Of a stretch of DNA of 64,000 bases, positions 1 through 64,000 are shown in pieces (positions within the stretch are counted from its first letter, which is position 1; the number at the start of each line of letters is the position of its first letter). The stretch spans positions 305 through 64,304 of IMG/VR virus record IMGVR_UViG_3300045988_183785. One strand, given 5' to 3'. Source of the DNA: a virus. The translations under genes and the position numbers were made by a program. Below the pieces are notes generated by a model. It saw nothing but the letters and a program-made list of their open reading frames with translations, made no database searches and had not been told where the DNA came from.

Positions 1-6
1 CAAGTC

Positions 7-3000
7 TTGCGAGAATTTGGACGCATCAAGTTTTCTTTGTCTGGAATTAGCACTTCTAAGAGTGGAAACAATCTAACAATTACAGCTACACCGGAAGCTG
101 CAAAAAGTATGTTGAACGGCATTGAGTCGCTTCCTTGTAAGGGCAATGTGATTGACCCCGACAGCGTCAACGCTTACCTTCTCGTTGCGGGTGGAAGCAA
201 GCAGAACTGTGTTGCTCTTAACGGTTGGCCTGACCCTGTAACTTGCTATGTGCGGGCGAAGGTGACGCAAACAACCGGGAATCTGAACATCACAAAGACG
301 TCTGAAAATGGGAAAAACATTTCCAACGTCAGCTTTACCGTAACCGGCCCGAACGGATATAACCGACTCTTTAAGACAAATGCATCCGGCAAAATCAGCA
401 TTACAGACCTGCAGCCCGGAACTTACACGATTACAGAAACTTCGCCGTTAGGATACTATGCTGTAAATCGGGTTCAGACTGCGACAGTTACGATTGGAGG
501 CACGGCAAGTGTCTCCTTCCAGAACAAAGTGTCTCGGTGTACCGTTCAGGTAACGAAGACATCGGAAGACGGAGTTCTGCAAGGGTTCACCTTTACACTG
601 AAGGGAACGTCTTACGCGGGAGATACTGTAAATTTGTCTGCGACCACAGATGCGAACGGCAAGGCTACGTTCTCCAATGTCCCCTTGGGTTCTAACTATG
701 TTCTTACCGAGGCAAATACGCCCGGAAGATATGTAGCCCCTGTCAGCCAGACGTTCACGCTTTCGACGCCTAATACGTCTGTAAGCAAAACATTCGAAAA
801 TAAATTGGCTCGCGGCAACGTGACTGTCACAAAGACCTCCGAAGATGGAAAAGTAAGCGGAGTCCAGTTTAATCTGAAAGGCACGTCTTTGTCTGGCCAG
901 ACAGTGAACCTCACTGAAACAACCAACGCCAGCGGCGTGGCCACCTTCTCCAATGTGCTTGTTGGTACATATACGCTGACGGAAGTAAATACAGGTAGGC
1001 AGTACGCCCCCGTGTCCGCGCAGAATGTCACGGTGCAGTATAACTCGACTGCGCGGGCGACTGTCAGCAACAAGTTGGCGCGTGGTTCGGTTCAAGTTAC
1101 GAAGTCTTCTGAGGACGGGAAAGTTGCCAATGTGAAGTTCCGCTTGCAGGGAACATCCATTGACGGCACCGCTGTTGACCTGTATGCTGCGACCAATGCC
1201 TCCGGTGTTGCGACATTCTCGAACGTCCTTATTGGAAGTTACACAGTATCGGAAGTCAACGTGCCGGCCTATTATCAGGCCGTGAACCCCGTCAATGTTA
1301 CAGTGACCATCAATCGTAAGGTCTCTGTATCTGTCCAGAATAGGCTCAAGGTAGGTGCCGTTCAGGTGACGAAGACCTCCGAGGACGGCGTTGTGAGCAA
1401 CCTTTCATTTACGCTGACAGGTACTTCTGACGCGGGGACGACCGTCAGCATGACGGCAAAGACGGACGCTCAGGGCGTTGCGAACTTCTCCAACGTGCCC
1501 ATTGGGACAAGGTACACAGTACAGGAGTCCAGCACCCCTACCCGCTACGTTGTTCCGGGTGTGCAGGCCGGCATTACCGTGAGGGTCAACGACACCACGA
1601 AGCTATCCTTCCACAATGACCTTGCGCGTGGAAGTCTTCGCGTTACCAAGACGTCTGAAGACGGATTCGTGTCCGGCGTGAAGTTCCATCTGGAAGGCAC
1701 CTCTACATCTGGAGCTGCGGTGTCTCTGGATGCGACTACCAATGCAGTGGGCATTGCTGAGTTCAAGAATGTGCTGGTGGGCAACAGCTACGTTCTAACG
1801 GAGGTTGATACGGCTGCCCGCTATGTTGTCCCTGCGGTGCAGAACGGTATTACAATCACTGTGGGGAAAACCACGGAGGCTTCGGTTTACAACAAGCTGG
1901 CTCGCGGAACGGTTACTGTTACGAAGACTGCCGAGGACGGGCTGGTTTCCGGCATCAAGTTCCGATTGACCGGCACGGCAGGTAATGGTGACACGGTGGA
2001 TATGACCGCTACCACCAACGCCAAAGGCGTGGCAACCTTCTCTGACGTCCTGATTGGCGAGAACTATTTCGTTCAGGAAGTTGGCACCGCCGAAAAGTAT
2101 ATCGTACCGGATGTCGTTTCTGGCATAAATGTAACGCTGAATAAAACTACGAACGCCAATGTGCATAATAAGTTGGCTCGCGGTACAGTGAGTGTGACCA
2201 AGACCTCTGAAGACGGTATCGTTGAGGGCATCAAGTTCCACCTGACAGGTGCTTCTGCACAGGGTCAGCGCGTAGACATGATGGCTGTGACGAACGCTTC
2301 CGGCATTGCAACCTTCGATAATGTTCTTGTGGGTTACAACTACGCACTGGAGGAAGTTGACACCGCTGCACGGTATGTCATTCCTGCAGTAAAGGGCGGC
2401 ATCAATGTAAAGCTGGATAAGACCACAACTGTTTCTGTTCATAATGTGTTGAAGAAGTGGTCTGTGACCGTTACAAAGCGCGATATCGAGACGACAACAG
2501 CGCAGGGCAACGCCACCTTGCAGGGTGCCGTTTATGGTCTGTATAACGGCGATGAACTGGTGAAACAGTACACCACTGATGTGAACGGAAAGTTTACTAC
2601 GGACATCTACATTTGCGGAGATAGTTGGACCATCAGGGAAATTGTTCCGTCCGTCGGCTATCTGCTGGATGACAGTGTATATCAAGTAGGCGCTGAGGCG
2701 AAGAACTACGTCATCGAAATCAATGCAGCGCCCGATTTGGGCGTAACAGAAAAGGTCATCAAGGGCTACATTAAGATTTTCAAGCACTCGGATGTCGGTC
2801 CTACCGGCGTTGAGGAATCCCTCCCGACCGGAAAGGTCACTCCCGAAGTTGGCGCTGAGTTCGATGTCTACCTGAAGGCGGCAGGAAGCTACGCTGCTGC
2901 GAAGACCACCGATAGAGACCACATTGTTGTGGACGAAGACGGATACGCGACAACCAAGGCGCTGCCTTACGGCACATATGTTATCGAGCAGACAAAGCAT

Positions 3001-6000
3001 TTCGAACACGCAGATATGCTTTCAGGCTTTGAAGTGACTATTTCCGAGAATGGGAAAACTTATTTCTATGTGCTTAATGACCGTCCTTATTATGCTTCTG
3101 TTCGAGTGGTAAAACAGGACGCAATGGACAATGTTCAAATTCCTTACAGCGGAGCTGAGTTCCAGATATACGACCCCGATGGAACTCTTGTGTCCCTCAA
3201 GGCTGGTACTCAAAAAATTGATACATTTAGGACGGATAATGACGGCAATTTGATAACCCCCGAAGAACTTCCCTTTGGTCGCGGCTATAAGCTGGTGGAA
3301 ACCAAAGCTCCTCGTGGCTATCGCTTGAATTCAACACCCGTTACATTCAACGTTGACTTTGAAAGCACAACCATGGAAGACGGGAACAAGGTTGTCGTTG
3401 TGAAGATGACAGACGCGCCTGTAACGCCTCAAATCAAGACTGTAGCTAAGGGCGCAGCAGGGGAGAAAACATTGGAACCCCTGACGTCTGTGACAATTAA
3501 GGATACGGTGTCCTGTACCGATGTCATTCCCGGCAAAACCTATACGGTGAATGGTTATCTGGTTTTGAAGTCTACTGGCGAACCTCTTTTGGATGGCGCC
3601 GGTCGAAAAATAACCGCTACGAACACATTTGTTGGCAGTAACGACTTTAAGGGCTCTACCGTGTTGTCCTTTACATTCGATGCTTCTCTTATTGCTGGAG
3701 ATGCTGTAGTTGTATATGATACGCTGCATCGTGACGGCGTAGAGGTGGCAACCCACAAGAACATTTCGGACGCGGACCAGACCGTATCTTTCTTCGCACC
3801 CGAAATTAAAACTTCTGCCGTCAACCCTGATGGAAATGTGAAGGTTGTTGACCCCTCCATCGGCGTATCTATCGTGGATACGGTGTCCTATAAGCACCTC
3901 ACTCCCGGACATAAATACATTCTGAATGGGCAGATGATGGATAGGGACACGCAGCAGCCGGCAAAGGACGATAACGGAACATACATTGTCGGAACAACAA
4001 CCTTTACTCCGGCGACAACGGAAGGTTCGGTAGATGTGACCTTCACCTTCGATGCAACTGAGATTGCGGGTGTGCAGCTTGTCGCGTTCGAGAAACTCTA
4101 TCATGTTGCCATCAGCAGCGATATCCCCGTTGCAACGCACGAGGACATTGAGGATGCGGAACAGACCGTAACAGTCGAGGCGCCTGAGATTACCACTCAT
4201 GCAACCAACGCCGAAGACGGAACTAAATTCCTTGACCCGCAGTACATGGTGAAGGTCAGGGACTCTGTTGCGTATGAAAAGGTTGTTGAGGGGCACACTT
4301 ATCTGTTGACCGGAAAGGTGTTTGATAAAACGACAGGCGAGTTTGTGAAGGATGCTTCCGGAAATGAAATTACCGGCACAACAAGATTTACGCCCACGGC
4401 GAAGGCCGGTACTGTGGATGTCGAGTTCGTTTTTGATGCTTCGGAACTGTATGGACATATGCTGGTCGTGTTTGAAAAACTGTCTTACAGGGGTGTTGTC
4501 TTAACCGTCCACGAAGATGAAGCAGATGCCGAGCAAACTGTGAATGTCTACAGCCCGAAGATTGGCACTACCGCTATTGATGGTGAGGGTACGGGTAAGT
4601 TTATTGACCCTGCGAAAAATGCTGTCATTAAGGATACGATTGCTTACGAACATCTTACCATAGGGCAGGAGTACACTATCATCGGTACAGTGATGAATAA
4701 GCGAACAGGTGAGGCTGTTGTTTCTGGCGGACGCACTGTAACGGTGACGAACACATTTACGCCGTCTGCGTCTAAGGGCAGCACCGAAATGGTCTTTACA
4801 TTTGATGCTTCTGGTCTTGATGGAGATTCCCTTGTTGTGTACGAAGAGTTGTATTTCCGTGCATCTGACAGCACACCTTGTGCCATCCATAAGGATATCG
4901 GCGATGAAGGGCAGACAGTTGTCGTGAACACTCCTGCAATTCACACGACCATCAATGAGAGCATCTCTCTGAATAACTATTTCGAGCCGCTGAACGAAAT
5001 TACCATTACGGATACTGTGACCTATACAGACCTCGTGCCCGGTCACAGGTACAAGGTGAAGGGCAACCTCGTTTCCAAAGACACCGGCGATGTTATCCGC
5101 GACGGTAATGGAAATTTGGTGTCCGGTGAGGCTGACTTCGTTCCGACGACCAAGGATGGAAATATTGATGTTAAATTCACGCTAAACGCCTCTATCCTGT
5201 ACGGTCAGAGTGTCATTGCTTTCGAGTCTCTGTATTACCACAACACAGTTATTGCCGAGCACAAAGACCTCGCTGACGAGAAACAGGAAGCTGTGTTCTT
5301 CGCTCCTGCGCTGAGTACAAAGGCTCTGAATAATGACGGCAATACAAACTTGATTGACCCTGCCAAGGGAACGCATATTGTGGACACTGTTTATTATCGC
5401 CACTTAACCCCTGACCATGAATATACCGTTGTAGGTAAGCTGATGGATAAAATGACAGGGCTTCCTTTGCTGGATGCGAAGGGTGACGAGATTACCGGCA
5501 AAACCGTATTCACGCCGCAGCGGGTCGCGGGGGCGGTCAACGTCGAGTTTACATTTGACGCCAGCAATATGGCAGGGAAGACGCTCGTTGTTTTTGAGTA
5601 TCTGTACTTCAACGAGGGCGATGAAACTCCCGCAGGGACGCATACGGACATTTCCGACCTGAAACAGAGCCTGACCTTCAACACACCAGCTATTAAGACC
5701 AGTGCGAAGAATGCGGAAGATAACTCCAAGTTCTTTGACCCTAAGAGTGCTGTAAGACTGGTAGATACCGTGAGTTATGAGGGTCTGTGCAAGGGACATG
5801 AGTACACGGTAAATGGTGTCCTGATGGATAAAAAGACCGGTACGCCGGTTCTGAATACGGATGGCAACCCCGTTACCGGAACAACATCATTTACAGCTCG
5901 CAGCGCTGCCGGCAAGGTTAAGGTGGAGTTTGTTTTTGACGCTTCGCAGCTCTACGGAAAATCTCTGGTTGTGTTTGAGGAACTCGTGTTTAACGGAACG

Positions 6001-9000
6001 GTAATTGCGGAGCATAGGGACCTTGACGACAGAAGTCAGACCGTAACAATAAATGTTCCCAGCATCTCGACAAGGGCTGTGAATACGGATGGCAAGGGTA
6101 AGATGCTTGATGCGGCGAAGGAAACCTCTATTACAGACACCGTTTCCTATTCCCATGTAACCCCCGGTCACGAGTACACCTTAGTGGGGCGATTGATGAA
6201 TGGAGGAACTGGTGAGGAAATTCCCGGCACTGCAACACGGGTGAAATTCACTCCGAAGCGTACGTCTGGTGATGTGGACATGACTTTCGCATTGGATGCA
6301 TCTCTCCTTGCTGGTAAAAATGTAGTTGTGTTTGAGGAGCTGTTCTTTAACGAAACGGACGCTGCTCCTTGTGCGACACACAAAGACCTTCGTGACGAAG
6401 CTCAGACCGTTACGGTAATGGAGCCGAGCATCGGAACTACCATGAAGGCAAGTCCTGATAAGAACCAGTTCTTTGTTTCCTCTCTGTCTACGGTTTTGGT
6501 AGATACCGTTACTTATCATAACCTCATTCCCGGTCACACCTATGTCGCCGAGGGGCGTTTGATGGACAAAGCTACTGGACGTGTTCTTGTTGGCGGAAAT
6601 GGCGAGATTTCAGGGAGAACAGTGTTCGTTCCCAAGTCCATGGACGGGTCTGTGGATGTCTATTTTACATTCGACTCTTCTGAGCTGTTCGGCAAAACGG
6701 TCGTGGCCTTTGAAACCGTTTCCTACGGCGGTCACATTATTGCCAAGCATGAGGACATTAACGATGTTGACCAGTCGGCAACATTCTATAATCCTGAACT
6801 GACCAATACGACCGCCGTGAACGGTGAGGGCGGCAGCAAGTACATTGATGCAGCCAGAAATGTGGTTATTAAGGATACTGTAAAGTATGCACATCTGCCG
6901 ATAAAACACGATTTCAAGTTGCGTGGAACACTTGTTTTCCAGTCCTCCGGAGAACCCGTTTTGCTATACAATAAACCTATTGTAGTTGAAAAATCCTTCA
7001 CAGCGAAGAAAGCGGAAGGCTCTATCGACATGGAATTCGTCTTCGATGCATCTGGGCTGCAGGGAAAGAAAATTGTTGTTTTCGAGGAGTTGTTTTACGA
7101 AAATCAAACGATTGCTGCGGCAGCACATAAGGACCTTGGAGATGTCGGCCAGACTGTTACTGTTTCCAATCCTAAGGTGAAGACTGTTGCCTCCAATAAG
7201 GTCGATGGAAGTAAGATGCTTGAGCCGGATAAGAGAGTTACAATCCTCGATACAGTTTCTTTCTCTGGACTGATTGAGGGTCACACCTATAAGGTTTCCG
7301 GGACGCTGATGGATAAGGCAACTGGCAATCCTGTGGTCGATGAAAGTGGCGAGACGATTACCGCTGAAAAGACCTTTAAGGCGAAGGCTGCTGGCGGAAG
7401 TGTTGATGTTGAGTTTACCTTTGCGGCCACAGAGTTGTACGGGAAAGACATTGTTGTTTTCGAGAAGATTTTCTGTAATGACACTGAGATTGCTTCTCAC
7501 GAAAATATCAACGACAGGGAACAGACGGTGACGGTTTATGCGCCTAACATCACTGGTACAACGGCGGTTGGAACTCTTGGGGGCGGTAAGCTGATTGACC
7601 CCGCAGCCAATGTGAAAATCACCGACACTGTTACGTATGAGCATCTGTCTGCTGGCCACAAATACACCTTGCGCGGTACGTTAATGAACAAGGAAACGGG
7701 TGAAGCTATCAAAAATGGTGGCACAGAAGTTGTAGTTGAGCAGACTTTTACGCCTGTGGAAGCAAGCGGTTCTGTGGATATGCAGTTTGTTTTCACTGCT
7801 TCCTTCTTGAAGGGCAAAGACATTGTTGTGTTTGAGGAAATCTATTTCAACTCCGAAGATACTGAACCGGTCGCCGTCCATAGGGATATCGACGATGGAA
7901 AACAGACCGTTTCTGTAACAAGCCCTGAAGTAAGGACTGTTGCCGTGAACAAAGAAGATAATGGCAAGGTCTTTGAACCGGACCAGACGGTTACGCTGAA
8001 GGATACCGTGTTTTACAACAATCTCATTGTGGGACATAGATACACCGTGACCGGAACTCTGATGGATAAGGGAACCGGCAAGCCCATCAAGGATACTGCG
8101 GGAAGCATCGTGGCTTCTTCTGTGGAGTTTACTCCTGATGCTCCCTGCGGCACGGTGGATGTTGAATTCCCCTTCGCTGCAACTGAGTTGTATGGCAAAA
8201 CCATCGTGGCGTTCGAGAAGCTACTCTTCAACGGAACTGTCATTGCGTCCCATGAGGATATCAATGATGAGGAGCAGACTACTACGGTTCACAACCCTGA
8301 AATCGTACGGACTGTTGCTTTGAGCGCAGTGGATGGAGGAAAGTTCATTGATGCCTCTGAAACTTCTACCATCAATGATACTGTGGTATATCGTCACCTG
8401 TCTACTGGACACGCCTACACACTGAGAAGCAGCTTGGTTGATAAAACTACTGGCGAGCCTGTTCTGAATAACGGCAAACCCGTCGTTTCGGAGATGCAGT
8501 TCACGCCTGAAAGCACTGCTGGCTCGGCTGTTGCGGCTATCGCTTTCGACGCTTCTGCCGCGAAGGGACGCGATATCGTGGTGTTCGAGGAACTGTTCTT
8601 TACTGCTGGTGACGAGGCACCTGTGGCGGCGCACAAGGATATTGAGGATGCTGACCAGACTGTGACCGTGGTAAAATCTTCCATCAAGACCTGCGCTGAA
8701 AATGCTGCTGACGGCACGAAGGTGTTTGAGCCCGCCAGCGAGGTTATCCTGAAGGATACTGTGGACTACGAAGGCATCATTGCTGGACATACGTACAAGG
8801 TCGTTGGCACCCTGATGGATAAGTCCACGGGCAAACCGGTGGAGGCCGCAGCAGGGAAGTCTATCACCGCTGAAAAAGTGTTCACGCCTGAGGGCGAGAA
8901 CGGTTCTGTGGTAGTCGAGTTCAAATTCGATGCACGCGATTTCTTTGGGCGCACTCTGGTCGTTTTTGAGGACTTGTACTACGGAGAGACTGTCGTCGCC

Positions 9001-10341
9001 GCTCACCGTGATATCAACGACGAAAACCAGTCTGTCGAGATTAAGAATCCCGTCATTGTTGAAACCATCGCAACAAACAAAGTCGATGGGGGAAAGCTGG
9101 TTGACCCCACAGAGAAGGTCGTTTTGACTGATTCTGTAAAATACGACCATCTCTCCACTGCTCACAAGTATACACTTGTTGGTAAGCTGATGGATAAATC
9201 TACTGGAGAATCCTTGAAGGATAAGGACGGCAACTCTGTTGTTGCATCCACATTCTTTACTCCTGACAACCTCTTCGGTTCTGTTGAAGTCTTGTTTGAG
9301 TTCGATGGGAGTTCGCTCGCTGGCAAGGATATTGTTGTATTTGAGTATCTCTATTACAACGAGGGAGATGAAACGGCTTTGGCAACTCACGAGGACTTGG
9401 AAGACACCGCACAGACCGTTTCCTTTGCGAATCCTGCTATCAAGACCTCTGCTGCCAATGCTTCTACGGGGAAGAAGACGTTCTCTCCGTATGAGAAAGC
9501 CGAGCTGGTAGACACTGTGACCTATGAGGGACTTATCCCCGGTCACGAGTACACCTTGGTCGGGACTCTGGTAGAAAAGGTTAAATCTGGTGGGAATTGG
9601 GTCGAAGGTAAACCCGTCATGGACAAGGACAAAAAGCCCTTGACCGCTACTGCGACCTTTACGCCTGAAAAGGCCGAAGGAACAACGACGGTTTCTTTTG
9701 TGTTTGGTGCTCGTTCCGTTGCGGGGAAAACTCTCGTTGTGTACGAGGAGCTCCTCTACAACAACATGAGTGTCACTACTCACGCTGACATAACGGACGA
9801 GAACCAAACGGTTACAGTTGACCGCATCCATTATAGCGGGCCTACTATGGGAACTACGGCGACATTTGCCAATGGCTCAAAGTCCAGCGGTTACGCCTCT
9901 CGCCTTGTGGTCGTAGATACCGTGAGTTATTCTGGGTTGGCTGTTGGTCAGAATTACACCTTGGTTGGCAGGTTGATGGATGCTCAGACGGGGGAGGCTC
10001 TGCGCGATGCGGGCGGCAGGGAAGTAACCTCCAAGCTGACATTTACCCCGAAGGCCTCCGATGGCTCCATCGACATGAAATTCTCCTTCGCTGCGTCGAA
10101 CATCAAGGGTGCGAAGATTGTCGTGTTTGAGGAGGTGTATGTCGGAGGAAGTGTGGACGGGACTCCGTACCTGAGCCATACTGACATCAATGATGCTGGA
10201 CAGACTGTGACTGTTACCGCGTCTCCCAAGACTGGAGACGATGGCGTCGGCAAATATGTCTCTTTGGGCTCGATTGCCTTGGGAACTGCAATTATTGTCG
10301 TTGTAGTGAGCAACGTCAAGAGAAGAAAGAAAAATAAGTAA
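7..10341 (+). CDS. Giant cell-wall-anchored surface adhesin, 5'-truncated by the window edge. It has Cna-B-like repeats followed by about 18 Thr-Gln ester-bond-type stalk repeats and a C-terminal SPKTG sorting signal.
   Basis: Single 3444-aa ORF with no stop until 10341. There are about 13 repeats of ~95 aa with the motif KTSEDGxV...FxLxGT...TDANGxATFxNV (Cna B / prealbumin-like). These are followed by about 18 repeats of ~120 aa, each with a conserved VVFEELY...HxDxxDxxQTV motif. That motif is the His/Asp/Gln signature of autocatalytic Thr-Gln ester-bond domains (Cpe0147-type). The C-terminus reads SPKTGDDG, then a hydrophobic stretch, then a KRRKKNK tail, which is a sortase sorting signal. 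The N-terminal 95 aa align to aa ~345-440 of the downstream paralog, so the signal peptide and thioester domain lie upstream of the window. Confidence 0.85.
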   Translation: MREFGRIKFSLSGISTSKSGNNLTITATPEAAKSMLNGIESLPCKGNVIDPDSVNAYLLVAGGSKQNCVALNGWPDPVTCYVRAKVTQTTGNLNITKTSENGKNISNVSFTVTGPNGYNRLFKTNASGKISITDLQPGTYTITETSPLGYYAVNRVQTATVTIGGTASVSFQNKVSRCTVQVTKTSEDGVLQGFTFTLKGTSYAGDTVNLSATTDANGKATFSNVPLGSNYVLTEANTPGRYVAPVSQTFTLSTPNTSVSKTFENKLARGNVTVTKTSEDGKVSGVQFNLKGTSLSGQTVNLTETTNASGVATFSNVLVGTYTLTEVNTGRQYAPVSAQNVTVQYNSTARATVSNKLARGSVQVTKSSEDGKVANVKFRLQGTSIDGTAVDLYAATNASGVATFSNVLIGSYTVSEVNVPAYYQAVNPVNVTVTINRKVSVSVQNRLKVGAVQVTKTSEDGVVSNLSFTLTGTSDAGTTVSMTAKTDAQGVANFSNVPIGTRYTVQESSTPTRYVVPGVQAGITVRVNDTTKLSFHNDLARGSLRVTKTSEDGFVSGVKFHLEGTSTSGAAVSLDATTNAVGIAEFKNVLVGNSYVLTEVDTAARYVVPAVQNGITITVGKTTEASVYNKLARGTVTVTKTAEDGLVSGIKFRLTGTAGNGDTVDMTATTNAKGVATFSDVLIGENYFVQEVGTAEKYIVPDVVSGINVTLNKTTNANVHNKLARGTVSVTKTSEDGIVEGIKFHLTGASAQGQRVDMMAVTNASGIATFDNVLVGYNYALEEVDTAARYVIPAVKGGINVKLDKTTTVSVHNVLKKWSVTVTKRDIETTTAQGNATLQGAVYGLYNGDELVKQYTTDVNGKFTTDIYICGDSWTIREIVPSVGYLLDDSVYQVGAEAKNYVIEINAAPDLGVTEKVIKGYIKIFKHSDVGPTGVEESLPTGKVTPEVGAEFDVYLKAAGSYAAAKTTDRDHIVVDEDGYATTKALPYGTYVIEQTKHFEHADMLSGFEVTISENGKTYFYVLNDRPYYASVRVVKQDAMDNVQIPYSGAEFQIYDPDGTLVSLKAGTQKIDTFRTDNDGNLITPEELPFGRGYKLVETKAPRGYRLNSTPVTFNVDFESTTMEDGNKVVVVKMTDAPVTPQIKTVAKGAAGEKTLEPLTSVTIKDTVSCTDVIPGKTYTVNGYLVLKSTGEPLLDGAGRKITATNTFVGSNDFKGSTVLSFTFDASLIAGDAVVVYDTLHRDGVEVATHKNISDADQTVSFFAPEIKTSAVNPDGNVKVVDPSIGVSIVDTVSYKHLTPGHKYILNGQMMDRDTQQPAKDDNGTYIVGTTTFTPATTEGSVDVTFTFDATEIAGVQLVAFEKLYHVAISSDIPVATHEDIEDAEQTVTVEAPEITTHATNAEDGTKFLDPQYMVKVRDSVAYEKVVEGHTYLLTGKVFDKTTGEFVKDASGNEITGTTRFTPTAKAGTVDVEFVFDASELYGHMLVVFEKLSYRGVVLTVHEDEADAEQTVNVYSPKIGTTAIDGEGTGKFIDPAKNAVIKDTIAYEHLTIGQEYTIIGTVMNKRTGEAVVSGGRTVTVTNTFTPSASKGSTEMVFTFDASGLDGDSLVVYEELYFRASDSTPCAIHKDIGDEGQTVVVNTPAIHTTINESISLNNYFEPLNEITITDTVTYTDLVPGHRYKVKGNLVSKDTGDVIRDGNGNLVSGEADFVPTTKDGNIDVKFTLNASILYGQSVIAFESLYYHNTVIAEHKDLADEKQEAVFFAPALSTKALNNDGNTNLIDPAKGTHIVDTVYYRHLTPDHEYTVVGKLMDKMTGLPLLDAKGDEITGKTVFTPQRVAGAVNVEFTFDASNMAGKTLVVFEYLYFNEGDETPAGTHTDISDLKQSLTFNTPAIKTSAKNAEDNSKFFDPKSAVRLVDTVSYEGLCKGHEYTVNGVLMDKKTGTPVLNTDGNPVTGTTSFTARSAAGKVKVEFVFDASQLYGKSLVVFEELVFNGTVIAEHRDLDDRSQTVTINVPSISTRAVNTDGKGKMLDAAKETSITDTVSYSHVTPGHEYTLVGRLMNGGTGEEIPGTATRVKFTPKRTSGDVDMTFALDASLLAGKNVVVFEELFFNETDAAPCATHKDLRDEAQTVTVMEPSIGTTMKASPDKNQFFVSSLSTVLVDTVTYHNLIPGHTYVAEGRLMDKATGRVLVGGNGEISGRTVFVPKSMDGSVDVYFTFDSSELFGKTVVAFETVSYGGHIIAKHEDINDVDQSATFYNPELTNTTAVNGEGGSKYIDAARNVVIKDTVKYAHLPIKHDFKLRGTLVFQSSGEPVLLYNKPIVVEKSFTAKKAEGSIDMEFVFDASGLQGKKIVVFEELFYENQTIAAAAHKDLGDVGQTVTVSNPKVKTVASNKVDGSKMLEPDKRVTILDTVSFSGLIEGHTYKVSGTLMDKATGNPVVDESGETITAEKTFKAKAAGGSVDVEFTFAATELYGKDIVVFEKIFCNDTEIASHENINDREQTVTVYAPNITGTTAVGTLGGGKLIDPAANVKITDTVTYEHLSAGHKYTLRGTLMNKETGEAIKNGGTEVVVEQTFTPVEASGSVDMQFVFTASFLKGKDIVVFEEIYFNSEDTEPVAVHRDIDDGKQTVSVTSPEVRTVAVNKEDNGKVFEPDQTVTLKDTVFYNNLIVGHRYTVTGTLMDKGTGKPIKDTAGSIVASSVEFTPDAPCGTVDVEFPFAATELYGKTIVAFEKLLFNGTVIASHEDINDEEQTTTVHNPEIVRTVALSAVDGGKFIDASETSTINDTVVYRHLSTGHAYTLRSSLVDKTTGEPVLNNGKPVVSEMQFTPESTAGSAVAAIAFDASAAKGRDIVVFEELFFTAGDEAPVAAHKDIEDADQTVTVVKSSIKTCAENAADGTKVFEPASEVILKDTVDYEGIIAGHTYKVVGTLMDKSTGKPVEAAAGKSITAEKVFTPEGENGSVVVEFKFDARDFFGRTLVVFEDLYYGETVVAAHRDINDENQSVEIKNPVIVETIATNKVDGGKLVDPTEKVVLTDSVKYDHLSTAHKYTLVGKLMDKSTGESLKDKDGNSVVASTFFTPDNLFGSVEVLFEFDGSSLAGKDIVVFEYLYYNEGDETALATHEDLEDTAQTVSFANPAIKTSAANASTGKKTFSPYEKAELVDTVTYEGLIPGHEYTLVGTLVEKVKSGGNWVEGKPVMDKDKKPLTATATFTPEKAEGTTTVSFVFGARSVAGKTLVVYEELLYNNMSVTTHADITDENQTVTVDRIHYSGPTMGTTATFANGSKSSGYASRLVVVDTVSYSGLAVGQNYTLVGRLMDAQTGEALRDAGGREVTSKLTFTPKASDGSIDMKFSFAASNIKGAKIVVFEEVYVGGSVDGTPYLSHTDINDAGQTVTVTASPKTGDDGVGKYVSLGSIALGTAIIVVVVSNVKRRKKNK

Positions 10342-10364
10342 ACGTAGGACCAAAGGTATTAAAT

Positions 10365-10396
10365 AGACCGGAGTTTTGGCTCCGGTCTATTTTTTT
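10365..10396 (+). terminator. Rho-independent terminator after the adhesin gene
   Basis: Hairpin AGACCGGAG-TTTTGG-CTCCGGTCT followed by a run of T. Confidence 0.7.
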
Positions 10397-10531
10397 GAAA
10401 AAATTATTTGATTGAAAACAGAAGGAAGGAAAGCGTGCAAACCCGTTGCAACATAAGGGGTTTCCGTCTTTGCGAGGCGCAAGACTTTGTGGTTTAAGAT
10501 GAGAAAACGAAAAATTTCCCAAAAACCACAC

Positions 10532-10560
10532 TTGACATTTTTTTATAATTGTGCTATTGT
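10532..10560 (+). promoter_or_regulatory. Sigma-A-type promoter (TTGACA-N17-TATTGT). It belongs to a conserved promoter family that occurs 4 times in the window.
   Basis: TTGACATTTTTTTATAATTGTGCTATTGT. The spacer is nearly identical to those of the promoters at 21982, 30403 and 60674. Confidence 0.5.
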
Positions 10561-10669
10561 AAGCACGTCAAAAATAATGTCAAGTTTTCCACAGCTTAAA
10601 CCTCGTCACGGTCTATTATTTAATTACATTCCCTGAGCAAATTTTGAAATGAATGAAAGGACAAGAACT

Positions 10670-11860
10670 ATGAAAAAGATGAAGAATTTTATCGCCCTGC
10701 TGCTGGCTCTGGTGATGACCATGAGTTTGATGGCCTGCGGCAACAAGACTGACGAGGAGACCAAGACCGGAGAGGATATCGGCTGTTACGTGCAGACCAC
10801 CGAGTCCGGTGAGAAGGTTCTGGTGGATAAGGACGGCAACGCCGTGACCGACTACACGCTGGACGACGAAGGCAATGTGGTGGACACGCAGGGCGTGGTG
10901 GTCGTCAAGGCGGCGGACATCACGGCTTACGAGAAGTCCGAGGAAAAGGATGCGGAGAACAAGACCGACGCATCCGAGGCAAATACTCAGAAGCCTGAGG
11001 ATACTGCGAAGCCCGATGGCGAGAACAAGTCCGACGCACAGAAGACGGACACCAAGGTAGATAACACCAAGAAGGACGAGACCAAGAAGGACGACGCCAA
11101 GCAGGAGACTCAGAAGCCTGCTGACGCCAAGCAGGACACCACGAAACCTGAGACCAAGCCCGAAACAAAGCCTGAGGTTAAGCCGGAGCCCCAGAAGCCC
11201 GCAGCACCCAGCTACGATAACGGTTCTCTGACCACCGCACAGGTGAAGGAACTCCAGCGCTGGTACGGCGTAAGCGCGGACGGTCAGTGGGGTGCAGGCT
11301 CCAAGAAGGCCGCCGGTGGCCGCACCGCTGATGAGGCGTGGGCATACTACCAGAGCAACAAGCAGATTACCACCCCCGAAAACCCCTCTGGCGGCAACAC
11401 TGGTAACACTGGCAACACTGGGAACACTGGAAATACCGGCAGCACAGGTAACTCTGGCGCTGGTAACACTGGAAACACCGGCTCTACCGGTTCCACGGGT
11501 GGCGGTTCCACGGCTCCCACTACGCCTTCTGAGCCCGCCAAACCCACCAAGGCGACCATTGATTGCGAACAGGCTATGAGAGTGGGTAACGCATATGCAG
11601 AAAGCCTTGGTTTTATGATTTGGGACGGAGCCACCGGGTATAATCCCCCCGTTTTCCTTGAGCGCGATTGTCCTGAGTCCTGCTGGAATCAGGAGTGGGT
11701 TGAGGCGACAATTAAGAGAAATATTGATTTCCTTGTAAGCCAGTTGGAAAAAGCTACGGGTGAGAAGCCTTCTGATGCACCTTATGGGTCTTATGCCGCT
11801 AACTGTGTCGTTCGGTGGAATGCCTCTGCCGGTTATCACGAAATTTATATCTACTATTAA
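10670..11860 (+). CDS. Lipoprotein with a K/E/T-rich low-complexity linker, a (GNT)n repeat and a putative peptidoglycan-binding-like segment
   Basis: Lipobox signal peptide MKKMKNFIALLLALVMTMSLMACG with an RBS (GAAAGGA) upstream. The ORF call began at 10649, but the ATG at 10670 fits the signal peptide better. There is a GNTGNTGNTGNTGSTGNSGAGNTGNTGSTGSTGGG repeat. The segment VKELQRWYGVSADGQWGAGSKKAA resembles PG_binding_1. Confidence 0.6.
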   Translation: MKKMKNFIALLLALVMTMSLMACGNKTDEETKTGEDIGCYVQTTESGEKVLVDKDGNAVTDYTLDDEGNVVDTQGVVVVKAADITAYEKSEEKDAENKTDASEANTQKPEDTAKPDGENKSDAQKTDTKVDNTKKDETKKDDAKQETQKPADAKQDTTKPETKPETKPEVKPEPQKPAAPSYDNGSLTTAQVKELQRWYGVSADGQWGAGSKKAAGGRTADEAWAYYQSNKQITTPENPSGGNTGNTGNTGNTGNTGSTGNSGAGNTGNTGSTGSTGGGSTAPTTPSEPAKPTKATIDCEQAMRVGNAYAESLGFMIWDGATGYNPPVFLERDCPESCWNQEWVEATIKRNIDFLVSQLEKATGEKPSDAPYGSYAANCVVRWNASAGYHEIYIYY

Positions 11861-11896
11861 GACAGATAAATGAGATGCCGCGAGATATAAACTAAG

Positions 11897-11940
11897 AACT
11901 CACAAGAAGGAGCACAGCGATAAGAGTCGCTGTGCTCCTT
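11897..11940 (+). terminator. Putative intrinsic terminator
   Basis: Hairpin AAGGAGCACAGCGA-TAAGAG-TCGCTGTGCTCCTT followed by a T-rich tract. Confidence 0.5.
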
Positions 11941-12222
11941 CTTTATACATAAGAGGAGAAGATTAAGATGGAAGCGAAATAAGTAAGAGATGAACCCAAA
12001 AAGTCAAAAGGGTGTCAGCAGGGGTTGATACCCTTTTCTTTTCTTCTTGAAATTTGTAGGTGCGGATGTGTTGACAATATGCGCGATTATGCTACCATAA
12101 AAACATGGAGGGCAATCCGCCTCCTTATATCATTCGTTTCAAATTGGCAATATTAAGAAATGAATAAATATAAGAGGGCTGATTTTCTCTAAATAATTCT
12201 TCATTGAAAGGAGACAAATACC

Positions 12223-15200
12223 ATGAAGCACAAGAAGGTACGTGGCGTTGTTGCTATGTTGCTGACGCTGGTGATGATGGTCGGAATGCTCCCGACATCC
12301 GTGTATGCGTCGGACGCGGATGGCGGCGGCAATTCGGTCGTCATCAAAAGTGTTTCTGACCCTGTGATGGTTGGAAAGACTGGTTCTGGCGACGGCGATT
12401 TGGTCTACAACGCCACAGAAGACACGAAGAATCCCGATGACAGCAAGAAGTCCGATTCTACCGTTGTTGAGGATGAGGTTAAGGGAGATGCCGATAAGAA
12501 GGACACCTCCAAAGAGAGCTCCTCTGAAAACGGGCAGGCTGCTCCGGGTGAAGCTAAATCTGAGACTGGTAAAGATGAGTCTGTCAAATCTTCCGTGACG
12601 GAGGAGGGACTTCAGGACCCCTACGCCGGAGAGAATACTCCTGTGAACGTTTCCATCCTTTACGGGTCTGCACAGAACGCCCCCAGAGCTATCAGTGCAA
12701 TGAGGGCTCCCGCTCGCGCATCGGGCACCATTACGACCGGTGACGACATGAGCTATAACAGCAAGTGGATGGCTGAGTTCGCACCCTATTCCAGTGCCGT
12801 TGTAAAATATTTCAACGGCCAGCCGGCGTACTGTATTGAACCCCACAAGGGTGCCCCCGGCGCGGGAACTTCCGTTGATGCCAGCGCGTATTGGGGAGAC
12901 CAGCGGGTTCGCCTCGCGCTTGCCTATGGCTACGGTGGGGCAGATGACTCAACGTTGCTCTGGTATGCTGGCAACGGCACCTATGCTTGGTGCGCCACAC
13001 AGGAAGTTATCTGGGAAATCGTCGGCGGCTACAGTGACCTGAGTGACCTGTTTGTGGGTCCCGGTCATGCTTATGACCCTGAAGTTGCTGTGCCCATCAA
13101 GGCGGCACACGATTATATCTGGGAGAAGATTAACCAGCAATCTATTATTCCAAGTTTTGCAGTATATACCCCTTTTGATAGCAGAAAGGATATTGAGCTT
13201 TCTTGGGACGGTTCTTCTTGGACAGCTACAAAAACCGATACCAACAGGGTTTTGAGAAATTTCGACGACTTTGAGTTTGGCCTGTCCGGTGTGAGCACCT
13301 TCCAGAGTGGAAACAATCTGACGATTACAGCCACACCGGAAGCTGCGAAGAGTATGCTGAACGGCATTGCGTCGTATGCTTCTGAGGGCAATGTGATTGA
13401 CCCCGACAGCGTCAATGCTTACCTTCTCGTCGCGGGTGGCAGCAAGCAGGACTGCGTTGCGCTGAACGGTTGGCCTGACCCCGTTACTGCTTACGTTCGC
13501 GCCAAGGTCACAAAGACTACCGGCGATTTGAACATTGCCAAGACCTCCGAGGATGGCAAGGTAGGCGGCGTGAGTTTCACGGTCACGGGCCCCAACGGTT
13601 ACAGCAAGACTGTGACCACTGGTGCAAACGGTAAGATTGCCATTACCGATTTGCAGCCCGGTACTTATACCGTAACGGAGAATACACCCGGCAATTACAT
13701 CCCGACGCAGCCCCAGTCCGTAAACATCGCAATCGGCGATTTTAAGACGGTGAACTTCAGCAACGTGCTGAAGAAGGGCGTTGTGAAGGTTACTAAGACC
13801 TCTGAGGATGGTCAGATTGCTGGTCACACCTTCCGTCTGTCCGGCACTTCCGCAGCAGGTACGGCTGTCAATATGACGGCTGTTACGGATGCCAACGGCG
13901 TGGCTACCTTCAATAATGTTCCTGTGGGCAACAACTATAAGCTGGAGGAAATCAACACCGCAGCGAAGTATGTTGTTCCTGCGGTGCAGGCTGGCGTGGT
14001 GGTTGAGTACAACACCAGCACCCCCGCTCAGTTTGAGAACAAGCTGGCTCGCGGCAATCTGAAAATCACGAAGACCTCCGAGGATGGCTTCGTGGCAGGC
14101 ATGACCTTCCGGCTGACCGGTACGTCTATCTCCGGTGCAGCAGTCAATGAAACTGCTTCTACCGACGAGAACGGTGTCGTCATGTTCAGAGAAATCCTTA
14201 TCGGTAATAACTATACCGTACAGGAAATCAACACCGCCGAGCGGTACGTTGTTCCCGCTGTCCAGAACAATGTGACCGTCACGCTCAACAATACCACCAG
14301 CTTGAACTTCCATAATAAGCTGGCTCGCGGCGCCGTTGAGGTTAAGAAGACCTCCGAGGACGGCAAGGTCGCTGGTATCACGTTCCGTCTGTCCGGTACT
14401 GCTATCAACGGCGAGACGGTGGATATGACCGCCGTGACCAATGACGCCGGAGTTGCCACCTTCAACAACGTTCTGATTGGCAACAACTACAGCGTTGAGG
14501 AAGTGAACACGGCTGCCAAGTATATCGTTCCCGCTGTGACAAACGGCGTGAAGGTTACTCTGGATAACACCACCCCCGTGAATGTCTACAACAAGCTCAA
14601 GCGCGGCGACCTGCGCGTTACCAAGACCTCTGAGGACGGCATGGTCGAGGGCATCACCTTCCGGCTGCATGGAACTGCCATCTCCGGCGATGCTGTTGAC
14701 CTGACTGCTACCACCAACGCTGACGGTATTGCCATCTTCAAGGATGTCCTGATTGGCAACAACTACACGCTGGAGGAAGTCGATACGGCGGTGAAGTATG
14801 TTATTCCTGCCGTGCAGACAGGTCTCGTTGTGGAGTTCCAGAAAGTTACCGACACCGCTGTGACCAACGTACTGAAGAAGTGGAAGGTCACTGTGGAGAA
14901 GACGGACGCCGAGACTGGCAACATCCCTCGCGGCGATGGTGTCTTTGAGGGTGCTGTGTACGGTCTCTATAAGGGTGACGAGCTGGTGAAGGAGTACGTT
15001 ATCGGCAGCGACGGTAAGTTTACCACTGACGAGTACATCTGCGGCTATGATTACACCATCCGTGAAATCAAGGCGCCCACTGGCTATCAGATTGATGAGG
15101 GCGTGTATCGCGTTGGCGCCGAGCCGGAGAACTACCGTATCGAACACAACGTTGCTCCCCAGATTACCTCTGTCGAGGTCATCAATCGCGGCACATTCGC

Positions 15201-17889
15201 CATCACCAAGTTCATCTCCGACGGGACCTCCGGTCCCGCTAAGTTCGAGGGCGGTGCAGAGTTCAAGTATTGGCTGCAGTCCGCCGGCTCTTACGAGAAC
15301 GCTAAGGATGACGAGCGCGGTATCCTGACGACCAACGACTTGGGCTACAGCGGCAAGTCCATCGAGCTGCCCTACGGCACCTATGTGGTGCATCAGACCA
15401 AGGCCGGCGATAAGGGGGCGGGGCTCGCGCCTGAGTTCACCGTTCTGGTCGGCGAGGTTGACCACGACCATCACGACTTGGCTGTCAACAACGGACCTAT
15501 TACCGCGTACCTGCGCGTTGTGAAGGTCGATGAGCTTGACGGCGAGGTCATTCCTTGGGGCGGCGCGAAGTTCCAGATTTACGACCCTGACGGGAACAAG
15601 GTGTCCCAGAAGGTCACTTACCCCACGGTAACTTATATTGATACATTCGAGACCAATGATGAGGGTTATTTTGTGACCCCGCTGGTTCTGCCTTACGGCG
15701 AGAACTATCATCTGGTCGAAATCGTACCCCCGAAGGGTTATGAGCTGATGGATACCCCGATTACCTTCAGCGTTACGCCCGATACCATTTCTCTGGATGC
15801 CGAGACCGGTCTGGTGACTGTGAATATCATCGCCGAGGACGAGGCGGTGACTCCCAAGGTCAAGACTACTGCAACCGACAAGGAAGGCAACAAGGAAATC
15901 GTTCCGTCCACCACCGTCACTATCGTCGATAAGGTGGAATGCACCGACGTTATCCCCAACAAGACCTATACGGTCGAGGGATATCTGGTGGTTAAGTCCA
16001 CCGGCGAGCCTCTGCTGGACGCCGAGGGTAATCGCATTACCGCCTCTAAGACCTTCAAGGCTGAAGCCGACTTCACTGGCTTTGTGGAGCTGGAGTTCAC
16101 CTTTGATGCGTCTCTGCTGGGTGGCGAGTCCATCGTTGTTTTCGAGGACCTGAAGCGCGGAAACCGTGTCGTTGCTACCCATGCTGACATCAACGATGTT
16201 GACCAGACCGTTGTAATCCTGAACCCCAAGATTGGCACCACGGCCAAGAACGCTGTTGGCGGCAAGGAGTTCATGCCTCTGGCTGATGTGATTCTGGTGG
16301 ATACCATCTCCTACGAGAATATGCCCGTGGGTAAGGAGTTCATCGCTATCGGTACGCTGATGGATAAGGCCACCGGCAAGCCCGTTACCGATGCCAACGG
16401 CGACCCCGTTACCTCTTACAAGGTGTTCACTCCCGAAGCTGCCACTGGTACGGTGGATGTGAAGTTCGTCTTTGACGCTTCCAAGCTGGCCGGCAAGTCT
16501 CTGGTGGTATTCGAGCGTGTGTATCTGGGCAACGAGATTGTTCCCGGCGACTCCAATAAACCCGTGTTTGTGAGTCACGAGGATATCAACGATGAGGGGC
16601 AGACCGTCACCATCGGCGTTCCCGAAATCGGTACAAAGGCCGTGAACAACGCCACCAATGGCAAGACCCTCGACCCCGAAGCCCGCGCTGAAATCAAGGA
16701 TACCGTGTCCTATAAGGGCCTGATTGCTGGAGAGAAGTACACTGTCTCCGGTAAGCTGATGAACAAGGCCACCAACGAGCCCCTGAAGGATAAGGACGGA
16801 AAGGAAATCACCTCCTCCGTTACCTTCACCGCTGAGGCGTCCAATGGCACCGTTGACGTGTTCTTCGTGCTCGATGCATCTCTGCTGCGTGGTCAGTCTA
16901 TCGTTGTATTCGAGTCCCTACAGTACAAGGACATTGAAATCGCAGTTCATGCCGACATCAACGATGTTGACCAGACTGTGACTGTCAATAGCCCTGAAAT
17001 CAAGACCACCGCTAAGAACGCTGCTGATGGCAAGAAGGAATTCTGGGCCTACAGCAAGGTCGAGCTGGTCGATACCGTGTCCTATAAGGGCCTGATTGCC
17101 GGCAATAAGTACACCGTAATCGGTAAGCTGATGGACAAGGCGACAGGTGAGCCTGTTCTGGGCCGCAACAACAAGGAAATCACCGCCACTACCGAGTTCG
17201 AGGCCAAATCCTCTGACGGCACTGTGGATGTGAGCTTCGTGTTTGATGCATCCATTCTGGGCGGTAAGACGCTGGTCGTGTTCGAGACCCTGACCCGCAA
17301 TGGCACTACGGTAGCGACTCACGCCGACATCAACGATGTTGACCAGACTGTGACCATCAAGCGCATCCCGACCTATTCCGGTCCGAGCATTTCCACCACC
17401 GCTACCTTCGATGGCAAGGAGAAGAAGAACTCCGTTGCTGGTAAGAACGTGAAAATCGTGGACACCGTCAACTATACCGGCCTGACTGTGGGCAAGACCT
17501 ACGTGCTGGTTGGTACGCTGATGGATAAGGATTCCGGTGTTGCCCTCAAGGACAATAAGGGGAATCTGGTAACGGCTACCACGACCTTTACGCCCAAGTC
17601 CTCCAACGGGGCTGTGAATGTTACGTTCAAGTTCGACGCATCCAAGCTGAAGGACCATGCGCTCGTGGTGTTCGAGACTCTGTATGAGGGTCGTGCTGAG
17701 GCGGGTAATGTCATTGCTACCCACAACGACCTGATGGACGGTGCCCAGACGGTGTATTTCCGCGACAGTGTCCAGACTGGCGATGAGGGCATCGGCCTGT
17801 GGGCCATGCTGGGTACGTTCAGTACCATTGCTTGCTGCGGCACTGCGGTGTTCATGTTCCGCCGCAAGAAGGAGTATGGCGCCGAGTAA
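12223..17889 (+). CDS. Thioester-domain (TQXA-type) surface adhesin with Cna-B-like repeats, 5 Thr-Gln ester-bond-type stalk repeats and a C-terminal sorting signal. It is a paralog of the upstream adhesin.
   Basis: RBS AAGGAGA, then a signal peptide MKHKKVRGVVAMLLTLVMMVGMLPTSVYASD. The N-terminal domain has Cys in YCIEPHKG and Gln in WCATQEVIWE, which is the Cys-Gln pair and TQxA-like motif of TED adhesins. There are about 8 KTSEDG Cna-B-like repeats, then VaFE/ester repeats with HADINDVDQTV motifs. The C-terminus reads SVQTGDEG, then a hydrophobic TM stretch, then FRRKKEYGAE. Confidence 0.85.
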   Translation: MKHKKVRGVVAMLLTLVMMVGMLPTSVYASDADGGGNSVVIKSVSDPVMVGKTGSGDGDLVYNATEDTKNPDDSKKSDSTVVEDEVKGDADKKDTSKESSSENGQAAPGEAKSETGKDESVKSSVTEEGLQDPYAGENTPVNVSILYGSAQNAPRAISAMRAPARASGTITTGDDMSYNSKWMAEFAPYSSAVVKYFNGQPAYCIEPHKGAPGAGTSVDASAYWGDQRVRLALAYGYGGADDSTLLWYAGNGTYAWCATQEVIWEIVGGYSDLSDLFVGPGHAYDPEVAVPIKAAHDYIWEKINQQSIIPSFAVYTPFDSRKDIELSWDGSSWTATKTDTNRVLRNFDDFEFGLSGVSTFQSGNNLTITATPEAAKSMLNGIASYASEGNVIDPDSVNAYLLVAGGSKQDCVALNGWPDPVTAYVRAKVTKTTGDLNIAKTSEDGKVGGVSFTVTGPNGYSKTVTTGANGKIAITDLQPGTYTVTENTPGNYIPTQPQSVNIAIGDFKTVNFSNVLKKGVVKVTKTSEDGQIAGHTFRLSGTSAAGTAVNMTAVTDANGVATFNNVPVGNNYKLEEINTAAKYVVPAVQAGVVVEYNTSTPAQFENKLARGNLKITKTSEDGFVAGMTFRLTGTSISGAAVNETASTDENGVVMFREILIGNNYTVQEINTAERYVVPAVQNNVTVTLNNTTSLNFHNKLARGAVEVKKTSEDGKVAGITFRLSGTAINGETVDMTAVTNDAGVATFNNVLIGNNYSVEEVNTAAKYIVPAVTNGVKVTLDNTTPVNVYNKLKRGDLRVTKTSEDGMVEGITFRLHGTAISGDAVDLTATTNADGIAIFKDVLIGNNYTLEEVDTAVKYVIPAVQTGLVVEFQKVTDTAVTNVLKKWKVTVEKTDAETGNIPRGDGVFEGAVYGLYKGDELVKEYVIGSDGKFTTDEYICGYDYTIREIKAPTGYQIDEGVYRVGAEPENYRIEHNVAPQITSVEVINRGTFAITKFISDGTSGPAKFEGGAEFKYWLQSAGSYENAKDDERGILTTNDLGYSGKSIELPYGTYVVHQTKAGDKGAGLAPEFTVLVGEVDHDHHDLAVNNGPITAYLRVVKVDELDGEVIPWGGAKFQIYDPDGNKVSQKVTYPTVTYIDTFETNDEGYFVTPLVLPYGENYHLVEIVPPKGYELMDTPITFSVTPDTISLDAETGLVTVNIIAEDEAVTPKVKTTATDKEGNKEIVPSTTVTIVDKVECTDVIPNKTYTVEGYLVVKSTGEPLLDAEGNRITASKTFKAEADFTGFVELEFTFDASLLGGESIVVFEDLKRGNRVVATHADINDVDQTVVILNPKIGTTAKNAVGGKEFMPLADVILVDTISYENMPVGKEFIAIGTLMDKATGKPVTDANGDPVTSYKVFTPEAATGTVDVKFVFDASKLAGKSLVVFERVYLGNEIVPGDSNKPVFVSHEDINDEGQTVTIGVPEIGTKAVNNATNGKTLDPEARAEIKDTVSYKGLIAGEKYTVSGKLMNKATNEPLKDKDGKEITSSVTFTAEASNGTVDVFFVLDASLLRGQSIVVFESLQYKDIEIAVHADINDVDQTVTVNSPEIKTTAKNAADGKKEFWAYSKVELVDTVSYKGLIAGNKYTVIGKLMDKATGEPVLGRNNKEITATTEFEAKSSDGTVDVSFVFDASILGGKTLVVFETLTRNGTTVATHADINDVDQTVTIKRIPTYSGPSISTTATFDGKEKKNSVAGKNVKIVDTVNYTGLTVGKTYVLVGTLMDKDSGVALKDNKGNLVTATTTFTPKSSNGAVNVTFKFDASKLKDHALVVFETLYEGRAEAGNVIATHNDLMDGAQTVYFRDSVQTGDEGIGLWAMLGTFSTIACCGTAVFMFRRKKEYGAE

Positions 17890-17934
17890 GCAGCTCATCA
17901 TATCATGTGGTGAGTAAACCCCAAAGTGAATGCA

Positions 17935-17970
17935 GGGGGCGCAGACCTTGTGCCTGCGCCCTCTGCTTTT
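17935..17970 (+). terminator. Putative intrinsic terminator
   Basis: GGGCGCAG-accttgtgc-CTGCGCCC followed by TGCTTTT. Confidence 0.5.
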
Positions 17971-18020
17971 ACAAATATAACAGTAGGGGAGAGCACCTTC
18001 CCGGAAAGAGAGAAAAGGAA

Positions 18021-18359
18021 ATGAAATACTGTAATAATTGTGGCAAAGAGGTCTCTGATAACGCTGTTGTCTGTCCTTTCTGCGGCTGCGCCGTGGCGAG
18101 CAAGAATGTCGAGGTGGACAAGCCTTCTACCGGTCTGAACATCCTGTCGTTCCTCATCCCGCTGGTTGGCCTGATTCTGTATCTGTCGTGGCAGAATTCG
18201 ACCCCCATTAAGGCGAAGGCGGTGGGGAAGTGGGCACTGATTGGATTCTGTGTGGCAGTCGGTCTGAGCATCCTTGGCACCATCCTTTCCGGCGCACTGA
18301 TTTCCAGTGTAGTTGGTGGATGGTATTCCGCTGTTGACACGGCATCAGTATTTAGCTGA
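18021..18359 (+). CDS. Zinc-ribbon domain membrane protein
   Basis: ATG at 18021 with RBS AAAGGA. The N-terminus has C-x2-C...C-x2-C (MKYCNNCGKEVSDNAVVCPFCGC), followed by 2-3 hydrophobic helices. Confidence 0.5.
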   Translation: MKYCNNCGKEVSDNAVVCPFCGCAVASKNVEVDKPSTGLNILSFLIPLVGLILYLSWQNSTPIKAKAVGKWALIGFCVAVGLSILGTILSGALISSVVGGWYSAVDTASVFS

Positions 18360-18453
18360 GATTTTGACTTCCGGCAGGAGAGTTAAAAACGCTTTATCTA
18401 AAAAGAGGAGAGGGAAGGTCCTCTCCTCTTTCAACAATGCAAAAGGTGAAAAA

Positions 18454-19176
18454 ATGGGGAAAAAAGCAAAACAAAACGAGGCGTGTTACGACAACAATGG
18501 GAACAAGGTCGAGGATAAAACGAGCGTCCTCCCGCGTATTTTCGTGCTGGCTGTAGTTGTTCTCGCTGGAATTCTACTTATCCTTTTGGCCGACTGCTAT
18601 GGATGGTTTGATTTTTTAGAAAAGCCCATGAATGCGGCGGGTCAGTTCTTGAAGGATAATTGGATGGAGGTATGGATAGGGCTTATAACTGTAGCACTTC
18701 TGCTTTGTTATCTTTCTTTCGAAATAGGCGGTGCAGTTTTCGCCAAGAAGCGTCGTCTTGAAATTGAGGCAAATGTAGTGGGAAGTGTTCCAATTTCACG
18801 TAAAGACTTTCTGCGTGATTGGGATTCCGCGCCCAGCCGGAGGGGGATGAATGCGTGTTCCAATGGAGCTTTGTTTGGATATAAATATGTCTTCTGTTCA
18901 GGTGTGTATGTGATTGCGGAGGTGGATGAATTGAATCGTTGTCTTAATGCGGTATTCATTGGTTCGTCCTCCGTCGGAGCGTGCTGCTCACGGGCGTATG
19001 CTCATCTTTCGTGCAAGGCTGCAGCTTCTGTCGCTGTGTGTGACGCTGTTCGGGCAGGATGTGAGCTTTATGTTGTGTTTGTTCCGTGTCAAGCAGAGTA
19101 TGTGAACGAAGTGAAAGGCGCTGTTAAAACATATCTTGAGAGCGCTTCTGAGCTCATAAGATTTGAAAATAGGTAG
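18454..19176 (+). CDS. Hypothetical membrane protein (Cys-rich C-terminus)
   Basis: ATG with an upstream GGTGA. Two predicted TM helices. No recognisable domain. The start site is uncertain. Confidence 0.4.
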   Translation: MGKKAKQNEACYDNNGNKVEDKTSVLPRIFVLAVVVLAGILLILLADCYGWFDFLEKPMNAAGQFLKDNWMEVWIGLITVALLLCYLSFEIGGAVFAKKRRLEIEANVVGSVPISRKDFLRDWDSAPSRRGMNACSNGALFGYKYVFCSGVYVIAEVDELNRCLNAVFIGSSSVGACCSRAYAHLSCKAAASVAVCDAVRAGCELYVVFVPCQAEYVNEVKGAVKTYLESASELIRFENR

Positions 19177-19285
19177 ACTCTTTATCGCAGGTAACTTTTG
19201 GGATAAAAAAGTTTTCGCAAAACACGCTGGTTTTCCGCCTTCTCACATGGTAGAATAATTAAAAACAAAGAAGAGGAGTTTTCAA

Positions 19286-20797
19286 ATGCCGATGGATGCC
19301 GATTACGCGCTCTTGAAGAAGTGGAGCAACTGGTTCGACCGGAAAAACGGCAGCGGTTATGGGCCAGCAAACATATTGCAGCGGAGAACGATGAACACTG
19401 CAATCGTAACTGTGAGTACACTGCAAAACATTCCTTTTACTGAGTTATCTTCTTCGCTGTACTTCTTTTGTAGTGATATAGATAGCAAGGAGTTCTCTCG
19501 TCTGTATGAGTCTCAGGTGGAGTTGGCCGGTGCCAACCCTGACAAGTTTATCAAGGGCCTTCACAGCTTTTTCAATTCCATGGCCAAGAGAATCAAGAAC
19601 GAATCCGAATACGCCCTGTTCTTTGATTTTCTCATGGCTGCATCTCGCCTTCTTTTTACCGCAAAGGAAGAAAAACAATCTAACATCAACATTGATGTGG
19701 TGTACTGTTACTTCAGTATCCTCCTTCAGCAGACGGAATACCTGCGTCCCGATAAGTTCGACTTAACCAAAGTCGTCTGCGGTTTGAAAACGACCGGCGA
19801 ACTGTTGGTCATGGAAGATACCTACCCCTTCTTGGATAAGCCTGCTTTTGAGTTGGAGCGCCGGAATCTTGATGGAAAGGTTCGTTCCCCCATGGAGCTG
19901 GATGCCCAAATCAAGGAAATCTATAGCAAGTGGGGATATGGCTACATCCAAAATAAGGAGGATTTGGAGCGCTACACGCAGGTAGACAGGATTTTCTCCA
20001 ACCAAATAGCGGGTATGGCTGCGCTCATCAATGAATACACCTTCGACATACTTCCACAGCATTGCTTTTCTGCCATCGCAAATAAGTTCTTTTCCGTTGT
20101 TGCGCTGCCTCCGATGCTGCCTGATGAGATGCATGAGCTGCTGCGGACGAAACGAAGTTCGACGCTTCCTGCCAACGGCGCAGTGTTTGAATTTGCAAGC
20201 GAGAAGGATATCATCCGGAAAGTCTTGCTCAAGGAAACTCTATACGGCGATTCCATCTATATGCTTTACCGTCTGGATACCAGCGAGGGGGACTTGAGTG
20301 GGTACTATGATACTAAGACTGGGTTCTTCTTTTCGATTTTTCTCGATTCAGAAGATAGAGTCATCTACGGGAACATAAGGCGGCTCGTTTTAACTCTCTA
20401 TGCCTGTGCCGTAACGCGCAAAGGTCCAGAACTGCTGTCGCAACTAAGCAGCCATGTCAAGTATCTGTCCCTCGACAATAATGGCGTCCGGAAATTCGAT
20501 GAGGTATCCATGAGCTACTACGGTCGCGGAGGACGCCTCAGGAACGTCTACGACGGCGCGGAAGCGGCAGGGAAGGGTGGATACACCCGTAAGGGCGACG
20601 AAGCCTATGAGGAGGCTCCCAGAGCCATTCAGGGCTTTATCCGAAAGGTGGGCGAGGGGAGAACGCCGTCCCGTGAGGCGGTGGAGTACGCGGAGGCTCT
20701 TGGGTACTCCCTCGCGCCTGACGAAACCTATGTAAAGCCATTCATCCGTAGAGTTCTTCGCCTGAAGCAAAAGGAAGCTGAGAACACAAATGGATAA
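19286..20797 (+). CDS. Hypothetical protein (503 aa)
   Basis: Clean ORF with RBS GAGGAG 8 nt upstream of the ATG. No recognisable domain. Confidence 0.5.
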   Translation: MPMDADYALLKKWSNWFDRKNGSGYGPANILQRRTMNTAIVTVSTLQNIPFTELSSSLYFFCSDIDSKEFSRLYESQVELAGANPDKFIKGLHSFFNSMAKRIKNESEYALFFDFLMAASRLLFTAKEEKQSNINIDVVYCYFSILLQQTEYLRPDKFDLTKVVCGLKTTGELLVMEDTYPFLDKPAFELERRNLDGKVRSPMELDAQIKEIYSKWGYGYIQNKEDLERYTQVDRIFSNQIAGMAALINEYTFDILPQHCFSAIANKFFSVVALPPMLPDEMHELLRTKRSSTLPANGAVFEFASEKDIIRKVLLKETLYGDSIYMLYRLDTSEGDLSGYYDTKTGFFFSIFLDSEDRVIYGNIRRLVLTLYACAVTRKGPELLSQLSSHVKYLSLDNNGVRKFDEVSMSYYGRGGRLRNVYDGAEAAGKGGYTRKGDEAYEEAPRAIQGFIRKVGEGRTPSREAVEYAEALGYSLAPDETYVKPFIRRVLRLKQKEAENTNG

Positions 20798-20908
20798 GCG
20801 AAAAAGACCGGTGGTGAGCCCATCGGTCTTTTTTTCAAAAAAGGAAGCAACCCTTGGGCTGTTTCCTGAGAAATTTTAATTTTGAAATGTATTTGTCTTT
20901 GCAGGTTG

Positions 20909-21475
20909 CTATGCGTCCAGCTCGTACACGATAAGCCCAATACTATCAATAAACTGATAGTGGTTCGCATATTCACGCTGGATGAATTCCTCTCCCTTTG
21001 CCCTGCCCCACTTATTCTCATCACAGATATCCGTAATCATGTCGGACATGGATTCGTAGATACTGGCGATAGGGGTAACAATGACATTTTCGCGCCTAAA
21101 CAACCACATCCGCAGCACCTCGCGGGGAGAGAAAGCCCGACAGAGACTCTGCTCTTCGGGGACAAGGTCGTGCGGCGCACGGGTGCCGTAAATTTCGTGC
21201 TGCTTCACAAGGGTCTTGAGGCGAAGCTCTGCCATGTCGAGAAGCCGCTTCGCTGTTTCGGGGTCGTCCCCTCCAAACTCCATAATGGATATCATCACAT
21301 CCATAAGGGAAAGAGGGTCGTTGACTGCCATTTCTACAGACTTCCGGACAGCGTCGCTTGTGCTGCCTGTGAATTGGCAAACGTCATCAATGAGGTCGTC
21401 ATTATCTTTCTTGTTCTGTTTTTCTTCGTTGCTGGTTCCGTGTTCATAGATTCTACTGTTCTGTTTTCGTTGCAT
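20909..21475 (-). CDS. Hypothetical protein (188 aa)
   Basis: Long ORF on the minus strand. No recognisable motif. Confidence 0.4.
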   Translation of the reverse strand: MQRKQNSRIYEHGTSNEEKQNKKDNDDLIDDVCQFTGSTSDAVRKSVEMAVNDPLSLMDVMISIMEFGGDDPETAKRLLDMAELRLKTLVKQHEIYGTRAPHDLVPEEQSLCRAFSPREVLRMWLFRRENVIVTPIASIYESMSDMITDICDENKWGRAKGEEFIQREYANHYQFIDSIGLIVYELDA

Positions 21476-21981
21476 TTCCCGTGACCTCCTTCTACGCTGC
21501 TACTTTTTCCTTTCTTCCTTTGAAAACGATGACAGTGGCGTGTTTTGTTCGCCATTCGAGATATTGCTCCCGCGTATTGGGCTGGCAAGAGTACATGGAA
21601 ATAGCGCTGACAAGCCGCTGCTTCTATGCCGCAAAAGTGGAGTAAGTGCTTCCTGCGGCAGTGAAAGTCGTCTGCCAGCGCTTATGTTCCATATTCAATA
21701 TCACTCTACCACGATTACATAATTTTGTCAAGTTTACGACTTGTGAAAATTGGAACAATCATGTCTTTCGTGTTGACATTATTCCTAATATAAACTGTGT
21801 TAATTTGTGGGATGTTACAGTTTCGTGTAACATCTTTTAATCATTTGTTAAAGGATTCTGCTCGTTTTTGTGCTAAATGTAGATATTCTTACCAAATATT
21901 ACGTTTTTAGACGTTTTGCTTTTCTCCCTTACGACTTAAATGATTTTGGCACATGAGCCACCCTTTTTACGCCCCGCGTAC

Positions 21982-22010
21982 TTGACATTATTTTATGTTC
22001 GTGCTAATAT
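21982..22010 (+). promoter_or_regulatory. Sigma-A-type promoter with extended -10 (TTGACA-N17-TGcTAATAT)
   Basis: CTTGACATTATTTTATGTTCGTGCTAATAT. It is a member of the conserved 4-copy promoter family. Confidence 0.5.
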
Positions 22011-22032
22011 GAAATCGAAGAAATAAGCCCTT

Positions 22033-24348
22033 TTGGGAGCTTTTAATGCCTGCTGTGAAAGGTCGTGTTTCCACATTAAACTAATACTGGCTGAAAAGAA
22101 ACAGCTTGGCGACTTGATTGCCCAAGCTATTCCCGGTACAGCACATTATGACCGTGGTGCAACCGTGAAAGGTGAATATGTAATCGTCTGTTCGCAAGGA
22201 CATCTTCTTTCTCTGAAGGAGCCTGAGGACTATGATGTCGCGTTTGGGAAATGGGAGTTGTCTGCCTTGCCTATTTATTTCCCGAACTGGCAAACAAAGG
22301 TGAAAGAGTATAACGGGAGAGGCGTGAATCCCAACGAGCGCGTTTCGCGCATTGGGGAGCTTTTGAAGCAGTGTTCCTGTGTAATCCACGCAGGAGACCC
22401 TGATGAAGAGGGGCAGCTTCTTATTGACGAGCTGCTTCGCTGGCACGGTTATCGTGGACCCGTTTACCGTTTGGCGACAGGCGACACCTCTATCCCTGCG
22501 CTGCAGCGTGCGCTCAACAACCTCAAGGATAACCGTCTCTTTGAGAACATGGGGTGGTCTGCTTACGCACGGAGCGTTGCCGACCTTATGGTTGGTGTGA
22601 ATATGAGCCGGTATTATTCGTTGGTCAATAATGCTTCGCTGACAGTTGGACGTGTGCAGTCTCCTACCCTTGGGCTTGTGGTCGAGCGTGATATGCTTAT
22701 CGAAAACCACGTAAAAACTAAATACTATGAGGTCTCAGCGAAGACTTCTGTTGAGGGTAAGGTCGTTGAGACGAAGTACAGGCCGAAGAAAGATGACCCT
22801 CATCTGACTGACGGGCTTATCTTGGAAAGACCTTACGCGGAGAGCAAGTCTGCGATGATTTCCGGAAAACAGTTCTCTGGGGCTGCCGTTACAAAAAAGA
22901 TTTCCAAAGAACAACCGCCTTTGCCGTTTGATATGCTGGAATTGCAGGGTTACTGTTTGAAGAGTTTCGGCTACAAGCTGGACGACACCATGGAAATCAC
23001 GCAGTCTTTACGCGATAACTACAACGCCATTACATATAACCGTACTCAGGTGCGATATCTCCCCGAAAACTACTTTGCGGAAGCTCCCGCCACCTCCCGT
23101 ACCGTTATCGCAAACATAAACACGGTAGGAAAGGGAAATTTCAACCCTATTCTTGGTATGGACTTCAAGACGAAGGGGCGGTGCTTCGACGATTCCAAAA
23201 TTGAAGCCCATTTTGGCATCATTCCTCAAAATGTGAGTCTCGACCTCAACAAGATGACAGAGCGGGAACGAAACGTATATCTTGCCATTTGTAAGTATTA
23301 TCTTATCCAGTTCTTTCCGCCCGCTGAGAAGGAAACAACAAGGCTGGTCGTCCCGCTGCCGGACGGTGCCACTTTAGAGGCGTCCAGCACTGGTGTGCTG
23401 AAACCCGGTTATCTCGTGATGATGCGCGAAGGTGTAGATACGCCCACAGCGTTGAGTATGATACCCGCCGGCAGTTACGATGCCTTTGTTTCCGACGCTC
23501 AGGTCTTAGAGAAGGAAACAAATCCCCCTCCTCGTTACACACAGTACACGCTGGCGAAGGATATGAGCCGTATTGCCAAGTACGTTACGGACCCATTCAT
23601 CAAGAGCACTCTGCTGAAGAAAGATGCCGACGTGGAGGAGAATAACGGGGCTATCGGCACCAGCGCAACACGGGACCAGATAATCTCCGGTCTCATTTCA
23701 AGAGGGTTCTTGCAGGAAAAGGGGAAGTCCCTTATTTCCACTCCGCTTGGACGCGAGTTGTATCGCATTCTCCCCGATTCCCTTCGTGGACCGGACCTCA
23801 CCGCCTTGTGGTGGGTCATTCAAGAGGAGATACATGAGGGGAAGGCGACGCCGGAGAAGCTGGAACAAAACGTTCTGGCTATGCTCAAAGATTTCCTGCA
23901 GCAACCGCATCCTAAAGTGGACCCCAACATTGTCCCGACAAGGAAGGGATTCACGCCGATAGGAGTCTGTCCTCGCTGTGGTGGGAACATCATAGAGGGG
24001 AAAATGGGCTTTGGTTGTTCCAACTGGAAGAGTGGATGTAAGTTTACCATCTGGAAAAAGCCAAAACCGACTCTGTTCCAGCACATCACATTCACAGAGA
24101 AGGATGTCAAAAACTTTCTCGCTGGAAAGCCTGTCCATAAGACGAAGCTGACCAAGAAGGACGGCGGTACATTTGCGGCAGACCTTGTGATGGATGACAG
24201 TCAGCGCAGTGATTGGGGCCCGAACTTTACGCTTCAGTTCAACAGCACCAAACCCGCAGGAGCCTCCTCGCGCTCTGGTGGTGGTCGTTCCGGTAGTCGC
24301 AGTACGTCGCGTGGTTCTTCGCGGAGTCGGCGCTCTGGACGTCGGTGA
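22033..24348 (+). CDS. topB: Type IA DNA topoisomerase (topoisomerase III-like) with a C-terminal zinc ribbon and an RG/S-rich tail
   Basis: The N-terminus IKLILAEKKQLGDLIAQAI fits the TOPRIM start LIIAEKPS. The acidic DPDEEGQ stretch is also TOPRIM-like. The C-terminus has CPRCGG...GCSNWKSGC and an RSGGGRSGSRSTSRGSSRSRRSGRR tail. The called start is TTG and has no clear SD, so the true start is uncertain. Confidence 0.8.
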   Translation: MGAFNACCERSCFHIKLILAEKKQLGDLIAQAIPGTAHYDRGATVKGEYVIVCSQGHLLSLKEPEDYDVAFGKWELSALPIYFPNWQTKVKEYNGRGVNPNERVSRIGELLKQCSCVIHAGDPDEEGQLLIDELLRWHGYRGPVYRLATGDTSIPALQRALNNLKDNRLFENMGWSAYARSVADLMVGVNMSRYYSLVNNASLTVGRVQSPTLGLVVERDMLIENHVKTKYYEVSAKTSVEGKVVETKYRPKKDDPHLTDGLILERPYAESKSAMISGKQFSGAAVTKKISKEQPPLPFDMLELQGYCLKSFGYKLDDTMEITQSLRDNYNAITYNRTQVRYLPENYFAEAPATSRTVIANINTVGKGNFNPILGMDFKTKGRCFDDSKIEAHFGIIPQNVSLDLNKMTERERNVYLAICKYYLIQFFPPAEKETTRLVVPLPDGATLEASSTGVLKPGYLVMMREGVDTPTALSMIPAGSYDAFVSDAQVLEKETNPPPRYTQYTLAKDMSRIAKYVTDPFIKSTLLKKDADVEENNGAIGTSATRDQIISGLISRGFLQEKGKSLISTPLGRELYRILPDSLRGPDLTALWWVIQEEIHEGKATPEKLEQNVLAMLKDFLQQPHPKVDPNIVPTRKGFTPIGVCPRCGGNIIEGKMGFGCSNWKSGCKFTIWKKPKPTLFQHITFTEKDVKNFLAGKPVHKTKLTKKDGGTFAADLVMDDSQRSDWGPNFTLQFNSTKPAGASSRSGGGRSGSRSTSRGSSRSRRSGRR

Positions 24349-24526
24349 TGGTGCATCATAGTTGACATTTTAACATAGTCTATGGTATAGTACAAGTGTT
24401 CTATTTAACAAAGATGTACCAGAACATTTGTTCAAGATGCTTGTTATTTACCTTTGATATCCGAGATAAATAACAAGAATCTTGTTATTGTGCTATATCC
24501 CGTTCAAAACATTAGGAGGTGAACCA

Positions 24527-25075
24527 TTGGACGGGCGAACCCATACTTTTGCCGGATACACGGCAGGATTACTTCTTGTGCAGGCACAAATCTTCGGAGC
24601 ATTTGGACTTCCGGCGCCGGACGGCATTCTTCCGTGTGTCGGAATGGTTGGACTGTCCATGGCGGGCTCCCTCGCGCCTGACATAGACCTTCCGCGCAGC
24701 AGAGCAGGACGACGCAATAGACCCGTGTCCGCTGCCGTAAATGCTCTTTTTGGGCATAGGGGTATTACCCATGCGCCCTTCATTTGGGCGGCACTGTACG
24801 CGGCCTTGAAGCTGCTTTTGGGTGCTGAATGGTTGACCTATATCCTTGCGTTTGTGATTGGTGGAGCGACTCATATTTTGCTCGACCTTTTCAATAAAGC
24901 CGGCGTTCCTTTGCTTTGGCCGATATCCCATCGCTTCTGGATATTCGGAATAAAGACGGACAGTGCTGCTGGTCACGCATTTTCTTTTGTCTTGGCGTGT
25001 GTCGCAGTTCTTTGTTCCATCAATTTCTTCTACGAAGCCGGCGACTACTTAAAGGAGGCGATTTGGTTTGTTTGA
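24527..25075 (+). CDS. YdjM-like membrane-bound metal-dependent hydrolase (DUF457 family)
   Basis: TTG start 7 nt after AGGAGG. Multiple TM helices. Motifs HRGITHAP and GGATHILLDLF are typical of YdjM / LexA-regulon inner-membrane hydrolases. Confidence 0.65.
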   Translation: MDGRTHTFAGYTAGLLLVQAQIFGAFGLPAPDGILPCVGMVGLSMAGSLAPDIDLPRSRAGRRNRPVSAAVNALFGHRGITHAPFIWAALYAALKLLLGAEWLTYILAFVIGGATHILLDLFNKAGVPLLWPISHRFWIFGIKTDSAAGHAFSFVLACVAVLCSINFFYEAGDYLKEAIWFV

Positions 25076-25778
25076 CGCTACAACAACAAAGTCTGAAAAC
25101 GCACAATGGGGTGAGCGCATGGCGACGTATATTGCGCTGATGCGGTGGAACGGCTACTCTGTGCAGGAAATTGCTGATACCTTTGGCATTTCCCGGCAGC
25201 AGGTGTATCTGCATCTGCAGAAGATTCCTTTTCCTAATGATAAGGCCAAAAGGTATCCTCGTCCCGCACTGAATGAAGAGCAGGTAAGGTCTGTGGTCGG
25301 TTTTTTTGTCGCGAATAAGGACGCGCCCATATCCGCCGCTTCAGAGACAACGGGCATTCCTGTTGCGGATGTTGTGATGCTTTGCAACAATATCCGTGGT
25401 GCTCATTCGTGGTATTTCAGCGAGGGTTATCCTCTCATTGCGGATTATCTGAACAGGGAGGGAGTTACGCTTGATTATCTGGAACAGATGGCTGGCGTTC
25501 AGGGACTCGCACAGTATATTTTTTCCACATACCCTTACAAGGAGATGCCGAAGGCTCGTGCTGCTGCGGTAGCCGCAGTAATTGACGTTCCCGCAGACAA
25601 GCTGATGGAGGTGGCTGTTGCGTCCGGAAATATGGCCACAGGTGTGGCAACATCGGATGAAATGGCATTGGTCATCGGCTCAGTAACCGGACGCGAAGCG
25701 AACTCGCGGCTCTTTTTCCGTGGACGCCGTATCAAACCCTCTTTCTCTGCAACTGGAGGTGGTTCTTGTGGTGAATAA
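25068..25778 (+). CDS. HTH-domain protein (sigma-70 region-4-like N-terminus)
   Basis: YSVQEIADTFGISRQQVYLHLQK looks like a sigma-70 region 4 / LuxR-type HTH. TTG start with AAGGAGG upstream. Overlaps the ydjM-like stop codon. Confidence 0.45.
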   Translation: MFDATTTKSENAQWGERMATYIALMRWNGYSVQEIADTFGISRQQVYLHLQKIPFPNDKAKRYPRPALNEEQVRSVVGFFVANKDAPISAASETTGIPVADVVMLCNNIRGAHSWYFSEGYPLIADYLNREGVTLDYLEQMAGVQGLAQYIFSTYPYKEMPKARAAAVAAVIDVPADKLMEVAVASGNMATGVATSDEMALVIGSVTGREANSRLFFRGRRIKPSFSATGGGSCGE

Positions 25779-26301
25779 ATCTGGGCCTGACCTCCAGAGC
25801 GATATCATCGCCGATACTCGCGATTACCCAGATGCTCTGCAGCGCCTCACGATGAAGGGAATCTTGATGGCCGGTGCCATTGTGGTTATCCTCATTGCAA
25901 CGCTTTGCCTGCAGAAGTCCGAATTGAAGGCAATGCTTCCCTTTGCCGGCGTTATCCTCTTGCTGGCAGGATATGTTGTCTATTCTGCCCTACACTTGCG
26001 AACAGAATGGCAGAATGGGGACATCGTGTGTCATATTGCTTTGTGCCGCTCTGTGCGGTCTCGGTCATGGCCACGGGACAGCAAAGAGGTGGTTTTTGTA
26101 ACAGGGGAAGACGAAGGTCAAGAGGCCCATGTGTTTAATCTTCCTGACCGCAAGAACAAAGACCTGTATCCCGGCTTTAAGTACACCATCTATGTTCGTG
26201 CAAGAGATAATACGCATCTCTTGGCCTACAAAGAAATCTATGTGCCTTCCGATGCGAAGGACACAGAAGAGGTCAAGTCGGAGCTTTCTTCGGAAAAGTG
26301 A
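25768..26301 (+). CDS. Hypothetical membrane protein
   Basis: GTG start 5-6 nt after GGAGGTGG. An alternative ATG lies at 25852. Two TM helices (MAGAIVVILIATLCL, LPFAGVILLLAGYVVY). Confidence 0.4.
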   Translation: MVNKSGPDLQSDIIADTRDYPDALQRLTMKGILMAGAIVVILIATLCLQKSELKAMLPFAGVILLLAGYVVYSALHLRTEWQNGDIVCHIALCRSVRSRSWPRDSKEVVFVTGEDEGQEAHVFNLPDRKNKDLYPGFKYTIYVRARDNTHLLAYKEIYVPSDAKDTEEVKSELSSEK

Positions 26302-26302
26302 A

Positions 26303-26332
26303 AAAAGCCGGCCTACGGGCCGGTTTTTTTGC
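26303..26332. terminator. Intrinsic terminator (GC hairpin with flanking A/T runs, possibly bidirectional)
   Basis: AAAAAAGCCGGCC-tacg-GGCCGGTTTTTTTG. Confidence 0.65.
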
Positions 26333-26382
26333 GTTTAGAAGAGGCCTTGCCTTGTGGCAAGACCTCTTTCGTGTTGTGAGAG

Positions 26383-26829
26383 TTAATTGAAAAAGAAGGG
26401 CCTTCCGATTTCTGCATCCTCCTGAGGTTCAGACTCTTCCGGAGTAAAGGCGTTTTCCGGCGTATTGGCCTCGTTCACAAGGCCATCATCGCTGTCCTCG
26501 TCTTCTGTGGCTTCCGCTGCAACAGGGGTCACGCCCCAGTTGAGAATAGCCTCATCCTCCTCGGACAGTGCAATACGCTGCCTTTCAGCGGTATCGCGGA
26601 TTTTCTTGACCATTTTTTCGCGGAAGTTTTTCATGGCGGACTGGATGCGTGTCGCGGCCTGTTCATCTACAACGATAGCAGGCTTTTTACGGCTTTTCGC
26701 CGATACCGTAAAGGCGTTATCCTTCGCAGCGATATCTAACATCGTATTGATGTCTGCGACTGCTTTCAGTCCGTCTGAGACCTGCTGGAGTGCCTGCTGC
26801 TGCTTTGAGTCACTGATAATTGCGGGCAT
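26383..26829 (-). CDS. Hypothetical protein with an acidic C-terminal tail
   Basis: RBS AGGAGAG upstream. The C-terminus is EDEDSDD...EESEPQEDAE. Confidence 0.45.
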   Translation of the reverse strand: MPAIISDSKQQQALQQVSDGLKAVADINTMLDIAAKDNAFTVSAKSRKKPAIVVDEQAATRIQSAMKNFREKMVKKIRDTAERQRIALSEEDEAILNWGVTPVAAEATEDEDSDDGLVNEANTPENAFTPEESEPQEDAEIGRPFFFN

Positions 26830-26852
26830 GGTTTTTCTCTCCTTTTCTTTTT

Positions 26853-27539
26853 TTAGTTAGCGAGTGCGGTATCTGTCTCAGTATCGGCACCTTCGATGAC
26901 CGCGCTCATATCTGCGAGGTAGTAAACATCCGCTGCCTTGTCGTAGTTGATGTGTGCGATAAAACTGCCAAGGTCTTCGCCCGTAGCCTTATCACATACG
27001 CGGATTGTCAGCGTTTCATTGCCGTTATATCCATCCACAAGAATGGAGTCCTGCCACGCAACACCGAATTTGTTTACATCGCGGTAGGTCGCGTCAATTC
27101 CCAGCACATCGTCATACCAAGTAAAGGCTGCAATACTGTTGGTATCCATTGTGTAAAAATCTTGCCGCTTGACCGTTGCGTATTCTTCCGGCATAAAGTA
27201 TAGGGGATATGTCGTACGCTCGCACTTGATATAGAACGCCGCACCGTTGGGGTCGTTGCAGGTGGGATTCAAGTAGATGGCGTTGACGCCGGCATCCTTG
27301 TCGCCCATACCCAGCGTGACCTCATAGCCGGATTCCAGCGTACAGCTCAACTTGATGTCGTTGCGGTACTTGCCATCCCCGATATATCCTTGGGAGTCCT
27401 CTTCACCGTCGGGGATGGGTTCGGGATTTTCGAGGTTGTACTGAGGTTCGCCGGTGTCCTCATCTTTATCTTTCTTTCCACAGCCCACAATGGTCAGTGC
27501 CATAAGCACAGCCAGAGTCAATGCGATGAACTTCTTCAT
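26853..27539 (-). CDS. Lipoprotein (hypothetical)
   Basis: Strong RBS AGGAGG. Signal peptide with lipobox MKKFIALTLAVLMALTIVGCG. Confidence 0.55.
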   Translation of the reverse strand: MKKFIALTLAVLMALTIVGCGKKDKDEDTGEPQYNLENPEPIPDGEEDSQGYIGDGKYRNDIKLSCTLESGYEVTLGMGDKDAGVNAIYLNPTCNDPNGAAFYIKCERTTYPLYFMPEEYATVKRQDFYTMDTNSIAAFTWYDDVLGIDATYRDVNKFGVAWQDSILVDGYNGNETLTIRVCDKATGEDLGSFIAHINYDKAADVYYLADMSAVIEGADTETDTALAN

Positions 27540-27562
27540 ATGGGATTCCTCCTTACGGATTT

Positions 27563-29056
27563 TTACTGTACGGGGTTCGCGTTCTGAGGTGCGGTATCAC
27601 CGCAGAGCACACGGTCTACAAATTGGCAGATGTTGAGCTGTGCGGCGCGTTCGGGAGTGTTTGCTTCCAGCTCCTCCAGCAGCTCCACGGTCGTAACCGT
27701 ACCACTTGTAAGTGTTGCATCTGCACCAGTGACCATGGTCGCGTCATACACGGTTGCAGCCTTTTCTGTCATACGGAATCTTACAATGGAGGGAACCATT
27801 TTTGCGATGCTAACATGGTTCTTCACATACTGTGTCAATTCGCCCTGCGGGATTGCTCCCAGCTTGGCATAGACATCAAACAGCAGCGTTCCGTCGGCGT
27901 TCAGGAGGTCGCTTACCACCGCATTCAGCTTAATGGTTTCATGCCTCCGGTTATGCTCGTCCTTATCGCTGATGGTGTACTCGATAGTGGGGTCATCCGC
28001 ATAGAGTTCCTCGCGCAACGCGGGGTTGTTGTCGTCCACTGTGCGATTGATGGTAATGACAGCCTCGCGTCCAAACATGAGGAAGCTGGTGTCCGTTTCC
28101 CACAGATAATCTCGCACATCTTCCTCATCAGTGGCCAGCCAAGGGTTGACGGCAACTGATGTTCCTCCTGTGCTGTTTACACTGAACTGGTCGATGCGGA
28201 GAATTTGACCGGCGCCGATATATTCAGTCGCGTATTTCCCCACCACAGTGGATGCCATGTCCACATTACACAGCTTGGAGCCAATGGCCACAGCGCAGTT
28301 GTAGACGTCGGCAGGAATGGTTGCTACGGCAAGATTATCCTTAGAGAACTGCGTTCCCGGCAGTATATCGTCTGTGACCTGAATCACCTGCACGCTATCT
28401 CCATGAACGTAGGACGTGGAAACTGTCGTTCCATCAGAACGCTGGAGCGTCGTGGGGTACTGAAACCCGATAGGTGCAGAACGGTTGGCCAGCGTGGTGT
28501 AGACGCAGAAGACAATAGCGGCACCGGCAATGATAGCTGCAGCAGGATAAACGACCTTTTTCAGAAACCGCTTCCCTTTACTTACAGGGACCATGCTCGT
28601 TCCTGCCGCATCACTTGCGGATACGTTCTTTTCCGCCGGTTTGCGCTTCTGCTGCTTTTTCTGCTCCTTTTCCCGCAGCCTCTCGGCCTTCAGCCGTTCT
28701 TCCTCCTGCCGCTTGAGCTCGCGCCAGTCGGGGGTTTCTGCCGTGCCTGAGCTGGGCGTGTCGGTGCTGTGAGTGGGGGATTCCGTGCTCCGAGAGGCTT
28801 CCTTTTTCTCAGGTGCGGAAGGGGGCGCGTCGTCGCCGCCGTTTGCAGCGGGAACAACGATAGTCGTCTGCTTCTTTGCGCTACCAACGCGGCCAGTCAG
28901 CTCTCCGTCTTCCCTGCACTCGTAGAAGCGACTATTGGCGTCATCGAAATATCCGGTACAGATATTCCCAGCACCCAGCTTAAACTGGCGCTTAGGCAGC
29001 TTTTTGATTTGTGCGACTTCCTCAGCAGTGAAAGTCCATGTGTTATCTCTCGCCAT
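27563..29056 (-). CDS. Membrane-anchored protein with a cytoplasmic N-domain, a charged K/E-rich linker, a single TM and an extracellular domain
   Basis: 497-aa ORF with a coiled-coil-like linker RQEEERLKAERLREKEQKKQQKRK and a TM helix VVYPAAAIIAGAAIVFCVYTTL. The C-terminal domain is unassigned, with a weak resemblance to a CpaB/SAF-like fold only. Confidence 0.45.
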   Translation of the reverse strand: MARDNTWTFTAEEVAQIKKLPKRQFKLGAGNICTGYFDDANSRFYECREDGELTGRVGSAKKQTTIVVPAANGGDDAPPSAPEKKEASRSTESPTHSTDTPSSGTAETPDWRELKRQEEERLKAERLREKEQKKQQKRKPAEKNVSASDAAGTSMVPVSKGKRFLKKVVYPAAAIIAGAAIVFCVYTTLANRSAPIGFQYPTTLQRSDGTTVSTSYVHGDSVQVIQVTDDILPGTQFSKDNLAVATIPADVYNCAVAIGSKLCNVDMASTVVGKYATEYIGAGQILRIDQFSVNSTGGTSVAVNPWLATDEEDVRDYLWETDTSFLMFGREAVITINRTVDDNNPALREELYADDPTIEYTISDKDEHNRRHETIKLNAVVSDLLNADGTLLFDVYAKLGAIPQGELTQYVKNHVSIAKMVPSIVRFRMTEKAATVYDATMVTGADATLTSGTVTTVELLEELEANTPERAAQLNICQFVDRVLCGDTAPQNANPVQ

Positions 29057-29080
29057 AGGGCATCATCTTCCTTTCTCTGT

Positions 29081-29536
29081 TTAGCCCTCAAATCCCAATG
29101 CTTTCATCACCGCTATTGCAGCGATAATTGGGATAATATACATAAGAAGTTTTGATGGGCTTGAACTTACATCAGCTTCTGAAAAGACTTTGCCGTTATC
29201 GTAGTAGAGAGTAATTTTCAAAGGCGGCATACTATTTGAAGTCACAACCGTTTTTGTGTGCAAGCCATCAAGCTCATATTCGTATGTGGCTACATAATTT
29301 CTTGCACCAGAGCTCTTTTCGTGATAACGACATTTTATCTGTGTTGCAGAAAGCATATGCCCGCTTTCTTTTGCCTTCGCTATTTTTTTCTCGCCTCTCG
29401 AAAAAATGATTCCTTTTTTGTATAAAACGATTTCAATAGCAAAAACAACGATAGCAGTAAAAACTCCTATCCAGACAGCAGGGTCATACGCCAGCAACTG
29501 TTCCCACGCTTCTTTGAGTCCAATTTGATTGTTCAT
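29081..29536 (-). CDS. Hypothetical membrane protein
   Basis: N-terminal and C-terminal TM helices flanking a ~90 aa soluble domain. Confidence 0.45.
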   Translation of the reverse strand: MNNQIGLKEAWEQLLAYDPAVWIGVFTAIVVFAIEIVLYKKGIIFSRGEKKIAKAKESGHMLSATQIKCRYHEKSSGARNYVATYEYELDGLHTKTVVTSNSMPPLKITLYYDNGKVFSEADVSSSPSKLLMYIIPIIAAIAVMKALGFEG

Positions 29537-29554
29537 ACAACTCTCCCAATTCTA

Positions 29555-29986
29555 TCAACCTACAGTCTCATCAGCCTTGGCTGAAACAGGTTTTTTTAAG
29601 AATGGGTTCGGTCCGGGAAATTCGCCCTTGTACTCTGTGGCGTCAAAAGCCAGAATTGCAAGGACGATGAGCTGGAAGAAAATCATCCAAATAAAAAGTT
29701 TAGGGGTGTGGTAGCTGGTGCGACCTTGATAGTCGACGCCAAGCATAGGTATGAACTTCACCCATATGATAATCCACATGATGAGGTTTACACCCGGTAT
29801 GAGCATCAGCCATATATAGCGAAGGTTCCCAAAAACGGAATAGAATAGGCAAATGATGTTATACACGGGGATAAGCCCCGCCCAAATGGGATACTTGGCC
29901 TTTTTAAGAATAAAGGCAAGAAGTATGCAGGTGGCAACGGTTCGGCCTACAATCCAAAGCAGGCGAAAAGTTTCATAGTGATTCAT
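29555..29986 (-). CDS. Hypothetical polytopic membrane protein
   Basis: Four hydrophobic helices. Confidence 0.45.
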   Translation of the reverse strand: MNHYETFRLLWIVGRTVATCILLAFILKKAKYPIWAGLIPVYNIICLFYSVFGNLRYIWLMLIPGVNLIMWIIIWVKFIPMLGVDYQGRTSYHTPKLFIWMIFFQLIVLAILAFDATEYKGEFPGPNPFLKKPVSAKADETVG

Positions 29987-30041
29987 AGTTTTGTCCTTTC
30001 AGTGTGGAGGCGTAGTTGACAGCCTCAGTGGGTTTAGTAGG

Positions 30042-30275
30042 TTAAATGATGCTCGTGAGCCAACCGAGAACAGTGTAGAAGATGCTCGGTACGAGGAAAT
30101 AGAGTCCGGCCAGAACAGCCAGAATGGTCAATACAACAGACAGTCCCTTTTTCACTACTTTCCGCGCCGCATACAGTGCGGCAATGAGAATCAGCAGACT
30201 CGCGATTTGTGCGGGGGTAAGGGTCAATACCCAAACTTTGATACGTTCAAAAATATTGACAAGTTTTTCAAGCAT
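30042..30275 (-). CDS. Small membrane protein (77 aa, two TM helices; holin-like topology)
   Basis: ATG preceded by GGAGGT. The sequence is hydrophobic throughout. Confidence 0.4.
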   Translation of the reverse strand: MLEKLVNIFERIKVWVLTLTPAQIASLLILIAALYAARKVVKKGLSVVLTILAVLAGLYFLVPSIFYTVLGWLTSII

Positions 30276-30402
30276 AAAATACCTCCGTTGGCAGGTTCCC
30301 GCCACAGCCACATTCTCTAAAGACCGTGGCGGGACTTGCTTTTCTACATTTTCTATATTACCATATTCGAACATAATGTCAAGCGAAAAGCACCATGTAG
30401 AC

Positions 30403-30431
30403 TTGACATTATTTTATATTCGTGTTATAGT
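30403..30431 (+). promoter_or_regulatory. Sigma-A-type promoter with extended -10 (TTGACA-N17-TGtTATAGT)
   Basis: ACTTGACATTATTTTATATTCGTGTTATAGT. It is a member of the conserved 4-copy promoter family. Confidence 0.5.
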
Positions 30432-30473
30432 CGAATTACGATAGAAACATAAAAGACTCGAAAGGAAAGCGTT

Positions 30474-31265
30474 ATGGTAAAGAATAATAACAAGAAAAAC
30501 AACGGCACGAATGCCTTGCGAGGGCTCCTCGCTTTCCTTGTTGCCCTTGCTGTGTTTCTCGGAGTAGAGCTCATTCCGCAGCTCACAGAGAACCTTGGCC
30601 CCGACAACCATCCGTCGTATACAGAAGCGTCTGACGTCTACGAGGAGAGTTATAAGAGCTGGTTTTCGTTAGATGACATTGTTCCGTTTGAAGGGGAGCC
30701 ATATGTCGTTGTAAACGGTAATGTTCCTTTCTTTACAGAAGTTGATATGACCACAGAGCCGTTCGAATTGTTTTCCGAGTTGGATGACCTTGGACGCTGC
30801 GGGACTGCCTACGCAAATGTGTGCCAAGAGCTGATGCCTACGGAAGAACGAGGGTCTATCGGCTCCGTGAAGCCGTCAGGCTGGCACCTGAACAAATACG
30901 ACTGCGTGGATGGCAAGTACCTCTACAATCGTTGTCATCTGCTGGGCTATCAGCTTACCGGCGAGAACGCCAATGTCAAGAACCTCATCACCGGAACTCG
31001 CTACCTCAATGTAACTGGTATGCTGCCGTTTGAGAACGAGATTGCTGATTATGTTCACGAAACAAACAACCACGTTCTGTATCGTGTGACTCCCGTTTTT
31101 GAAGGCGACAACCTTGTAGCGAACGGTGTCTTGATGGAAGCCCTTTCTGTGGAAGATGATGCCATTGAGTTCTGTGTGTTTTGCTATAATGTGCAGCCCG
31201 GTGTCAAGATTGATTACGGCACCGGCCTCAACTGGGCGGACGCGGAATACTCCGCTGAAAACTAA
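30474..31265 (+). CDS. Secreted or membrane-anchored DNA/RNA non-specific endonuclease (EndA/NucA family)
   Basis: N-terminal TM/signal sequence LRGLLAFLVALAVFLGV. Active-site-like motif NRCHLLGYQLTGENAN resembles the DRGHLLG motif of Endonuclease_NS. Confidence 0.65.
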   Translation: MVKNNNKKNNGTNALRGLLAFLVALAVFLGVELIPQLTENLGPDNHPSYTEASDVYEESYKSWFSLDDIVPFEGEPYVVVNGNVPFFTEVDMTTEPFELFSELDDLGRCGTAYANVCQELMPTEERGSIGSVKPSGWHLNKYDCVDGKYLYNRCHLLGYQLTGENANVKNLITGTRYLNVTGMLPFENEIADYVHETNNHVLYRVTPVFEGDNLVANGVLMEALSVEDDAIEFCVFCYNVQPGVKIDYGTGLNWADAEYSAEN

Positions 31266-31292
31266 ATTAGAAAGAATAAAGGAGAAAGAACT

Positions 31293-32738
31293 ATGTTTGA
31301 CCTGCTCTTTGGGAACAAGGCCGTTCTCGTCCCCGCAATTATCGTGATTGCGGTCCTCATCATCTGTATTTTGGGGTATATCAAGGCGCCGCCCGATATG
31401 GCGTATATCATCTCCGGTCTTCGCAAGAAGCCCAAAATCCTCATTGGTCGTGCCGGCGTTCGCGTTCCGTTTCTGGAGCGCGTCGATAAGCTAATTGTCC
31501 GTCAGATTTCCGTGGACATCAAATCCGATGGCTACATTCCCACACTGGACTTTATCGGTGTTGACGTGGATGCTGTCGCCAAGGTCCGTGTTCGGACGGA
31601 TGATGAGGGCATTAAGCTGGCTATGCGGAACTTCCTGAACATCACCGATGCCCGTGGCTTCGAGCAGGCGATTTCGGACTCTCTTCAAGGAAACATGAGA
31701 GAGATTATCGGTACTATAACGCTCAAGGAAATCTGCAATGACCGCAAGAAATTCGGTGATGAAATCCAGTCCAAGGCTCAAGTGGATATGAATGCGTTGG
31801 GTATCGAGATTATCTCCTGCAACATCCAGCGTGTGACCGACGAGAAGGGTCTTATCAATGCTCTGGGTCAGGACAATATGAGTCAAATCCAGAAAAATGC
31901 TTCTATCGCCAAAGCCGAAGCGGAGCGCGATATTCAGATTGCTCAGGCGGAGGCGGCGCGTCAGGCGAACGAGGCTCAGGTCGCGTCCGATACGCAGATT
32001 TCTATTCGTAAGACCGAACTGGCCGTGAAGCAGGCCGAGCTGAAGGAGACCTCCGACATCAAGAAGGCTGCTGCCGATGCTGCCTATAAGATTGAGGAAC
32101 AGAAGCAGCGCCGGAGCCTCGATATTGCATCTACCGATGCCGACATTGCGAAGCGCGAGAAGGAAGCAGAGCTGGCCGAGCGCGAAATCACGCTGCAGGA
32201 GCGTCGGCTGGATGCCGATATCCGCAAGAAGGCGGATGCCGATAAGTACGCCGCTGAGAAGAAGGCTGAAGCAGAGCTGTACGCCCGTAAGCAGGAAGCC
32301 GAGGCAAAGCGCTTCGAGCAGGAGCAGATTGCCGAAGGTATCAAGGCCGTCGGTGCCGCAGAAGCCGAGGCTATCAAGGCCAAGGCTCTGGCCGAAGCGG
32401 AAGGTATCGACCGTAAGGCTGAGGCCATGAAGAAGTATGGTGAGGCCGCAGTGGTCGAGATGATTATGAACGCGCTGCCCGAAATCGCCAAGAACGTGGC
32501 TGCACCTCTCACTAATGTGGATTCTATTACCATGTACGGCGAGGGCAACAGCACCAAGCTGATTGAGGACATCGTTTCTTCGACTACTCAGGTCTCCAAC
32601 GGTATGCTGAACGGTCTGGGTATCGACCTGCGGAGCCTGCTGGCTGGCTTTGTCGGCGGTAAGGTCGCAGTTCCCGCATCTGCTTCCAGTGTTGAGCCTG
32701 TTGGACCCGTTGCTGCTACTGAGGGCAACGCCGAGTAA
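31293..32738 (+). CDS. Flotillin-like SPFH/band-7 domain protein (FloT/YuaG-like)
   Basis: N-terminal TM, SPFH domain, then a long A/E/K-rich coiled-coil with EA repeats ([24 protein letters not shown]), which is the classic flotillin architecture. Confidence 0.8.
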
Positions 32739-32780
32739 AAACAATATCCCGCCGTAGGCGCTCCCTGCGGCGGGGAATAC

Positions 32781-32868
32781 GGAGAGATGGCCGAGCGGTT
32801 GAAGACACCGGTCTTGAAAACCGGCGATGCGAAAGCATCCGTGGGTTCGAATCCCACTCTCTCCGCCA
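32781..32868 (+). tRNA. tRNA-Ser (anticodon TGA)
   Basis: Cloverleaf with acceptor GGAGAGA/TCTCTCC, anticodon loop CTTGAAA, long variable arm, T-loop GGTTCGAATCC and 3' CCA. Length 88 nt. Confidence 0.9.
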
Positions 32869-32882
32869 AAAGTAAAAAATAA

Positions 32883-33400
32883 GTACGGACGGTATAACCG
32901 GAATTAACGCCTGTGGAGATGCATGGTCATCGTGGAAGCAGGAATACTCTGTTAGCTGGTCATTCATGTGAGAGATGATGTCAGCACTTTTAGGGAACTG
33001 AATATGCCTGTGTCGGGTGTATGAAACCCTGAAAAAGCAGTGGTGTATACCATCAACGCAGTCCCATTAGAGTGCCGGAGAGGTATATAAAGCCCCGAAA
33101 TAGCAGGGTTGTATACCATGTTGACTACGGGAATCACAGTATACAGGGCCTTAAAACAATAGGGTTATATACCACTCACGCATTCCTGTTGCTTGTGAGC
33201 ACAAGATGCCAAATTTTGAAAAAGTGTGCAATGATTGCATACTTAAAAAGTACGGATGGTATAACCGGAATTAACGCCTGTGGAGACGGACTCCGTCGCT
33301 AAAGCAGGAACTTGCCATGAGCTGAATTCTGCGTGAGAGGCGGTGCAACGCCGAGGTGGGAGTACCTTGGGGGAACATTAGCAAGCGCACAAAAATCAAA
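32883..33400 (+). mobile_element. IS200/IS605-family right-end / omega-RNA-scaffold-like remnants (two diverged copies plus a 3-unit mini-repeat), directly 3' of tRNA-Ser. No tnpA or tnpB is present.
   Basis: 32883-32972 is about 92% identical to 63059-63150, the sequence downstream of the tnpB-like gene. A second diverged copy at about 33215-33400 includes the palindrome GTGTGCAATGATTGCATAC found right after the tnpB-like stop (63018-63036). Three short repeats resembling CCCyGAAAwAGCAGGGTTGTATACCA lie at about 32990, 33040 and 33140. Confidence 0.55.
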
Positions 33401-33437
33401 AATCGGTGGAATGGCATGGAAGGCAGGTGACTTGTAA

Positions 33438-33836
33438 ATGGCAGACTATTTCAAAGTTGTTTACTCGCGGGAGCTTTCCGCTGAATATAACCCTCGCTAC
33501 ATCGTGATACAGCCGAATACCGGCGCGGTTTTAGATGATGCCCAAGGTTTCGGCTACACGAGCCGCGAGAAGGCGGCAAAGGCATACACCTACAAGAAGA
33601 TGCCGCATCCCGAACAGCGGTCTCTGGCGGCCCGCAAACGCCGCGTAGAGAAGTGGTGTCTGGAGCACCTTGATGTGGTAGATGGTTATGCTGACATCTG
33701 CTTGCAGCATATGAAGGCATCGGGAGATGGACGTATCAGTATGAGTTCTGCTGTTGTCTCCCGTTATTTGAAGGACTGCGGATACGATAATCTGCCGTTC
33801 TCGGCACAGGACTTTATCCGCTACTGTAAAACTTAA
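33438..33836 (+). CDS. Hypothetical protein (132 aa)
   Basis: ORF with ATG start. No recognisable domain. Confidence 0.4.
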   Translation: MADYFKVVYSRELSAEYNPRYIVIQPNTGAVLDDAQGFGYTSREKAAKAYTYKKMPHPEQRSLAARKRRVEKWCLEHLDVVDGYADICLQHMKASGDGRISMSSAVVSRYLKDCGYDNLPFSAQDFIRYCKT

Positions 33837-33858
33837 ATTTGGGGTGAGGTGGAAGGAC

Positions 33859-36048
33859 ATGAAGAACACCATATTGGGGACGGTGCGCTTTAATGACATC
33901 GAGGCGTACAAGAATGAGTGGGCGGCGAGAAGCCGTGAATGGCGCTTTGAAAAGGCCCGACAGGAGGAAACCCACATTATCAGAGAGAATGACAGAGACG
34001 ATGCAACGCTCTTTTCTGGACTCACAGACCTGTCCAGTCTCTCACGAGATAATAGTGACACCAATGAGAGATGGTGGCGGAAACGCATTGAGGACTACCT
34101 CAAGAACCTTTCTGAGTTCATCGACTACTGTAAGACCTATGAGCAGCCTGCCAACGTATATAGCATTTATGAGGGCATTGGTATGGTCGTCGGCCTCGGC
34201 AGTCGTAGGTTCTTTCTCTACCAGCCGGACTCTCTGGTGGCGGAGTATGTGCCGGTCAAGGACTATTCCGCAATGTCCGTGGGCGAGATGCGAGCTCTTG
34301 CGTCAAGCAGCGCGTCCTCAACCCTGCCGGCATCCGTGCCTGAGTCTCTTTCGGTCTCTCAGGTGCGTGAAGGTCTGTCCGACCGTGAGGCGGAGCTGAA
34401 CGCCCTCAAAGCCAATATCGAAGATACCAAGAACGGAACCAGCGAAGAACTTCGCGCCCTCAAGGAAGAGGTCGAGCGTGCCATGGCAGCCTTGGAGCAG
34501 AAAAAGGACAAACTGATGGCAGAGCTGTCCGCCAAACGCGAGGCTCTGGAGGAACAGGTAGAAATGATGAACAATCAGATTTACCTGTTGGAATCTCAGA
34601 TTTATGCTATCCGCTGCTACATGGGTGAGACAATCAACTTTACCCGTATCCGCACTGGCCGGAACGCACCGGAAAAGGAGCCGGTCGTCCTGTTCCAGAA
34701 GCTCCGTTTTCTCGATGAAGAGATGGGGCGTCTTGCTTCCATTTACAACATGAAAGAAAGCAAGCTGAAGTATTTCGAGGAGTTTCTCGCAGCGTCTCCT
34801 GTTGCGCTGGATACCTTTGCTCCCAGTGAGAAGTGCGTGGCACTGGTTCGTCTCAGCAAGACCGGCAAGCATTTCTTTGGGCATGAGATGTGGAGCAATA
34901 TGCTGGACAGCTATAATATCTACCACGGGAACACCATTGGTATCATTATCCGAAACGGAGAAAATGTCTATATCGGTTGGACTGACCCTGAGGAAGTCCA
35001 TGTGACAGATGACTTCATTATGGAAGTAAATCCCAAGGATTTCCGCGTCAATACGGAGTATATCGGGCAGGAGGATGAATACCAGCGGAAGCTGCGTATC
35101 AAAGAGGAGCGTTCACAGGCGCGAAGTATGGTCGTGGAAATGGTTTCCAGAATTTTCCTGTTCAACATCCTGCAGGGTGTGGTGGATAGCTCCAACATCC
35201 TTTCTCTGCCGGATGGTGTCAAAATCTCCAAGTCCTCCGAATATGTCGTGTTTTCCATGGCTGACCGCTGGTTGACCGACAACCGTTATGGCAGCTTTGT
35301 AGACATCGTGAAGCGATGCAATAAGCCTGATGCCAAGAAGGGTGATAGCATCTTGACCGTCCTTTCTTTGACTCCGGAGAGAGAATACAGGTATAGGCCT
35401 TACTGGAATGACCGTGGCAGGGGAGACCGCAACCGTACCCACGACTGTTCCGTTGATGACTGCGCCATCTATCCCATCAATCTGGTGGAGTATGACGCAC
35501 CGGAGCAGCGCACCTATTATCTCTTTAATGGCATTCGCTACTCCACATATGGCGATGGCAGTAATCTCGGCGATGACGCTGAAATCATCGAAACCGTTAT
35601 GGAGACTAAGCCGCATTTCTTCGTATCTGTGGAGAAAGGCGAGTCCATAAACCGCCGTTGGTATGCTGACGAGGGCAAGAAATGCGCCCGTTCCAACTTC
35701 GAGGTGTTCCGCGACGAATATATCAACCTCGCTTTTATGAACTCCGAGTGGCTGACTTACGCCATCAATACCAAGAACCTCGGTGGATGGATTATCGGCG
35801 GTAAGTGCGTGGATTACGCCTACGGTATCAAGTACCTGAATGTGGCACTGCAGCACATCCGCCAGCGCGAGGCATCCGAGAAAGAGCACCTCGACCGCTC
35901 TTGCCCCGGCTTTACGGAGAAGTACCCTTCTTGGATGGTAGACCTGTCAGAATGGAAGCTCGCCGAAGATGTCCATAGCCTCCATTCCCGCAATGTATCG
36001 AGATTCTTAAAATGGTTTGCTGAGAAAGCGGAAAGAGGTGAGGGGTAA
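33859..36048 (+). CDS. Large hypothetical protein with a central coiled-coil (about 730 aa)
   Basis: ATG at 33859 preceded by GAGGTGGA. The ORF call starts at a GTG at 33844. Coiled-coil segment EAELNALKANIEDTKNGTSEELRALKEEVERAMAALEQKKDKLMAEL. No known domain. Confidence 0.5.
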   Translation: MKNTILGTVRFNDIEAYKNEWAARSREWRFEKARQEETHIIRENDRDDATLFSGLTDLSSLSRDNSDTNERWWRKRIEDYLKNLSEFIDYCKTYEQPANVYSIYEGIGMVVGLGSRRFFLYQPDSLVAEYVPVKDYSAMSVGEMRALASSSASSTLPASVPESLSVSQVREGLSDREAELNALKANIEDTKNGTSEELRALKEEVERAMAALEQKKDKLMAELSAKREALEEQVEMMNNQIYLLESQIYAIRCYMGETINFTRIRTGRNAPEKEPVVLFQKLRFLDEEMGRLASIYNMKESKLKYFEEFLAASPVALDTFAPSEKCVALVRLSKTGKHFFGHEMWSNMLDSYNIYHGNTIGIIIRNGENVYIGWTDPEEVHVTDDFIMEVNPKDFRVNTEYIGQEDEYQRKLRIKEERSQARSMVVEMVSRIFLFNILQGVVDSSNILSLPDGVKISKSSEYVVFSMADRWLTDNRYGSFVDIVKRCNKPDAKKGDSILTVLSLTPEREYRYRPYWNDRGRGDRNRTHDCSVDDCAIYPINLVEYDAPEQRTYYLFNGIRYSTYGDGSNLGDDAEIIETVMETKPHFFVSVEKGESINRRWYADEGKKCARSNFEVFRDEYINLAFMNSEWLTYAINTKNLGGWIIGGKCVDYAYGIKYLNVALQHIRQREASEKEHLDRSCPGFTEKYPSWMVDLSEWKLAEDVHSLHSRNVSRFLKWFAEKAERGEG

Positions 36049-36258
36049 ATGTCTGCGGTAAAGAAGAACAGTTCCGGAATTCTCAAATACGTCGTGTTTT
36101 GCAGTGCCTGCGGGCAGACTGCTCCCTTAACTGACAAGGTTGATGTTGACGGCCATCTTATGTACGATTGGCACCGCCCTTGTCCGCGCTGTGGTAAGGA
36201 AGACTGGGCAACTCGCTTCATTGAACCTCTCGGAGCTGCAAAGAAAACGCAAACTTGA
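36049..36258 (+). CDS. Small zinc-ribbon protein (69 aa)
   Basis: CSAC...CPRC. Its ATG overlaps the stop of the upstream gene (TAAATG). Confidence 0.4.
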   Translation: MSAVKKNSSGILKYVVFCSACGQTAPLTDKVDVDGHLMYDWHRPCPRCGKEDWATRFIEPLGAAKKTQT

Positions 36259-36356
36259 GTTTGCTTATCTCTTTGCTTATTCACCCAATCTCTTAGCTTT
36301 TTCCTTGAAATTTAGTTTGGTTTGTCGCAAGTTGGTTGCAACCTTGAAAAATAAGC

Positions 36357-36390
36357 AAAAAGCACCTCTCAAGAGAGAGGTGCTTTTGTG
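36357..36390. terminator. Bidirectional intrinsic terminator between convergent operons
   Basis: AAAAGCACCTCTC-aaga-GAGAGGTGCTTTTGTG. Confidence 0.65.
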
Positions 36391-36391
36391 T

Positions 36392-37765
36392 TTAGAATTT
36401 GAGTTGCTCTTCAGTTATTTTTGCGATTTGCGGCAACTTGCGAGCTTCTTCGGTACGGAGCTGGAACATATCCAGCTCATAATTGCCGAGCCGAACGCGG
36501 TCAAGCCCATCAGCGTCTTTGAAAATATCAAAGAGTGCTTTGACGCGCAGCGCATCCTGCCTATCCCTCCAGTGTTCCGAGATGAAGTCGTAGCCTTCCT
36601 TATCGGGGCGGCAGTGATACTCCATCAGAAACAGAGTGATGGGGTCCGTATCAGGATATGCTTCCTGCAGCATCCTTGCGCTCTCGCCACCGTGGGTATT
36701 ATCCTCGGAATCGCTACGTCTGCCTGTGTCGTGATACAGTGCAGCCTCAATCAGAATTTCTTTGTCTTCCAAGTCCAGACCCTTCATATATGCCAGCAGC
36801 ATACACATGAATAGGACACGACCAGCGTGAGCCTTTCCATGCAGTTTGCCTGCCATCTGGAATGGAACGGCGTCATAGTCAGCAGTCTTCTGATAGAGCC
36901 AGAAGTCGTCTATCGCACCGTCATCCGCTGCCTCGTTGAGCCAGTCGATACCATAGAAGGGGAAGTCTTCAACCTCCTTGATGTCATCGGGAGATACAAT
37001 AACTTCAGCCTCCACGCCTTCGAAATACTCAATGACAGAGGCTTTTTCGACTGTAGCCCGATATACCTTTGCATGGTCAGACGGAAAGCGCGTGGCGAAG
37101 AACACGGCTACGGCAGGGTCCAGCGTCCAAGAGAACGCTTCCTCCAGACTTGCGCTTTCATCGCCGGCGCCACGGTAAACCGTCAGTGTGTCAGGATACT
37201 TCTTGAGCACCTTCTCTGTTGCCTGAACCTGTTCCGGCGTTTTCATGCTTTTGAGCTTCAGTATACCATCCCGTCCGAGTGCGGAGCATCCGTAATCGGA
37301 AAAGGGGTAGACATTGTAGAACAGTTTGTAAGCACCATCAAAGCCCTCATCAACGAGTTTCTTCAGATACTCTATCCGCATCCGGTCGTTGAGTGCCGTG
37401 ATGATGAAGTTACAGTTGCCGGAGGCAATTTTCTCCTTCAGTTGCTCAACAGCCCCTCGGATTTCAGGCGTTTTATCTTCACCGTCGGCTGCCATTGTAA
37501 GACTGTTGCAGGGGAATATGACCTTATCCTTATCCCAGTAATAAAACGGGGTAAAGCCGCAGCCGTAGTAGAGGTTCTCAATGATGTCGTCGGTTAGATG
37601 AAACTTCTTCCGCAGTTCATCGGCTGTATAGGGCGCCATATATCCGTTCCGACTGGCAACTGCCTTTGATTTCTCTGATGTGACAGATGTAACAGGGAGA
37701 AGGTTGTTGAACGATTCAACATTGCGGGACTTCATCACCACATCAGCGATGTTCATACTTTTCAA
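36392..37765 (-). CDS. HD-domain phosphohydrolase fused to an N-terminal domain of unknown function (about 280 aa)
   Basis: The C-terminal region has the motifs H...HGKAHAGRV, YHDTGRR, THGGESA and DADGLDRV, which give the H..HD..H..H..D pattern of the HD superfamily. It is the last gene of the AAA/vWA operon. Confidence 0.6.
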   Translation of the reverse strand: MKSMNIADVVMKSRNVESFNNLLPVTSVTSEKSKAVASRNGYMAPYTADELRKKFHLTDDIIENLYYGCGFTPFYYWDKDKVIFPCNSLTMAADGEDKTPEIRGAVEQLKEKIASGNCNFIITALNDRMRIEYLKKLVDEGFDGAYKLFYNVYPFSDYGCSALGRDGILKLKSMKTPEQVQATEKVLKKYPDTLTVYRGAGDESASLEEAFSWTLDPAVAVFFATRFPSDHAKVYRATVEKASVIEYFEGVEAEVIVSPDDIKEVEDFPFYGIDWLNEAADDGAIDDFWLYQKTADYDAVPFQMAGKLHGKAHAGRVLFMCMLLAYMKGLDLEDKEILIEAALYHDTGRRSDSEDNTHGGESARMLQEAYPDTDPITLFLMEYHCRPDKEGYDFISEHWRDRQDALRVKALFDIFKDADGLDRVRLGNYELDMFQLRTEEARKLPQIAKITEEQLKF

Positions 37766-37952
37766 TCTCCTTCAATAATTTTTCTATCACATCTGCAGCA
37801 TCCGCTTCAATGTTGTTGATGTTACAGGCACCGTCCACATCACGGTATTTGCACCGCTTATCGCCGCAGCCGAAGTTGTCTTCAGCATCCGTGCCGTAGC
37901 AGCGGAGCTTCTTGATAACTCTCAGCGCATCGCTTTTCAGCTTTGATGTCAT
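37743..37952 (-). CDS. Small Cys-containing protein (69 aa)
   Basis: The ORF overlaps the start of the HD gene. Contains CYGTD...CGDKRCKYRDVDGAC. Confidence 0.3.
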   Translation of the reverse strand: MTSKLKSDALRVIKKLRCYGTDAEDNFGCGDKRCKYRDVDGACNINNIEADAADVIEKLLKEIEKYEHR

Positions 37953-38046
37953 TATGTTTTCTCCTTTCTACAACACCGACTTCTTTTTGCATATCATTAT
38001 ATATTCTTATATGCAGAAACTCAACTCCTTCCTGCAGCAAACAGAA

Positions 38047-38283
38047 TCAAAGGGTCTCATCGGCAATGACTTCCTTGGAAACCGTGTTATTCCACATCCG
38101 CACACTCTTCCTGATACTGCTGGCATAGATTTTTGTGCCGGCATAGGTCTTCAGGTTTGCGTGGAACGGAAACCCCTTTTTGCAACTCTGACATACAGCC
38201 TTACAATCGGGCTTGCCACAGCGGGAATACAGCTTGATTTTGCCGCCACACACGGGGCAGGGAGCAACGTAACCTAAATCCAT
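38047..38283 (-). CDS. Zinc-ribbon protein (78 aa)
   Basis: ATG preceded by AGGAGA. Contains CPVCGG...CGKPDCKAVCQSC. Confidence 0.4.
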   Translation of the reverse strand: MDLGYVAPCPVCGGKIKLYSRCGKPDCKAVCQSCKKGFPFHANLKTYAGTKIYASSIRKSVRMWNNTVSKEVIADETL

Positions 38284-38337
38284 AGTATTATCTCCTTTCA
38301 AAGAGAGCCACCCCAAAGGGTGGCTCTTTAATTGTTG

Positions 38338-40560
38338 TTAGACCTTCAGCCGCTTCTTGACGATTTTGACCATTGCCTTTGGAAAGGTGGAAAGGTCAGT
38401 AATGTCAAGGAACTGGTCGCCGTAAATCTTCTTGAGGTACTCTTTGTCGTCGCCGATAGCTGCTGCGACAATCTCAACACCGCGCCGGCGATTGCGGGCT
38501 ACGATGTCTTTGATGTCCTTCGCCGCAGAATCTCCACCATAGGAATCATCATTCGGCTTACCATCCGAAATGATAATGAGGAGCTTCGTGCGCTCAGGTC
38601 TCGCATTCAGCAGGTTCGCAACGACCTCCAGTGCTGCACCGTCACGGTTACAGCCGCCAGTGGAGAGCTTGGCAAGACGGTACTTGTCACGCTTACCGGC
38701 CTTCAGGAAGTCTGTGTAGACGAACAGGTTGACCCTACCATGCATGGTCACATTGTGACCGTACACAGCGACAGGAACATGAACACGCTCTGCAAAGTCA
38801 TGCAGGAGCATGGTAGCCTTCATAGCGGCGCCCATGCGCTGTCCGTACATCGAGCCAGACTGGTCAACCAGCACGGAAACTGCCATATCGGGCAGGTCCT
38901 GCGGCAACTTTGTGTCGCTGAAGAACCGGCAATCCGGACGCCACATTTCGCTTGCAACGATATCTCTACCGTACATTCGGTTTCTGCGGACATCGCCGTC
39001 CTGCAGGTCCTTCAACTCCTGCTGCATCAACTTTGCCAGACGCTTGGAATACTGCGACACATCCTCCATCATTTCACCGTAGAGCTTGATGTTGGAAGGT
39101 GTTACTTCAACCTCGCGTTTGACGTCGATGCTATGGCCCTTGTGCGTAGAGCTACGGTCCATGATGTCAACATCAGCGATGATTTGAGACTTCAAATCCT
39201 GCTCCATCTGTGCTTCGGCCATGTTTCCGGCAACGGAGGAAATAATGGTCTGCAGGACATTCGCCAACATACTGTCGGCTTGCTCCTGCTTTCCGTTTTT
39301 ATCCTGTCCATCGCCGCTCTTGCCGGCCACAGCAGCGGGGATGTTGCCCTTATTGGCATCATTCCCGCCGGAACCACTACCGCTGTCGTTTTTCTTACCC
39401 TTCTTCTTGTCGGCAGACTGGGCATCCTTGGTAGCTTGCTTGGCTACGTTGGATGCCTTCTGGTTCTGAGGCATCTGAGAACCACCTCCATTCTGTGCGC
39501 CCTGAGCAATTTGCTGGAGCACCTGCTGAATGGCATTGGCGCTGGGCTGGGAGATACCTCCGCCGCCCTGCTGGTTCTGACTGCCTTGACCACCGCTGGA
39601 AGCGGGCTGTCCTTGCTGCCCGCCCTGACCGTTCTGGTCGGAGCCGGACTGCTGACCTTGCCCCTGCTGGCCTTGGCCTGCCTGAGAGCTCTGCTGCTTG
39701 TCACACTTCTCAATCGCGTCCTTAATGTAAGGCCACATAAAGAGAAGCATCACATTGATTTGGGAATACAGCTCCTTCGGGTTATCCGTGTTGGTGGCAA
39801 GCTCAATGGTCTGCGAGATGTCTGTCAGCTTTTTGGCGTACTCATTGGTATAGAGCGTCTGCTCATCCGCAACGAGAATTTCACCAAATCGTGCGAACTG
39901 GAGAACGAGGCTTGTCATAATAGACAGCGGCTCCTTCTTGTTGTTCGTATAGCCTTCCAGCGTGTGAAGCTGCCCCTGAAGGGAAGATGCTGCCATCTCA
40001 ATACCACGAGCGACAATGCCGCCGTAGTAGTCGCTCATACGTTCCTCGTCGTGTGCGTCGATGATGCAGTTGACGAGTTCGTCTCGCAGCGACTTGAACA
40101 CCTTGCGGTATTCAGGATGCTTCAGCGCCTCCTTCATCTCATCCAGCTCTGTCTCATCGTCCGGTTCAGGCATCCGTCCATAGAGTGTGCCGTTCTCTTC
40201 CAGTTCCTTGTCTGCCAGCGCATCGGCGCGAAAGTCGTGGAATCGGATGTGGGCCAACTCGTGATAGACAATACCCATGACCGTTGCGAATCGGGAGGAG
40301 GGGAGCTTATACCATGTGATGACACTGTTTGCCGTATTCTGACAAAGACTATTCCCGTCAGTACAGGCGGTGATGTCGGATTTGGGGTTATGCATCAGAG
40401 AAACGGAGATGTGCTTGTCAAGGTCTTTCGTCATCGAATCGACCGTTGCCTGCACATGACTCCGAAACGCTTCACTGGTGTAGATGTCAGCATCTGTGAG
40501 TTTTTCGCTCATTTCCTTGGCGCCTACGCGGATTTGCCTCCAGATAGATTTCTGGTCCAT
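38338..40560 (-). CDS. vWA-domain protein with an N-terminal HExxH putative metallopeptidase domain and a Q/G-rich low-complexity linker (CobT/DUF2201-like architecture)
   Basis: YHELAHIRFHD carries the HExxH motif. The central region is Q/G-rich (QGQQGQGQQSGSDQNGQGGQQGQ). The C-terminal vWA has a MIDAS motif VLVDQSGSM...GGCNRDGAAL...LIIISDGKPND. Confidence 0.7.
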   Translation of the reverse strand: MDQKSIWRQIRVGAKEMSEKLTDADIYTSEAFRSHVQATVDSMTKDLDKHISVSLMHNPKSDITACTDGNSLCQNTANSVITWYKLPSSRFATVMGIVYHELAHIRFHDFRADALADKELEENGTLYGRMPEPDDETELDEMKEALKHPEYRKVFKSLRDELVNCIIDAHDEERMSDYYGGIVARGIEMAASSLQGQLHTLEGYTNNKKEPLSIMTSLVLQFARFGEILVADEQTLYTNEYAKKLTDISQTIELATNTDNPKELYSQINVMLLFMWPYIKDAIEKCDKQQSSQAGQGQQGQGQQSGSDQNGQGGQQGQPASSGGQGSQNQQGGGGISQPSANAIQQVLQQIAQGAQNGGGSQMPQNQKASNVAKQATKDAQSADKKKGKKNDSGSGSGGNDANKGNIPAAVAGKSGDGQDKNGKQEQADSMLANVLQTIISSVAGNMAEAQMEQDLKSQIIADVDIMDRSSTHKGHSIDVKREVEVTPSNIKLYGEMMEDVSQYSKRLAKLMQQELKDLQDGDVRRNRMYGRDIVASEMWRPDCRFFSDTKLPQDLPDMAVSVLVDQSGSMYGQRMGAAMKATMLLHDFAERVHVPVAVYGHNVTMHGRVNLFVYTDFLKAGKRDKYRLAKLSTGGCNRDGAALEVVANLLNARPERTKLLIIISDGKPNDDSYGGDSAAKDIKDIVARNRRRGVEIVAAAIGDDKEYLKKIYGDQFLDITDLSTFPKAMVKIVKKRLKV

Positions 40561-40577
40561 GCGTCAACTCTCCTTTC

Positions 40578-40997
40578 TTACTTTTTCCGGTTCTTGAAAA
40601 TTTCAACGGTAAATTCAAGGCAGAAGTCTGCCACCTGCAGGCGGTCGGTGGAATCTCCGGTAAAAATCGGACTGATTCCGTTTGCTGCCGCCATCCGGTT
40701 AATGACATTGCAGCTATTGCAAGCAACGTCATGGTAGCATTTACGGAGCCTGTCGATGGTCTGCAATGCGTCGCGGAGGTCTTCGCCCTCAAGACGGTTG
40801 TGAGCAATGATGATGCGGGTCTCACCCATATCAACTGTGTTCACATAGTCGAGGAAGGCAGAGCATCGCTCTTCAAGGCTCTCAAGCAGCTTATCTGCAT
40901 TGGGAATACCCTTCTTGACGCATTCGCCGACCTTGGCGCAGAGCGCGTTGTAATTTTCACGATTGAAAAAGTTGATGTTGTTATAGTTCTGAGTCAT
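40578..40997 (-). CDS. Hypothetical protein (139 aa) lying between the AAA+ and vWA genes
   Basis: ATG preceded by AGGAGAAAAAAA. No known domain. Confidence 0.45.
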   Translation of the reverse strand: MTQNYNNINFFNRENYNALCAKVGECVKKGIPNADKLLESLEERCSAFLDYVNTVDMGETRIIIAHNRLEGEDLRDALQTIDRLRKCYHDVACNSCNVINRMAAANGISPIFTGDSTDRLQVADFCLEFTVEIFKNRKK

Positions 40998-41073
40998 GGT
41001 GTTTTTTTCTCCTTTCTTTCTTATCCGAAAAGAAAGAAAAGAGGCACCATGCCTCTTTTCTCCTTTCGGACCC

Positions 41074-42939
41074 TTATGCCACCTTGCTGATGACTTGTGC
41101 TGCGTTGGAACGAATTTCGTTCTGTTCAACGGGGTCGTTCGTGCATTTCGAGATGAGGCACGTGTCAATATACTTTTCAAGATTCGCCAGATAGCGGTCA
41201 TCACACTGCACGCAGCACACGAGGGATTCGAGCTCACAGATGGTGCAAGAACCCTCGGTGATTTCCTTGTCCGCACAGTAGCTGCGAATCTGCTCGTACA
41301 CATCGTAGAGCGCGTACAGGGTTCTGTCATCGCGACTCCAGCCGGTGTTGTATTTGATGCGCTCCAGCATGGCTTTCTTCTCGATTTCCGTACTGTCGAA
41401 AATCATGCGGCAGCGACGGAGAACCGACTGGTCAATGGGACGGCAGGAAGCATATCCGACGTTATCTGTGAATACCACAACGGCGTCCTTCTGCCGATAG
41501 GTAAATCCACCATCTACCAGAGGAATCATAGCTCCCGGCAAATCGTACTGGTTCAGCGCGACCATAACACCGGAATCCTTGATTCGGCTGACCTCCTGAA
41601 TCTCGCAGATGTATCCGCGAGAAACAGCCTTCACAAAAGCGGATTCAACCACTTTCACGGGGGAAGTGCAGCCGGCACGTGCAACCAACAGCTCGGAATA
41701 CTTTGCAAAGCACTCCTCGGAGGTAATGCCCGTGCCATCTTCTCCTGTCATGTTGTTCCACGCGGATTCGGGGTCGAAGGAAATTTCCTCAAAGGAGGGG
41801 AGTTCTCCTCGTGCCGCATCCACAGGATTGCAGGGAACGAACTCGGAAATCAAGTCCTTTGCCAACATATCAGTATGACAGGTCAGCTCCAAACGGGGGG
41901 TGTGCAGGATGCACGCCAACACCTTCGTACCGGTAGACTTGCCGTAACCGGTAATGCCGCGCCACAGGAAGTTGCGGAACGGAACGCGCATATTAGACGT
42001 TGCGACGATTTTATCTGCGATTTCGATTACCTCCGGCTGGACCTTGAAGTCGTCGTCAAAGGTGGGAATCAGCAGTTCTTCGTCTTGCGTCCACGTATGT
42101 GTTTTTGTCCATGCAGCATATCTGAGTTTGGCATCCTTCACGGTCATGCTCTTTTCAGACGAGCCGGTGCTTGAGGCCATGGTTCCACCGATAATGGTCG
42201 GGGAGCCAACGATGACGGTGCCATTAAAGGCTCCACTGTTTACCTTCTGCCGGGTCAGGGTATCCAGATTGCCGTTCTGGATGTTGAGAGGGATTTTTCC
42301 GTCTTCACAACCGTAGTAGAGAATGTCGCTGAATGTGTAGAGGAAGTCTCTTGCATCAGGAATCTCATCCATATGGTTGCCCCAGTCGGCGGGGTACTTG
42401 GCACTCAGGTCAAGGATGTCCGTCTGTACCTGCTTGAGCTCCACATTGTTTGCGACAACAGCCAGTTCAGGTGCGCCGTAATACGTTGCGAGGGTGAACG
42501 GGGTCATCGCAAGGAGAGCACCGCTCAGGTCGAGAGTGTCCGACTCCGAGCCAATAGACGGGGTTCCCGCCCACTGTCCGGAAGGTGCCGCTGACGCAGC
42601 CGCCAGCTTACCTACTGCCGGCGCATTCGTTTGAATGACCGTCTTGTAGGTGAAAAGATACGTCCTCGATTCCGTGGCGTCTCGATATTCCGCGCTCCAC
42701 AGGTTATCAGAAACCTGCAAAAGAGCGTAGTCATCGACAAAATTGGGAATTCCCAGATACGCCAAAAGAGCTCTGGTCGCATAGTTGTGAAGGGTAGAAT
42801 ACCCCTTTGCAGAGGGGCGCTTGGGAGCACTCCATTTGGACACCGTACTTGTGTTTCTATTGGGAAGCGAGTTCAGCCCGTACGGAAGGGTGCTGATATC
42901 GAACCCTTTCTTCCCTCGGAAGAGTACACAGTTTGCCAT
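41074..42939 (-). CDS. MoxR/CbbQ/CobS-like AAA+ ATPase with an N-terminal extension of about 330 aa
   Basis: Walker A motif RGITGYGKSTGTKVLACIL. Walker-B-like motif YICEIQEVSRIKDSGVMVALNQ aligns with the MoxR motif LLADEINRAPPKTQSALLEAMQ. First gene of the operon driven by module R1. Confidence 0.65.
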   Translation of the reverse strand: MANCVLFRGKKGFDISTLPYGLNSLPNRNTSTVSKWSAPKRPSAKGYSTLHNYATRALLAYLGIPNFVDDYALLQVSDNLWSAEYRDATESRTYLFTYKTVIQTNAPAVGKLAAASAAPSGQWAGTPSIGSESDTLDLSGALLAMTPFTLATYYGAPELAVVANNVELKQVQTDILDLSAKYPADWGNHMDEIPDARDFLYTFSDILYYGCEDGKIPLNIQNGNLDTLTRQKVNSGAFNGTVIVGSPTIIGGTMASSTGSSEKSMTVKDAKLRYAAWTKTHTWTQDEELLIPTFDDDFKVQPEVIEIADKIVATSNMRVPFRNFLWRGITGYGKSTGTKVLACILHTPRLELTCHTDMLAKDLISEFVPCNPVDAARGELPSFEEISFDPESAWNNMTGEDGTGITSEECFAKYSELLVARAGCTSPVKVVESAFVKAVSRGYICEIQEVSRIKDSGVMVALNQYDLPGAMIPLVDGGFTYRQKDAVVVFTDNVGYASCRPIDQSVLRRCRMIFDSTEIEKKAMLERIKYNTGWSRDDRTLYALYDVYEQIRSYCADKEITEGSCTICELESLVCCVQCDDRYLANLEKYIDTCLISKCTNDPVEQNEIRSNAAQVISKVA

Positions 42940-42999
42940 GATGTTTTCTCCTTTCTCCCAGCCTGTGATAAGGACTTACGGGAAACCAAAATAAAATGT

Positions 43000-43200
43000 A
43001 TATATAGAAAAAGACAATCACTGCCCGAAAAGGGAAGTGATTGTCTGAATTTATGATGTGACTTGAAAAACGGAGATAAAACTCCTTATAAAAATATCTT
43101 CGTAATTATACTATTATACTACCACGTTTCGCTATTTTGTCAACAGCAGCAACGTAAAAAAAGAAGCTCCCGAAGGAGCTTCTTTTGAAATTTAGTTTTT
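43000..43200 (-). promoter_or_regulatory. Repeat module R1: terminator of the upstream operon, then promoter (TTGACA-N19-TATAAT-AG-TATAAT), conserved leader and a terminator-like attenuator hairpin
   Basis: Sequence shared with 48935-49125, 52925-53112 and 55965-56160. Read on the minus strand it is TTGACAaaatagcgaaacgtggtagTATAATagTATAATtacgaagatatttttataAGGAGttttatCTCC...AGACAATCACT-loop-AGTGATTGTCT-TTTTTCTATATA. Confidence 0.6.
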
Positions 43201-43212
43201 TTTATCTTGCTT

Positions 43213-43854
43213 TTAGCATTCCCTTTTAACCATGCGCTCCTGATACTCCTTCAGAACCCTTTGGCCGTACCCATCAGCGTCGTTGCGATAATCCAAGGAA
43301 AACGCTGCGAAGGCGTCTCGCAGCACGGCGGCGCTTCTGGAAATGGTCTGGAGCAGTTCATTTTCCTGATGGCTCATTGCGGAGAGTGTGGTGTCGAAAT
43401 CCTCATGGTACTGAGCCGTCCAAGCGGTCGTAAATGTACCATCATCATCCCAAATCCACAAAGGGTCATTATGCTGCCCTTTTGCCTTGTAGAGTATATC
43501 CGTGCAATGCGACACATGGACGATATACTCGCACAGCGCAAAGTACAACTCGTGGTAGGCTTTGATGGATTTCTGTTTGCTCTCACTGTCGCTGCGGAAC
43601 AGAATACCGGAAATCAGGAGATGGGCGTAGTTTTGTTCGACGAAGCCGTATAACTCAGCCAGTTCGCGCTTCCGCAGAACCAGTTCCGCCGCGTCTTGCG
43701 GCAGGTCAGACAACTTCGGACGAACCTGTAAGGACGCACCCATCCCGATGATTGTGGCAATGGCTTCAGCCGCTTTCTCATAGCGGTTGATATACAGAAT
43801 GGTCTCTCTTATCTTCGGTATTACAAAATGGCGAATGTCGGCAGTATCCAGCAT
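43213..43854 (-). CDS. Hypothetical protein (213 aa)
   Basis: ATG preceded by AGGAGGAACAAACGAAA. Last gene of operon 2. Confidence 0.45.
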   Translation of the reverse strand: MLDTADIRHFVIPKIRETILYINRYEKAAEAIATIIGMGASLQVRPKLSDLPQDAAELVLRKRELAELYGFVEQNYAHLLISGILFRSDSESKQKSIKAYHELYFALCEYIVHVSHCTDILYKAKGQHNDPLWIWDDDGTFTTAWTAQYHEDFDTTLSAMSHQENELLQTISRSAAVLRDAFAAFSLDYRNDADGYGQRVLKEYQERMVKREC

Positions 43855-43880
43855 TTTCGTTTGTTCCTCCTTTCCGTGGC

Positions 43881-44927
43881 TTAAATGGCGCAAGTGAATG
43901 TGTCATTGCAGCCAGACTTTTCCATCTCTTTTTCCCATGCCTCAGTAATCTTGTTGCTGGGAGCGCCGGATGCCTTCTTCCATATAATAGCATCACCGCT
44001 GACTTCCAGCGCATCATCGCAAAAGACAAGCGAATTAAAGGTATGCTCGTCTTCATAGAGTGCCAGATGCATCGGGTTCAGCATGACTGCGCCTTCCGTC
44101 AGCAGCATACGGGCCCAGAGCTGGTATTCAAGCGACCAGCGGGACGTTTCTGCCGGCAGGTCGCCATACAGCTCGTCCAACTTTCGCAAGATGGAGGCGC
44201 AAATCACGCAGCCTGCGGGAGTTCCGTGATGCGTACCGAGATACGGCAGCTTGGCGAAGAATAGGGGACTCTCAGCATACTCGTCTTCCGCATAGGCGTA
44301 AAACGTTAGCTCCATGTCCGCTGCTGCGAAGAACCGGTCGGGAAGGATATCCTTCACTTTACAGTTGCTCCAGACAACATCATCCGAAAGGAATCTGAAG
44401 CCAAGAGGCTCCGTCCTATCAGGTGTGAGGTACTTCCGTGCCATATGTCGGACGAGGGCAACGAAACCCAGCTCATGCCGCAGCGTCGGCACATCGTCAA
44501 AGATTCTGTGAATGTTTGCCCACAGCTTCTCTTCGCTTCGTTCCACGCACTCGAAAAAGAGTTTGCAGGACGACCCGTGTGTGAAAGCGACACTCAGGGT
44601 CACGAGCCAAGGTGCGAAATCATCAGGCTTCAGAACATACTCTTTCTGCCCAGTACAGGCGACCGGCACAAACCAACCACCCGCACGAGCTTCGCTATAC
44701 GAAGCGTCCTCCGCAGCATAGGCGGTTGTTCTGAAGGCATCGTCGGTGTCCTTATCAGGAATATCAATGGCATCGCCCTTGCAGATATACTTGAAGGGGA
44801 CATACATTTCCACCTCTCTAATGCCGTCGCCATCTGCATCATCCGTATCACGGCAGTAACGCACGATATGGACCAATACGTTCTCGTCGCAATGCAGCTT
44901 TCGCTTGTTCGAAATCAGATTATCCAT
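43881..44927 (-). CDS. Hypothetical protein, the downstream copy of a tandem paralog pair
   Basis: 348 aa. The C-terminal half is about 70% identical to the product of 44945-45982, for example ELTFYAYAEDEYAESPLFFAKLPYLG and LEYQLWARMLLTEGAVMLNP. Confidence 0.45.
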   Translation of the reverse strand: MDNLISNKRKLHCDENVLVHIVRYCRDTDDADGDGIREVEMYVPFKYICKGDAIDIPDKDTDDAFRTTAYAAEDASYSEARAGGWFVPVACTGQKEYVLKPDDFAPWLVTLSVAFTHGSSCKLFFECVERSEEKLWANIHRIFDDVPTLRHELGFVALVRHMARKYLTPDRTEPLGFRFLSDDVVWSNCKVKDILPDRFFAAADMELTFYAYAEDEYAESPLFFAKLPYLGTHHGTPAGCVICASILRKLDELYGDLPAETSRWSLEYQLWARMLLTEGAVMLNPMHLALYEDEHTFNSLVFCDDALEVSGDAIIWKKASGAPSNKITEAWEKEMEKSGCNDTFTCAI

Positions 44928-44944
44928 GTTTTCTCCTTTCAACG

Positions 44945-45982
44945 TCAGCCAGTTACGATGCAGGTAAAAGCCTCATCGCCGGACTCACTCATGTCATTCT
45001 CCCACGCCTCGGCGATTACGCTGATAGGTGTTTTGACAGCCTTTGCCCACGCAATACCGTCACCGCTGTCTTTCAGCATTTTATTACCGAAAGCCAGCGT
45101 TTTGAATTCGTAGGCGCAGTCGGGGAGGTCGAGGTGCTTCGGATTCAGCATGACCGCACCTTCTGCCAGCAGCATACGAGCCCAAAGCTGATACTCCAGA
45201 GCCCATTTTGTTGTGTCTTCAGGCAGGTCGCCGTACATCTCATCCAGCTTCTGCAGCAGTTCTGCGATTGCAGCACGTCCCTCAGGCTTGTTGTACCGTT
45301 CGCCCAAATCGGGCAGTTTGGCAAAGAACAGGGGGGACGCTGAATACTCGCCGTCGGAATAGGCGAAGAACGTCAGCTCCATGGCAGGGGAATTGAAGAA
45401 CTTCTCAGAGAGAATGTCCTTCACACCGCACTGGGTGAAGTTTACGCTGTCCGAAATGAGGCGGAAGCCGAACTGCTCCGTCCACTCGCGGGTAAGGTCT
45501 CTCTTCGCCATGGCCGCAACCGTGTCAGAATGCCGCCCGCAGGTGTTTTCCGGAGCCACACGCGGCTCGAATCTCGCCCGCATATTGTTGACGATAGCTT
45601 CAGTATCGTTGAGGACACTCTCAAAAAGCAGCCGGCAGCCGCGCCAATCTCCTTCGTCGGTGACGGAAAGGCTGATGATATAGGGCGCAAAATCTGCAGG
45701 ATGGAGAATCAATACCGTCTTGCCGGCATCCTCAGTGACCTTAACAGACCAGCCGCACTCATTCCCGTATCGCTCGTCCTTCTCGAAAGAAGCATTTGTG
45801 AGAACGGAAAAGTGCAGTTCGTGACCGTCGCTGAAGACGCTCACAGAATCGCTCTTGCGGATGTCCTTGAAAGGAACGAATGTGGTCTCGAATCTGTCGT
45901 GCTTAGGGTTGTTGCGGGAGACCTTAACCAGCGTGTTCTCGTCGCAGAAAGCTGCGGCGGCTTTGATAGATACATTGTTCAT
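44945..45982 (-). CDS. Hypothetical protein, the upstream copy of a tandem paralog pair
   Basis: ATG preceded by AGGAGAAAAAT. Shares ELTFFAYSDGEYSASPLFFAKLPDLG and LEYQLWARMLLAEGAVMLNP with the downstream copy. Confidence 0.45.
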   Translation of the reverse strand: MNNVSIKAAAAFCDENTLVKVSRNNPKHDRFETTFVPFKDIRKSDSVSVFSDGHELHFSVLTNASFEKDERYGNECGWSVKVTEDAGKTVLILHPADFAPYIISLSVTDEGDWRGCRLLFESVLNDTEAIVNNMRARFEPRVAPENTCGRHSDTVAAMAKRDLTREWTEQFGFRLISDSVNFTQCGVKDILSEKFFNSPAMELTFFAYSDGEYSASPLFFAKLPDLGERYNKPEGRAAIAELLQKLDEMYGDLPEDTTKWALEYQLWARMLLAEGAVMLNPKHLDLPDCAYEFKTLAFGNKMLKDSGDGIAWAKAVKTPISVIAEAWENDMSESGDEAFTCIVTG

Positions 45983-46047
45983 ATTTTTCTCCTTTCTTTT
46001 TTGGGAAAGCAGGGGAGAGGCAGAGTGCCTCTCCCGCTGGCTTTGAT

Positions 46048-46215
46048 TTAACCGGTTATGACCGCCACAATAACCAAAACAATGGTGAGCGCAATAGTAC
46101 CAAAGGCAGCCGGAAGCATTTCTGGCTGGTCTGTTTTTTTTGCGGCTATGACTGAGACGACCATTGCGGCGATGATGAGAACGACATAGGCTATAAACAA
46201 GGGGTTCGTCAGCAT
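46048..46215 (-). CDS. Small membrane protein (55 aa, two TM helices)
   Basis: ATG with GGAGAAGGA upstream. Fully hydrophobic. Confidence 0.35.
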   Translation of the reverse strand: MLTNPLFIAYVVLIIAAMVVSVIAAKKTDQPEMLPAAFGTIALTIVLVIVAVITG

Positions 46216-46235
46216 TTTGAACACGTCCTTCTCCG

Positions 46236-46397
46236 TTAATACCACCGAACAAGTGCGAACAGTTCCACCATAATAACGCCCACAGAAACGCTGCAGACGA
46301 TTGGCGGCAAGAGGTCCTGTGTGTCCAGTCTCCTTATGCCAAGGAATATGCCGCACATCACGAAAATGGTCAGAGCGAAGTAAAGAATAATCGACAT
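46236..46397 (-). CDS. Small membrane protein (53 aa, two TM helices)
   Basis: Hydrophobic ORF with a weak RBS. Confidence 0.3.
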   Translation of the reverse strand: MSIILYFALTIFVMCGIFLGIRRLDTQDLLPPIVCSVSVGVIMVELFALVRWY

Positions 46398-46402
46398 TAG
46401 AG

Positions 46403-47044
46403 TTACTCCACCTCGCTCTTTTCCAGCTCGGAAAGGTTGTCGCATTCAAATCCGCAGGTCATGCAGTGATATGGACCGTAGGGGTCAGACGACTCGTAGA
46501 TGTTAGATTCGATTTCGTCGTTGATATTTCCGAGGAAATCTCCCGTTTCGATGTCAACCAACACATCAATGTGGAGGACCTGATGACCAGAGAAAGATAC
46601 GCCACCACAGTTGGGGCAGCAGCGGGTATACACCTTCTGCTCCCGCTCTGATGCACCAGATTCGATGTCTTCAAACGCTTCGGCGAGTGTGAGAAGCATC
46701 TCATTGATTTCCTTGGCGTCCTCGACAAGCACTGACAGTTTCGGAACGCCTGACGTGCCCTTTACGGAAGCCTCCGCAAACAGAGCGACGTGCTCGTCAA
46801 CGTCGAAGTCCTCGTAGACGCGGCGCACAGCAGCGGCTACTCCATCGCCGAAATCATCGTCGGCGTACAGGTCGAAGGAGTAGTCCTCGCCGGCAGGCGA
46901 CCCCTGTCTGAACGTGAACACACCACAGACCTTGTCCTCGTCGATGACCCAGCCCAACGCTTCTGCCTTTTCGCGGTAGTTGGCCGGAAGCAGGTCAGGA
47001 ACACTGGTCTGGACCTCCGCAGCGTTTTTTTGGTTATTCTCCAT
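46403..47044 (-). CDS. Hypothetical acidic protein with a C-terminal zinc ribbon
   Basis: ATG preceded by AGGAGAAAATC. Contains CCPNCGG...CMTCGFEC. Confidence 0.45.
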   Translation of the reverse strand: MENNQKNAAEVQTSVPDLLPANYREKAEALGWVIDEDKVCGVFTFRQGSPAGEDYSFDLYADDDFGDGVAAAVRRVYEDFDVDEHVALFAEASVKGTSGVPKLSVLVEDAKEINEMLLTLAEAFEDIESGASEREQKVYTRCCPNCGGVSFSGHQVLHIDVLVDIETGDFLGNINDEIESNIYESSDPYGPYHCMTCGFECDNLSELEKSEVE

Positions 47045-47066
47045 GATTTTCTCCTTTCTTTTTTCG

Positions 47067-47846
47067 TTAGGCTTCGGCGCCGAACACCTTTTTGCAGATA
47101 GAGTGAATAGCCACGAACTGTTCCTGAAGCTGTGCCGGCACAAGGGAGATGGAGAGACCGGCATCACGCCATACACTATGGCCTGCGAATGCTTTGTCCC
47201 ACAGTTCTCCACGTTCGTGCTGGGCCTCCAAGAGCCTCTCATAGCGTTCTTCTTCCGTCTTTGCAGCGCCAATGTACTGCCGTGTGTACTCGTTGAAGTC
47301 TGAAATATTCATCTCCGTCTGGTCGGTGTACTCAAAGCGGGGATATTGGGAGTCGACGAAATGGGCCGCTTCTCTGGTGAGATTGAACCCTTTCATGTAG
47401 GTACTGCCATTATCGCCCCTGAGGAACAGCAGTGACGCCTGCCAATCACGGGAGACGATTTCGTAGATTTCAGTGATAACGTCGAGCAGATTTCTCTTCT
47501 GCTCTACTGTCAATGAAATCTTCCGTTTCTGCGCCTCCTTCTGCAGAATCTGTTCCGCAGAGCTTTTGGCGCTATCCGTCATCGTAAAAGACGGCGTCCA
47601 GTCGTACATCAGAACACACTTATGGACGACGTTTGCGGCGATTGAAGCAAAAACAGGTCTGAGCTCCTCAATATCCTCTACAGACTTCTTGGCGAAGATG
47701 ATGGCGAGCTGGCAGAAATCGAGCGAGTTGTAGACAGCGTCCACAAAGGACTTCTGCTGCACTTCCCGAATCTCACTGCCGAGCTTGACCAACTCCCCGA
47801 TGTCGGTAGAGTTGATGCGCCAAGCATCAAAGATTTTTGTGCTCAT
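47067..47846 (-). CDS. Hypothetical protein (259 aa)
   Basis: ATG at MSTKIFDAW. No known domain. Confidence 0.4.
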   Translation of the reverse strand: MSTKIFDAWRINSTDIGELVKLGSEIREVQQKSFVDAVYNSLDFCQLAIIFAKKSVEDIEELRPVFASIAANVVHKCVLMYDWTPSFTMTDSAKSSAEQILQKEAQKRKISLTVEQKRNLLDVITEIYEIVSRDWQASLLFLRGDNGSTYMKGFNLTREAAHFVDSQYPRFEYTDQTEMNISDFNEYTRQYIGAAKTEEERYERLLEAQHERGELWDKAFAGHSVWRDAGLSISLVPAQLQEQFVAIHSICKKVFGAEA

Positions 47847-48211
47847 TTCAGGCACCCGCCTTCCTTGAGAATGTCCATGACCTTCTCCAACACGGTCAAC
47901 GGGGCGTTGAAGCCGAAATTGCTCACCGCCCTGCAAAGCGCCACACGCAGTTCCGCCTGCCGGTGATAGTCCTTGGCAGCCTGTTCCGTCTGATACAGCC
48001 GGTAATCTGTACTCCAGTACATGGAGTTTTGCTGGAAGTAGGGATTTCTGTTCGCATCTTCGGAAGGAGCCTTGTAGTATCGACAGTCTCTATTGTCTGT
48101 CAGCCACTTGGTTCCAACCTTGACCGTGACCTCATCCACCACCTTTCCGTGCCGCCGTTCGGCATTACTACCGATAATAGGTACGCGGTAGAGTCTCATC
48201 TCAGTGGCCAT
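47843..48211 (-). CDS. Hypothetical protein (122 aa)
   Basis: ORF with overlapping start/stop to its neighbours (operon arrangement). Confidence 0.4.
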   Translation of the reverse strand: MATEMRLYRVPIIGSNAERRHGKVVDEVTVKVGTKWLTDNRDCRYYKAPSEDANRNPYFQQNSMYWSTDYRLYQTEQAAKDYHRQAELRVALCRAVSNFGFNAPLTVLEKVMDILKEGGCLK

Positions 48212-48410
48212 TGTTCTTACTCCTTTCTTCGTCTGTCAGCCCACCATCCACAGCCATGTCCATCAGCGTATTGATGACGCTGGTTAGACGCTGTGCGAAC
48301 GGGGTGTAGGGGTTCGACAACTCACTGCGGCGCTCCATCAGAATCGCCATAGCAAACTTAGCGTCATTGACGCTCTTCAGCTCTTCGATTGTCCAGCGAT
48401 GCTTACTCAT
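48201..48410 (-). CDS. Hypothetical small protein (69 aa)
   Basis: Coupled ORF within the operon. Confidence 0.3.
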   Translation of the reverse strand: MSKHRWTIEELKSVNDAKFAMAILMERRSELSNPYTPFAQRLTSVINTLMDMAVDGGLTDEERSKNNGH

Positions 48411-48715
48411 GCTCTTGCACCCCCTTCCATAACAGGCCGGTCGGCATAAGCCGACTGCAACGCGAACTCCATAGCGGAGATGACCTGTGCGATTGAGGGC
48501 GTAGGCTTACTCAAATCGCGGGCATATCCGCACCTGTCGTTCAGGTGGGTAGTCAGGGTGTCCCTGACCTTTCCCTGTATTCCCGTTATTTCCAGCAGCC
48601 GCCTCAGAGCGTCGCTGACGTCTTTTGCGGGCAACTTCTTGCGGGGGTGGAACAACAACTCGTTCCGATACTGAGACAATGTGCTGTCAATAAAGTGCAG
48701 CGAAGATGTATCCAT
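48407..48715 (-). CDS. Hypothetical protein (102 aa)
   Basis: Coupled ORF within the operon. Confidence 0.35.
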   Translation of the reverse strand: MDTSSLHFIDSTLSQYRNELLFHPRKKLPAKDVSDALRRLLEITGIQGKVRDTLTTHLNDRCGYARDLSKPTPSIAQVISAMEFALQSAYADRPVMEGGARA

Positions 48716-48730
48716 TTTATTCTCCTTTCT

Positions 48731-48907
48731 CTAAATCTGCTTGTAAGGCCCAAGTGTGATAGACAGGTTGTAGATATAATTACCACAACGCACACATTCG
48801 TCGTTCTTTCCCCACAAGCCGCTTGCTTTCATACCGCGCACGCTGCCTGTATAATGGATAGACGGGTGTGTATCGCACTCGTGCTGGGTAAGCTCCTTTT
48901 GTTTCAT
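48731..48907 (-). CDS. Small Cys/His-containing protein (58 aa), first gene of operon 2
   Basis: ATG 8 nt after AAGGAG. Sequence MKQKELTQHECDTHPSIHYTGSVRGMKASGLWGKNDECVRCGNYIYNLSITLGPYKQI. It falls below the 60-aa ORF cutoff. Confidence 0.3.
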   Translation of the reverse strand: MKQKELTQHECDTHPSIHYTGSVRGMKASGLWGKNDECVRCGNYIYNLSITLGPYKQI

Positions 48908-48934
48908 GCGTTTACTCCTTTCGTTTTTACTTGT

Positions 48935-49125
48935 TCTGAATATATAAAAAGACAGTCGTTCCCAAATGAGAACAACTGTCTTGAATATGATGATGTGACT
49001 GAAAACGGAGATAAATCTCCTTATAAAAATATCTTCGTAATTATACTACTATACTACCACAATTCTTTATAATGTCAACGGAAACGGTACAAAAAAAGAA
49101 GCCCCCGAAAGAGCTTCTTTTTAAG
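48935..49125 (-). promoter_or_regulatory. Repeat module R2 (terminator, promoter, leader and attenuator hairpin)
   Basis: Read on the minus strand: TTGACAttataaagaattgtggtagTATAGTagTATAATtacgaagatatttttataAGGAGAtttATCTCCgttttcagtcacatcatcatattcAAGACAGTTGTTC-loop-GAACGACTGTCTTTTTATATAT. Confidence 0.6.
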
Positions 49126-49131
49126 TTAAGG

Positions 49132-49635
49132 TTATTCGTTCTTTGCAGTCTTATCGGCGATACCATCGAAGATGTTGCCAACAACACGGATTTCGGTGCC
49201 GAGCAGCTTACAAAACGGAACAAAATGTCCGTTGTCGTAAGCCTCGTCCATCAGCTCTGCTGCCGTTTTTGTTTTCAAAGACTCACTAACCAGCAGGCCA
49301 AAAGAACCATTTCGGAACACAACCGTGTTCTCGTTGAAGAGAGGAGTGGGGCGGAATCCTTCAAAGGTCTCCACGATGTCTCCTTCGAACACCTTTGCGC
49401 CGTCCTTGTCGATGATGCCGGTGTACTGCGTTACGGTATCCGCGTAGACACCGCAAACGTCGCGGCTTTCAGCCGTGTCGGACAAGTACGTGTAGATGAT
49501 GGCGAAGTCCTTCGGGCTATTATGGGGACGTGCGGCGCCCCCGTAGACCCAAATTCCCGGCAGGGGTGCTCCGGTTGCCATGCGAACTTTCTCGCCATGC
49601 CGCCGAACCTGACCACGAAACAGGATTTCTTTCAT
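49132..49635 (-). CDS. YopX-family phage-associated protein
   Basis: The N-terminus MKEILFRGQ fits the YopX start (MKEIKFRAW...). Length 167 aa. Last gene of operon 3. Confidence 0.5.
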   Translation of the reverse strand: MKEILFRGQVRRHGEKVRMATGAPLPGIWVYGGAARPHNSPKDFAIIYTYLSDTAESRDVCGVYADTVTQYTGIIDKDGAKVFEGDIVETFEGFRPTPLFNENTVVFRNGSFGLLVSESLKTKTAAELMDEAYDNGHFVPFCKLLGTEIRVVGNIFDGIADKTAKNE

Positions 49636-49656
49636 TGTTTTTTTCTCCTTTCATTT

Positions 49657-49956
49657 TTAATGCAGTCCGTGGAGCTTTTTCCACTGGGCCTTGTCCATCC
49701 AAGGTCCGTCAAAGCTGTCGTCCACACACTCTGTTCTGAGACAGTTAGGGCAGACGAGACAGTCCACAGCCCGCCGGACACGACCGGTCTTGAACCGCAC
49801 ACCATGTTGGATGATTTCTTCCTCCTCCACGAAGTAGCTCGGTTCAAGCTCGCAGCCACAGGTGCCGCAGATGCCAAACGGGTTTGCATTGGACTCGTAG
49901 GTGCCGTTCTGTTTTTGGATATTCTCCTGAATCACTGCATGGTAATCCGTCGCCAT
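49657..49956 (-). CDS. Hypothetical zinc-finger protein (99 aa)
   Basis: Contains CGTCGC...CLVCPNC. Confidence 0.4.
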   Translation of the reverse strand: MATDYHAVIQENIQKQNGTYESNANPFGICGTCGCELEPSYFVEEEEIIQHGVRFKTGRVRRAVDCLVCPNCLRTECVDDSFDGPWMDKAQWKKLHGLH

Positions 49957-50693
49957 CAGAACTTCACCTCCTCAAATTCAATGACCCATACCCACGGGTT
50001 TCCGGCCCACTTTGACAGGGCCTTGTGTTCGGGAATCGTGCTGTCCCACAGCTCGATAAACTTCTCCTGAAGGGACATGGTGTTCTCGCCGGAGGTACTG
50101 TCACAGGTGATGCCCTCCTTAGTGAAGTCCTCGTCCTTCATGTCATTCAAATGTTCCAACCGCACATCCGTCACACGCAGGAAAATGCGTGCCGCCTCTT
50201 TGGGCATATGAATGGACGGTGTCCAGTGAATGAGGGAACTCACCTCAGGGGAGTTTTTCAAATCCTCATCCGAATAATCGGCCTTATAGAGCCAGCGGTT
50301 CTCGGCGCAGGCACAAGTCGTCTCACGGACATACAGGATATCGCCCTTATCAAACGGGGCGCGAAAGCTGCGAATAACGGTATTCTCATCAGCGAAAGCG
50401 GCCACGAGACGTCCGTCTCCGTCGCGATACAGTCCATCCGCTCTCTTTCCTGCGAAGTGGAATGCACCACGGCGAGTCACTGTCTTGCGACCCTCCCGGA
50501 TGGCTCGAACCATCTCTCCGTTGAAAATAATGGGCTTAGGCTTTTTGTCCTTAAAGGCATCGGGGTCAAAATGGATGCCGGCTTTCTCGCGCAGTTCCTT
50601 GCAACGAGAGCCACGATAGATGTCTGTGTCGCACTCTTTGACAGGACAATGTGAGAGGCAGATTCGCCGCTCATAAGGTTCCTTTCTGGGCAT
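49956..50693 (-). CDS. PUA-like (ASCH / DUF3850-type) domain protein
   Basis: PIIFNGEMVRAIREGRKTVTRR resembles the GxKTxExR / GRKTQTRR signature of ASCH-like prophage proteins. The assignment is tentative. Confidence 0.4.
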   Translation of the reverse strand: MPRKEPYERRICLSHCPVKECDTDIYRGSRCKELREKAGIHFDPDAFKDKKPKPIIFNGEMVRAIREGRKTVTRRGAFHFAGKRADGLYRDGDGRLVAAFADENTVIRSFRAPFDKGDILYVRETTCACAENRWLYKADYSDEDLKNSPEVSSLIHWTPSIHMPKEAARIFLRVTDVRLEHLNDMKDEDFTKEGITCDSTSGENTMSLQEKFIELWDSTIPEHKALSKWAGNPWVWVIEFEEVKF

Positions 50694-50721
50694 ATGTTTT
50701 TTCTCCTTTCTTTTCCGGGGG

Positions 50722-51174
50722 TCACTCGTATTCCTGACAACAAAGGTCGTAGACCTTATGCAGCGCAGCTAACGCCGCCTCAGGAATATCCTGAGTGTCC
50801 ATATCAAACCATTCGCCGAGCAATCCGGTAACATCTCCAAGGAACAGGAACTCGTCGAACACTTCCGACGGCGTACCGGAACCTTCTTTGCTTACTTTGC
50901 GCCGCTTATGTGGTGAAGTTCCGCGACAGGCATCCAGTGCATCCTGCAGGAGCGATACCGCACCCTTGGGAATTTCACCGGTATCCATTTTCAGCCAATT
51001 TACCAGAGTCTCGATAACATCATCGAGGAACACATAATTGCACTCGCAGATAATTCTCGCCATCTGCAAATGTCGAATTGCGTCCGTTGGGATGTCGGTA
51101 ATGTCATACTCGGTGAGCTGCTTCTTCAGGCTTTTTACGACCTCATCGCGGGACAAAACTTTGTTTCTTCCCAT
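50722..51174 (-). CDS. Hypothetical protein with two internal ~25-aa repeats
   Basis: ATG preceded by AGGAGAG. Repeats WLKMDTGEIPKGAVSLLQDALDAC and WFDMDTQDIPEAALAALHKVYDLC. Confidence 0.4.
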   Translation of the reverse strand: MGRNKVLSRDEVVKSLKKQLTEYDITDIPTDAIRHLQMARIICECNYVFLDDVIETLVNWLKMDTGEIPKGAVSLLQDALDACRGTSPHKRRKVSKEGSGTPSEVFDEFLFLGDVTGLLGEWFDMDTQDIPEAALAALHKVYDLCCQEYE

Positions 51175-51203
51175 GTTACTCTCCTTTCTTTTTTTTGCGG
51201 ATT

Positions 51204-51755
51204 TCAACTGCTCTGCCTCAGTGTATCAGGCACGGCACCGAAGCTCTGCGCGGCTGGGTAGGCGGGAGGGAAGGGGATAGCCCCTCCTCTCGCTACCTGA
51301 GCCACCACGAGGGTGCTAATGCCGCCAGAGGGCGTTCTGTATTGCTGAACGCTTGGCGTGTAGAGAAACCCATCTACCGCTTGTCTCACGGTCATTGTGG
51401 GGTATTTTGGCGCCCGCCAACGATGCTCCTTAGAATAGTAGATTTCCCTGACCCGGCACGTTGCAACTGTGACGGGAATGAGGGGATTGTCTACCGTATG
51501 TTCACACACGATGGCGATAGATGTCTTTCCAATTCTGGAAGCATCCTCCACCATGCGCTGGAGCGCGAGTCTCTGACCATAAGGCATTGCGGCATTACGA
51601 TGCTTTACCTCAAAGAAAACATACCCCTTGTCGTGATACTCAATGAGTCCGTCGATGTCGGTAGGATAACAGTTACCCTTGTTTTCAATAGTCATGCCCG
51701 TGAAGCTGACGAGCTGTTTCATTCTTGCGGGAAATCTAATGTAGTCCTTCCTCAC
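51204..51755 (-). CDS. Hypothetical protein (about 184 aa)
   Basis: GTG start 5 nt after AGGAGG. The longer ORF call has no RBS. Confidence 0.4.
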   Translation of the reverse strand: MRKDYIRFPARMKQLVSFTGMTIENKGNCYPTDIDGLIEYHDKGYVFFEVKHRNAAMPYGQRLALQRMVEDASRIGKTSIAIVCEHTVDNPLIPVTVATCRVREIYYSKEHRWRAPKYPTMTVRQAVDGFLYTPSVQQYRTPSGGISTLVVAQVARGGAIPFPPAYPAAQSFGAVPDTLRQSS

Positions 51756-51783
51756 GGGAGCCTCCTTTTTGCCGGCATCCCCC

Positions 51784-52116
51784 TCAGCGGGGGATGCCTT
51801 TGCCGTTTTTGAGCATGGAAATGACTTTTGCGGCCAAGAAATCGTCGGCCACAAACTGGTTATAGCCGTTTTTCAGACCGTTGCTGGAGAAATCTTCTGT
51901 GTCCTTGGCGTAGCGGCACATGGATTTGTCGGAAATAGGTCCATAGCAAGAGTGCTCGGTGGTTACATAGACGCAACTCTCTCCGCAAGTCACGAAGCCA
52001 GAGCAGCCGCGCTTCTGTCCGTTGACTGTGATGTTCTTCAGGTGCGTGGTAATGTCCATGCCCATCTGTTCTGCCAAAGAGGTAAGTCCGTTTTTCAGCT
52101 TTACAGAAAGCAACAT
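51784..52116 (-). CDS. Hypothetical protein (about 110 aa)
   Basis: ATG at MLLSVKL with a weak RBS. Confidence 0.35.
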   Translation of the reverse strand: MLLSVKLKNGLTSLAEQMGMDITTHLKNITVNGQKRGCSGFVTCGESCVYVTTEHSCYGPISDKSMCRYAKDTEDFSSNGLKNGYNQFVADDFLAAKVISMLKNGKGIPR

Positions 52117-52118
52117 TC

Positions 52119-52871
52119 TTACACCGCCTTTCTTTCTACCCAGACATCGCCCAACTTGGCGCACTCGCCGTGGTAAGGGCAGTCGTGATAGGTTTCGCAA
52201 CCCTCATCAACGAAGGTCTGGCAGGTGCCACAGTCCAAATTGTGATGCAGAAGACGCTGGATAACATCCCGCGCATTTTCGGTCTCTACCGCGAGGTAGG
52301 AAAAAGCTCTCGCCTTGACGCTTGCATCGTACTCATCCGTGTAGTAGAGGGAAGACGCACAGAGAACCTTTGCGCCGAACACACGGCGGCACTCCTCATC
52401 GGAGAGCATTTCACCGGCAAACGGGAAAAGACCGCGTCTGCCTCTGAGCTGGTTGCTGACGTGTGTGTGCGCGTTCTTTGCCAACTTAACGCCCTCACGA
52501 GCCTCATCCAGTGTGTCGAAGGACAACGCACACACATCCACAAGAGAACCTTCGCCGATAGGGGAGTGGTTCACAAAAAGCATCGCGTATCTTCTGCTGG
52601 GAAGGGTTGCAGTTCTCGCTGCATCCTCGCCTTCGAGACACACGTAACGCGCCACTTTGTCGTCCCACACATACTTCTCACAGGAGGTGCAGGTGTTCTC
52701 TGCCTTATCACATCCGGATTTCGACGCAACGACCTTCAGCTCGGCTGCTTTTTTTTCTGCCTCGCACTTATCCACAGCGGCAAAGCACACTTTTCGTCCC
52801 TTTTCCTCATCGAAACGATAGTGCTCACATAACGCACAGGAACCAGCAGGCTTTTCACAGATATATGCCAT
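52119..52871 (-). CDS. Cys-rich hypothetical protein (250 aa), first gene of operon 3
   Basis: ATG preceded by AGGAGAAAAAT. Many CxxC pairs (CALCEH, CTSCEKY, CGTCQTF, CPYHGEC). Confidence 0.45.
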   Translation of the reverse strand: MAYICEKPAGSCALCEHYRFDEEKGRKVCFAAVDKCEAEKKAAELKVVASKSGCDKAENTCTSCEKYVWDDKVARYVCLEGEDAARTATLPSRRYAMLFVNHSPIGEGSLVDVCALSFDTLDEAREGVKLAKNAHTHVSNQLRGRRGLFPFAGEMLSDEECRRVFGAKVLCASSLYYTDEYDASVKARAFSYLAVETENARDVIQRLLHHNLDCGTCQTFVDEGCETYHDCPYHGECAKLGDVWVERKAV

Positions 52872-52924
52872 ATTTTTCTCCTTTCTCCCAGCCTGTGTTA
52901 AGGTCTTATGGGAACAAAAATGTA

Positions 52925-53112
52925 GTGAATATATAAAAAGACAGTCGTTCTCAAAAGAGAACAACTGTCTTGAATGTGATGATGTGACTGAAAACGGAGA
53001 CAAAGCTCCTTATAAAAATATCTTCGTAATTATACTACTATACTACCACATTTCCTTATAATGTCAACGGTTTCGACGCAAAAGAAAAGAGCCGCACAGC
53101 GGCTCTTTTTTT
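52925..53112 (-). promoter_or_regulatory. Repeat module R3 (terminator, promoter, leader and attenuator hairpin)
   Basis: Same architecture as R2. The leader hairpin is AAGACAGTTGTTCTC-tttt-GAGAACGACTGTCTT followed by TTTTATATAT. Confidence 0.6.
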
Positions 53113-53124
53113 TAGGCTTGTTGT

Positions 53125-54084
53125 TCACGCTTCTACGTAAACTGGTTTAAGATACTGTGCGCTGAGAAATTTGCCTCGCAAGGAAGAAATCTTTGCCTCA
53201 GCGTCTTTCTCACTGATAAACCTCTGAGCATCATCCACGGAGGACGTGTACTGGAGGTTGTTCTTCACGGATTTCTTCACATACTTCCCTGCGTATGCCT
53301 TTTCCGTACACATAACGACATAGGGCCGAGGCGCCGTCATCTTGCGCGTTACGGTCTTGAACTCAAGTCCCATTACGCTGATAACCTCTCCCATTGCTGC
53401 CGTAGCTGCTTCCGCAGACGGGTAGTGAATGGCATCTCTGACATCCTTTGTGAAATGCACAGTTATTCTTCCAATCACATTATCAAATGCACGCACATAG
53501 CCCGCGTTGCGCTTTTGAACTACAAGCGGACCCTTTACATCCCGCGCTCTGGCAGGTCGCAGGCGCTCGCCGCGCTGTGTTCCGCTGAACGACATGAAGA
53601 TGTAGTGGTCCTTGTGTTCTTTTACCAGTTCCCGTGCCTCATCCAGCCAGACTTCCAGCTCATCCGTTGTTCTGACATACCTCCACAGCAGATGGTCGCC
53701 GGACGTATAGGGCATCAGCCCTACATTCAGGTCGTTGACGCCGGGATTGGCGGCGAGGATGTCCTCCAGCGTGGCGGCATCCTTTGCGGCGCGAGCAAAC
53801 CATTTCCGTGCCTGAGAGCAAGTGACCCACTTGCTGTTCATCTTCCAGCACTCATCATCGGTGTCGGGGAAGGTGGTATTCACCTTCGCCACAAATTCGT
53901 CCTCAGGAAGTTCCAGAAGATTGATTCCTCCCAGCAAGAACCAGTGGCGCTCGCGAATCTCTCGCGGCTTGAAATTCCTGTCGTAGATGAACTCGGAGCA
54001 GTTGTTGCTGCCACCCAAGGCAAGGGGAATGATACCACGAGTTGTCTTGATGAAAGAGCGGGCATCAATGATAGTGTATCCCAT
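53125..54084 (-). CDS. Hypothetical protein (319 aa), last gene of operon 4
   Basis: ATG at MGYTIID. No confident domain. Confidence 0.45.
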   Translation of the reverse strand: MGYTIIDARSFIKTTRGIIPLALGGSNNCSEFIYDRNFKPREIRERHWFLLGGINLLELPEDEFVAKVNTTFPDTDDECWKMNSKWVTCSQARKWFARAAKDAATLEDILAANPGVNDLNVGLMPYTSGDHLLWRYVRTTDELEVWLDEARELVKEHKDHYIFMSFSGTQRGERLRPARARDVKGPLVVQKRNAGYVRAFDNVIGRITVHFTKDVRDAIHYPSAEAATAAMGEVISVMGLEFKTVTRKMTAPRPYVVMCTEKAYAGKYVKKSVKNNLQYTSSVDDAQRFISEKDAEAKISSLRGKFLSAQYLKPVYVEA

Positions 54085-54100
54085 TTTTACATCTCCTTTC

Positions 54101-54370
54101 TTACATCTCGCCATCCTCGGCAGCGGTTATAATACCGAATCTGAGGTTGTTGTTGATGTCGTAGATACTTAATCCGCTATCAAAGTCCTTGCGGAGCTGC
54201 GTCGCAGCGGCCTCTACGGAGTCTTCGCCGTACTCAAACGTCTCGGACTCGACGCAGGTTGCCACAAGCTCCTTCAGCTTTGCGCGGGAAGTCGTCGCAG
54301 AAACCAGACGCATAGAGTCTGTTGCTTTCCAAGCGTCACAGGCAAACACGATGAAGATAGGATTACTCAT
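54101..54370 (-). CDS. Hypothetical small protein (89 aa) immediately downstream of the MazF-like gene
   Basis: ATG at MSNPIFIVF. It overlaps the stop of the MazF-like gene by 8 nt. Confidence 0.4.
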   Translation of the reverse strand: MSNPIFIVFACDAWKATDSMRLVSATTSRAKLKELVATCVESETFEYGEDSVEAAATQLRKDFDSGLSIYDINNNLRFGIITAAEDGEM

Positions 54371-54941
54371 TTTCGGCTTGCTCCTTTCTTCTTCCAACGG
54401 TGGCTGCGGGGTACGGTGTGGCCCGCTTGTTGTTGCTGTCCATGATTCGCATAACATGGACAAGCATCTCGGAATATGCCCTGTGCATGGTTTCATACCG
54501 CGCACGCCATGTATTATCATCATTGTCGTTCACGCGAGCACTCAGCCCCATGCTGTAGTACAGCGCGGCGTCGATGTCTACCAGCTCCGCTTCAGTCAGG
54601 TGGCAGATATAGGCTCCCAGCTCATTGACAGAAACTGCCATCGGCTGCTCGCACAGTGCTGTGCTGGGGCGGCTCGTGCTCGTGATGAGTACATGGGAGG
54701 GCTGCTGCATCTTTGGAGATGATGTCGTAAATACGACCTCCACTACACTGCTGTAGCGGTTCAGGTCATCCGAAGATACAACGATTGCGGGACGATGCCC
54801 TCTGATAACAGAGCTATTGGAAGGATGTCCGTCTTTATCGCGGAACTGGCTTCCTTCCGGGGCCCAAGGGGAAAAGATTTCGATTTCTTTCGCATTGACC
54901 CAAAAAACATCGCCCCTGCGGATGTTTCCATTTCTACCCAT
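54363..54941 (-). CDS. MazF/PemK-family toxin-like protein with a C-terminal extension of about 70 aa
   Basis: RGDVFWVNAKE...GHRPAIVVSSDDLNRYSSVVEVVFTTSS matches the PemK/MazF signature (RGDIY.VDF...RPAVVIS...N.....V.VVP.TS). Total length 192 aa, against about 110 aa for canonical members. Confidence 0.6.
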   Translation of the reverse strand: MGRNGNIRRGDVFWVNAKEIEIFSPWAPEGSQFRDKDGHPSNSSVIRGHRPAIVVSSDDLNRYSSVVEVVFTTSSPKMQQPSHVLITSTSRPSTALCEQPMAVSVNELGAYICHLTEAELVDIDAALYYSMGLSARVNDNDDNTWRARYETMHRAYSEMLVHVMRIMDSNNKRATPYPAATVGRRKEQAENE

Positions 54942-55149
54942 AGATTCTTGTCTCCTTTCCTTCAGAATTGGTTACACACGACGGAATGCCGAAAAAAGAC
55001 AGAACCGCTTTAAGCGGCTCTGTCTCCATGCAGTCGATATGACACTGTTTGTTTTCGTAGGGTGCCTCGACAAATTCTTCGCCAACCTCAATGGGTTCGT
55101 GGCAAATGCAGCATTCGCCGGCGTAACGAATTTTCTTTTTTGCTTTCAC
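54934..55149 (-). CDS. Small zinc-ribbon protein (71 aa), a candidate cognate antitoxin
   Basis: Contains CCICHEPI...CHIDC. Its stop overlaps the start of the MazF-like gene by 8 nt. Confidence 0.4.
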   Translation of the reverse strand: MKAKKKIRYAGECCICHEPIEVGEEFVEAPYENKQCHIDCMETEPLKAVLSFFGIPSCVTNSEGKETRIYG

Positions 55150-55170
55150 AATGAATTTACTCCTTTCTTT

Positions 55171-55374
55171 TCAAAGTTGCCGAGACAGTGTTACGGCTGC
55201 CTGCTGGCGTCGTCTTTCGCAGTTTCTTCGCTGCACTTCGATAGCTTCGCGAGCCTCCGCAATACACTGCTTCGCACGCCTATCCTGTTCAGAAGAGAAA
55301 GATGCGTAGCGCTCAGAGTAGACGGAATCCATACGCTCGGCTCTCTCAATTAACTCATACAGCGGTGTAGACAT
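55171..55374 (-). CDS. Hypothetical small protein (67 aa)
   Basis: ORF within operon 4. Confidence 0.3.
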   Translation of the reverse strand: MSTPLYELIERAERMDSVYSERYASFSSEQDRRAKQCIAEAREAIEVQRRNCERRRQQAAVTLSRQL

Positions 55375-55390
55375 AGCTTCTCCTCCTCGT

Positions 55391-55663
55391 TTATTGAATG
55401 TTCATGCCTACGGCGCGAGGACCTTCTTTGGACCAAGTTTCCTTGAGCCAGTGATAGGTGATTGTGCTATCTTCGGGACTCTTGTCTGGGTAGCAGGGAA
55501 GGTATGCTGCGGAGTACAAGTCTCTGCACTGACTGAAGTACACATGATTCCAGTCAGCCCACACATCACCAAGAGAACGGATAGCTCGCTTGAACGACCG
55601 AAAGCTCTGTGGCGTGTGAACTACGATGGCATTTGCTCCGTTCCACTTTCCATTCCACATCAT
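55391..55663 (-). CDS. Hypothetical protein (90 aa)
   Basis: ORF within operon 4. Confidence 0.35.
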   Translation of the reverse strand: MMWNGKWNGANAIVVHTPQSFRSFKRAIRSLGDVWADWNHVYFSQCRDLYSAAYLPCYPDKSPEDSTITYHWLKETWSKEGPRAVGMNIQ

Positions 55664-55929
55664 TGCACTTCACCTCCCTGATACGTCGGGCGGCTGCGTC
55701 TGTTACGGAACGGAGGCATCACCGGTGCGGTGTAGCTGGTCAGCTCACCCGTCATTTTGACAGGCACACACTGGAGCAATCCGCGCTGTTTTCGATACTG
55801 GTGAGCCAAGTTGTTGCGAGCCTGTTTCTCAGAAACCGCCATAGTCGTCCCGCCCCACTTATTTGTGGTAATGTCGTCATAGACACGAACGGGTCCGAGA
55901 TAGCTGAAAACCATTTTTGCCTGTGCCAT
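55660..55929 (-). CDS. Hypothetical protein (89 aa), first gene of operon 4
   Basis: ATG preceded by AGGAGAAAACAT. Confidence 0.35.
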   Translation of the reverse strand: MAQAKMVFSYLGPVRVYDDITTNKWGGTTMAVSEKQARNNLAHQYRKQRGLLQCVPVKMTGELTSYTAPVMPPFRNRRSRPTYQGGEVQ

Positions 55930-55964
55930 TATGTTTTCTCCTTTCTTATTGTGTTGTAATGTAA

Positions 55965-56160
55965 AAAAATATATAAAAAGACAGCTATCCCTGTCTTGGG
56001 ATAACTGTCTTGAATACTTGGTGTGACTGGAAGCGGAGATAAGTCTCCTTATAAAAATATCTTCGTAATTATACTATTATACTACCACAATTATTTATAA
56101 TGTCAACAATGGCAGAGAAAAAAGAGGCGGCTTTCGCCTGCCTCTTTTTTTACCTTATTT
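55965..56160 (-). promoter_or_regulatory. Repeat module R4 (terminator, promoter, leader and attenuator hairpin)
   Basis: Read on the minus strand: TTGACAttataaataattgtggtagTATAATagTATAATtacgaagatatttttataAGGAGActtATCTCC...AAGACAGTTATCCC-aagaca-GGGATAGCTGTCTT followed by a T run. Confidence 0.6.
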
Positions 56161-57322
56161 CCTCGGAGTATTGTGCCATCCAGCAGTCGCAAAGGGCTTC
56201 CGCTACGACCTCACTTCTATCGTTATCGTCAGAAATCATCAGGATTGAAGAAAGGGCTGACCGCATACCTTCATCGAGCGTAAACTCCCTCTCGTTTCCA
56301 CTTTTATCTGGGACATTTGTTCGAGCAAGCAGCGTCGAATATTTCGTATAATCGGGGGAAATGAAATAGTCCACAGCCGTGTCGAGTCCAATACTCAGCA
56401 TCATAAGATTGCCGGTCGTTCCCATTGGTTCTTTCTTTCCGGACTTCTTCTCCGGTCTCATAAGAGTTCCGTTCTTGTCAAAGAATATTGCCCTATCTGA
56501 CTTTTCAAATGTGTCTACAGGAACGCTAAAGCATCTGATTGCCATGTTCTTAAAAGGAGCACTGGCGTCTTCACCGAACAGTGAGGAAGCATTACAGCAG
56601 TCATTTTCCATCTTCTCGTTAAGCCGCTTTATATAAAGCTCCTGAAAATCAATGGGAGCACCTGCGCTGTCCGCGTATACGTAGTTTTCTGGCTTTTTGC
56701 CGTCTGCCGTTTCCCTTACCATGTACTGCTCGTACTGCTTGCACATTTCTTTAATCTTAACTTGTATCCGCAAGGAATCGGAAAACGGAACTGCTGAGAT
56801 TTGGGAGAAAAGGGAGGAGTAGTTGTGAGGGAGGTGGATGGGCGCACACTCATCTCCGAATAAGACTTTTTCGCAGGACTTGTCAAGGAAAAAGTATGAG
56901 GTTTTGTAAAGACCTTCAACAGACGCATAAAACCCTTCAGGCAGCCGTCGCGTCTGCTTGCCGTCTGCTGGAGGCGAAATGCGTAACTCAAACGGGCCCA
57001 CAGAGGTAAGCGCACCGTCCTCAGGCTCCTTGAGGCGCGACATTTTAGTTGCGTCCATGCCGATTTCTGCGCCAATTTGCTTCACATTCCATTCTCCATA
57101 GACACGTGGCATTTTGGTAATGGCAAACAGCTCTTCGTACACTCTCGCGGAAACAAGCCTGCGTACCAAAGTGAGCTCATCGCTGAATTCGGCATATATT
57201 CCGAGCATTTCCTTGTAATTCAATTTTTCCGACTTCTCGGCGGAAGAGAACCGCGTATTGAGTTTTGTCGCCCATTTATTGCAGTCGATATATGCGTTGA
57301 CTGCACTATCCTTTTTTCTCAT
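56150..57322 (-). CDS. Hypothetical protein (390 aa)
   Basis: Long ORF downstream of recG, ending at a strong terminator (GAGGCGGC-tttc-GCCTGCCTC plus T run). Confidence 0.45.
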   Translation of the reverse strand: MRKKDSAVNAYIDCNKWATKLNTRFSSAEKSEKLNYKEMLGIYAEFSDELTLVRRLVSARVYEELFAITKMPRVYGEWNVKQIGAEIGMDATKMSRLKEPEDGALTSVGPFELRISPPADGKQTRRLPEGFYASVEGLYKTSYFFLDKSCEKVLFGDECAPIHLPHNYSSLFSQISAVPFSDSLRIQVKIKEMCKQYEQYMVRETADGKKPENYVYADSAGAPIDFQELYIKRLNEKMENDCCNASSLFGEDASAPFKNMAIRCFSVPVDTFEKSDRAIFFDKNGTLMRPEKKSGKKEPMGTTGNLMMLSIGLDTAVDYFISPDYTKYSTLLARTNVPDKSGNEREFTLDEGMRSALSSILMISDDNDRSEVVAEALCDCWMAQYSEEIR

Positions 57323-58287
57323 TTGTTTTCCTCCTTAAAGTGTTCAAGTCTTTCGGAAAACTTTTGCAGCGCTTTTCTAAACTCAATTTTGCAGGTGGTT
57401 GACATGAAATAATAGGCGGAAACAATATCTTCTGTCGTAGAGTTTTTCGCATAAAGTCGCATTGTGCTTGGCATCCCCATGAGCCAGTGTAAAGAGACGC
57501 CAAAGGCAGCCGCTATATGCGGCAGAATTCTTTCGTTGCTTGTGGAGCAGGAGGGTCTCACCAACATGATATTCGCCAACTCGTGAATGACATCCTTTTG
57601 TTTATCATCTAATTCAAAATTGCCTTTTCCGGACTGAATCAATTCATCCAAATCGAGAATATCCTGTCGCTTAAATGAACATCTGTGGGAAAAAACGTAC
57701 TGTACTCGCGCAGAAGGGCGCAGCAATAAGCTGCGTTTTTTATCATCCCAGAATTGATGTATCCACATCGTATCAATCATGCCGAGAGCTGACTCTCTTA
57801 TGCATCCGTCTCTTATCGTTTCTGGAAAGCTATCTACAAGATTATAGACTTCTTGAACATCTGGCGGCAGGCTGCTGAAAGCTGGAAAGTTTTTATCTCC
57901 GAATCGAATCATTTCCTCGTAAGATATGTCCAACTCGGCAAGAATCCGAAAAACGATTTGCCAGTTAAATCCCTGCCAGCCTATAAATCGCTGTGTTTCT
58001 CCGTTTGTAATGGGAGTTTTATCAAATAAAAGGGCTGGCAGCTTTTCTTCTGGACAATTAAGCTGTTCGGCTAACCGCAGCTTTTTCATTTCTGCCCTGT
58101 ATGGCGTGGTGTCTGTGATAATGTTGTTTACTCTTGCCATGTTGCCTGCATCCTCCGCAATTCTTAATTTGCGGAGGAGCAGGACTATAGAGGTATAGAC
58201 AGTTGTTGAGACGTTTTCTCCGTACCTTATATCGTCTCCAGCTCGTGCCGGCTTTGTGGGATTTGTTCTTTTATAAATAGCACTCAT
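57319..58287 (-). CDS. Hypothetical protein (322 aa)
   Basis: Translationally coupled to recG (4-nt overlap). Confidence 0.45.
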   Translation of the reverse strand: MSAIYKRTNPTKPARAGDDIRYGENVSTTVYTSIVLLLRKLRIAEDAGNMARVNNIITDTTPYRAEMKKLRLAEQLNCPEEKLPALLFDKTPITNGETQRFIGWQGFNWQIVFRILAELDISYEEMIRFGDKNFPAFSSLPPDVQEVYNLVDSFPETIRDGCIRESALGMIDTMWIHQFWDDKKRSLLLRPSARVQYVFSHRCSFKRQDILDLDELIQSGKGNFELDDKQKDVIHELANIMLVRPSCSTSNERILPHIAAAFGVSLHWLMGMPSTMRLYAKNSTTEDIVSAYYFMSTTCKIEFRKALQKFSERLEHFKEENK

Positions 58288-60359
58288 TTTCTTGATGCCT
58301 CCTTTGCGGTATTGTCGGTCTCCTGACCTCCCGCGATTATGGAATCGACCATTTTGCAGGAACCTTTTCCTCTGTTCAAAAGTGTCTTTGCGTCCTCCTT
58401 TGCCTGTTCGTACTCAGCGGGGTATGCCATCATAAGGGTCATATATCGGTTCCATCCGGATTGTTCTGTGCCGAGGAAATCTCCGGCACCTCTAATGCGG
58501 AGGTCCGCCTCTGCAATTTCAAACCCGTTATTGGTCTGTACCATGGCGTTCAGTCTCTCCATCGCAGCCGGCGTGGGCGACGCGCCTGCTTCCAGCACAC
58601 AATAGGACTGTACGCTGCTCCGCCCTACACGCCCTCTCAACTGGTGCAGACTGGAGAGCCCGAAACGGTCCGCGTTTACAATGACCATCATTGTCGCGGT
58701 AGGGACATTTACGCCAACCTCCACAACGGTTGTACTGACAAGCACATCTACTTGACCATCCTTGAAGCGCGAGAGAATGTCCTCCGTTTCTGTCTTTCCC
58801 ATCTTGCCTGTTACTGTTTCGATGCGGACGCCATACGGCTCCAGAACAGAACGGTATTCTGCGTTGACTTCCTCGACAGACTGTACGCCTTCCAGTTTCT
58901 CGCTTCTATCAATAAGCGGACAGACAACATAGGTTTGATACCCCTTTTGTTTCTGCAGCAGAATGAAGCGAAAGATTTTTTCTTTACTTGTGGCAATACC
59001 GGTAATAACCGGAAGACGTCCGTCCGGCATCGTTTTAATGGTGTGGAGTTGCACGGTATCCCCATAAATTACCTGAGCCAAACTGCGGGGGATGGGGGTG
59101 GCAGACATAGTAATAGAATGAACACCGCCTGAAGCCTTTTCGATGAGCGCTGTACGCTGGTCAACGCCAAACTTGTGTTCCTCATCCGTTACGGTTAAGG
59201 CGAGATTTTTATACTCCACATCTTCTCCAATGATGGACTGTGTTCCAACAATGAGTTGCGCCTTGCCTTCCTTGATGACGGCCAAGGCTTTTTTCTTTTC
59301 GCTCGTCTTCAAATCGCTGCCAAGCCAAACGACGCTTACGCCAAACGGTTCCGCCAGAGCGGAGAGGTCCTCGTAGTGCTGACGCGCCAACACCAGCGTG
59401 GGAGCCATCACCGCTGCCTGATACCCATTCTCGGCCATAGTCATCATAAGGCAGAATGCAACGATACTCTTTCCGCAACCGACATCGCCCTGCACAAGCG
59501 CGTTGATGCGGTGCCCGTCTGCTGCAAATTGAGTCATGCTCTCAATCGCGTCCATCTGGTCTTTTGTGAGAGAATAGGGCAGGGTCTTCTTAATCTTTTC
59601 AATCCAGCCGTTTGTCTTGACGGAGAATTGGCTACCCTTAGAAATCTTTCGTGCGGCCCATTCGTTAGCCATAGCAAAATATACGAGGTCTTCCTGAAGG
59701 AGTCGGGTTTGACCGTCCTTAATATCCTGCTCGGTAACGGGGAAGTGCAGCTTCTTGAGTGAAGTCCAAAGGCTTGAAAGACCTTTTTTGTCGAGGTAAT
59801 CATTGGGAAGCGTTTCAATAAGCCCGATAGTTCTGTCGGAAGCCTCCTGAATCTTTTCTCTCAGGTAGGCATCGCTCATGCCTCCGATTTGCGCGTACAC
59901 AGGACGAATGCCCGGTGCCTGCCCATAGGCAGGCTCGAAAATCTCCGGTGCCGTCATGGTGTAGTTGTTGTATTTCTCGCTGTATCCGACCTTTCCGGCC
60001 ACATAAACCTCCTGCCCTGTGCAAGTGGAAATCTTGCGGAAAAGGTAGTTTTGCCGGAACCATGTAATGACGAGTTTTTCTCCACTCGGAAGCACCGTGC
60101 AGTGTGCGATAATCATAGGGACATGGGAGGAAGTCTGCACATAAGAACCCTTATAGCGCAGTTCTTGGCCGAAGGACTTCACTTCGTCTACGCGCACAAG
60201 ACAAGCCTGCTCCGCACCATCTATGAGATGCGTTGCAAGCTGCCGGTAGTCCTTATAGCTTTTTGGGATATAACGCAGAAGGTCTTCTGCTGAGTGGATA
60301 CCTTTTTTCTCGAAACGCTTTTCCTTTTGTGCGTTTACTCCAATGACGGATAGCTTCAT
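58284..60359 (-). CDS. recG: ATP-dependent DNA helicase RecG
   Basis: Helicase motifs GDVGCGKS (motif I), VTDEEHKFGV (DExH), MSATPIPRS and RGRVGRS, plus an N-terminal wedge domain. ATG at 60359 lies 7 nt after GGAGGTG. Confidence 0.8.
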   Translation of the reverse strand: MKLSVIGVNAQKEKRFEKKGIHSAEDLLRYIPKSYKDYRQLATHLIDGAEQACLVRVDEVKSFGQELRYKGSYVQTSSHVPMIIAHCTVLPSGEKLVITWFRQNYLFRKISTCTGQEVYVAGKVGYSEKYNNYTMTAPEIFEPAYGQAPGIRPVYAQIGGMSDAYLREKIQEASDRTIGLIETLPNDYLDKKGLSSLWTSLKKLHFPVTEQDIKDGQTRLLQEDLVYFAMANEWAARKISKGSQFSVKTNGWIEKIKKTLPYSLTKDQMDAIESMTQFAADGHRINALVQGDVGCGKSIVAFCLMMTMAENGYQAAVMAPTLVLARQHYEDLSALAEPFGVSVVWLGSDLKTSEKKKALAVIKEGKAQLIVGTQSIIGEDVEYKNLALTVTDEEHKFGVDQRTALIEKASGGVHSITMSATPIPRSLAQVIYGDTVQLHTIKTMPDGRLPVITGIATSKEKIFRFILLQKQKGYQTYVVCPLIDRSEKLEGVQSVEEVNAEYRSVLEPYGVRIETVTGKMGKTETEDILSRFKDGQVDVLVSTTVVEVGVNVPTATMMVIVNADRFGLSSLHQLRGRVGRSSVQSYCVLEAGASPTPAAMERLNAMVQTNNGFEIAEADLRIRGAGDFLGTEQSGWNRYMTLMMAYPAEYEQAKEDAKTLLNRGKGSCKMVDSIIAGGQETDNTAKEASRK

Positions 60360-60673
60360 ATATGTTCTCACCTCCGTATGGTGGGAAAATGTCAGGGTGT
60401 CGGGGTGCTTTTCGTGAACTACTCGGCAATAAATCACCGAGGATTCTTGCTTACTTCTTATAAAGAGGGCTTACACACCCTTATTATAAACACGAACATA
60501 AAATTTTGTCAAGTGTGTTAGAGAGAAAATTTACTGGATGTCAACCTTTATTCTTTTGCATATTCGTTATTATTGCCAACTATTTTTTCGTAAAATACAG
60601 CTTGCTTTAGTTTGTGCAGCACGCTTTACGGCGTATAAACTCGCGGTATAGCTTTTTTTACTGATAATTAGAC

Positions 60674-60702
60674 TTGACATTTTTATATGTTCGTGTTAGT
60701 AT
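60674..60702 (+). promoter_or_regulatory. Sigma-A-type promoter with extended -10 (TTGACA-N17-TGtTAGTAT)
   Basis: GACTTGACATTTTTATATGTTCGTGTTAGTAT. It is a member of the conserved 4-copy promoter family. Confidence 0.5.
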
Positions 60703-60709
60703 AACAGCG

Positions 60710-61198
60710 TGGACAGGGCAAGAAAGGCTCGTTCGAAGGGCTCGTGCCTAAAATGACAATATTCTTGCGATTGTAAGAATAAGCGCCTAAATTGCCCGTC
60801 CCGTTTTCTTCTTTCTTTAATTACACTCATAAGCACAATAAAGTCAGCTCCCTGAGGGAAGTGTGCGGGAGCTGCTTCGACTTTCGCGTTGTTCTCCATG
60901 CGGGGAGGTTCTGGCGGTTCGAGTCCGCACGACGCGCCTTCTGTTTTCGCTGCTGTTATCTTTGCCTCTGTCTTTTCCAACGAGCAGCGGACACGGAAAC
61001 ATCTCTCAATATGATAGCGTAGCATAACTGGTAATGCCGTACCTCTCTCACAGGTAACGATATGTTGGTTCAACTCCAGCCGCTATTGCCAGCCGGCGTT
61101 CTACCCACCCCGCCGACATCAACTCTCTTCGGCGCTGGCGGCCTCCGTGCAGACGTGATTAACCTGCGATAAGCGGAGGCTGCCAGCACCACCAAAAT
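60710..61198 (+). ncRNA. Candidate structured non-coding transcript or leader upstream of the tRNA cluster (no convincing ORF; contains tRNA-like T-loop motifs)
   Basis: About 490 nt lie between a strong promoter and tRNA-Thr with only short, low-quality ORFs. GGTTCGAGTCC (60918) and GGTTCAACTCC (61067) are T-loop-like. A tRNA-like acceptor pairing CGCGTTG/CGACGCG flanks the first. Confidence 0.25.
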
Positions 61199-61274
61199 GC
61201 TGGTGTAGCTCAGTAGGCAGAGCGGCGCACTCGTAACGCGCAGGTCGTGGGTTCGACCCCCACCGTCAGCTCCA
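61199..61274 (+). tRNA. tRNA-Thr (anticodon CGT)
   Basis: Acceptor GCTGGTG/CGTCAGC (two G-U pairs), anticodon loop CTCGTAA, T-loop GGTTCGACCCC, 3' TCCA. Length 76 nt. Confidence 0.8.
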
Positions 61275-61367
61275 TTCCATACTCATTCTCCTTCAAGTGA
61301 AGCCCCCGTGTAACAGGTCTTTTGAAAAGTGCTTTCAGCCTCGTTGTGCGGGGGCTTCACAACTTAT

Positions 61368-61443
61368 GCTGATGTAGCTCAGTTGGCAGAGCGGCGGATT
61401 TGTAAACCGCAGGTCGGGGGTTCAAGGCCCTCCATCAGCTCCA
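61368..61443 (+). tRNA. tRNA-Thr (anticodon TGT)
   Basis: Acceptor GCTGATG/CATCAGC, anticodon loop TTTGTAA, T-loop GGTTCAAGGCC, 3' TCCA. Length 76 nt. Confidence 0.8.
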
Positions 61444-61478
61444 TTAAAACCATGTGCTTTTGTGGTGTTTTTATATGC

Positions 61479-61555
61479 GCGGATGTCGTCTAATTTGGTG
61501 AGACACCAGCCTTCCAAGCTGGTCATTGCGGGTTCGAGTCCCGTCGTCCGCTCCA
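61479..61555 (+). tRNA. tRNA-Gly (anticodon TCC)
   Basis: Acceptor GCGGATG/CGTCCGC, anticodon stem-loop CCAGC-CTTCCAA-GCTGG, T-loop GGTTCGAGTCC, 3' TCCA. Length 77 nt. Confidence 0.8.
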
Positions 61556-61943
61556 AGGACACCGTAAAGTGTGTCCTTTTTCTTTATCTGCTTGTTTGTC
61601 CTGTGTTTTTCGGACAACATCGGCGAGCGCAAAAGTCGCCTGAAGCGTGAGAAGCGAGCTGCCTGCACCTGTTTTGCGGGCGGTGGCGTGATAAGGGTGA
61701 AACTCTGCGCTTTCAGTAGCCGAAAGCAGATGAGCAAAAGTCTCCGCGAACGCCTGCATGGTTCGCGGGACAAGGGAAGCCGGAAAAATAAGTAAACGCG
61801 GGCCGAGCGCAGAGGTTGTTGGCGTATTCCAGACGTGGGTGCTGCCTTTTATGCTGTGCTTGTTTGCGTGGGGTCCGGTGTTCTCGCAGTCTGGATGGTT
61901 GCTGCGAGAGGTGCCAAAACTTATTGCGAAAGGACGGAGTTCT

Positions 61944-63002
61944 ATGCCAACTACATTTCAAGCGTTTAAGTATCGCATTTACCCGACTGATGAGCAGGTC
62001 GAAATCATTGAAAAGACTTTCAAGTGCTGCCGGTTTGTGTGGAACCATTTCCTTGAGCGAACCTCCAAAATCTATGACCGTCGGCAGGAAAAGATGACGA
62101 CCTTCGACTGTATGAAGGTTCTCACGGAGATGCGGGAGCGCTGGCCTTGGCTTGCGGACTGCGGCTGTACGGCAGAGAGATATGCCATCATTGATTTGTT
62201 TGAGGCGCGAAAGGCGTTCTTCCGCCGCATTAAAGCGGGGGAGAAGCCCGGTTATCCCAAATTTAAGGGCGCGTCCCATCCGACACAGAGTTTTACGACC
62301 GCTGGTACTATCTATGTGACGGACGATTACATTCAGGTTCCGTTTGGAGGACAGTATCAGAAAATCAACAAGCTCAGGCGAGGGACGGGGCGCCCCATCG
62401 AAGGGTCTCCCCGCGAGGTCACTATTTCTCGGTCTGCTACCGGAAAATACTGGGCATCTGTCTGCTGTAAAGTAGAGCGAGACACGCTGCCTATTGTGGA
62501 CGGCGAGGTGGGAATCAGTCTCGGCCTGAAGGAGTTGGCTATTGACAGCAACGGCGTTCACTATGAGAACCCGAAGCATCTGAGCAAGTCTGCAAAGCGG
62601 TTGGCACGTGAGCAGCGGCGTCTATCCCGCAAGAAGAAGGGCTCTGTCAACTACGAGAAGCAGCGGCGCAAGGTAGCCGGCGTCCATGAGCATATTGCCA
62701 ATCAGCGCAATGACTACCGGCATAAAATCAGCCGTGAACTTGTCAACGCGAACCAGCTTATTGCTGTTGAGAAGGTGGCCGTTAAGCCCTTAGTTGAGGG
62801 CAATGAGCAGGCTAAAAGCATCCTCGATGCCGGCTGGTCTGAACTTACCGGTATGATAAAGTATAAGGCGGACTGGGCTGGACGCACTCTGGTGGACGTA
62901 GATACCGCCACCGTAGCACCGGAAGCCAAGCATGATGAGGCACTGGCACAGGTCGTGCTGTCCGAAGGTCAGCGCATGGCTTCCGAGCAGAAGCCTGCCT
63001 AA
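61944..63002 (+). CDS. tnpB: TnpB homolog (IS200/IS605 OrfB family) with a substituted RuvC-I Asp and a C-terminal truncation that removes the zinc finger and RuvC-III. It is either a TldR-like nuclease-dead RNA-guided protein or a decaying tnpB.
   Basis: The N-terminus MPTTFQAFKYRIYPTDEQ is typical of TnpB. The RuvC-I motif reads VGISLGLKELAIDSNG where GIDLG is expected, so the catalytic D is replaced by S. The RuvC-II Glu is retained in LIAVEKVAV. The protein ends at ...EYKADWAGRTLVDVD plus a short tail. Canonical TnpB continues from here with a CxxC...CxxC zinc finger and the RuvC-III Asp. No alternative frame restores these. Length 352 aa against about 400 for active TnpB. Confidence 0.7.
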   Translation: MPTTFQAFKYRIYPTDEQVEIIEKTFKCCRFVWNHFLERTSKIYDRRQEKMTTFDCMKVLTEMRERWPWLADCGCTAERYAIIDLFEARKAFFRRIKAGEKPGYPKFKGASHPTQSFTTAGTIYVTDDYIQVPFGGQYQKINKLRRGTGRPIEGSPREVTISRSATGKYWASVCCKVERDTLPIVDGEVGISLGLKELAIDSNGVHYENPKHLSKSAKRLAREQRRLSRKKKGSVNYEKQRRKVAGVHEHIANQRNDYRHKISRELVNANQLIAVEKVAVKPLVEGNEQAKSILDAGWSELTGMIKYKADWAGRTLVDVDTATVAPEAKHDEALAQVVLSEGQRMASEQKPA

Positions 63003-63222
63003 AGCCGAGCGAGGAAAGTGTGCAATGATTGCACACATTGCCAAGGAAATAAAAACGAGTACGGACGGTATAGCCGGAATTAACGCCTGTGGAGATGCAT
63101 GGTCGTCGTGGAAGCAGGAATACTCTGTTGGCTGGTAGTCACGTGAGAGGTGGCACCAGCGCTTTGGGGAACTGAATACCTGTGCTGGGTATACACCACC
63201 CGGAAATAACAGGGTTTTACCA
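63003..63222 (+). ncRNA. Omega-RNA (reRNA)-like scaffold downstream of the tnpB-like gene, at the IS605-type right end
   Basis: A perfect palindrome GTGTGCAATGATTGCACAC follows the stop. A ~90-nt block is ~92% identical to 32883-32972. Further hairpins follow (GGCACCAGCGC..., CCCGGAAATAACAGGG). The structure shows compensatory changes relative to the copy at 33215-33400. Confidence 0.5.
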
Positions 63223-63321
63223 TTCGTAATTATAGTTCTTCCCTCCGCTGTGTGGAGCGTTTTGTCGAAATGACAAAACATTCCTCTTAAATTCTTAAAA
63301 ACAAGAAAGGAAATAAAGAAT

Positions 63322-63891
63322 ATGGAACCTTCTATCAACAGAACTCTCACCGTCAGCGTCGTCAGCTATGGCGTCGTATCTGTCGTCAATGGAGTCATCA
63401 ACGTTGACAACCAGAACCCCATCGAGTTTCCCGCCGTGCTGGACGAGGCATCCGCTGCCAAGCTGCTGAAGAGCAGATACGGCGGCAAGCTGTTCCCCGT
63501 GGATGCAAATATCGTCGTGTCTTCCATCCGGCATGAGAAGTGGAAGTTCTCTATGGACCTGAGCCAGTTCGTCGCTACCGCTGCCCGCAGCCGCGTGGAT
63601 GGAACCGAGTCCGGTGCTGATGATACCCCCGCAGAGGACGTTCCCGCCGCCGAGCCTGCTGCTCCTGCGCCTGAGACGGCACCCGCTGCTTCTCCTGCTA
63701 TCCCCATGCCTCTGGTCTCTGAACCTGAGGAGGATTTTGCGCCTGTAGCTCCCGAAGCGCCTGCTCCCGCCGGTGGTTTCGCTCCTGAGACTCCTGCGCC
63801 CGCTGCTCCCGCCAAGGAAGTTCCCTATGGTGGTAACTTCAATTTCCCCGCTGACAGCGGTGGCGACTTCGGTTCCGGCTTCTTCGGTTAA
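63322..63891 (+). CDS. Hypothetical protein with a Pro/Ala/Glu-rich low-complexity C-terminal half
   Basis: ATG 8 nt after AAAGGAAATAAAGAAT. The C-terminal half contains the repeats AAPAPETAPAASPAIP and APEAPAPAGGFAPETPAPAAPA. Confidence 0.4.
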   Translation: MEPSINRTLTVSVVSYGVVSVVNGVINVDNQNPIEFPAVLDEASAAKLLKSRYGGKLFPVDANIVVSSIRHEKWKFSMDLSQFVATAARSRVDGTESGADDTPAEDVPAAEPAAPAPETAPAASPAIPMPLVSEPEEDFAPVAPEAPAPAGGFAPETPAPAAPAKEVPYGGNFNFPADSGGDFGSGFFG

Positions 63892-64000
63892 TAACCGATG
63901 GACGCTGTGAACGTTGGCCGTGGATGCCTTGATTGCATCAACAAGGAAACTACGACGACCAAAGAACCCTGTAAGAGCTGTTCCCGCTGGAATAGGTGGG

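Follow-up and report, generated by a model that had tools for sequence, protein, structure and literature searches.

A scaffold-headed mini-array downstream of tRNA-Ser in a human-gut mobile element: a probable guide-RNA locus of a nuclease-dead TnpB-like protein

Sequences resembling the guide-RNA scaffold of a tnpB-like gene lie directly behind a tRNA-Ser gene about 30 kb away from that gene, and the question raised by this arrangement is whether they are working guide RNAs or leftovers of a transposon. An earlier note on the 64,000-nt stretch of DNA analysed here (the window) proposed that they could represent stand-alone guide RNAs used in trans by a TldR-like protein, or alternatively what is left after repeated insertions at a tRNA hotspot have decayed, or else subterminal palindromes of IS605. 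TldRs are TnpB-like, nuclease-dead repressors; the known ones act with a single adjacent guide RNA, whose 9-16-nt guide is fixed and directed at a conserved promoter of the host (Wiegand et al. 2023/2024, Xiao et al. 2026). A second line is that of the transposon-CRISPR intermediates termed TranC, of which clades 3, 9, and 11 are compared here (Jin et al., Cell 2025).

Architecture and ancestry of the tRNA-linked locus

The placement of the scaffold copies given in the earlier note, i.e., starting 15 nt past the CCA end of tRNA-Ser, was borne out by a 37-nt scaffold core that occurs at three window sites (32883, 33250, and 63059) with 0-2 mismatches, where none is expected in shuffled sequences; the third site belongs to the copy next to the tnpB-like gene (copy T). 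The tRNA, the first copy (copy A), and the units that follow it were parsed as listed here.

32781-32868, + strand: tRNA-Ser(TGA) (ARAGORN; Rfam tRNA, 54 bits)
32883-33015, + strand: scaffold A, multi-stem body of an omega-RNA-type guide scaffold (core matches, alignment to copy T, consensus fold)
33016-33051, + strand: repeat 1, terminal compound hairpin of scaffold A (nhmmer E=2.7e-7)
33052-33081, + strand: spacer S1, 30 nt, ATCAACGCAGTCCCATTAGAGTGCCGGAGA (array parsing)
33082-33117, + strand: repeat 2, near consensus (nhmmer E=4.3e-10)
33118-33138, + strand: spacer S2, shortened, 21 nt (array parsing; G/A at 33129 among relatives)
33139-33173, + strand: repeat 3, degenerate terminal repeat, GTATACAGGGCCTTAAAACAATAGGGTTATATACC (nhmmer E=8.4e-7)
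33174-33205, + strand: array tail S3 (array parsing; variable among relatives)

Copy A (32883-33051) is a complete omega-RNA-type scaffold of 170 nt. Its identity to copy T, previously put at ~92% over ~90 nt, was measured as 94% over 86 nt, and the alignment runs for ~170 nt, to the scaffold end. A repeat profile built from relatives identified, by nhmmer, exactly four units in the window (E 1e-6 to 4e-10), the three listed above and one at 63188-63219; since one of these occupies 33016-33051, copy A ends in repeat 1. The three short repeats described before are thus real as units, but the unit measures 36 nt, with the ~26-nt motif making up only its 3' two-thirds, and the units do not all lie between the first and second copies, as the first of them forms the 3' terminus of scaffold A. 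The sequences behind the repeats do differ from one another, as claimed, but instead of ~20 nt each they comprise 30 nt, 21 nt, and a tail, such that constant spacer length is seen in the window array in part only. S1 is the sole full-length guide of this array and stands in cis with a full scaffold; S3 may be a last guide or a mere trailer. In repeat 1, the window carries a G-to-T change in the inner stem (CAGTGG), and positions 33040/33041 are variable among relatives. The window array is a small, old member of its family, with one intact spacer and two decayed units.

The 15-nt junction between tRNA-Ser and scaffold is also found in 8 distinct arrays of relatives. The tRNA-Ser gene, which is 92% identical to the tRNA-Ser of an Oscillospiraceae species, may be both a source of transcription and a 5' processing site for scaffold A. 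Phage and plasmid records matched the locus through the tRNA only, and Rfam contained no family for the scaffold, either across the full window at the gathering threshold or in 32700-33500 at E<=1.

The consensus fold of 24 scaffolds consists of a closed multi-stem body with three inner stems and then a separate 3' repeat hairpin; in scaffold A, a 5' GUACGG pairs with CCUGUGC close to the 3' end. In the 36-nt repeat (consensus GGTATACACCACCCGGAAATAACAGGGTTGTATACC; pattern GGTRTAY..CCCnGAAAnnnCAGGGkTGTATACC), the 5' strand GGTRTAY pairs with the TGTATACC end to give a compound hairpin around CCCnG-AAAnnn-CAGGG. Across 70 distinct repeats, this pairing was kept in 94% of cells, compared to 17-53% when the partner was slid; covariation was not found in these 70 repeats, where changes were one-sided, wobble-compatible, and equal to shuffles. 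Single-sequence folding was uninformative: copy A together with its array reached z = -1.1, and copy B, at z = -0.29, folded no better than shuffles. Given this layout, the first unit (scaffold, repeat, and S1) would in effect be a natural single-guide RNA, and later units would be hairpin only.

With regard to ancestry, a scan of species-representative genomes with the scaffold core matched archaeal tnpB genes only, and no bacterial genome, because this core codes for a C-terminal motif conserved in TnpB. An invariant 22-nt core is identical in the canonical tnpB of metagenome-assembled Methanosarcinales genomes and encodes, in one frame, the GINACGE-type version of that motif; as it lies there in the 3' coding end of the gene, the scaffold is a relic of a tnpB 3' end together with right-end RNA. 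This relic appears to have been kept as RNA after its coding function was lost, and the 36-nt repeat corresponds to the terminal hairpin of the transposon right-end RNA.

The second copy at the locus (copy B) is preceded by a palindrome and a promoter-like site.

33216-33243, + strand: promoter-like site TTGAAA-16 nt-CATACT, overlapping the palindrome GTGTGCAATGATTGCA (consensus scan)
33249-33400, + strand: copy B, diverged scaffold paralog (alignments)

As the earlier note had recognised, copy B keeps the palindrome GTGTGCAATGATTGCA (33224-33242), which is common to copy B and the region past the effector stop codon; beyond this palindrome and 42 nt of core at 95% identity, copy B diverges. 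It has the same 5' core and forms equivalent stems from different sequence (GACGG-ACU-CCGUC; GC-GUGAGAG-GC), and has no closing helix, no terminal repeat hairpin, and no guide. Among four relatives, copy B showed 1 substitution in ~150 nt. The promoter-like site would start transcription at the first base of copy B, which could be a trans-acting guide-less scaffold RNA, a decoy, or a relic.

The effector gene and the array family in related elements

The tnpB-like gene and the array adjacent to it occupy the following positions.

61944-63002, + strand: effector, 352-aa TnpB-like protein, predicted nuclease-dead (Pfam OrfB_IS605 and HTH, without Zn ribbon)
63018-63036, + strand: palindrome GTGTGCAATGATTGCACAC between effector stop codon and scaffold T (shared by 23 of the 62 distinct arrays)
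63059-63187, + strand: scaffold T, effector-adjacent (core match, alignment, consensus fold)
63188-63221, + strand: single degenerate terminal repeat of the T array, ..CAGGGTTTTACC (repeat profile)
63222-63279, + strand: T tail, then a terminator-like hairpin at 63259-63279 (array parsing)

The effector ORF was called from 61758, and its likeliest start, an ATG at 61944, gives a protein of 352 aa, which is to our knowledge smaller than any known CRISPR effector. Residues 6-322 align with ISDra2 TnpB (8H1J, 8BF8; E=2e-49); LaTranC, the only solved TranC, was matched weakly (E=1e-11 over 80 residues). The RuvC-I motif reads GISLG (D to S); RuvC-II retains its glutamate, and both RuvC-III and the zinc ribbon/finger are missing. 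Three 90%-identity clusters, with 99%, 88%, and 79% identity to the protein in the window, retain this truncated form. Beyond these clusters, the closest relatives share ~50% identity and are ordinary TnpBs of 370 aa that possess zinc ribbons; the nearest active ones among them have single right-end omega-RNAs and no arrays. Between the 99% and the 88% subclade, pN/pS was 0.13-0.14, indicating that the dead effector is kept by selection. Each of 26 contigs (26/26) contains one effector gene. That no transposase gene lies nearby, as reported earlier, held for all 46 ORFs of the window, among which no TnpA, Y1, or serine transposase family was detected; a matching IS605 left end, which the earlier note had named as evidence that would speak against a guide-RNA role, was not found there either.

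Scaffold T, which starts 57 nt past the stop codon of the effector gene, shows homology to the 3' ends of tnpB genes. The T tail, found only at its own locus in an exact-match scan of IMG/VR, is either a fixed terminal guide or a trailer; its nt 2-13 (a 12-nt seed) match four paralogous D5 promoter modules in the window.

Among IMG/VR contigs, the scaffold core occurs 89 times in 58 stretches (contigs of 31-372 kb), with relatives drawn mostly from one metagenome project (3300045988), and it is present in human-gut ENA assemblies as well. Complete upstream sequence was available for 62 distinct arrays, from 26 related IMG/VR contigs and several human-gut metagenome contigs, and in 61 of the 62 the scaffold core stands directly upstream. 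Arrays contain 1-7 repeats of 36 nt, and the modal spacer length is 30 nt (30/58 first spacers and 46/79 later spacers). Contigs typically carry about seven scaffold-plus-array loci versus one effector gene, with arrays positioned after the effector gene, after tRNA-Ser (the 8 distinct arrays mentioned above), after terminator hairpins, and after a DUF1064-like gene. The right end of the window is 96.6% identical to a related locus (L088) in which two additional arrays, one with 3 and one with 7 units and each headed by a scaffold, follow within 2.3 kb; the window very likely cuts off further arrays. Neither Pfam nor PADLOC detected cas1, cas2, or cas4 among the 46 ORFs of the 64-kb window. 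Pfam assigned 17 families in these ORFs, including a topoisomerase, a RecG-like helicase, an SPFH protein, a PemK toxin, and giant repetitive surface proteins, and no phage structural genes were found in the window; relatives are classed as viral contigs of up to ~190 kb. The carrier is a large human-gut mobile element, be it a phage, a plasmid, or a phage-plasmid.

Orthologous arrays have distal spacers in common and differ in their scaffold-proximal spacers. For example, in the effector-adjacent array of the 88% clade, L009 and L002 hold the spacer AATGGCTCG.. alone, L011 has two spacers added in front of it, and L041, L058, and L010 each carry different further spacers in front of the L011 set; L016, L047, and L036 provide a further example of effector-adjacent turnover. 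Similarly, the tRNA-Ser arrays of L003, L007, L019, and L033 have a common trailer preceded by different 30-nt spacers, and at the T locus, where the window has the degenerate terminal repeat only, L008/L022 and L023/L032 each have a different additional repeat-spacer unit ahead of it. At the distal end, repeats are degenerate and spacers are frequently cut to 15-21 nt. This nesting is the pattern of polarised acquisition known from CRISPR arrays.

The comparison across strains that had been suggested as a check gave a divided answer. In five close relatives, scaffold A (0/133 nt) and S1 (0/30 nt, identical in all five) are without substitutions, but the remainder of the array accumulated 6 substitutions in ~160 nt, two of them in the inner stem of repeat 1, with window units 2 and 3 drifting at about the neutral rate; the neighbouring ORF has ~15 substitutions in 400 nt. 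Small as they are, these counts fit a constrained scaffold A and S1 and drifting distal units.

Protospacers and the reading of the locus

Protospacers were found for five spacers from relatives, two of them with 30/30 matches. In a search of phage records, two spacers from different arrays proved to match the same small gene of a human-faecal record, and another record was matched by a third spacer; the small gene encodes an HTH_17 excisionase (xis) and lies beside a tyrosine integrase gene. In five metagenome contigs, a 30/30 match of the L033 spacer covers both the start codon of xis and its ribosome-binding site; the L003 spacer has a 29/30 match farther into xis, and the spacer found in L048 and L035 matches 23/30 in the adjacent integrase gene, with mismatches mostly at third codon positions. 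A fourth spacer matches 30/30 in a large serine recombinase gene. All four intragenic spacers correspond to the sense strand, and a guide could therefore pair with template DNA and not with mRNA. As a separate observation, a guide-less tnpB 3' relic comparable to copy B is located directly upstream of the targeted xis gene. The fifth protospacer lies in the window itself.

12052-12081, - strand: protospacer of the L002 spacer (28/30, first 19 nt exact)

It overlaps the -35 element TTGACA (12071-12076) in the promoter of an ORF for a 1888-aa surface protein. No consistent target-adjacent motif was apparent on either side of the five protospacers (flanks AAGGAGG, AATTGCG, GTGACG, GGCTAC, AATCGCG).

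Targets for the window's own guides, which the earlier note had proposed to look for, were not found in the collections scanned for each of them. Exact-match scans for S1 in IMG/VR and JGI/ENA metagenome contigs returned the arrays themselves only, as did IMG/VR scans for the T tail, the widely shared spacer AAGATGCC.., sp112, and q65; S2 and S3 had no protospacer in PLSDB or related element loci, nor in the window when searched there with 10-14-nt seeds. All 120 spacers were without a match in PLSDB plasmids, and ~125 spacers compared with ~0.9 Mb of related element sequence gave no match beyond the L002 promoter site.

Considering these data, we think it probable, on the strength of the sequence comparisons, that the locus is a guide-RNA expression site of a domesticated, nuclease-dead TnpB system that acquired CRISPR-type arrays. 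The earlier proposal of guide RNAs used in trans by a TldR-like protein agrees with the ratio of one effector to about seven arrays, with the invariant scaffold, and with an effector that is dead and under purifying selection; what it missed are the CRISPR-type arrays. Under this probable reading, the array would be transcribed with tRNA-Ser or just behind it, and the 352-aa dead effector, encoded 30 kb away, would bind scaffold-repeat-guide RNAs in trans; the resulting complex would bind complementary DNA and block transcription without cutting, like TldR and Cas12m. The guide directly behind the scaffold (here S1) would function as a natural single-guide RNA, and downstream guides, having the hairpin only, may either rely on scaffold supplied in trans or constitute retired memory. 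New spacers would be inserted by an integrase encoded outside the window, possibly the host Cas1-Cas2.

A more far-reaching proposal, which we advance tentatively and hold to be clearly less likely than the expression-site reading as such, is that the lineage represents a living transition from omega-RNA to CRISPR. Here, the unsplit scaffold would serve as the array leader, such that each new 30-nt spacer lands directly behind the scaffold and older spacers are pushed into hairpin-only units; spacers would be captured adaptively from competing integrative elements via a borrowed or unknown integrase, and silencing would proceed only via the 352-aa protein, preferentially of the excision and integration recombinases of rivals.

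Three other explanations seem to us unlikely to differing degrees. The arrays might serve, or oppose, a different, host-encoded effector, either as mini-arrays that exploit a host TranC/Cas12-type nuclease with the same repeat or, with the dead effector and scaffolds acting as decoys, by soaking up host guide RNAs. Such an arrangement would suit TranC clade 3, which is ISDra2-like, occurs in Oscillospiraceae, and has 32/36-bp repeats and no cas accessory genes; the resemblance of the tRNA-Ser to an Oscillospiraceae tRNA points the same way, viral mini-arrays that use host Cas proteins are established, and the window has no adaptation genes. The arrays, however, are preceded by a scaffold (61/62) that shares homology with the right-end RNA of the effector gene on the same element, this effector is strongly conserved, its nearest active relatives (~50% identity) have single omega-RNAs and no arrays, and the scaffold core was found in no bacterial species-representative genome; we accordingly give a host effector little credence. 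About equally doubtful is a gene-regulation circuit in which TldR-style fixed guides regulate promoters of the element or its host, as opposed to adaptive targeting of competitors. Rapid spacer turnover is unlike the conserved single guides of known TldRs, and the spacer of a relative that falls on the -35 box of a surface-protein promoter in the element family, which speaks for such a circuit, is the only one of ~125 spacers with a match in ~0.9 Mb of element sequence; a circuit of this type would nevertheless account for the seed match between T tail nt 2-13 and the four paralogous promoter modules in the window, and for the chromosome-like, syntenic context of the xis-int target beside variable giant surface proteins.

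Least probable of all, in our judgement, is non-functional debris, i.e., decaying IS605-family right ends whose copies arose at a tRNA insertion hotspot by slippage or recombination. The invariance of scaffold A and S1 while their flanks change, the different, canonical 30-nt spacers at the same tRNA-linked locus in relatives, the exact spacer matches to foreign genes, and the lack of TnpA and of a left end all argue against decay, even though the scaffold does descend from a tnpB 3' end (with the 22-nt core identical in archaeal tnpB), window units 2 and 3 are degenerate and drifting with a 21-nt spacer, and copy B has no guide end. The decay-remnant and subterminal-palindrome alternatives of the earlier note were hence right about ancestry and about the drift of units 2 and 3, but cannot explain uniform foreign 30-nt spacers.

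If the expression-site reading is confirmed, the family would offer a natural test case for the origin of arrays by reiteration of a guide-proximal hairpin, would let the need for a full scaffold in cis be tested, and would show spacer acquisition without linked cas1-cas2. It would also suggest that silencing in conflicts among human-gut mobile elements is preferentially directed at recombinase genes (xis, int, and serine recombinase), and it would provide a very small programmable, multiplexed repressor.

Relation to known systems

The effector fits the TldR-type definition, being of TnpB size, mutated in the RuvC site, shortened at the C-terminus, located on a mobile element without a link to a transposase, and accompanied by an adjacent guide-RNA scaffold derived from a transposon right end (scaffold T); repression is likewise predicted to be steric. 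By contrast, no arrays have been reported for TldRs, while here about seven dispersed scaffold-plus-array loci with variable 30-nt spacers accompany one effector, and in place of a single conserved guide to a promoter, the protospacers lie mostly inside recombinase genes. TranCs share TnpB-like effectors, some of them ISDra2-like and some from Oscillospiraceae or phages, and short arrays with 32-38-bp repeats that lack cas1/cas2 and are thought to derive from right-end RNA. They differ in being active nucleases with a split tracrRNA and crRNA; the catalytic site is absent here, and each array is fused, at its first repeat, to a full, unsplit scaffold. This scaffold might also act in trans on later repeats, and copy B could be a guide-less scaffold RNA.

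Type V-M (Cas12m) and the type IV-A3 systems of plasmids are similar in that they occur on mobile elements, do not cleave their targets, silence transcription of competitors, and encode no adaptation genes themselves; for spacer acquisition, type IV-A3 borrows host Cas1-Cas2. Their effectors are unrelated or distant (Cas12m, at ~600 aa, has the complete RuvC fold, and type IV uses a multi-subunit complex), and their CRISPR arrays are ordinary ones without a fused scaffold. Sigma-factor-associated dead Cas12f/TnpB omega-RNA arrays (Altae-Tran et al. 2023; Hoffmann et al. 2025) also combine a nuclease-dead TnpB-family protein with reiterated guide-bearing RNA units, but what is duplicated in those systems is whole omega-RNAs or long repeats of >60 bp, and transcription is activated through a sigma factor that the protein recruits, whereas in the present family the reiterated part is the 36-nt terminal hairpin alone, and no sigma factor was found nearby. 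With the right end of ISDra2-type IS200/IS605 elements, the family shares a scaffold core and stems homologous to the tnpB 3' end and right-end RNA, the repeat corresponding to the terminal hairpin; unlike those elements, it lacks TnpA, a left end, and an intact tnpB and shows no sign of mobility, and the sequences between its repeats are foreign.

Measured against CRISPR arrays in general, the family has constant repeats, near-constant spacers, foreign spacer content, and polarised gain, and no cas1/cas2; many V-U, V-M, and TranC systems are likewise without cas1/cas2, and inactivated V-U variants with arrays, which may include the present clade, have already been catalogued. The best reading of the locus would thus be a TldR-like repressor with CRISPR-type arrays that mixes features of TldR, TranC, and type V-M. 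The family would join the line of TldRs, which are dead and use a fixed guide against a host gene, with the TranC/type V line, which is active and uses arrays, in a combination of a dead, TnpB-sized effector and arrays that turn over behind the ancestral guide scaffold as their leader.

Effector gene and its surroundings

Two features precede the gene of the effector, a nuclease-dead TnpB-like protein:
61013-61555, four clustered tRNA genes (Glu, Thr, Thr, Gly), just 5' of the effector gene
61758-61943, in-frame 5' extension of the annotated effector ORF by 62 codons, probably untranslated

At the other end of the gene, the final 39 effector residues (RTLVDVDTATVAPEAKHDEALAQVVLSEGQRMASEQKPA, window 62886-63002) were compared with the orthologous ends of L090-L092, L100, and L104, and were found to be identical or to differ by one residue (in L092) across subclades that show 18% nucleotide divergence across the gene. 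This non-homologous tail may play a separate role in the protein, or its coding sequence may overlap with an RNA element. In the relative L094 (IMGVR_UViG_3300029310_000398), an insertion of ~1.7 kb (7045-8745) separates the last codons of the effector, here cut to 348 aa, from its scaffold; the insertion encodes an IscB-like protein with a RuvC motif (GIDPGRTNIG) and an HNH motif, and a second type of RNA-guided transposon nuclease has thus inserted into the system. L093, L095, and L096 likely carry the same insertion.

T tail and recurrent promoters

The T tail follows the terminal repeat of the effector-adjacent array. Its nucleotides 2-13 (TTCGTAATTATA, window 63223-63234) have exact matches in a set of four paralogous intergenic modules of 191 nt (repeat family D5), each with a minus-strand TTGACA promoter between terminator hairpins:
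42997-43187, module 1, match at 43099
48932-49122, module 2, match at 49034
52921-53111, module 3, match at 53023
55960-56150, module 4, match at 56062

The chance expectation for this match is ~0.1. The T tail could act as a fixed guide that targets the element itself through a short seed; alternatively, the match could be no more than common AT-rich, promoter-like sequence. Copies of a near-consensus promoter family (ACTTGACATTATTTTATrTTCGTGyTAnTAT) recur throughout the element:
10515-10562, plus strand
21965-22012, plus strand
30386-30433, plus strand
60657-60704, plus strand
60485-60514, inverted

Two of these form a divergent pair at ~60.5-60.7 kb. This recurrence suggests a single, common transcription programme.

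Scaffold sequences, surface proteins, and the targeted xis gene

Archaeal tnpB genes from Methanosarcinales/ANME-2 metagenome-assembled genomes (L059-L068) carry an identical copy of the 22-nt scaffold core (CCGGAATTAACGCCTGTGGAGA) in their 3' coding ends; this striking nucleotide identity across domains likely reflects the double role of the core, which contributes to the guide RNA and also encodes a GINACGE-type motif. The first spacer of L023 and L045 (CTTCGTCAATGAkGGCATTTCCACAGGCGT) ends in 15-16 nt that are the reverse complement of the core (window 32907-32922, 63083-63098); it may be self-derived or a recombination scar.

The window also contains two giant ORFs that look like surface adhesins and are composed of many diverged tandem domains (~92 and ~125 aa):
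7-10341, plus strand, 3444 aa
12223-17889, plus strand, 1888 aa; promoter matched by a relative's spacer

Variable-length giant surface-protein genes adjoin the excisionase-integrase (xis-int) pair, whose surroundings are chromosome-like and syntenic. In both L107 (9780-9900) and L070 (2780-2900), a guide-less tnpB 3'-end/omega-RNA relic lies immediately 5' of the xis gene targeted by two spacers; it resembles copy B, the scaffold paralog in the window, which is also guide-less.

Follow-up and report, generated by a model that had tools for sequence, protein, structure and literature searches.

This locus raises the question of whether six adjacent genes, encoding an AAA+ ATPase, a HExxH-vWA protein, three smaller proteins and an HD-domain enzyme, form one NTP-dependent conflict or defence system, as a preliminary description of the DNA proposed, or whether the functional unit is smaller. 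We analysed the genes within a window of 64,000 nucleotides, the whole stretch of DNA under study. Translation of its ORFs placed all six on the minus strand at 36392-42939, and ORF and domain searches indicated that the genes are real and that most of the domain calls made for them hold (Table 1). The conserved unit, however, is the AAA+ ATPase plus the peptidase-vWA protein, here termed the adaptor; the remaining four are additions confined to a single lineage of gut mobile elements.

Table 1 Features of the locus, with coordinates in the 64-kb window.
Feature	Coordinates	Strand	Evidence
Upstream boundary: terminator-like hairpin, then promoter	43186-43159, then 43143-43116	-	consensus scan only
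AAA+ ATPase, 621 aa	41074-42939	-	ORF, domain and profile searches
DUF3232 helical protein, 139 aa	40578-40997	-	Pfam, PDB profile, locus census
CobT-architecture adaptor (HExxH/linker/MIDAS vWA), 740 aa	38338-40560	-	Pfam, profiles, structure model
GC-rich hairpin, vWA stop codon to zinc-ribbon gene	38302-38329	-	-21.4 kcal/mol, z -4.3
Zinc-ribbon protein, 78 aa from ATG	38047-38283	-	PHROG 599, Pfam below cut-off, census
Promoter-like site before 69-aa gene	38024-37996	-	consensus scan
Four-Cys protein, 69 aa	37743-37952	-	ORF, no family match
ART-like/HD protein, 457/454 aa	36392-37765	-	domain, profile, model searches
Terminator-like hairpin, 13 bp stem + T run, directly after last gene	36358-36387	-	scan

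The six genes are separated by short gaps and flanked by terminator-like sites at both ends, and a consensus scan alone places a sigma-70-like promoter (TTGACA, 16 nt spacer, TG, TAGTAT) upstream. This same-strand arrangement agrees with the single operon of the preliminary description, but a stable hairpin with a short U tract, which could serve for partial termination or for processing, lies behind the vWA gene, and the 69-aa gene has a promoter-like site of its own. Because of these two internal elements, a single operon is plausible but modular in build.

The 621-aa protein has two parts: an N-terminal extension (~280 aa) that is poorly conserved, and an AAA+ module of CobS size (~aa 285-621). 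Its key residues are the Walker A K334, a variant Walker B (E446-x-Q448-E449), the sensor-1 N493 and the Arg finger R508/R509, of which K334, E449, N493 and R509 are invariant. Pfam AAA_5 scored 19.2 bits, under its 22-bit cut-off, while a profile built from 37 AAA+ sequences matched CbbQ/NorQ in the PDB (E 1.5e-4). This match and the Walker A motif, GITGYGKST, bear out the GYGKST-containing AAA+ protein recognised earlier, which from its sequence is an AAA+ of the CbbQ/NorQ/CobS (AAA_5/MoxR) class. The Walker B had been called MoxR-type, which holds only in part: in the AAA+ clade of this locus Gln stands where Asp is usual (ICEIQE), and ATPase activity is therefore not guaranteed.

The N-domain of the 740-aa adaptor (aa 1-295) carries HExxH at 100-104 as well as D168 and H170-D171-E172. 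It is followed by a Q/G-rich, disordered linker (296-455), a helical "shaft" segment (~443-520) and a MIDAS vWA domain (556-740) in which D566, S568, S570, N638 and D666 are conserved. Pfam matches CobT_C and VWA, and the vWA domain matched CobT in the PDB (E 2.8e-6); these data confirm the linker and C-terminal MIDAS vWA domain anticipated for this protein. Its HExxH domain is likewise real and conserved. Indeed, across 43 diverse sequences of ~30% identity, H100, E101, H104 and D168 are invariant, and N164, H170, D171 and E172 nearly so. The N-domain is common to 506 clusters (50% identity), whose proteins nearly always span 650-800 aa, and HExxH lies close to the N-terminus in remote phage and plasmid versions as well (ICP2 gp40, pBpOF4-01 and the C. 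difficile BI1 plasmid). Its secondary structure comprises helices, three strands and ~9 helices, and after the linker a helix-strand-helix element precedes the vWA domain; the structure model has a mean pLDDT of 69.5 overall and ~84 in the N-domain. No Pfam peptidase family matches the N-domain, and a PDB profile search with it returned Wss1 at E 0.62 only, with no match to the solved CobT sequences. In an hhalign comparison with E. coli BepA, its "TA.T.G..I.lN ... HExxH" block fell on the corresponding M48 block of that protein (pairwise E 0.024, probability 2%). Sequence comparison and modelling together identify the N-domain as an M48-like zincin and the adaptor as a protein of CobT architecture. 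Because the invariant HExxH is joined by a downstream acidic/His cluster, unlike in NorD-type adaptors, the adaptor is probably a working metallopeptidase too, which would cut a client or itself.

Among the accompanying proteins, the 139-aa protein is DUF3232 (Pfam E 3.6e-15) and matches the uncharacterised PDB entry 2rdc (E 2.9e-7). The zinc-ribbon ORF (38047-38316) encodes 89 aa from a TTG, while an ATG at 38283 gives 78 aa and is probably the start, because it has an RBS and a 78-aa orthologue. Its product is weakly similar to Lar (restriction alleviation), with matches to PHROG 599 (E 4.2e-6) and, below the Pfam cut-off, Lar_restr_allev (E 0.009). The 69-aa four-Cys protein matched no family in domain searches; its gene overlaps the ART-HD gene, suggesting translational coupling. 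The two small proteins are thus much as first described. The 457-aa ORF opens with TTG, and orthologues start 9 nt downstream at an ATG (454 aa). A helical N-region, an ART-like region (~aa 190-270) and an HD phosphohydrolase/phosphodiesterase domain (aa 300-457) make up the protein; the C-terminal HD domain had been read correctly, but the likely ADP-ribosyltransferase part had been under-read. The latter contains a putative R-S-E motif (Y197-R198-G199, S212-W213-T214, E252-x-E254). A fold search did not confirm an ART fold, and a TreX match (E 0.048) is the sole sequence support for this region; the protein is likely an ADP-ribosyltransferase fused to an HD phosphodiesterase. Legionella SidE-family effectors (mART plus PDE) and the phage T4 Alt/ModA/ModB ARTs offer a comparison for this cargo protein only. 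Compared with SidE, its putative ART precedes the HD domain, reversing the order, and it has no DUB or coiled-coil. To our knowledge, moreover, bacteria have no ubiquitin.

A gene-neighbourhood census of 42 related loci found the complete six-gene order only where the AAA+ protein was at least 85% identical; in ~25 divergent Clostridia loci the AAA+-vWA adjacency alone survives. The AAA+ gene lies next to the vWA gene in every relative with downstream sequence, including 17 close loci, and the two parts are fused in a single E. faecium protein, supporting the functional pair that had been postulated. By contrast, the DUF3232, zinc-ribbon, 69-aa and HD proteins accompany the pair in only one lineage (at least 85% identity), and only there does DUF3232 separate the AAA+ gene from the vWA gene. 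No ART-HD, zinc-ribbon or 69-aa homologue occurs within 10 kb of the pair in the ~25 divergent loci. A sister lineage differs in its cargo region by an inserted Fic gene, and three other elements (L009-L011) carry the ART-HD family with no pair beside it. This modularity and phyletic pattern contradict the view of the six genes as one system.

A single six-gene defence or abortive-infection system, in which the AAA+/vWA-peptidase would sense an invader and release or activate the HD (and ART) effector, is thus not supported, and we consider it unlikely. One strand bracketed by terminators would suit it, as would the ART, HD and Fic domains, which are frequent toxic effectors, and the variable cargo beside a conserved NTPase core, which looks like effector swapping; defence genes are also often found on mobile elements. 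However, besides the absence of cargo near divergent pairs, the ART-HD genes lacking a neighbouring pair and the internal hairpin and promoter-like site that split core from cargo, PADLOC matched none of the AAA+, DUF3232, vWA, zinc-ribbon and 69-aa proteins and gave only a fragment match to the 457-aa protein (E 0.028). The pair sits in replication/early modules of phages and plasmids and was reported in the cyanophage core genome (PMC8651126). Conflict systems with MoxR-vWA cores, to which the locus had been likened, have been proposed (Kaur et al. 2020, PMC7159879); they share a MoxR-class ATPase and a vWA protein as a proposed ATP-driven switch, to which a peptidase can be attached. Yet these ternary systems need VMAP, iSTAND, FtsH or a beta-propeller as third protein, have their effectors on the C-terminal side of the vWA domain and are enriched in multicellular bacteria. 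In the present locus it is the vWA domain that is C-terminal, no such third component was seen, and gut Clostridia with their mobile elements are the hosts.

The window is part of a gut mobile element of 170-190 kb catalogued in IMG/VR, where the locus is carried on contigs of 36-192 kb; gut Clostridia that are strictly anaerobic serve as hosts. The "mobile-looking island" noted previously is therefore mobile, but it is not a host defence island. Neighbours of relatives include Rep3 and TrbC (one contig), SSB, ParA and YqaJ, and primase, DnaE and ParM. The pair is not confined to mobile elements, since 9 of 22 divergent loci look chromosomal: they are flanked by housekeeping genes, and their third gene encodes a DUF4116 protein. 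Within the window, neither virion nor T4SS hallmarks were found. A role as a large-phage assembly chaperone-protease, folding or processing virion proteins, is shown for the archaeal virus ATV MoxR-vWA and was proposed for group 2.2 jumbo phages, which carry this pair of domains (PMC7824862). The size and IMG/VR listing of the element would agree with such a role, which is nevertheless very unlikely here, as the window holds no capsid, portal, terminase or tail match, relatives occur on the Rep3/TrbC pilin contig and in chromosomal-looking loci, and the neighbours are replication/early rather than structural genes.

Possible but doubtful is a role in counter-defence or host takeover. The AAA+/zincin-vWA pair would seize and cleave a specific host protein (e.g., an immunity or replication-control factor), and the Lar-like, Fic and ART-HD proteins would modify host targets soon after entry. 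Phage and conjugative-element ARTs have been proposed as establishment factors (PMC5512222), and the pair is co-located with the Lar-like ribbon, the ART-like enzyme and, in the sister lineage, Fic. Its relatives adjoin SSB, orphan N6/N4 methyltransferase, SUKH, DUF4314, YqaJ and RecD2-like genes, typical early/leading-region sets. This evidence is all contextual, however, the Lar match is weak, and the chromosomal relatives, with their DUF4116 gene and housekeeping neighbours, are at odds with it.

In agreement with the preliminary description, the pair is neither a housekeeping chelatase nor a Nor/Cbb maturase: the 64 kb contain no CobN, Nor or Rubisco client genes, and the CobT equivalog TIGR01651 scores 20.8 against a cut-off of 759. 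An auxiliary cobaltochelatase (viral CobST) that would hijack host CobN to raise cobalamin synthesis, a hypothesis stated in PMC8651126, is most improbable. The shared CobT architecture and the CobT_C and PDB CobT matches speak for it, but the equivalog result is joined by the lack of a CobS family match, cobN and other cob genes were found neither in the window nor in the neighbourhoods of relatives, and a profile of the N-domain gave no match to the solved CobT sequences. The anaerobic gut Clostridia that serve as hosts would, moreover, use the anaerobic cobalt-insertion route.

Our best reading, with a probability of roughly 0.55, is that the pair is the element's ATP-driven client-remodelling or processing module, here followed by swappable host-manipulation cargo. 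We infer its docking geometry, peptidase activity, client and biological role as follows. In this two-gene machine, a ring-forming CbbQ/NorQ/CobS-class AAA+ ATPase would act with a CobT-type adaptor. If the machine works like the solved CobS-CobT complex, the M48-like zincin at the adaptor N-terminus would dock onto the ATPase, the ring pore would receive the helical shaft preceding the vWA domain, and a client protein held on the MIDAS face would be remodelled by ATP hydrolysis. The zincin may cleave this client, or the adaptor itself. As part of the element's own gene set, the pair would act on a client in establishment, replication or assembly. The DUF3232 protein, predicted to be co-transcribed with the pair in this lineage, is a candidate client or regulator, and the downstream genes (the Lar-like zinc ribbon, an optional Fic and the small Cys protein with the ART-HD enzyme) would be the swappable host-manipulation set.

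By analogy, the best mechanistic template for the pair is CobS-CobT(-CobN) (PDB 9uka; bioRxiv 10.64898/2026.07.21.739949), in which CobT has an M48C-like CobT_N, a ~90-residue linker and a MIDAS formed by D422, S424, S426, N518 and D546. Shared are the M48-like N-domain (three-stranded sheet then helices), the disordered linker, the shaft, the D-S-S-N-D MIDAS vWA domain and the size of the AAA+ module. By contrast, a CobN client and cob genes are absent here, the equivalog models fail and N-domain sequence similarity is undetectable. NorQ-NorD and CbbQ-CbbO differ in that nor and Rubisco genes are absent here, and an Ensifer NorD/CbbO-type protein (L057) has no HExxH and no match to the adaptor N-domain profile. 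The combination had not been recognised as a named defence system, but its core is known: Iyer et al. (2021, PMC7824862) described it in group 2.2 jumbo phages as a MoxR + (metallopeptidase-vWA) pair, and Liu et al. (2021, PMC8651126), under another name, as the two-gene viral "cobST" cluster. ICP2 gp40/gp41, an example that we checked directly, has the vWA gene first, whereas the AAA+ gene is first here. Compared with the phage pair, the AAA+ protein here has the extra ~280 aa N-terminal region and Gln for the Walker B Asp, the two genes are separated by an inserted DUF3232 gene, the hosts are gut Clostridia, and identity to phage examples is low (~24-31%, over the vWA domain only). Both, however, join a MoxR/CobS-class AAA+ gene to an adjacent gene for an N-terminal-HExxH, C-terminal-MIDAS vWA protein on mobile genetic elements, with function lacking experimental assignment in either case. 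A core of this AAA+/vWA type had thus been reported before, in phages and plasmids.

The six minus-strand genes between positions 36392 and 42939 have exactly the coordinates listed in the preliminary description and encode, in order, an AAA+ protein of 621 aa, a DUF3232 protein, a 740-aa HExxH/vWA adaptor, a zinc-ribbon protein, a 69-aa protein and an HD-domain protein of 457 aa. The likeliest start of the zinc-ribbon gene is the ATG at 38283, which yields a 78-residue product, because a good ribosome binding site is found there and the orthologue is also 78 aa. Similarly, the last gene probably starts at an ATG 9 nt 3' of the TTG, giving 454 aa, since its closest relatives have this length. 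The operon is bordered by terminator-like and promoter-like signals, and a TTGAGT-17-TATAAT promoter-like site precedes the 69-aa gene, all of these being consensus matches only. A stable hairpin (-21.4 kcal/mol, z -4.3; none of 200 shuffled sequences was equally stable) follows the vWA gene and may attenuate read-through into the cargo, namely the zinc-ribbon, 69-aa and last genes. The internal signals suggest a core unit (AAA+, DUF3232 and vWA) and a separate downstream unit. An 801-aa open frame opposite the vWA gene was rejected as a gene, being antisense to a well-supported gene and without support of its own. Two tandem paralogues without a family match are encoded immediately ahead of the operon's upstream terminator and promoter. 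The 6.5-kb region showed no nucleotide match to E. coli genomes, plasmids or phages.

Coordinates of features in the window and in the loci of relatives from other genomes or contigs (L-numbers)
Feature	Location	Strand	Remarks
Giant adhesin-like protein, 3444 aa	Window 7-10341	+	T-Q ester (TQ) and SpaA repeats
Giant adhesin-like protein, 1888 aa	Window 12223-17889	+	TQ and SpaA repeats, thioester domain
Strong terminator-like hairpin	Window 36387-36358	-	Downstream border of operon; consensus match
Stable 10-bp GC-rich hairpin	Window 38302-38329	-	Between vWA stop codon and zinc-ribbon gene
801-aa open frame (rejected)	Window 38332-40737	+	Opposite vWA gene
AAA+ gene	Window 41074-42939	-	621 aa
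Terminator-like hairpin and promoter-like site	Window 43186-43116	-	Upstream border of operon; consensus match
Tandem paralogue	Window 43881-44942	-	
Tandem paralogue	Window 44945-46252	-	
PemK/MazF-type toxin	Window 54363-54941	-	Inferred by matching annotated L060
IS605 OrfB (TnpB-like)	Window 61758-63002	+	Inferred by matching annotated L060
Large serine recombinase	L060:16020-17597		~6 kb past right end of window
Fic-domain gene, 348 aa	L002:14998-16044		Sister-lineage insertion; Fic where annotated
Fused AAA+/vWA protein, 742 aa	L001:8983-11211		E. faecium NZ_CP019972, WP_002286072.1
Third gene	L006:14096-14854		Also L021, L023-L026, L028, L029, L032

Our census covered 42 loci with AAA+ relatives (24 from genomes and 18 from IMG/VR) and 7 from contig look-ups, all scanned with HMMs of the six proteins. 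The full gene order, with the last gene encoding what is described below as an ART-HD protein, was found in 17 loci only, in which the AAA+ proteins are at least 85% identical. In the ~25 divergent loci (31-40% AAA+ identity), the next gene after the AAA+ gene is the vWA gene wherever downstream DNA is present, and the HMM scan detected none of the other four proteins within 10 kb of the pair. This pattern indicates that the conserved unit is the AAA+/vWA pair and that the rest is lineage-specific. Indeed, the 85% sister lineage carries an extra ~1.1-kb gene, the Fic-domain gene, between the zinc-ribbon and 69-aa genes, with insertions at the equivalent position in L041-L043, L045, L047 and L048; cargo therefore turns over at that position. 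E. faecium has both modules, AAA+ and vWA, in a single fused protein that lacks the HExxH domain, and a DUF6530 gene precedes it. A third gene, encoding ~250-280 aa, follows the vWA gene in 9 of the 22 divergent loci compared, and all six of these nine third-gene proteins that were scanned contain DUF4116. These loci, from Lachnospiraceae, Eubacterium and Oscillospiraceae, are chromosomal-looking with unrelated housekeeping flanks, and the DUF4116 protein may serve the pair as a client or partner.

The initial proposal that the six genes constitute one NTP-dependent conflict or defence system is not supported by these data, as only the pair is conserved in divergent loci and PADLOC-DB 2.0 gave no named defence system: five of the six proteins had no match, and the 457-aa protein matched PDC-S15 over only ~30 residues (E 0.028). 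A defence role is therefore unlikely.

The AAA+ protein displays the features by which we assigned the MoxR/AAA_5 class (CbbQ/NorQ/CobS-like), namely a P-loop GxxGxGK[ST], a sensor-1 Asn, an Arg finger and similarity to AAA_5 members. Its Walker A reads GITGYGKST, and K334, N493 and R509 are invariant among relatives. The single sequence scores 19.2 against Pfam AAA_5, under the cut-off of 22, and has no NCBIfam family match; a profile of 37 sequences matches CbbQ/NorQ in the PDB with an E value of 1.5e-4. When the protein is aligned with CbbQ-type, CobS-type and plasmid relatives, the Walker A Lys, the catalytic Glu, the sensor-1 Asn and the Arg finger are all invariant. The Walker B motif (ICEIQE, residues 444-449) had been called MoxR-type; this holds for the catalytic Glu, which is invariant, but not for the Asp of the canonical hhhhDE, which is replaced by Gln throughout the clade. 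The same substitution, again with the Glu retained, is found in the fused E. faecium relative. The N-terminal ~280 residues are poorly conserved and gave no match in our searches.

The adaptor matches CobT_C and VWA in Pfam and consists of an N-terminal HExxH domain, a Q/G linker (residues 296-455) that is disordered in the structure model, and a C-terminal vWA domain in which the MIDAS residues D-x-S-x-S ... N ... D are conserved and which is closest to the Midasin MIDAS and NorQ-bound NorD. A full-length query retrieved only 11 matches, probably because the linker dominated the word index, and was replaced by an exhaustive search with the N-domain only. Among 43 relatives at ~30% identity, H100, E101, H104 and D168 are invariant and N164, H170, D171 and E172 almost so. 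In M48-type gluzincins, a small sheet precedes the helix that bears HExxH, and the third ligand, which is acidic, lies ~60-75 residues downstream; H100, E101, H104 and E172 are conserved with this motif and spacing, and the predicted topology is compatible. No peptidase family model, including Pfam M48, matches the adaptor, and hhalign of the N-domain with E. coli HtpX yielded nothing informative. The block A.T.G..I..N ... HExxH aligns to the equivalent block of BepA (hhalign, E 0.024, probability 2%), which lends weak support, at the level of sequence, to an M48 ancestry. The intervening 139-aa protein is a DUF3232 protein (E 3.6e-15) and matches the uncharacterised structure 2rdc.

Among the cargo products, the zinc-ribbon protein has a match (E 4.2e-6) to a PHROG with a Lar-like annotation and scores under the Pfam cut-off for Lar, and the 69-aa protein contains four Cys and found no match in family searches. 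The C-terminus of the 457-aa protein has the H...HD...H...D metal ligands and fold of the HD phosphohydrolase superfamily, and its top structural matches include SidE/SdeD PDE domains. The region before it had been left as an N-domain without assignment, in which a middle domain (residues ~190-270) was overlooked. Here Y-R-G, S-W-T and E-x-E motifs are conserved among 39 relatives; the model places the first on strand 1, the second on strand 2 before a helix, and the third where a later strand begins. In the ART fold of R-S-E ADP-ribosyltransferases (ARTs), the Arg lies on strand 1, S-x-S/T on strand 2 just ahead of a helix, and ExE where strand 5 begins. The predicted layout of the motifs is the same, which is suggestive rather than proof. 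Consistent with this, the best PDB match of a profile of the region is the T6SS ART toxin TreX (E 0.048), in an alignment that covers both the Arg and S-T-T motifs, and one relative matches ADPrib_exo_Tox (E 0.033). A Pfam scan of the region alone gave only noise (FRG, E 0.04), and two fold searches with the complete model returned only HD/PDE matches, which swamped both. As judged from its motifs, the 457-aa protein is probably a fusion of an ADP-ribosyltransferase with an HD phosphodiesterase. As a stand-alone protein of ~160 aa, annotated as hypothetical, the ART-like domain is also encoded by Lysinibacillus phages and by ~90 mycobacteriophages. We retrieved 105 homologues of the ART-HD protein, with a stable length of ~455 aa, and the family is found apart from the pair in three independent elements. 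The fusion represents a separate lead, being a conserved family whose ART-like part was overlooked by the annotation libraries used.

The operon is carried by a mobile element. Identical or near-identical loci are located on IMG/VR contigs of 36-192 kb; the largest contig with a 98-100% match to the AAA+ gene has 172 kb, and the largest sister contig, with an 85% match, has 192 kb. The PemK toxin, IS605 OrfB and serine recombinase are further mobile-element hallmarks, and the window also encodes a TopB-type topoisomerase, a non-specific nuclease, a flotillin and a RecG-like helicase. The element also seems to carry covalent adhesins, in the form of the two giant surface proteins. The loci collected derive from Clostridia throughout. 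Relatives of the pair adjoin Rep3 and TrbC pilin genes at one locus and SSB, ParA, methyltransferase, SUKH and YqaJ genes at another; among remoter HExxH-vWA pairs, the one on a C. difficile plasmid is flanked by the primase and DnaE genes, and that of Vibrio phage ICP2 has the phage primase nearby. A role in host takeover or counter-defence is possible as a distinct claim, if clearly a minority reading, and is likelier than defence, virion assembly or cobalt chelation. For the pair in group 2.2 jumbo phages, in which a MoxR AAA+ protein accompanies a vWA protein fused to an N-terminal metallopeptidase, virion assembly has been proposed (PMC7824862). Neither virion nor T4SS hallmarks were found in the 64-kb window, ten neighbouring proteins scanned against PHROG had no match, and we consider this role distinctly improbable here.

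The pair also has the organisation of "viral cobST", with adjacent AAA+ and vWA genes and a vWA protein that is N-terminally HExxH and C-terminally MIDAS, for which a boost of cobalamin synthesis has been proposed (PMC8651126). The pair is not a housekeeping chelatase or a NorQ/NorD-type maturase: neither the window nor 22 divergent neighbourhoods contain a CobN client or cob pathway genes, nitric oxide reductase and Rubisco client genes are absent from the window and the relatives' neighbourhoods examined, and the adaptor scores 20.8 bits against the CobT equivalog TIGR01651 (cut-off 759.05). Both chelatase and Nor/Cbb maturation were rejected on the lack of client genes, and cobalt chelation is very improbable indeed. 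An Ensifer plasmid match was rejected as a true CobT, its pair being CbbQ/NorD-type. Phages, plasmids and some gut Clostridia commonly carry AAA+ and peptidase-vWA pairs, which have been reported in the core gene set of cyanophages (PMC8651126) and are routinely labelled cobS/cobT without a functional test. The strictly conserved HExxH, lack of CobN, anaerobic hosts and replication or early contexts argue against this label.

The best mechanistic template is the CobS-CobT complex, which was described recently. CobT has an M48C-like N-domain of one helix, a three-stranded sheet and eight helices, which binds the small AAA+ subdomain of CobS, a disordered linker of ~90 residues, and a vWA domain whose preceding strand-helix-helix "shaft" inserts in the CobS ring and whose MIDAS side (D, S, S, N, D) is turned to the client CobN (bioRxiv 10.64898/2026.07.21.739949). 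Because the predicted 740-aa protein has the same element order and MIDAS composition, we infer that the ATPase forms a ring on which the adaptor docks, and that the adaptor would grip a client via its MIDAS site, whereupon the client would be remodelled; the invariant zinc-binding motif points to cleavage as one step of the reaction. The best single explanation, at somewhat better than even odds (about 0.55), is a machine encoded by the element that would use ATP to remodel or process a client. A bolder joint reading, which we regard as doubtful, would make the pair an ATP-driven, target-specific protease with which large gut mobile elements capture a host protein by the MIDAS site and destroy it, and the ART-HD protein a bacterial SidE-like two-step enzyme that putatively ADP-ribosylates a host target, after which the HD phosphodiesterase would convert or cross-link the modification. 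If true, the protease reading would also apply to many phages with "cobST" and overturn the annotation as a cobalamin auxiliary gene. In the metagenome assembly collection, 1087 blocks index one of the window's proteins, and the element's abundance in human gut metagenomes would make it a practical system for a client search.

MoxR-vWA ternary conflict systems combine the pair with a third component (VMAP, iSTAND, FtsH or beta-propeller) and have effectors C-terminal to the vWA domain (PMC7159879). By contrast, the vWA domain is here itself C-terminal and no such third component was seen, for VMAP as judged from architecture; a third gene recurs only as DUF3232, in this lineage, and as the DUF4116-type gene, in nine loci. 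The more original part of the operon is the cargo, above all the probable ART-HD fusion, and it is independent of the core. The core itself can be classed as a variant of an already described mobile-element module, from which it is distinguished by the N-terminal extension of the AAA+ protein, the Walker B Gln, the inserted DUF3232 gene and its clostridial hosts.

Follow-up and report, generated by a model that had tools for sequence, protein, structure and literature searches.

The window analysed here is a 64,000-nt stretch of DNA, whose cassette-headed operons belong to an integrative element (~172 kb) from Oscillospiraceae of the human gut. It carries four copies of one regulatory cassette, all on the minus strand (42997-43187, 48932-49122, 52921-53111 and 55960-56150), which align well with one another and have in common, as a core, the exact 44-mer GTGGTAGTATARTAGTATAATTACGAAGATATTTTTATAAGGAG (chance expectation, 0 matches). 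A scan of the window with a covariance model built from related cassette copies found these four only, with scores of 96-118 bits against 24 bits for the runner-up match. The parts follow each other in a fixed order: an operon-end terminator, a sigmaA-type promoter, a second TATAAT, an invariant leader and a terminator with a U-run. The latter lies ~100 nt past the predicted start (stem of 14-15 bp in the window copies) and is itself followed, 38-99 nt further, by a Shine-Dalgarno (SD) sequence and an ORF start. The first-pass annotation had described four near-identical minus-strand modules, each with five elements in that order, among them a consensus -35 with a duplicated -10 and an upstream intrinsic terminator; each element was indeed located in all four copies. 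Their positions are as follows.

55975-56151, minus: cassette R4, whole
56118-56151, minus: R4 upstream intrinsic terminator, which ends the RecG-like operon and adjoins the R4 promoter
56101-56106, minus: R4 -35, TTGACA
56079-56087, minus: R4 extended -10, TGG+TAGTAT, spacer of 16 nt
56068-56073, minus: R4 second, -10-like TATAAT, at about -1..+5 (predicted start, A at 56072)
56035-56048, minus: R4 small leader hairpin GGAGA-CUUA-UCUCC, which holds the SD-like AAGGAG
55975-56011, minus: R4 leader terminator, 14-bp stem, U5, AUAUAU
52935-53113, minus: cassette R3, whole
53080-53113, 53062-53067 and 53040-53048, minus: R3 upstream terminator, -35 and TGnTAGTAT
53029-53034 and 52996-53009, minus: R3 -10-like TATAAT and small hairpin
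52935-52971, minus: R3 leader terminator, 15-bp stem and U5
48946-49122, minus: cassette R2, whole
49091-49122, 49073-49078 and 49051-49059, minus: R2 upstream terminator, -35 and TGnTAGTAT
49040-49045 and 49007-49020, minus: R2 -10-like TATAAT and small hairpin
48946-48982, minus: R2 leader terminator, 15-bp stem and U5, the next SD being only ~25 nt away
43008-43186, minus: cassette R1, whole
43156-43186, 43138-43143 and 43116-43124, minus: R1 upstream terminator, -35 and TGnTAGTAT
43105-43110 and 43072-43085, minus: R1 -10-like TATAAT and small hairpin
43008-43046, minus: R1 leader terminator, 14-pair stem containing one internal mismatch, U5

Each cassette precedes a co-oriented operon. 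A ~23-kb island split into four operons had been proposed; the four cassette-driven operons are there, but they span 36.4-55.9 kb, and the region is only a portion of a ~172-kb element carrying 13 such cassettes. The genes are listed below, together with a second conserved 5'-UTR element found in front of two of the operons and with a neighbouring operon that is not cassette-driven.

53125-55943, minus: R4-driven operon; SD/ATG at 55927-55943, first gene of 89 aa, MazF/PemK-like toxin at 54363-54941
49132-52883, minus: R3-driven operon; ATG at 52869-52871, first gene Cys-rich (250 aa), YopX at 49132-49635
43213-48920, minus: R2-driven operon; ATG at 48905-48907, first gene of 58 aa
43881-44942 and 44945-45997, minus: tandem paralogues of the R2 operon
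36392-42953, minus: R1-driven operon; ATG at 42937-42939
41074-42939, 38338-40560 and 36392-37765, minus: AAA_5/CobS-like ATPase, CobT/vWA protein and HD-domain protein of the R1 operon
52874-52914, minus: second conserved 5'-UTR element, directly adjoining the R3 operon's SD; UUCCC-RUAAGN-CCUUAWCACAGG-CU-GGG, structure tentative
42944-42984, minus: the same second element, preceding the R1 operon's SD
56150-60512, minus: RecG-like helicase operon, not cassette-driven; genes at 56150-60437

The RecG-like operon has an ordinary promoter of its own (TTGACA-18-TATAAT at 60483-60512) and no leader. Its last two genes (57319-58287 and 56150-57322) show apparent XRE-type HTH motifs by eye, with a non-significant match to 434 repressor, and are candidate regulators. 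The situation of the cassette-driven genes is another one. A co-oriented SD and ORF were found within 38-99 nt of 134 of the 137 copies, and between the cassettes and these ORFs there is no consistent promoter, nor room for one; lacking a promoter of their own, the downstream genes probably depend on read-through from the cassette. Judging from their predicted products, which in the element include SSB, YqaJ, YopX, MazEF, a methyltransferase, DUF4942 and AAA-vWA proteins, the controlled genes are of early or accessory type. This does not agree with the phage late-gene style of expression suggested earlier, and the element seems closer to conjugative or integrative elements than to phages.

The element interrupts a sigG-like gene of its Oscillospiraceae host. 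The search for further copies in related genomes, advised in the first-pass annotation, recovered more than 200. One 172-kb relative has 13 cassettes on a single strand, and the co-orientation of all cassettes extends over about 80 kb; a LexA_DNA_bind and Zn-ribbon protein (L100:6171-6683) is encoded upstream of the first cassette. Operons related to the AAA-vWA one have genes for TrbC/VirB2-like pilins, ParA and sortase as neighbours. A sister clade (clade 2) has 12-14 cassettes, all with the same clade-specific leader changes: its paralogues share GAAGCT, AUAAAGGAG and a loop 1 nt shorter, while those of clade 1 all carry the other states at these positions. Such concerted evolution is what a single factor reading every copy would be expected to produce. 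In more distant relatives the architecture is kept and the sequence is unrelated: L095 has five copies, in which an extended -10 is followed by TATAnn at -1..+5 and then by a terminator of 13-16 bp, and the layout in L097, L098 and L099 matches it.

The cassette promoter, TTGACA-16 nt-TGnTAGTAT, is of sigmaA type with an extended -10; promoter and terminator were the top consensus matches within 20 kb. The unusual 19-nt spacing reported earlier is an artefact of the choice of hexamer, the spacer to the extended -10 being a canonical 16 nt. The second TATAAT, at about -1..+5 relative to the predicted start, is invariant in 240 of 241 copies. Clade 2 retains it while having lost the 'TAG' of the direct repeat, and this favours a -10-like element over a direct-repeat operator. 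PalpB, the AlpA-dependent promoter, has a required -10-like pause element at -1..+5, and every Q protein depends on an element of this kind together with a binding site (PMC9371919). The invariance of TATAAT at the position of the PalpB pause element therefore lends sequence-level support to the Q/qut-like idea. The start is a predicted one, and the second TATAAT could also simply be an alternative -10.

Every one of the 137 copies that the clade-1 regular expression retrieved has the leader terminator, and so do all 46 distinct clade-2 sequences (84 copies). Among related copies 97.9% of the cells are paired, a value which drops to about 50% in slid controls. Seven of the 15 pairs are changed on both sides; compensatory cells number 34, where shuffles give 8.9 and none of 500 reaches 34. 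The recovered copies, more than 200, support by this covariation the earlier reading of the last hairpin as a conserved RNA structure whose arms carry compensatory changes. The stems are not, as had been stated, perfectly self-complementary: G-U pairs are present, and R1 has one mismatch. With stems of 14-17 bp (the reported norm for B. subtilis is 9 ± 2 bp; PMC10325885) folding at -21 to -23 kcal/mol, the hairpin is predicted to be a strong transcription stop. A boxB-like specific loop was ruled out, the loop of this hairpin being variable. The small leader hairpin GGAG-N6-CTCC, to which sequestration of an SD-like sequence had been ascribed, is invariant, so that covariation is uninformative and gives no signal in either direction. 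No alternative antiterminator fold appeared in the MFE structures of the leader, no ATG or GTG was seen when it was read directly, and an Rfam search with the cassette gave no match. Rfam includes EAR.

We consider, with a probability of roughly 0.4, that the cassettes act as attenuators of a whole regulon, off by default and relieved by a single trans-acting factor. Each would be a transcription unit that is silent by default: host sigmaA RNA polymerase would initiate at the strong promoter (TTGACA-16-TGnTAGTAT), make the leader of ~100 nt and, if unmodified, stop at the intrinsic terminator with its 14-17-bp stem, releasing a short RNA and leaving the operon off. A factor encoded by the element would recognise the stretch next to the promoter, from about -16 to +30, that is invariant and common to all 13 cassettes, and the polymerase would then read through, so that about 13 operons are switched on together. 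For that, sigmaA may engage the consensus TATAAT (about -1..+5) a second time and make the polymerase pause; a DNA-bound antiterminator would load onto the paused enzyme and block formation of the terminator hairpin; sigmaA of B. subtilis does remain on elongating RNAP (PMC12478191).

Several points temper this scheme. The first-pass proposal of expression by antitermination or attenuation agrees with the dependence on read-through and with the Q/qut-like layout; on the other side, no Q, AlpA/HTH_17, NusG/KOW, ANTAR or CAT_RBD protein was found among ~190 proteins from ~140 kb of the element, a screen of ORFs of at least 55 aa covering all but ~25 kb. Strong operon-end terminators are retained just upstream of most cassettes, something one would not expect with a fully processive modified polymerase, and 15-bp stems gave resistance to the conAn processive antiterminator (PMC10325885); both count against the default-off attenuator, as does the variable hairpin loop. 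A consensus promoter with a leaky terminator could also provide adequate constitutive expression without any factor.

An explanation that we hold to be unlikely, though it can coexist with the trans-factor attenuator, is a master-repressor regulon. The invariant -16..+30 DNA would be the operator of a repressor encoded by the element, and control would be at initiation, the terminator being a fixed leaky attenuator that merely damps and insulates a very strong promoter, with genes expressed by constitutive partial read-through. Parallels are SPBRE/MrpR and EGeRS2/Reg576: in SPbeta one repressor binds conserved elements at about 10 early-operon promoters (PMC10516654), and in plasmid p576 dual heptamer operators flank the strong promoters of the establishment operons (PMC8708921). 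The invariance does reach across promoter DNA, concerted evolution suits any shared DNA-binding factor, candidate DNA binders exist (the LexA_DNA_bind protein and the apparent-HTH ORFs upstream of R4), and the gene content is establishment- or early-like (SSB, methyltransferase/DUF4942, YqaJ, toxin-antitoxin pairs). What a repressor fails to explain is that all copies, and distant relatives too, retain a terminator with an unusually long stem; the tandem TAGTATA repeat is not conserved as such in clade 2 (TATAAT alone is), and within +1..+30 there are neither palindromes nor repeats of the operator kind.

It is quite improbable that the leader itself acts like HK022 put, EAR or Tn916 canT and makes the polymerase from its own promoter terminator-resistant, the flanking terminators stopping only polymerases from outside. 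canT is a cis-acting processive RNA antiterminator in an integrated element insulated by terminators from outside transcription (PMC11658703), and here too the leader is invariant and terminators bracket every cassette. Yet the leader before the terminator is ~60 nt with a single 4-5-bp hairpin, lacking covariation and an Rfam match; a terminator placed after the promoter insulates no better than the existing upstream one, and read-through of operon-end terminators would be constitutive. Still less probable is that the terminated RNA of ~100 nt is the product, i.e. a 13-gene multicopy small RNA acting in trans on ribosome-binding sites via its CUCC motif, or as a decoy, with incidental read-through downstream. 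The strong promoter, the defined terminator and the identity of the first 60 nt in all copies would suit it, as would the anti-SD-like UCUCCGUUUU, which on direct reading is similar to the complement of the GAAAGGAGA ribosome-binding sites in the element itself; but each copy lies 38-99 nt upstream of a co-oriented ORF without other promoter, none is free-standing, and there is no extended complementarity to the rest of the element. Finally, Frpo/ssi-like promoters or priming sites acting as transferred-strand hairpins in conjugative entry are very improbable, in spite of the nearby pilin, ParA and sortase genes in relatives, a co-orientation over about 80 kb reminiscent of leading regions (a concept from PMC11541004) and the fact that a DNA hairpin would likewise be preserved by compensatory changes, because the -35/-10 region has no long inverted-repeat partner, the promoter is a normal duplex one, and a hairpin and T-run right after a promoter are most simply an RNA terminator.

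Partial likenesses exist with several known systems. In the leading regions of F and ColIb-P9, Frpo/ssi are also homologous repeats that divide co-oriented early genes into operons; they are long ssDNA hairpins, promoters only when single-stranded, whereas the cassette has a duplex promoter and no such hairpin. With the processive antitermination systems conAn (pLS20), canT (Tn916), LoaP, lambda N/nut and HK022 put, it shares a leader which, between promoter and intrinsic terminators, gates (here by proposal) long mobile-element operons; there one loading site serves one long operon, here one serves each short operon. The leader is also, unlike in those systems, short, nearly unstructured and without Rfam match, and neither a NusG paralogue nor a ConAn1-like gene was found. 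EGeRS1 and EGeRS2 of pLS20-family plasmids are near-identical regulatory sequences that, as here, immediately precede the RBS in a number of operons, whose variable genes have accessory or anti-restriction roles; EGeRS2 has a strong sigmaA promoter, to which it adds tandem-repeat operators, and EGeRS1 blocks upstream read-through (PMC8708921). EGeRS1 differs in being 420-750 bp long, GC-rich, multi-hairpin and without sigmaA promoter, no leader terminator is described for EGeRS2 (PMC8708921), and the EGeRS sequences are unrelated to the cassette. SPbeta is likewise a large Firmicute element integrated by a large serine recombinase into a sporulation-related gene, and about 10 of its co-regulated operons have copies of one conserved element at their promoters (PMC10516654); SPBRE is set apart as a 15-bp operator motif, with no leader terminator mentioned (PMC10516654), against a promoter-leader-terminator unit of ~130 bp here.

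Two further parallels are PR'-qut-tR' with Q (lambdoid phages) and PalpB-tB with AlpA (P. aeruginosa). Our system differs from them by its 13 copies per genome instead of one, its Firmicute host, the lack of a detected Q or AlpA homologue, pausing and loading that are only proposed, accessory or early-type genes in place of lysis or structural ones, and the operon-end terminators that are kept. It has in common with them a strong promoter for the housekeeping sigma, an initially transcribed region that contains a -10-like element (in PalpB at -1..+5) and, about 100-200 nt further downstream, an intrinsic terminator; the outcome, for the cassette a predicted one, is a short terminated RNA by default and genes that are on by read-through only. 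To conclude, the layout of the cassette fits promoter-proximal loading of the Q/AlpA type best.

A repeat search of the window returned a four-copy family of 191 nt, each copy (R1 to R4, in ascending order of coordinates) heading one operon:

42997-43187, minus strand, promoter-leader-terminator cassette R1
48932-49122, minus strand, cassette R2
52921-53111, minus strand, cassette R3
55960-56150, minus strand, cassette R4

The minus-strand alignment of the four spans an upstream hairpin-plus-T-run to a second one downstream, and a 44-nt core, GTGGTAGTATARTAGTATAATTACGAAGATATTTTTATAAGGAG, for which no chance occurrence is expected, is exact in 4/4. A covariance model likewise found exactly four copies in the window (96-118 bits, against 24 bits for the next best match); the four repeated cassettes described by the first-pass annotation are thus confirmed. 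The promoter of all four, as read by a consensus scan, is TTGACA-16-TGnTAGTAT, i.e. it has an extended -10. The 19-nt spacing previously considered unusual vanishes when TAGTAT is taken as the hexamer, since the spacer from TTGACA is then 16 nt. A second -10-like hexamer, of consensus TATAAT, lies 8 bases downstream of the first; it would occupy about -1 to +5 if transcription starts at the usual 7 nt after TAGTAT. The leader begins with AUAAUUACGAAGAUAUUUUUAUAAGGAG and continues with a 4-5-bp hairpin, GGAG(A)...(U)CUCC, then GUUUUCAGUCACAUCA, then a terminator made of a 14-15-bp stem (-21 to -23 kcal/mol) followed by U5 and AUAUAU. A canonical operon-end terminator (11-14 pairs) is found 12-16 nt upstream of each -35. 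On the other side, the next ORF in the window starts 38-68 nt past the leader U-run, with AAGGAG as RBS. No consistent promoter was detected by consensus scan between terminator and ORF: there were only TTGRGA-15-TATATT-like matches, of poor spacer and inconsistent across copies, and in R2 the ~25 nt separating the U-run from the SD leave no room for a further promoter. A MITE-like mobile repeat was also rejected, terminal inverted repeats being absent and the upstream boundary variable.

The exact 44-mer is present in 74 stretches of IMG/VR contigs, and looser patterns brought the collection to 137 copies (50 distinct sequences); in 134 of these copies an SD and an ORF of the same orientation come next, at a distance of 38-99 nt. 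About 13 different first genes are found behind the cassettes, whose strand is uniform within each of 20/20 contigs. Conservation was assessed on 241 copies (a few counted twice, from overlapping loci) pooled over clade 1, the family of window-type elements, and its sister clade 2. All of them have TTGAC and TG; at the first hexamer 233 copies read TAGTAT and 8 read TAATAT, and 240 have TATAAT at the second.

The secondary structure of the leader was analysed on the 44 distinct transcribed parts of the cassette copies. The terminator helix is paired in 97.9% of cells, and 7 of its 15 pairs are altered on both sides; there are 34 compensatory cells versus 8.9 in column shuffles, a value reached in 0/500 shuffles, and sliding the 3' partner as a control lowers pairing to about 50%. 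The compensatory changes first noticed in this last hairpin are therefore borne out. The base of the stem, AAGACAG/CUGUCUU, is nearly invariant, the upper half is variable, and the terminator is present in every copy examined in both clades (0 copies without it). The small leader hairpin and a possible alternative 5' helix, ACGAAGAUA/UAUCUCCGU, are both invariant, so that covariation neither supports nor rejects them; the loop of the small hairpin varies (AUUUAU, UUUUAU, CUUUGU, ACUUAU, and a 3-nt loop in clade 2). All MFE folds contain the terminator and none a competing antiterminator helix. Direct reading revealed no ATG or GTG in the leader, and the SD-like AAGGAG is indeed followed by no start codon, as stated earlier, which eliminates a leader peptide. 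Gathering and permissive Rfam scans of the sequence identified no family, nor did anything on the correct strand come near a gathering score. The best match, GcvB, was taken as chance because it is below the cut-off (36.6 versus 42 bits) and on the opposite strand. A riboswitch, T-box or leader-peptide attenuator was discarded for want of an Rfam match, a leader ORF and mutually exclusive folds. A trans-encoded antisense RNA (chance matches only, of at most 15 nt) and a Frpo/ssi-like ssDNA promoter, where a long imperfect hairpin would turn the -35 and -10 double-stranded (the inverted-repeat search gave two terminators and the small hairpin, nothing more) were discarded as well.

A few additional features were noted around the terminator. 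A second conserved 5'-UTR element, UUCCC-RUAAGN-CCUUAWCACAGG-CU-GGG-AGAAAGGAG, is found between leader terminator and SD in most cassettes, for example:

42944-42984, minus strand, second 5'-UTR element
52874-52914, minus strand, second 5'-UTR element
105-155 of L094, a stretch from a related contig, second 5'-UTR element

In longer variants the changes in its outer helix look compensatory (CCC/GGG, GAGC/GCUC, GCCC/GGGC), the inner loop accommodates an extra hairpin, and RUAAGU is constant; this element may act as a signal for translation or processing. Immediately 3' of the terminator, most cassettes carry UACAU (…UUUACUACAUUUUU…; e.g. 55950-55970, 52915-52935 and 42985-43005). UACAU is the cleavage motif of the B. 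subtilis MazF/EndoA toxin, and the cassette regulon encodes MazF-like toxins (MazF/PemK-like, 54363-54941) together with MazE antitoxins; this may be a coincidence. Lastly, the upper terminator stem is often TTATCCC...GGGATRG (55978-56011 in the window, and most clade-2 copies). The Reg576 operator of plasmid p576 has TTATCCC as its heptamer too (PMC8708921), a likeness probably due to chance because the sequence is unconserved in clade 1 and the orientation differs.

Contig IMGVR_3300045988_183931 (172,021 bp) carries 13 cassettes on a single strand: nine between 120.8 and 165.4 kb, and four between 14.9 and 27.9 kb that are spaced as R4-R1 are. Its wrap-around distance matches the 21.5-kb cassette-free gap of other contigs, which indicates that the 172-kb molecule is probably circular or circularly permuted. 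The element is frequent in human-gut assemblies; one of its proteins is listed in 1086 blocks of the assembly collection searched, Hadza samples included, on contigs of 167-176 kb. A large serine recombinase is encoded ~7 kb right of the window end (L090-L093, stretches of other contigs), with host genes directly after it in two contigs. Oscillospiraceae bacterium UBA6409 has an uninterrupted 256-aa gene (98% identity) of which the flanking sigma factor fragment (161 codons) represents the 3' part, and the element/host junction reads ...YGVP|MIVGEIRR, with a core of about TGCCCATG (L092:17579-18069; L186:2716-3486, on a further contig). Together, fragment, intact gene and junction show that the element is integrative and splits a sporulation sigma gene; circular as well as integrated forms are present in metagenomes. 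The interrupted gene presumably resembles sigG of B. subtilis. To our knowledge, the known intervening elements in sporulation genes interrupt genes expressed in the mother cell; given these precedents, one inside a sigG-like gene would be unusual. No match was obtained by megablast among INPHARED phages or by an exact 22-mer scan of GTDB genomes, and megablast against PLSDB plasmids gave a tRNA-sized match to a Pusillibacter megaplasmid and nothing else.

The cassette-driven genes are mostly ORFans. The recognizable ones are toxin-antitoxin genes (MazF/PemK toxin, MazE and RelB antitoxins) and genes for YopX, SSB, a YqaJ exonuclease, a DUF4942/methyltransferase, a radical-SAM protein and an AAA_5-CobT/vWA pair. 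These are of accessory or early type, not lysis or structural genes, so the earlier comparison with phage late genes does not hold. Genes of the window that are not cassette-driven code for two giant TQ/SpaA/thioester adhesins, topoisomerase III, YdjM, an SPFH protein, a NucA-like nuclease, four tRNAs and a TnpB:

7-10341, plus strand, running past the window start, giant surface protein of more than 3444 aa with 18 TQ ester-bond domains
12223-17889, plus strand, giant surface protein of 1888 aa with 5 TQ ester-bond domains
32781-32865 and 61199-61552, tRNAs near the 86-nt repeats and TnpB

The two giant proteins also contain many SpaA domains and a thioester domain, and a 1119-aa SHIRT-domain protein and a sortase are encoded elsewhere in the element; conjugative elements of Gram-positive bacteria are typically rich in adhesins in this way. 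Two kinds of repeats were noticed. The R2 operon contains tandem paralogues of ~350 aa each and unassigned function (43881-44942 and 44945-45997, minus strand), which share 131 nt of repeated sequence at 76% identity. The other repeat, of 86 nt (94% identical; 32875-32960, 33245-33286 and 63051-63136), lies directly 3' of the IS605-family TnpB gene (61758-63002, plus strand), and two more copies adjoin a tRNA gene at a distance of 30 kb. These could represent the right-end guide (omega/reRNA) region of TnpB and solo copies of that region. PHROG matches were obtained for 3 of 20 proteins, all of function unknown, the NCBIfam search was uninformative, and there are no phage structural genes in about 140 kb of element. 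Relatives of the AAA-vWA operon adjoin genes for TrbC/VirB2-like pilins, ParA, sortase and topoisomerase. IMG/VR lists the element contigs as viral; on the ~140 kb read, the gene content looks closer to that of a conjugative or integrative element than to that of a phage.

The sister clade (proteins about 60% identical, contigs of 174-192 kb) has 12-14 cassettes per genome, on a single strand. All clade-2 paralogues have TAGTATAG-AATTATAAT, in which the second TATAAT is retained and 'TAG' lost, GAAGCU where clade 1 has GAAGAU, AUAAAGGAG with one additional A, and a loop shorter by one base; all clade-1 paralogues have the alternative states at these four differences. Since clade 2 retains TATAAT only, the reading of TAGTATAR-TAGTATAA as a direct-repeat operator is weakened. 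The uniformity within each clade is concerted evolution, as expected with one factor reading every copy; gene conversion could also contribute. More distant relatives were reached via homologues of the AAA protein. In L099 (48% identity) and L097 (36%), a leader terminator of 13-16 bp comes after a sigmaA promoter; its stem base (A)AGACAG...CUGUCUU is kept and its upper stem is different. The stem base is also kept in L094 (69%). In L098 (34%), a promoter is accompanied by a leader terminator of unrelated sequence. L095 and L096 (37%; from an AT-rich, 144-kb contig) have their own five-copy cassette, unrelated in sequence and alike in geometry: TTGACT-17-TGTGnTATAAT, TATAnn at about -1 to +5, an invariant UAUGAAGUUUAGAA, and a leader with an 8-bp hairpin and then a 13-16-bp terminator.

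L095, about 3376, 9437, 14949, 17077 and 19444, L095-type cassettes, also present in L096

Since distant relatives share the architecture with other sequences, it is older and wider than the window cassette sequence.

A strong promoter followed by a conserved terminator, with no other promoter, antiterminator fold or leader ORF, points to a default state in which a ~100-nt RNA is made and the operon is silent. In the mechanism that we propose, the sigmaA-type promoter would fire and transcription stop by default at the intrinsic terminator ~100 nt downstream; one trans-acting factor would read the invariant -16 to +30 segment and allow conditional read-through. Polymerase would undergo a sigmaA-dependent pause at the second TATAAT, where an antiterminator would load in the manner of Q or AlpA. 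The cis needs of Q-type antiterminators are a -10-like element in the initially transcribed region and an adjacent binding site; at PalpB the -10-like element is at -1 to +5, and AlpA makes polymerase bypass a downstream intrinsic terminator (PMC9371919). The layout of the cassette is in line with both cis needs, and its second TATAAT, at a predicted -1 to +5, would take the position of the -10-like element of PalpB. B. subtilis sigmaA stays on elongating polymerase (PMC12478191), which makes a sigma-dependent pause plausible in Firmicutes. Three observations count against antitermination: 15-bp stems gave resistance to the conAn antiterminator (PMC10325885), operon-end terminators are retained just upstream of most cassettes, and Pfam scans of ~190 proteins of at least 55 aa, from ~140 kb of the element, detected no Q, AlpA, NusG/KOW, ANTAR or CAT_RBD, although a too-divergent family could escape such a screen. 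Systems of the RfaH/ops or LoaP kind would call for a NusG/KOW paralogue located with the operons that it regulates, and these scans showed none. Lambda N/nut antitermination uses a linear boxA-like element, a boxB hairpin of specific loop and a small arginine-rich N protein; in the cassette the 4-5-bp hairpin is present, its loop is variable and there is no covariation; N-like proteins are not recognizable by profile search. We give a probability of about 0.22 to a Firmicute Q/AlpA-like system in which one factor from an unrecognized protein family acts at 13 identical loading sites, factor and sites co-evolving between clades.

The main rival is a master-repressor regulon, in which the terminator would merely be a leaky damper. 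The same DNA element stands at many promoters of one mobile element (13 in the 172-kb contig, 12-14 in clade 2), as with EGeRS2/Reg576 in p576 (PMC8708921) and with SPBRE bound by MrpR in SPbeta (PMC10516654). Candidate DNA-binding proteins exist. Repression leaves the universal long-stem terminator unexplained; the two modes of control may coexist. One candidate regulator is encoded 8 kb upstream of the first cassette of contig 183931, at about 112.5 kb (L100:6171-6683): it has 170 aa, with a LexA-type winged helix and a C-terminal zinc ribbon, lacks a peptidase domain and adjoins an orphan N6/N4 DNA methylase. For two ORFs with apparent HTH motifs upstream of R4 (56150-57322 and 57319-58287), structure predictions were unusable (mean pLDDT 34 and 39.5). 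A cis-acting put/canT-like RNA is a weaker proposal: such RNAs (put, EAR, canT, conAn2) are structured over at least ~70 nt, whereas the leader has ~60 nt and one small hairpin, and Rfam is blank. Also weaker are a multicopy small RNA, of which 0 free-standing copies were found, and an ssDNA promoter or priming site, for which the necessary hairpin is absent.

If the antitermination reading is true, one switch governs 13 operons that extend over about 80 kb, nearly half of this 172-kb integrative element, a very common and uncharacterized mobile element of Oscillospiraceae in the human gut. For work in Clostridia, the cassette would serve as a small, portable expression unit that is off by default, and any hunt for the trans-acting factor would have 13 identical reporters. 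Even under a repressor with a leaky attenuator, the cassettes define the co-regulated gene set of an element otherwise made nearly entirely of ORFans. If true, the antitermination reading would also bring a multi-operon Firmicute regulon to promoter-proximal antitermination, which has so far been described mostly at single late operons in phages of proteobacteria. No annotated phage or plasmid record and no RNA family matches the cassette in INPHARED, PLSDB or Rfam. The closest likeness in function is to lambda PR'-tR' and PalpB-tB. The cassette differs from both in having no recognizable antiterminator (~190 proteins screened), in being multiplied 13-fold, in heading every operon of an accessory/early regulon and in residing in a Firmicute integrative element. 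The cassette is also akin to SPBRE and EGeRS, which like it are regulatory headers present in several copies, and it adds a promoter-proximal terminator to their kind.
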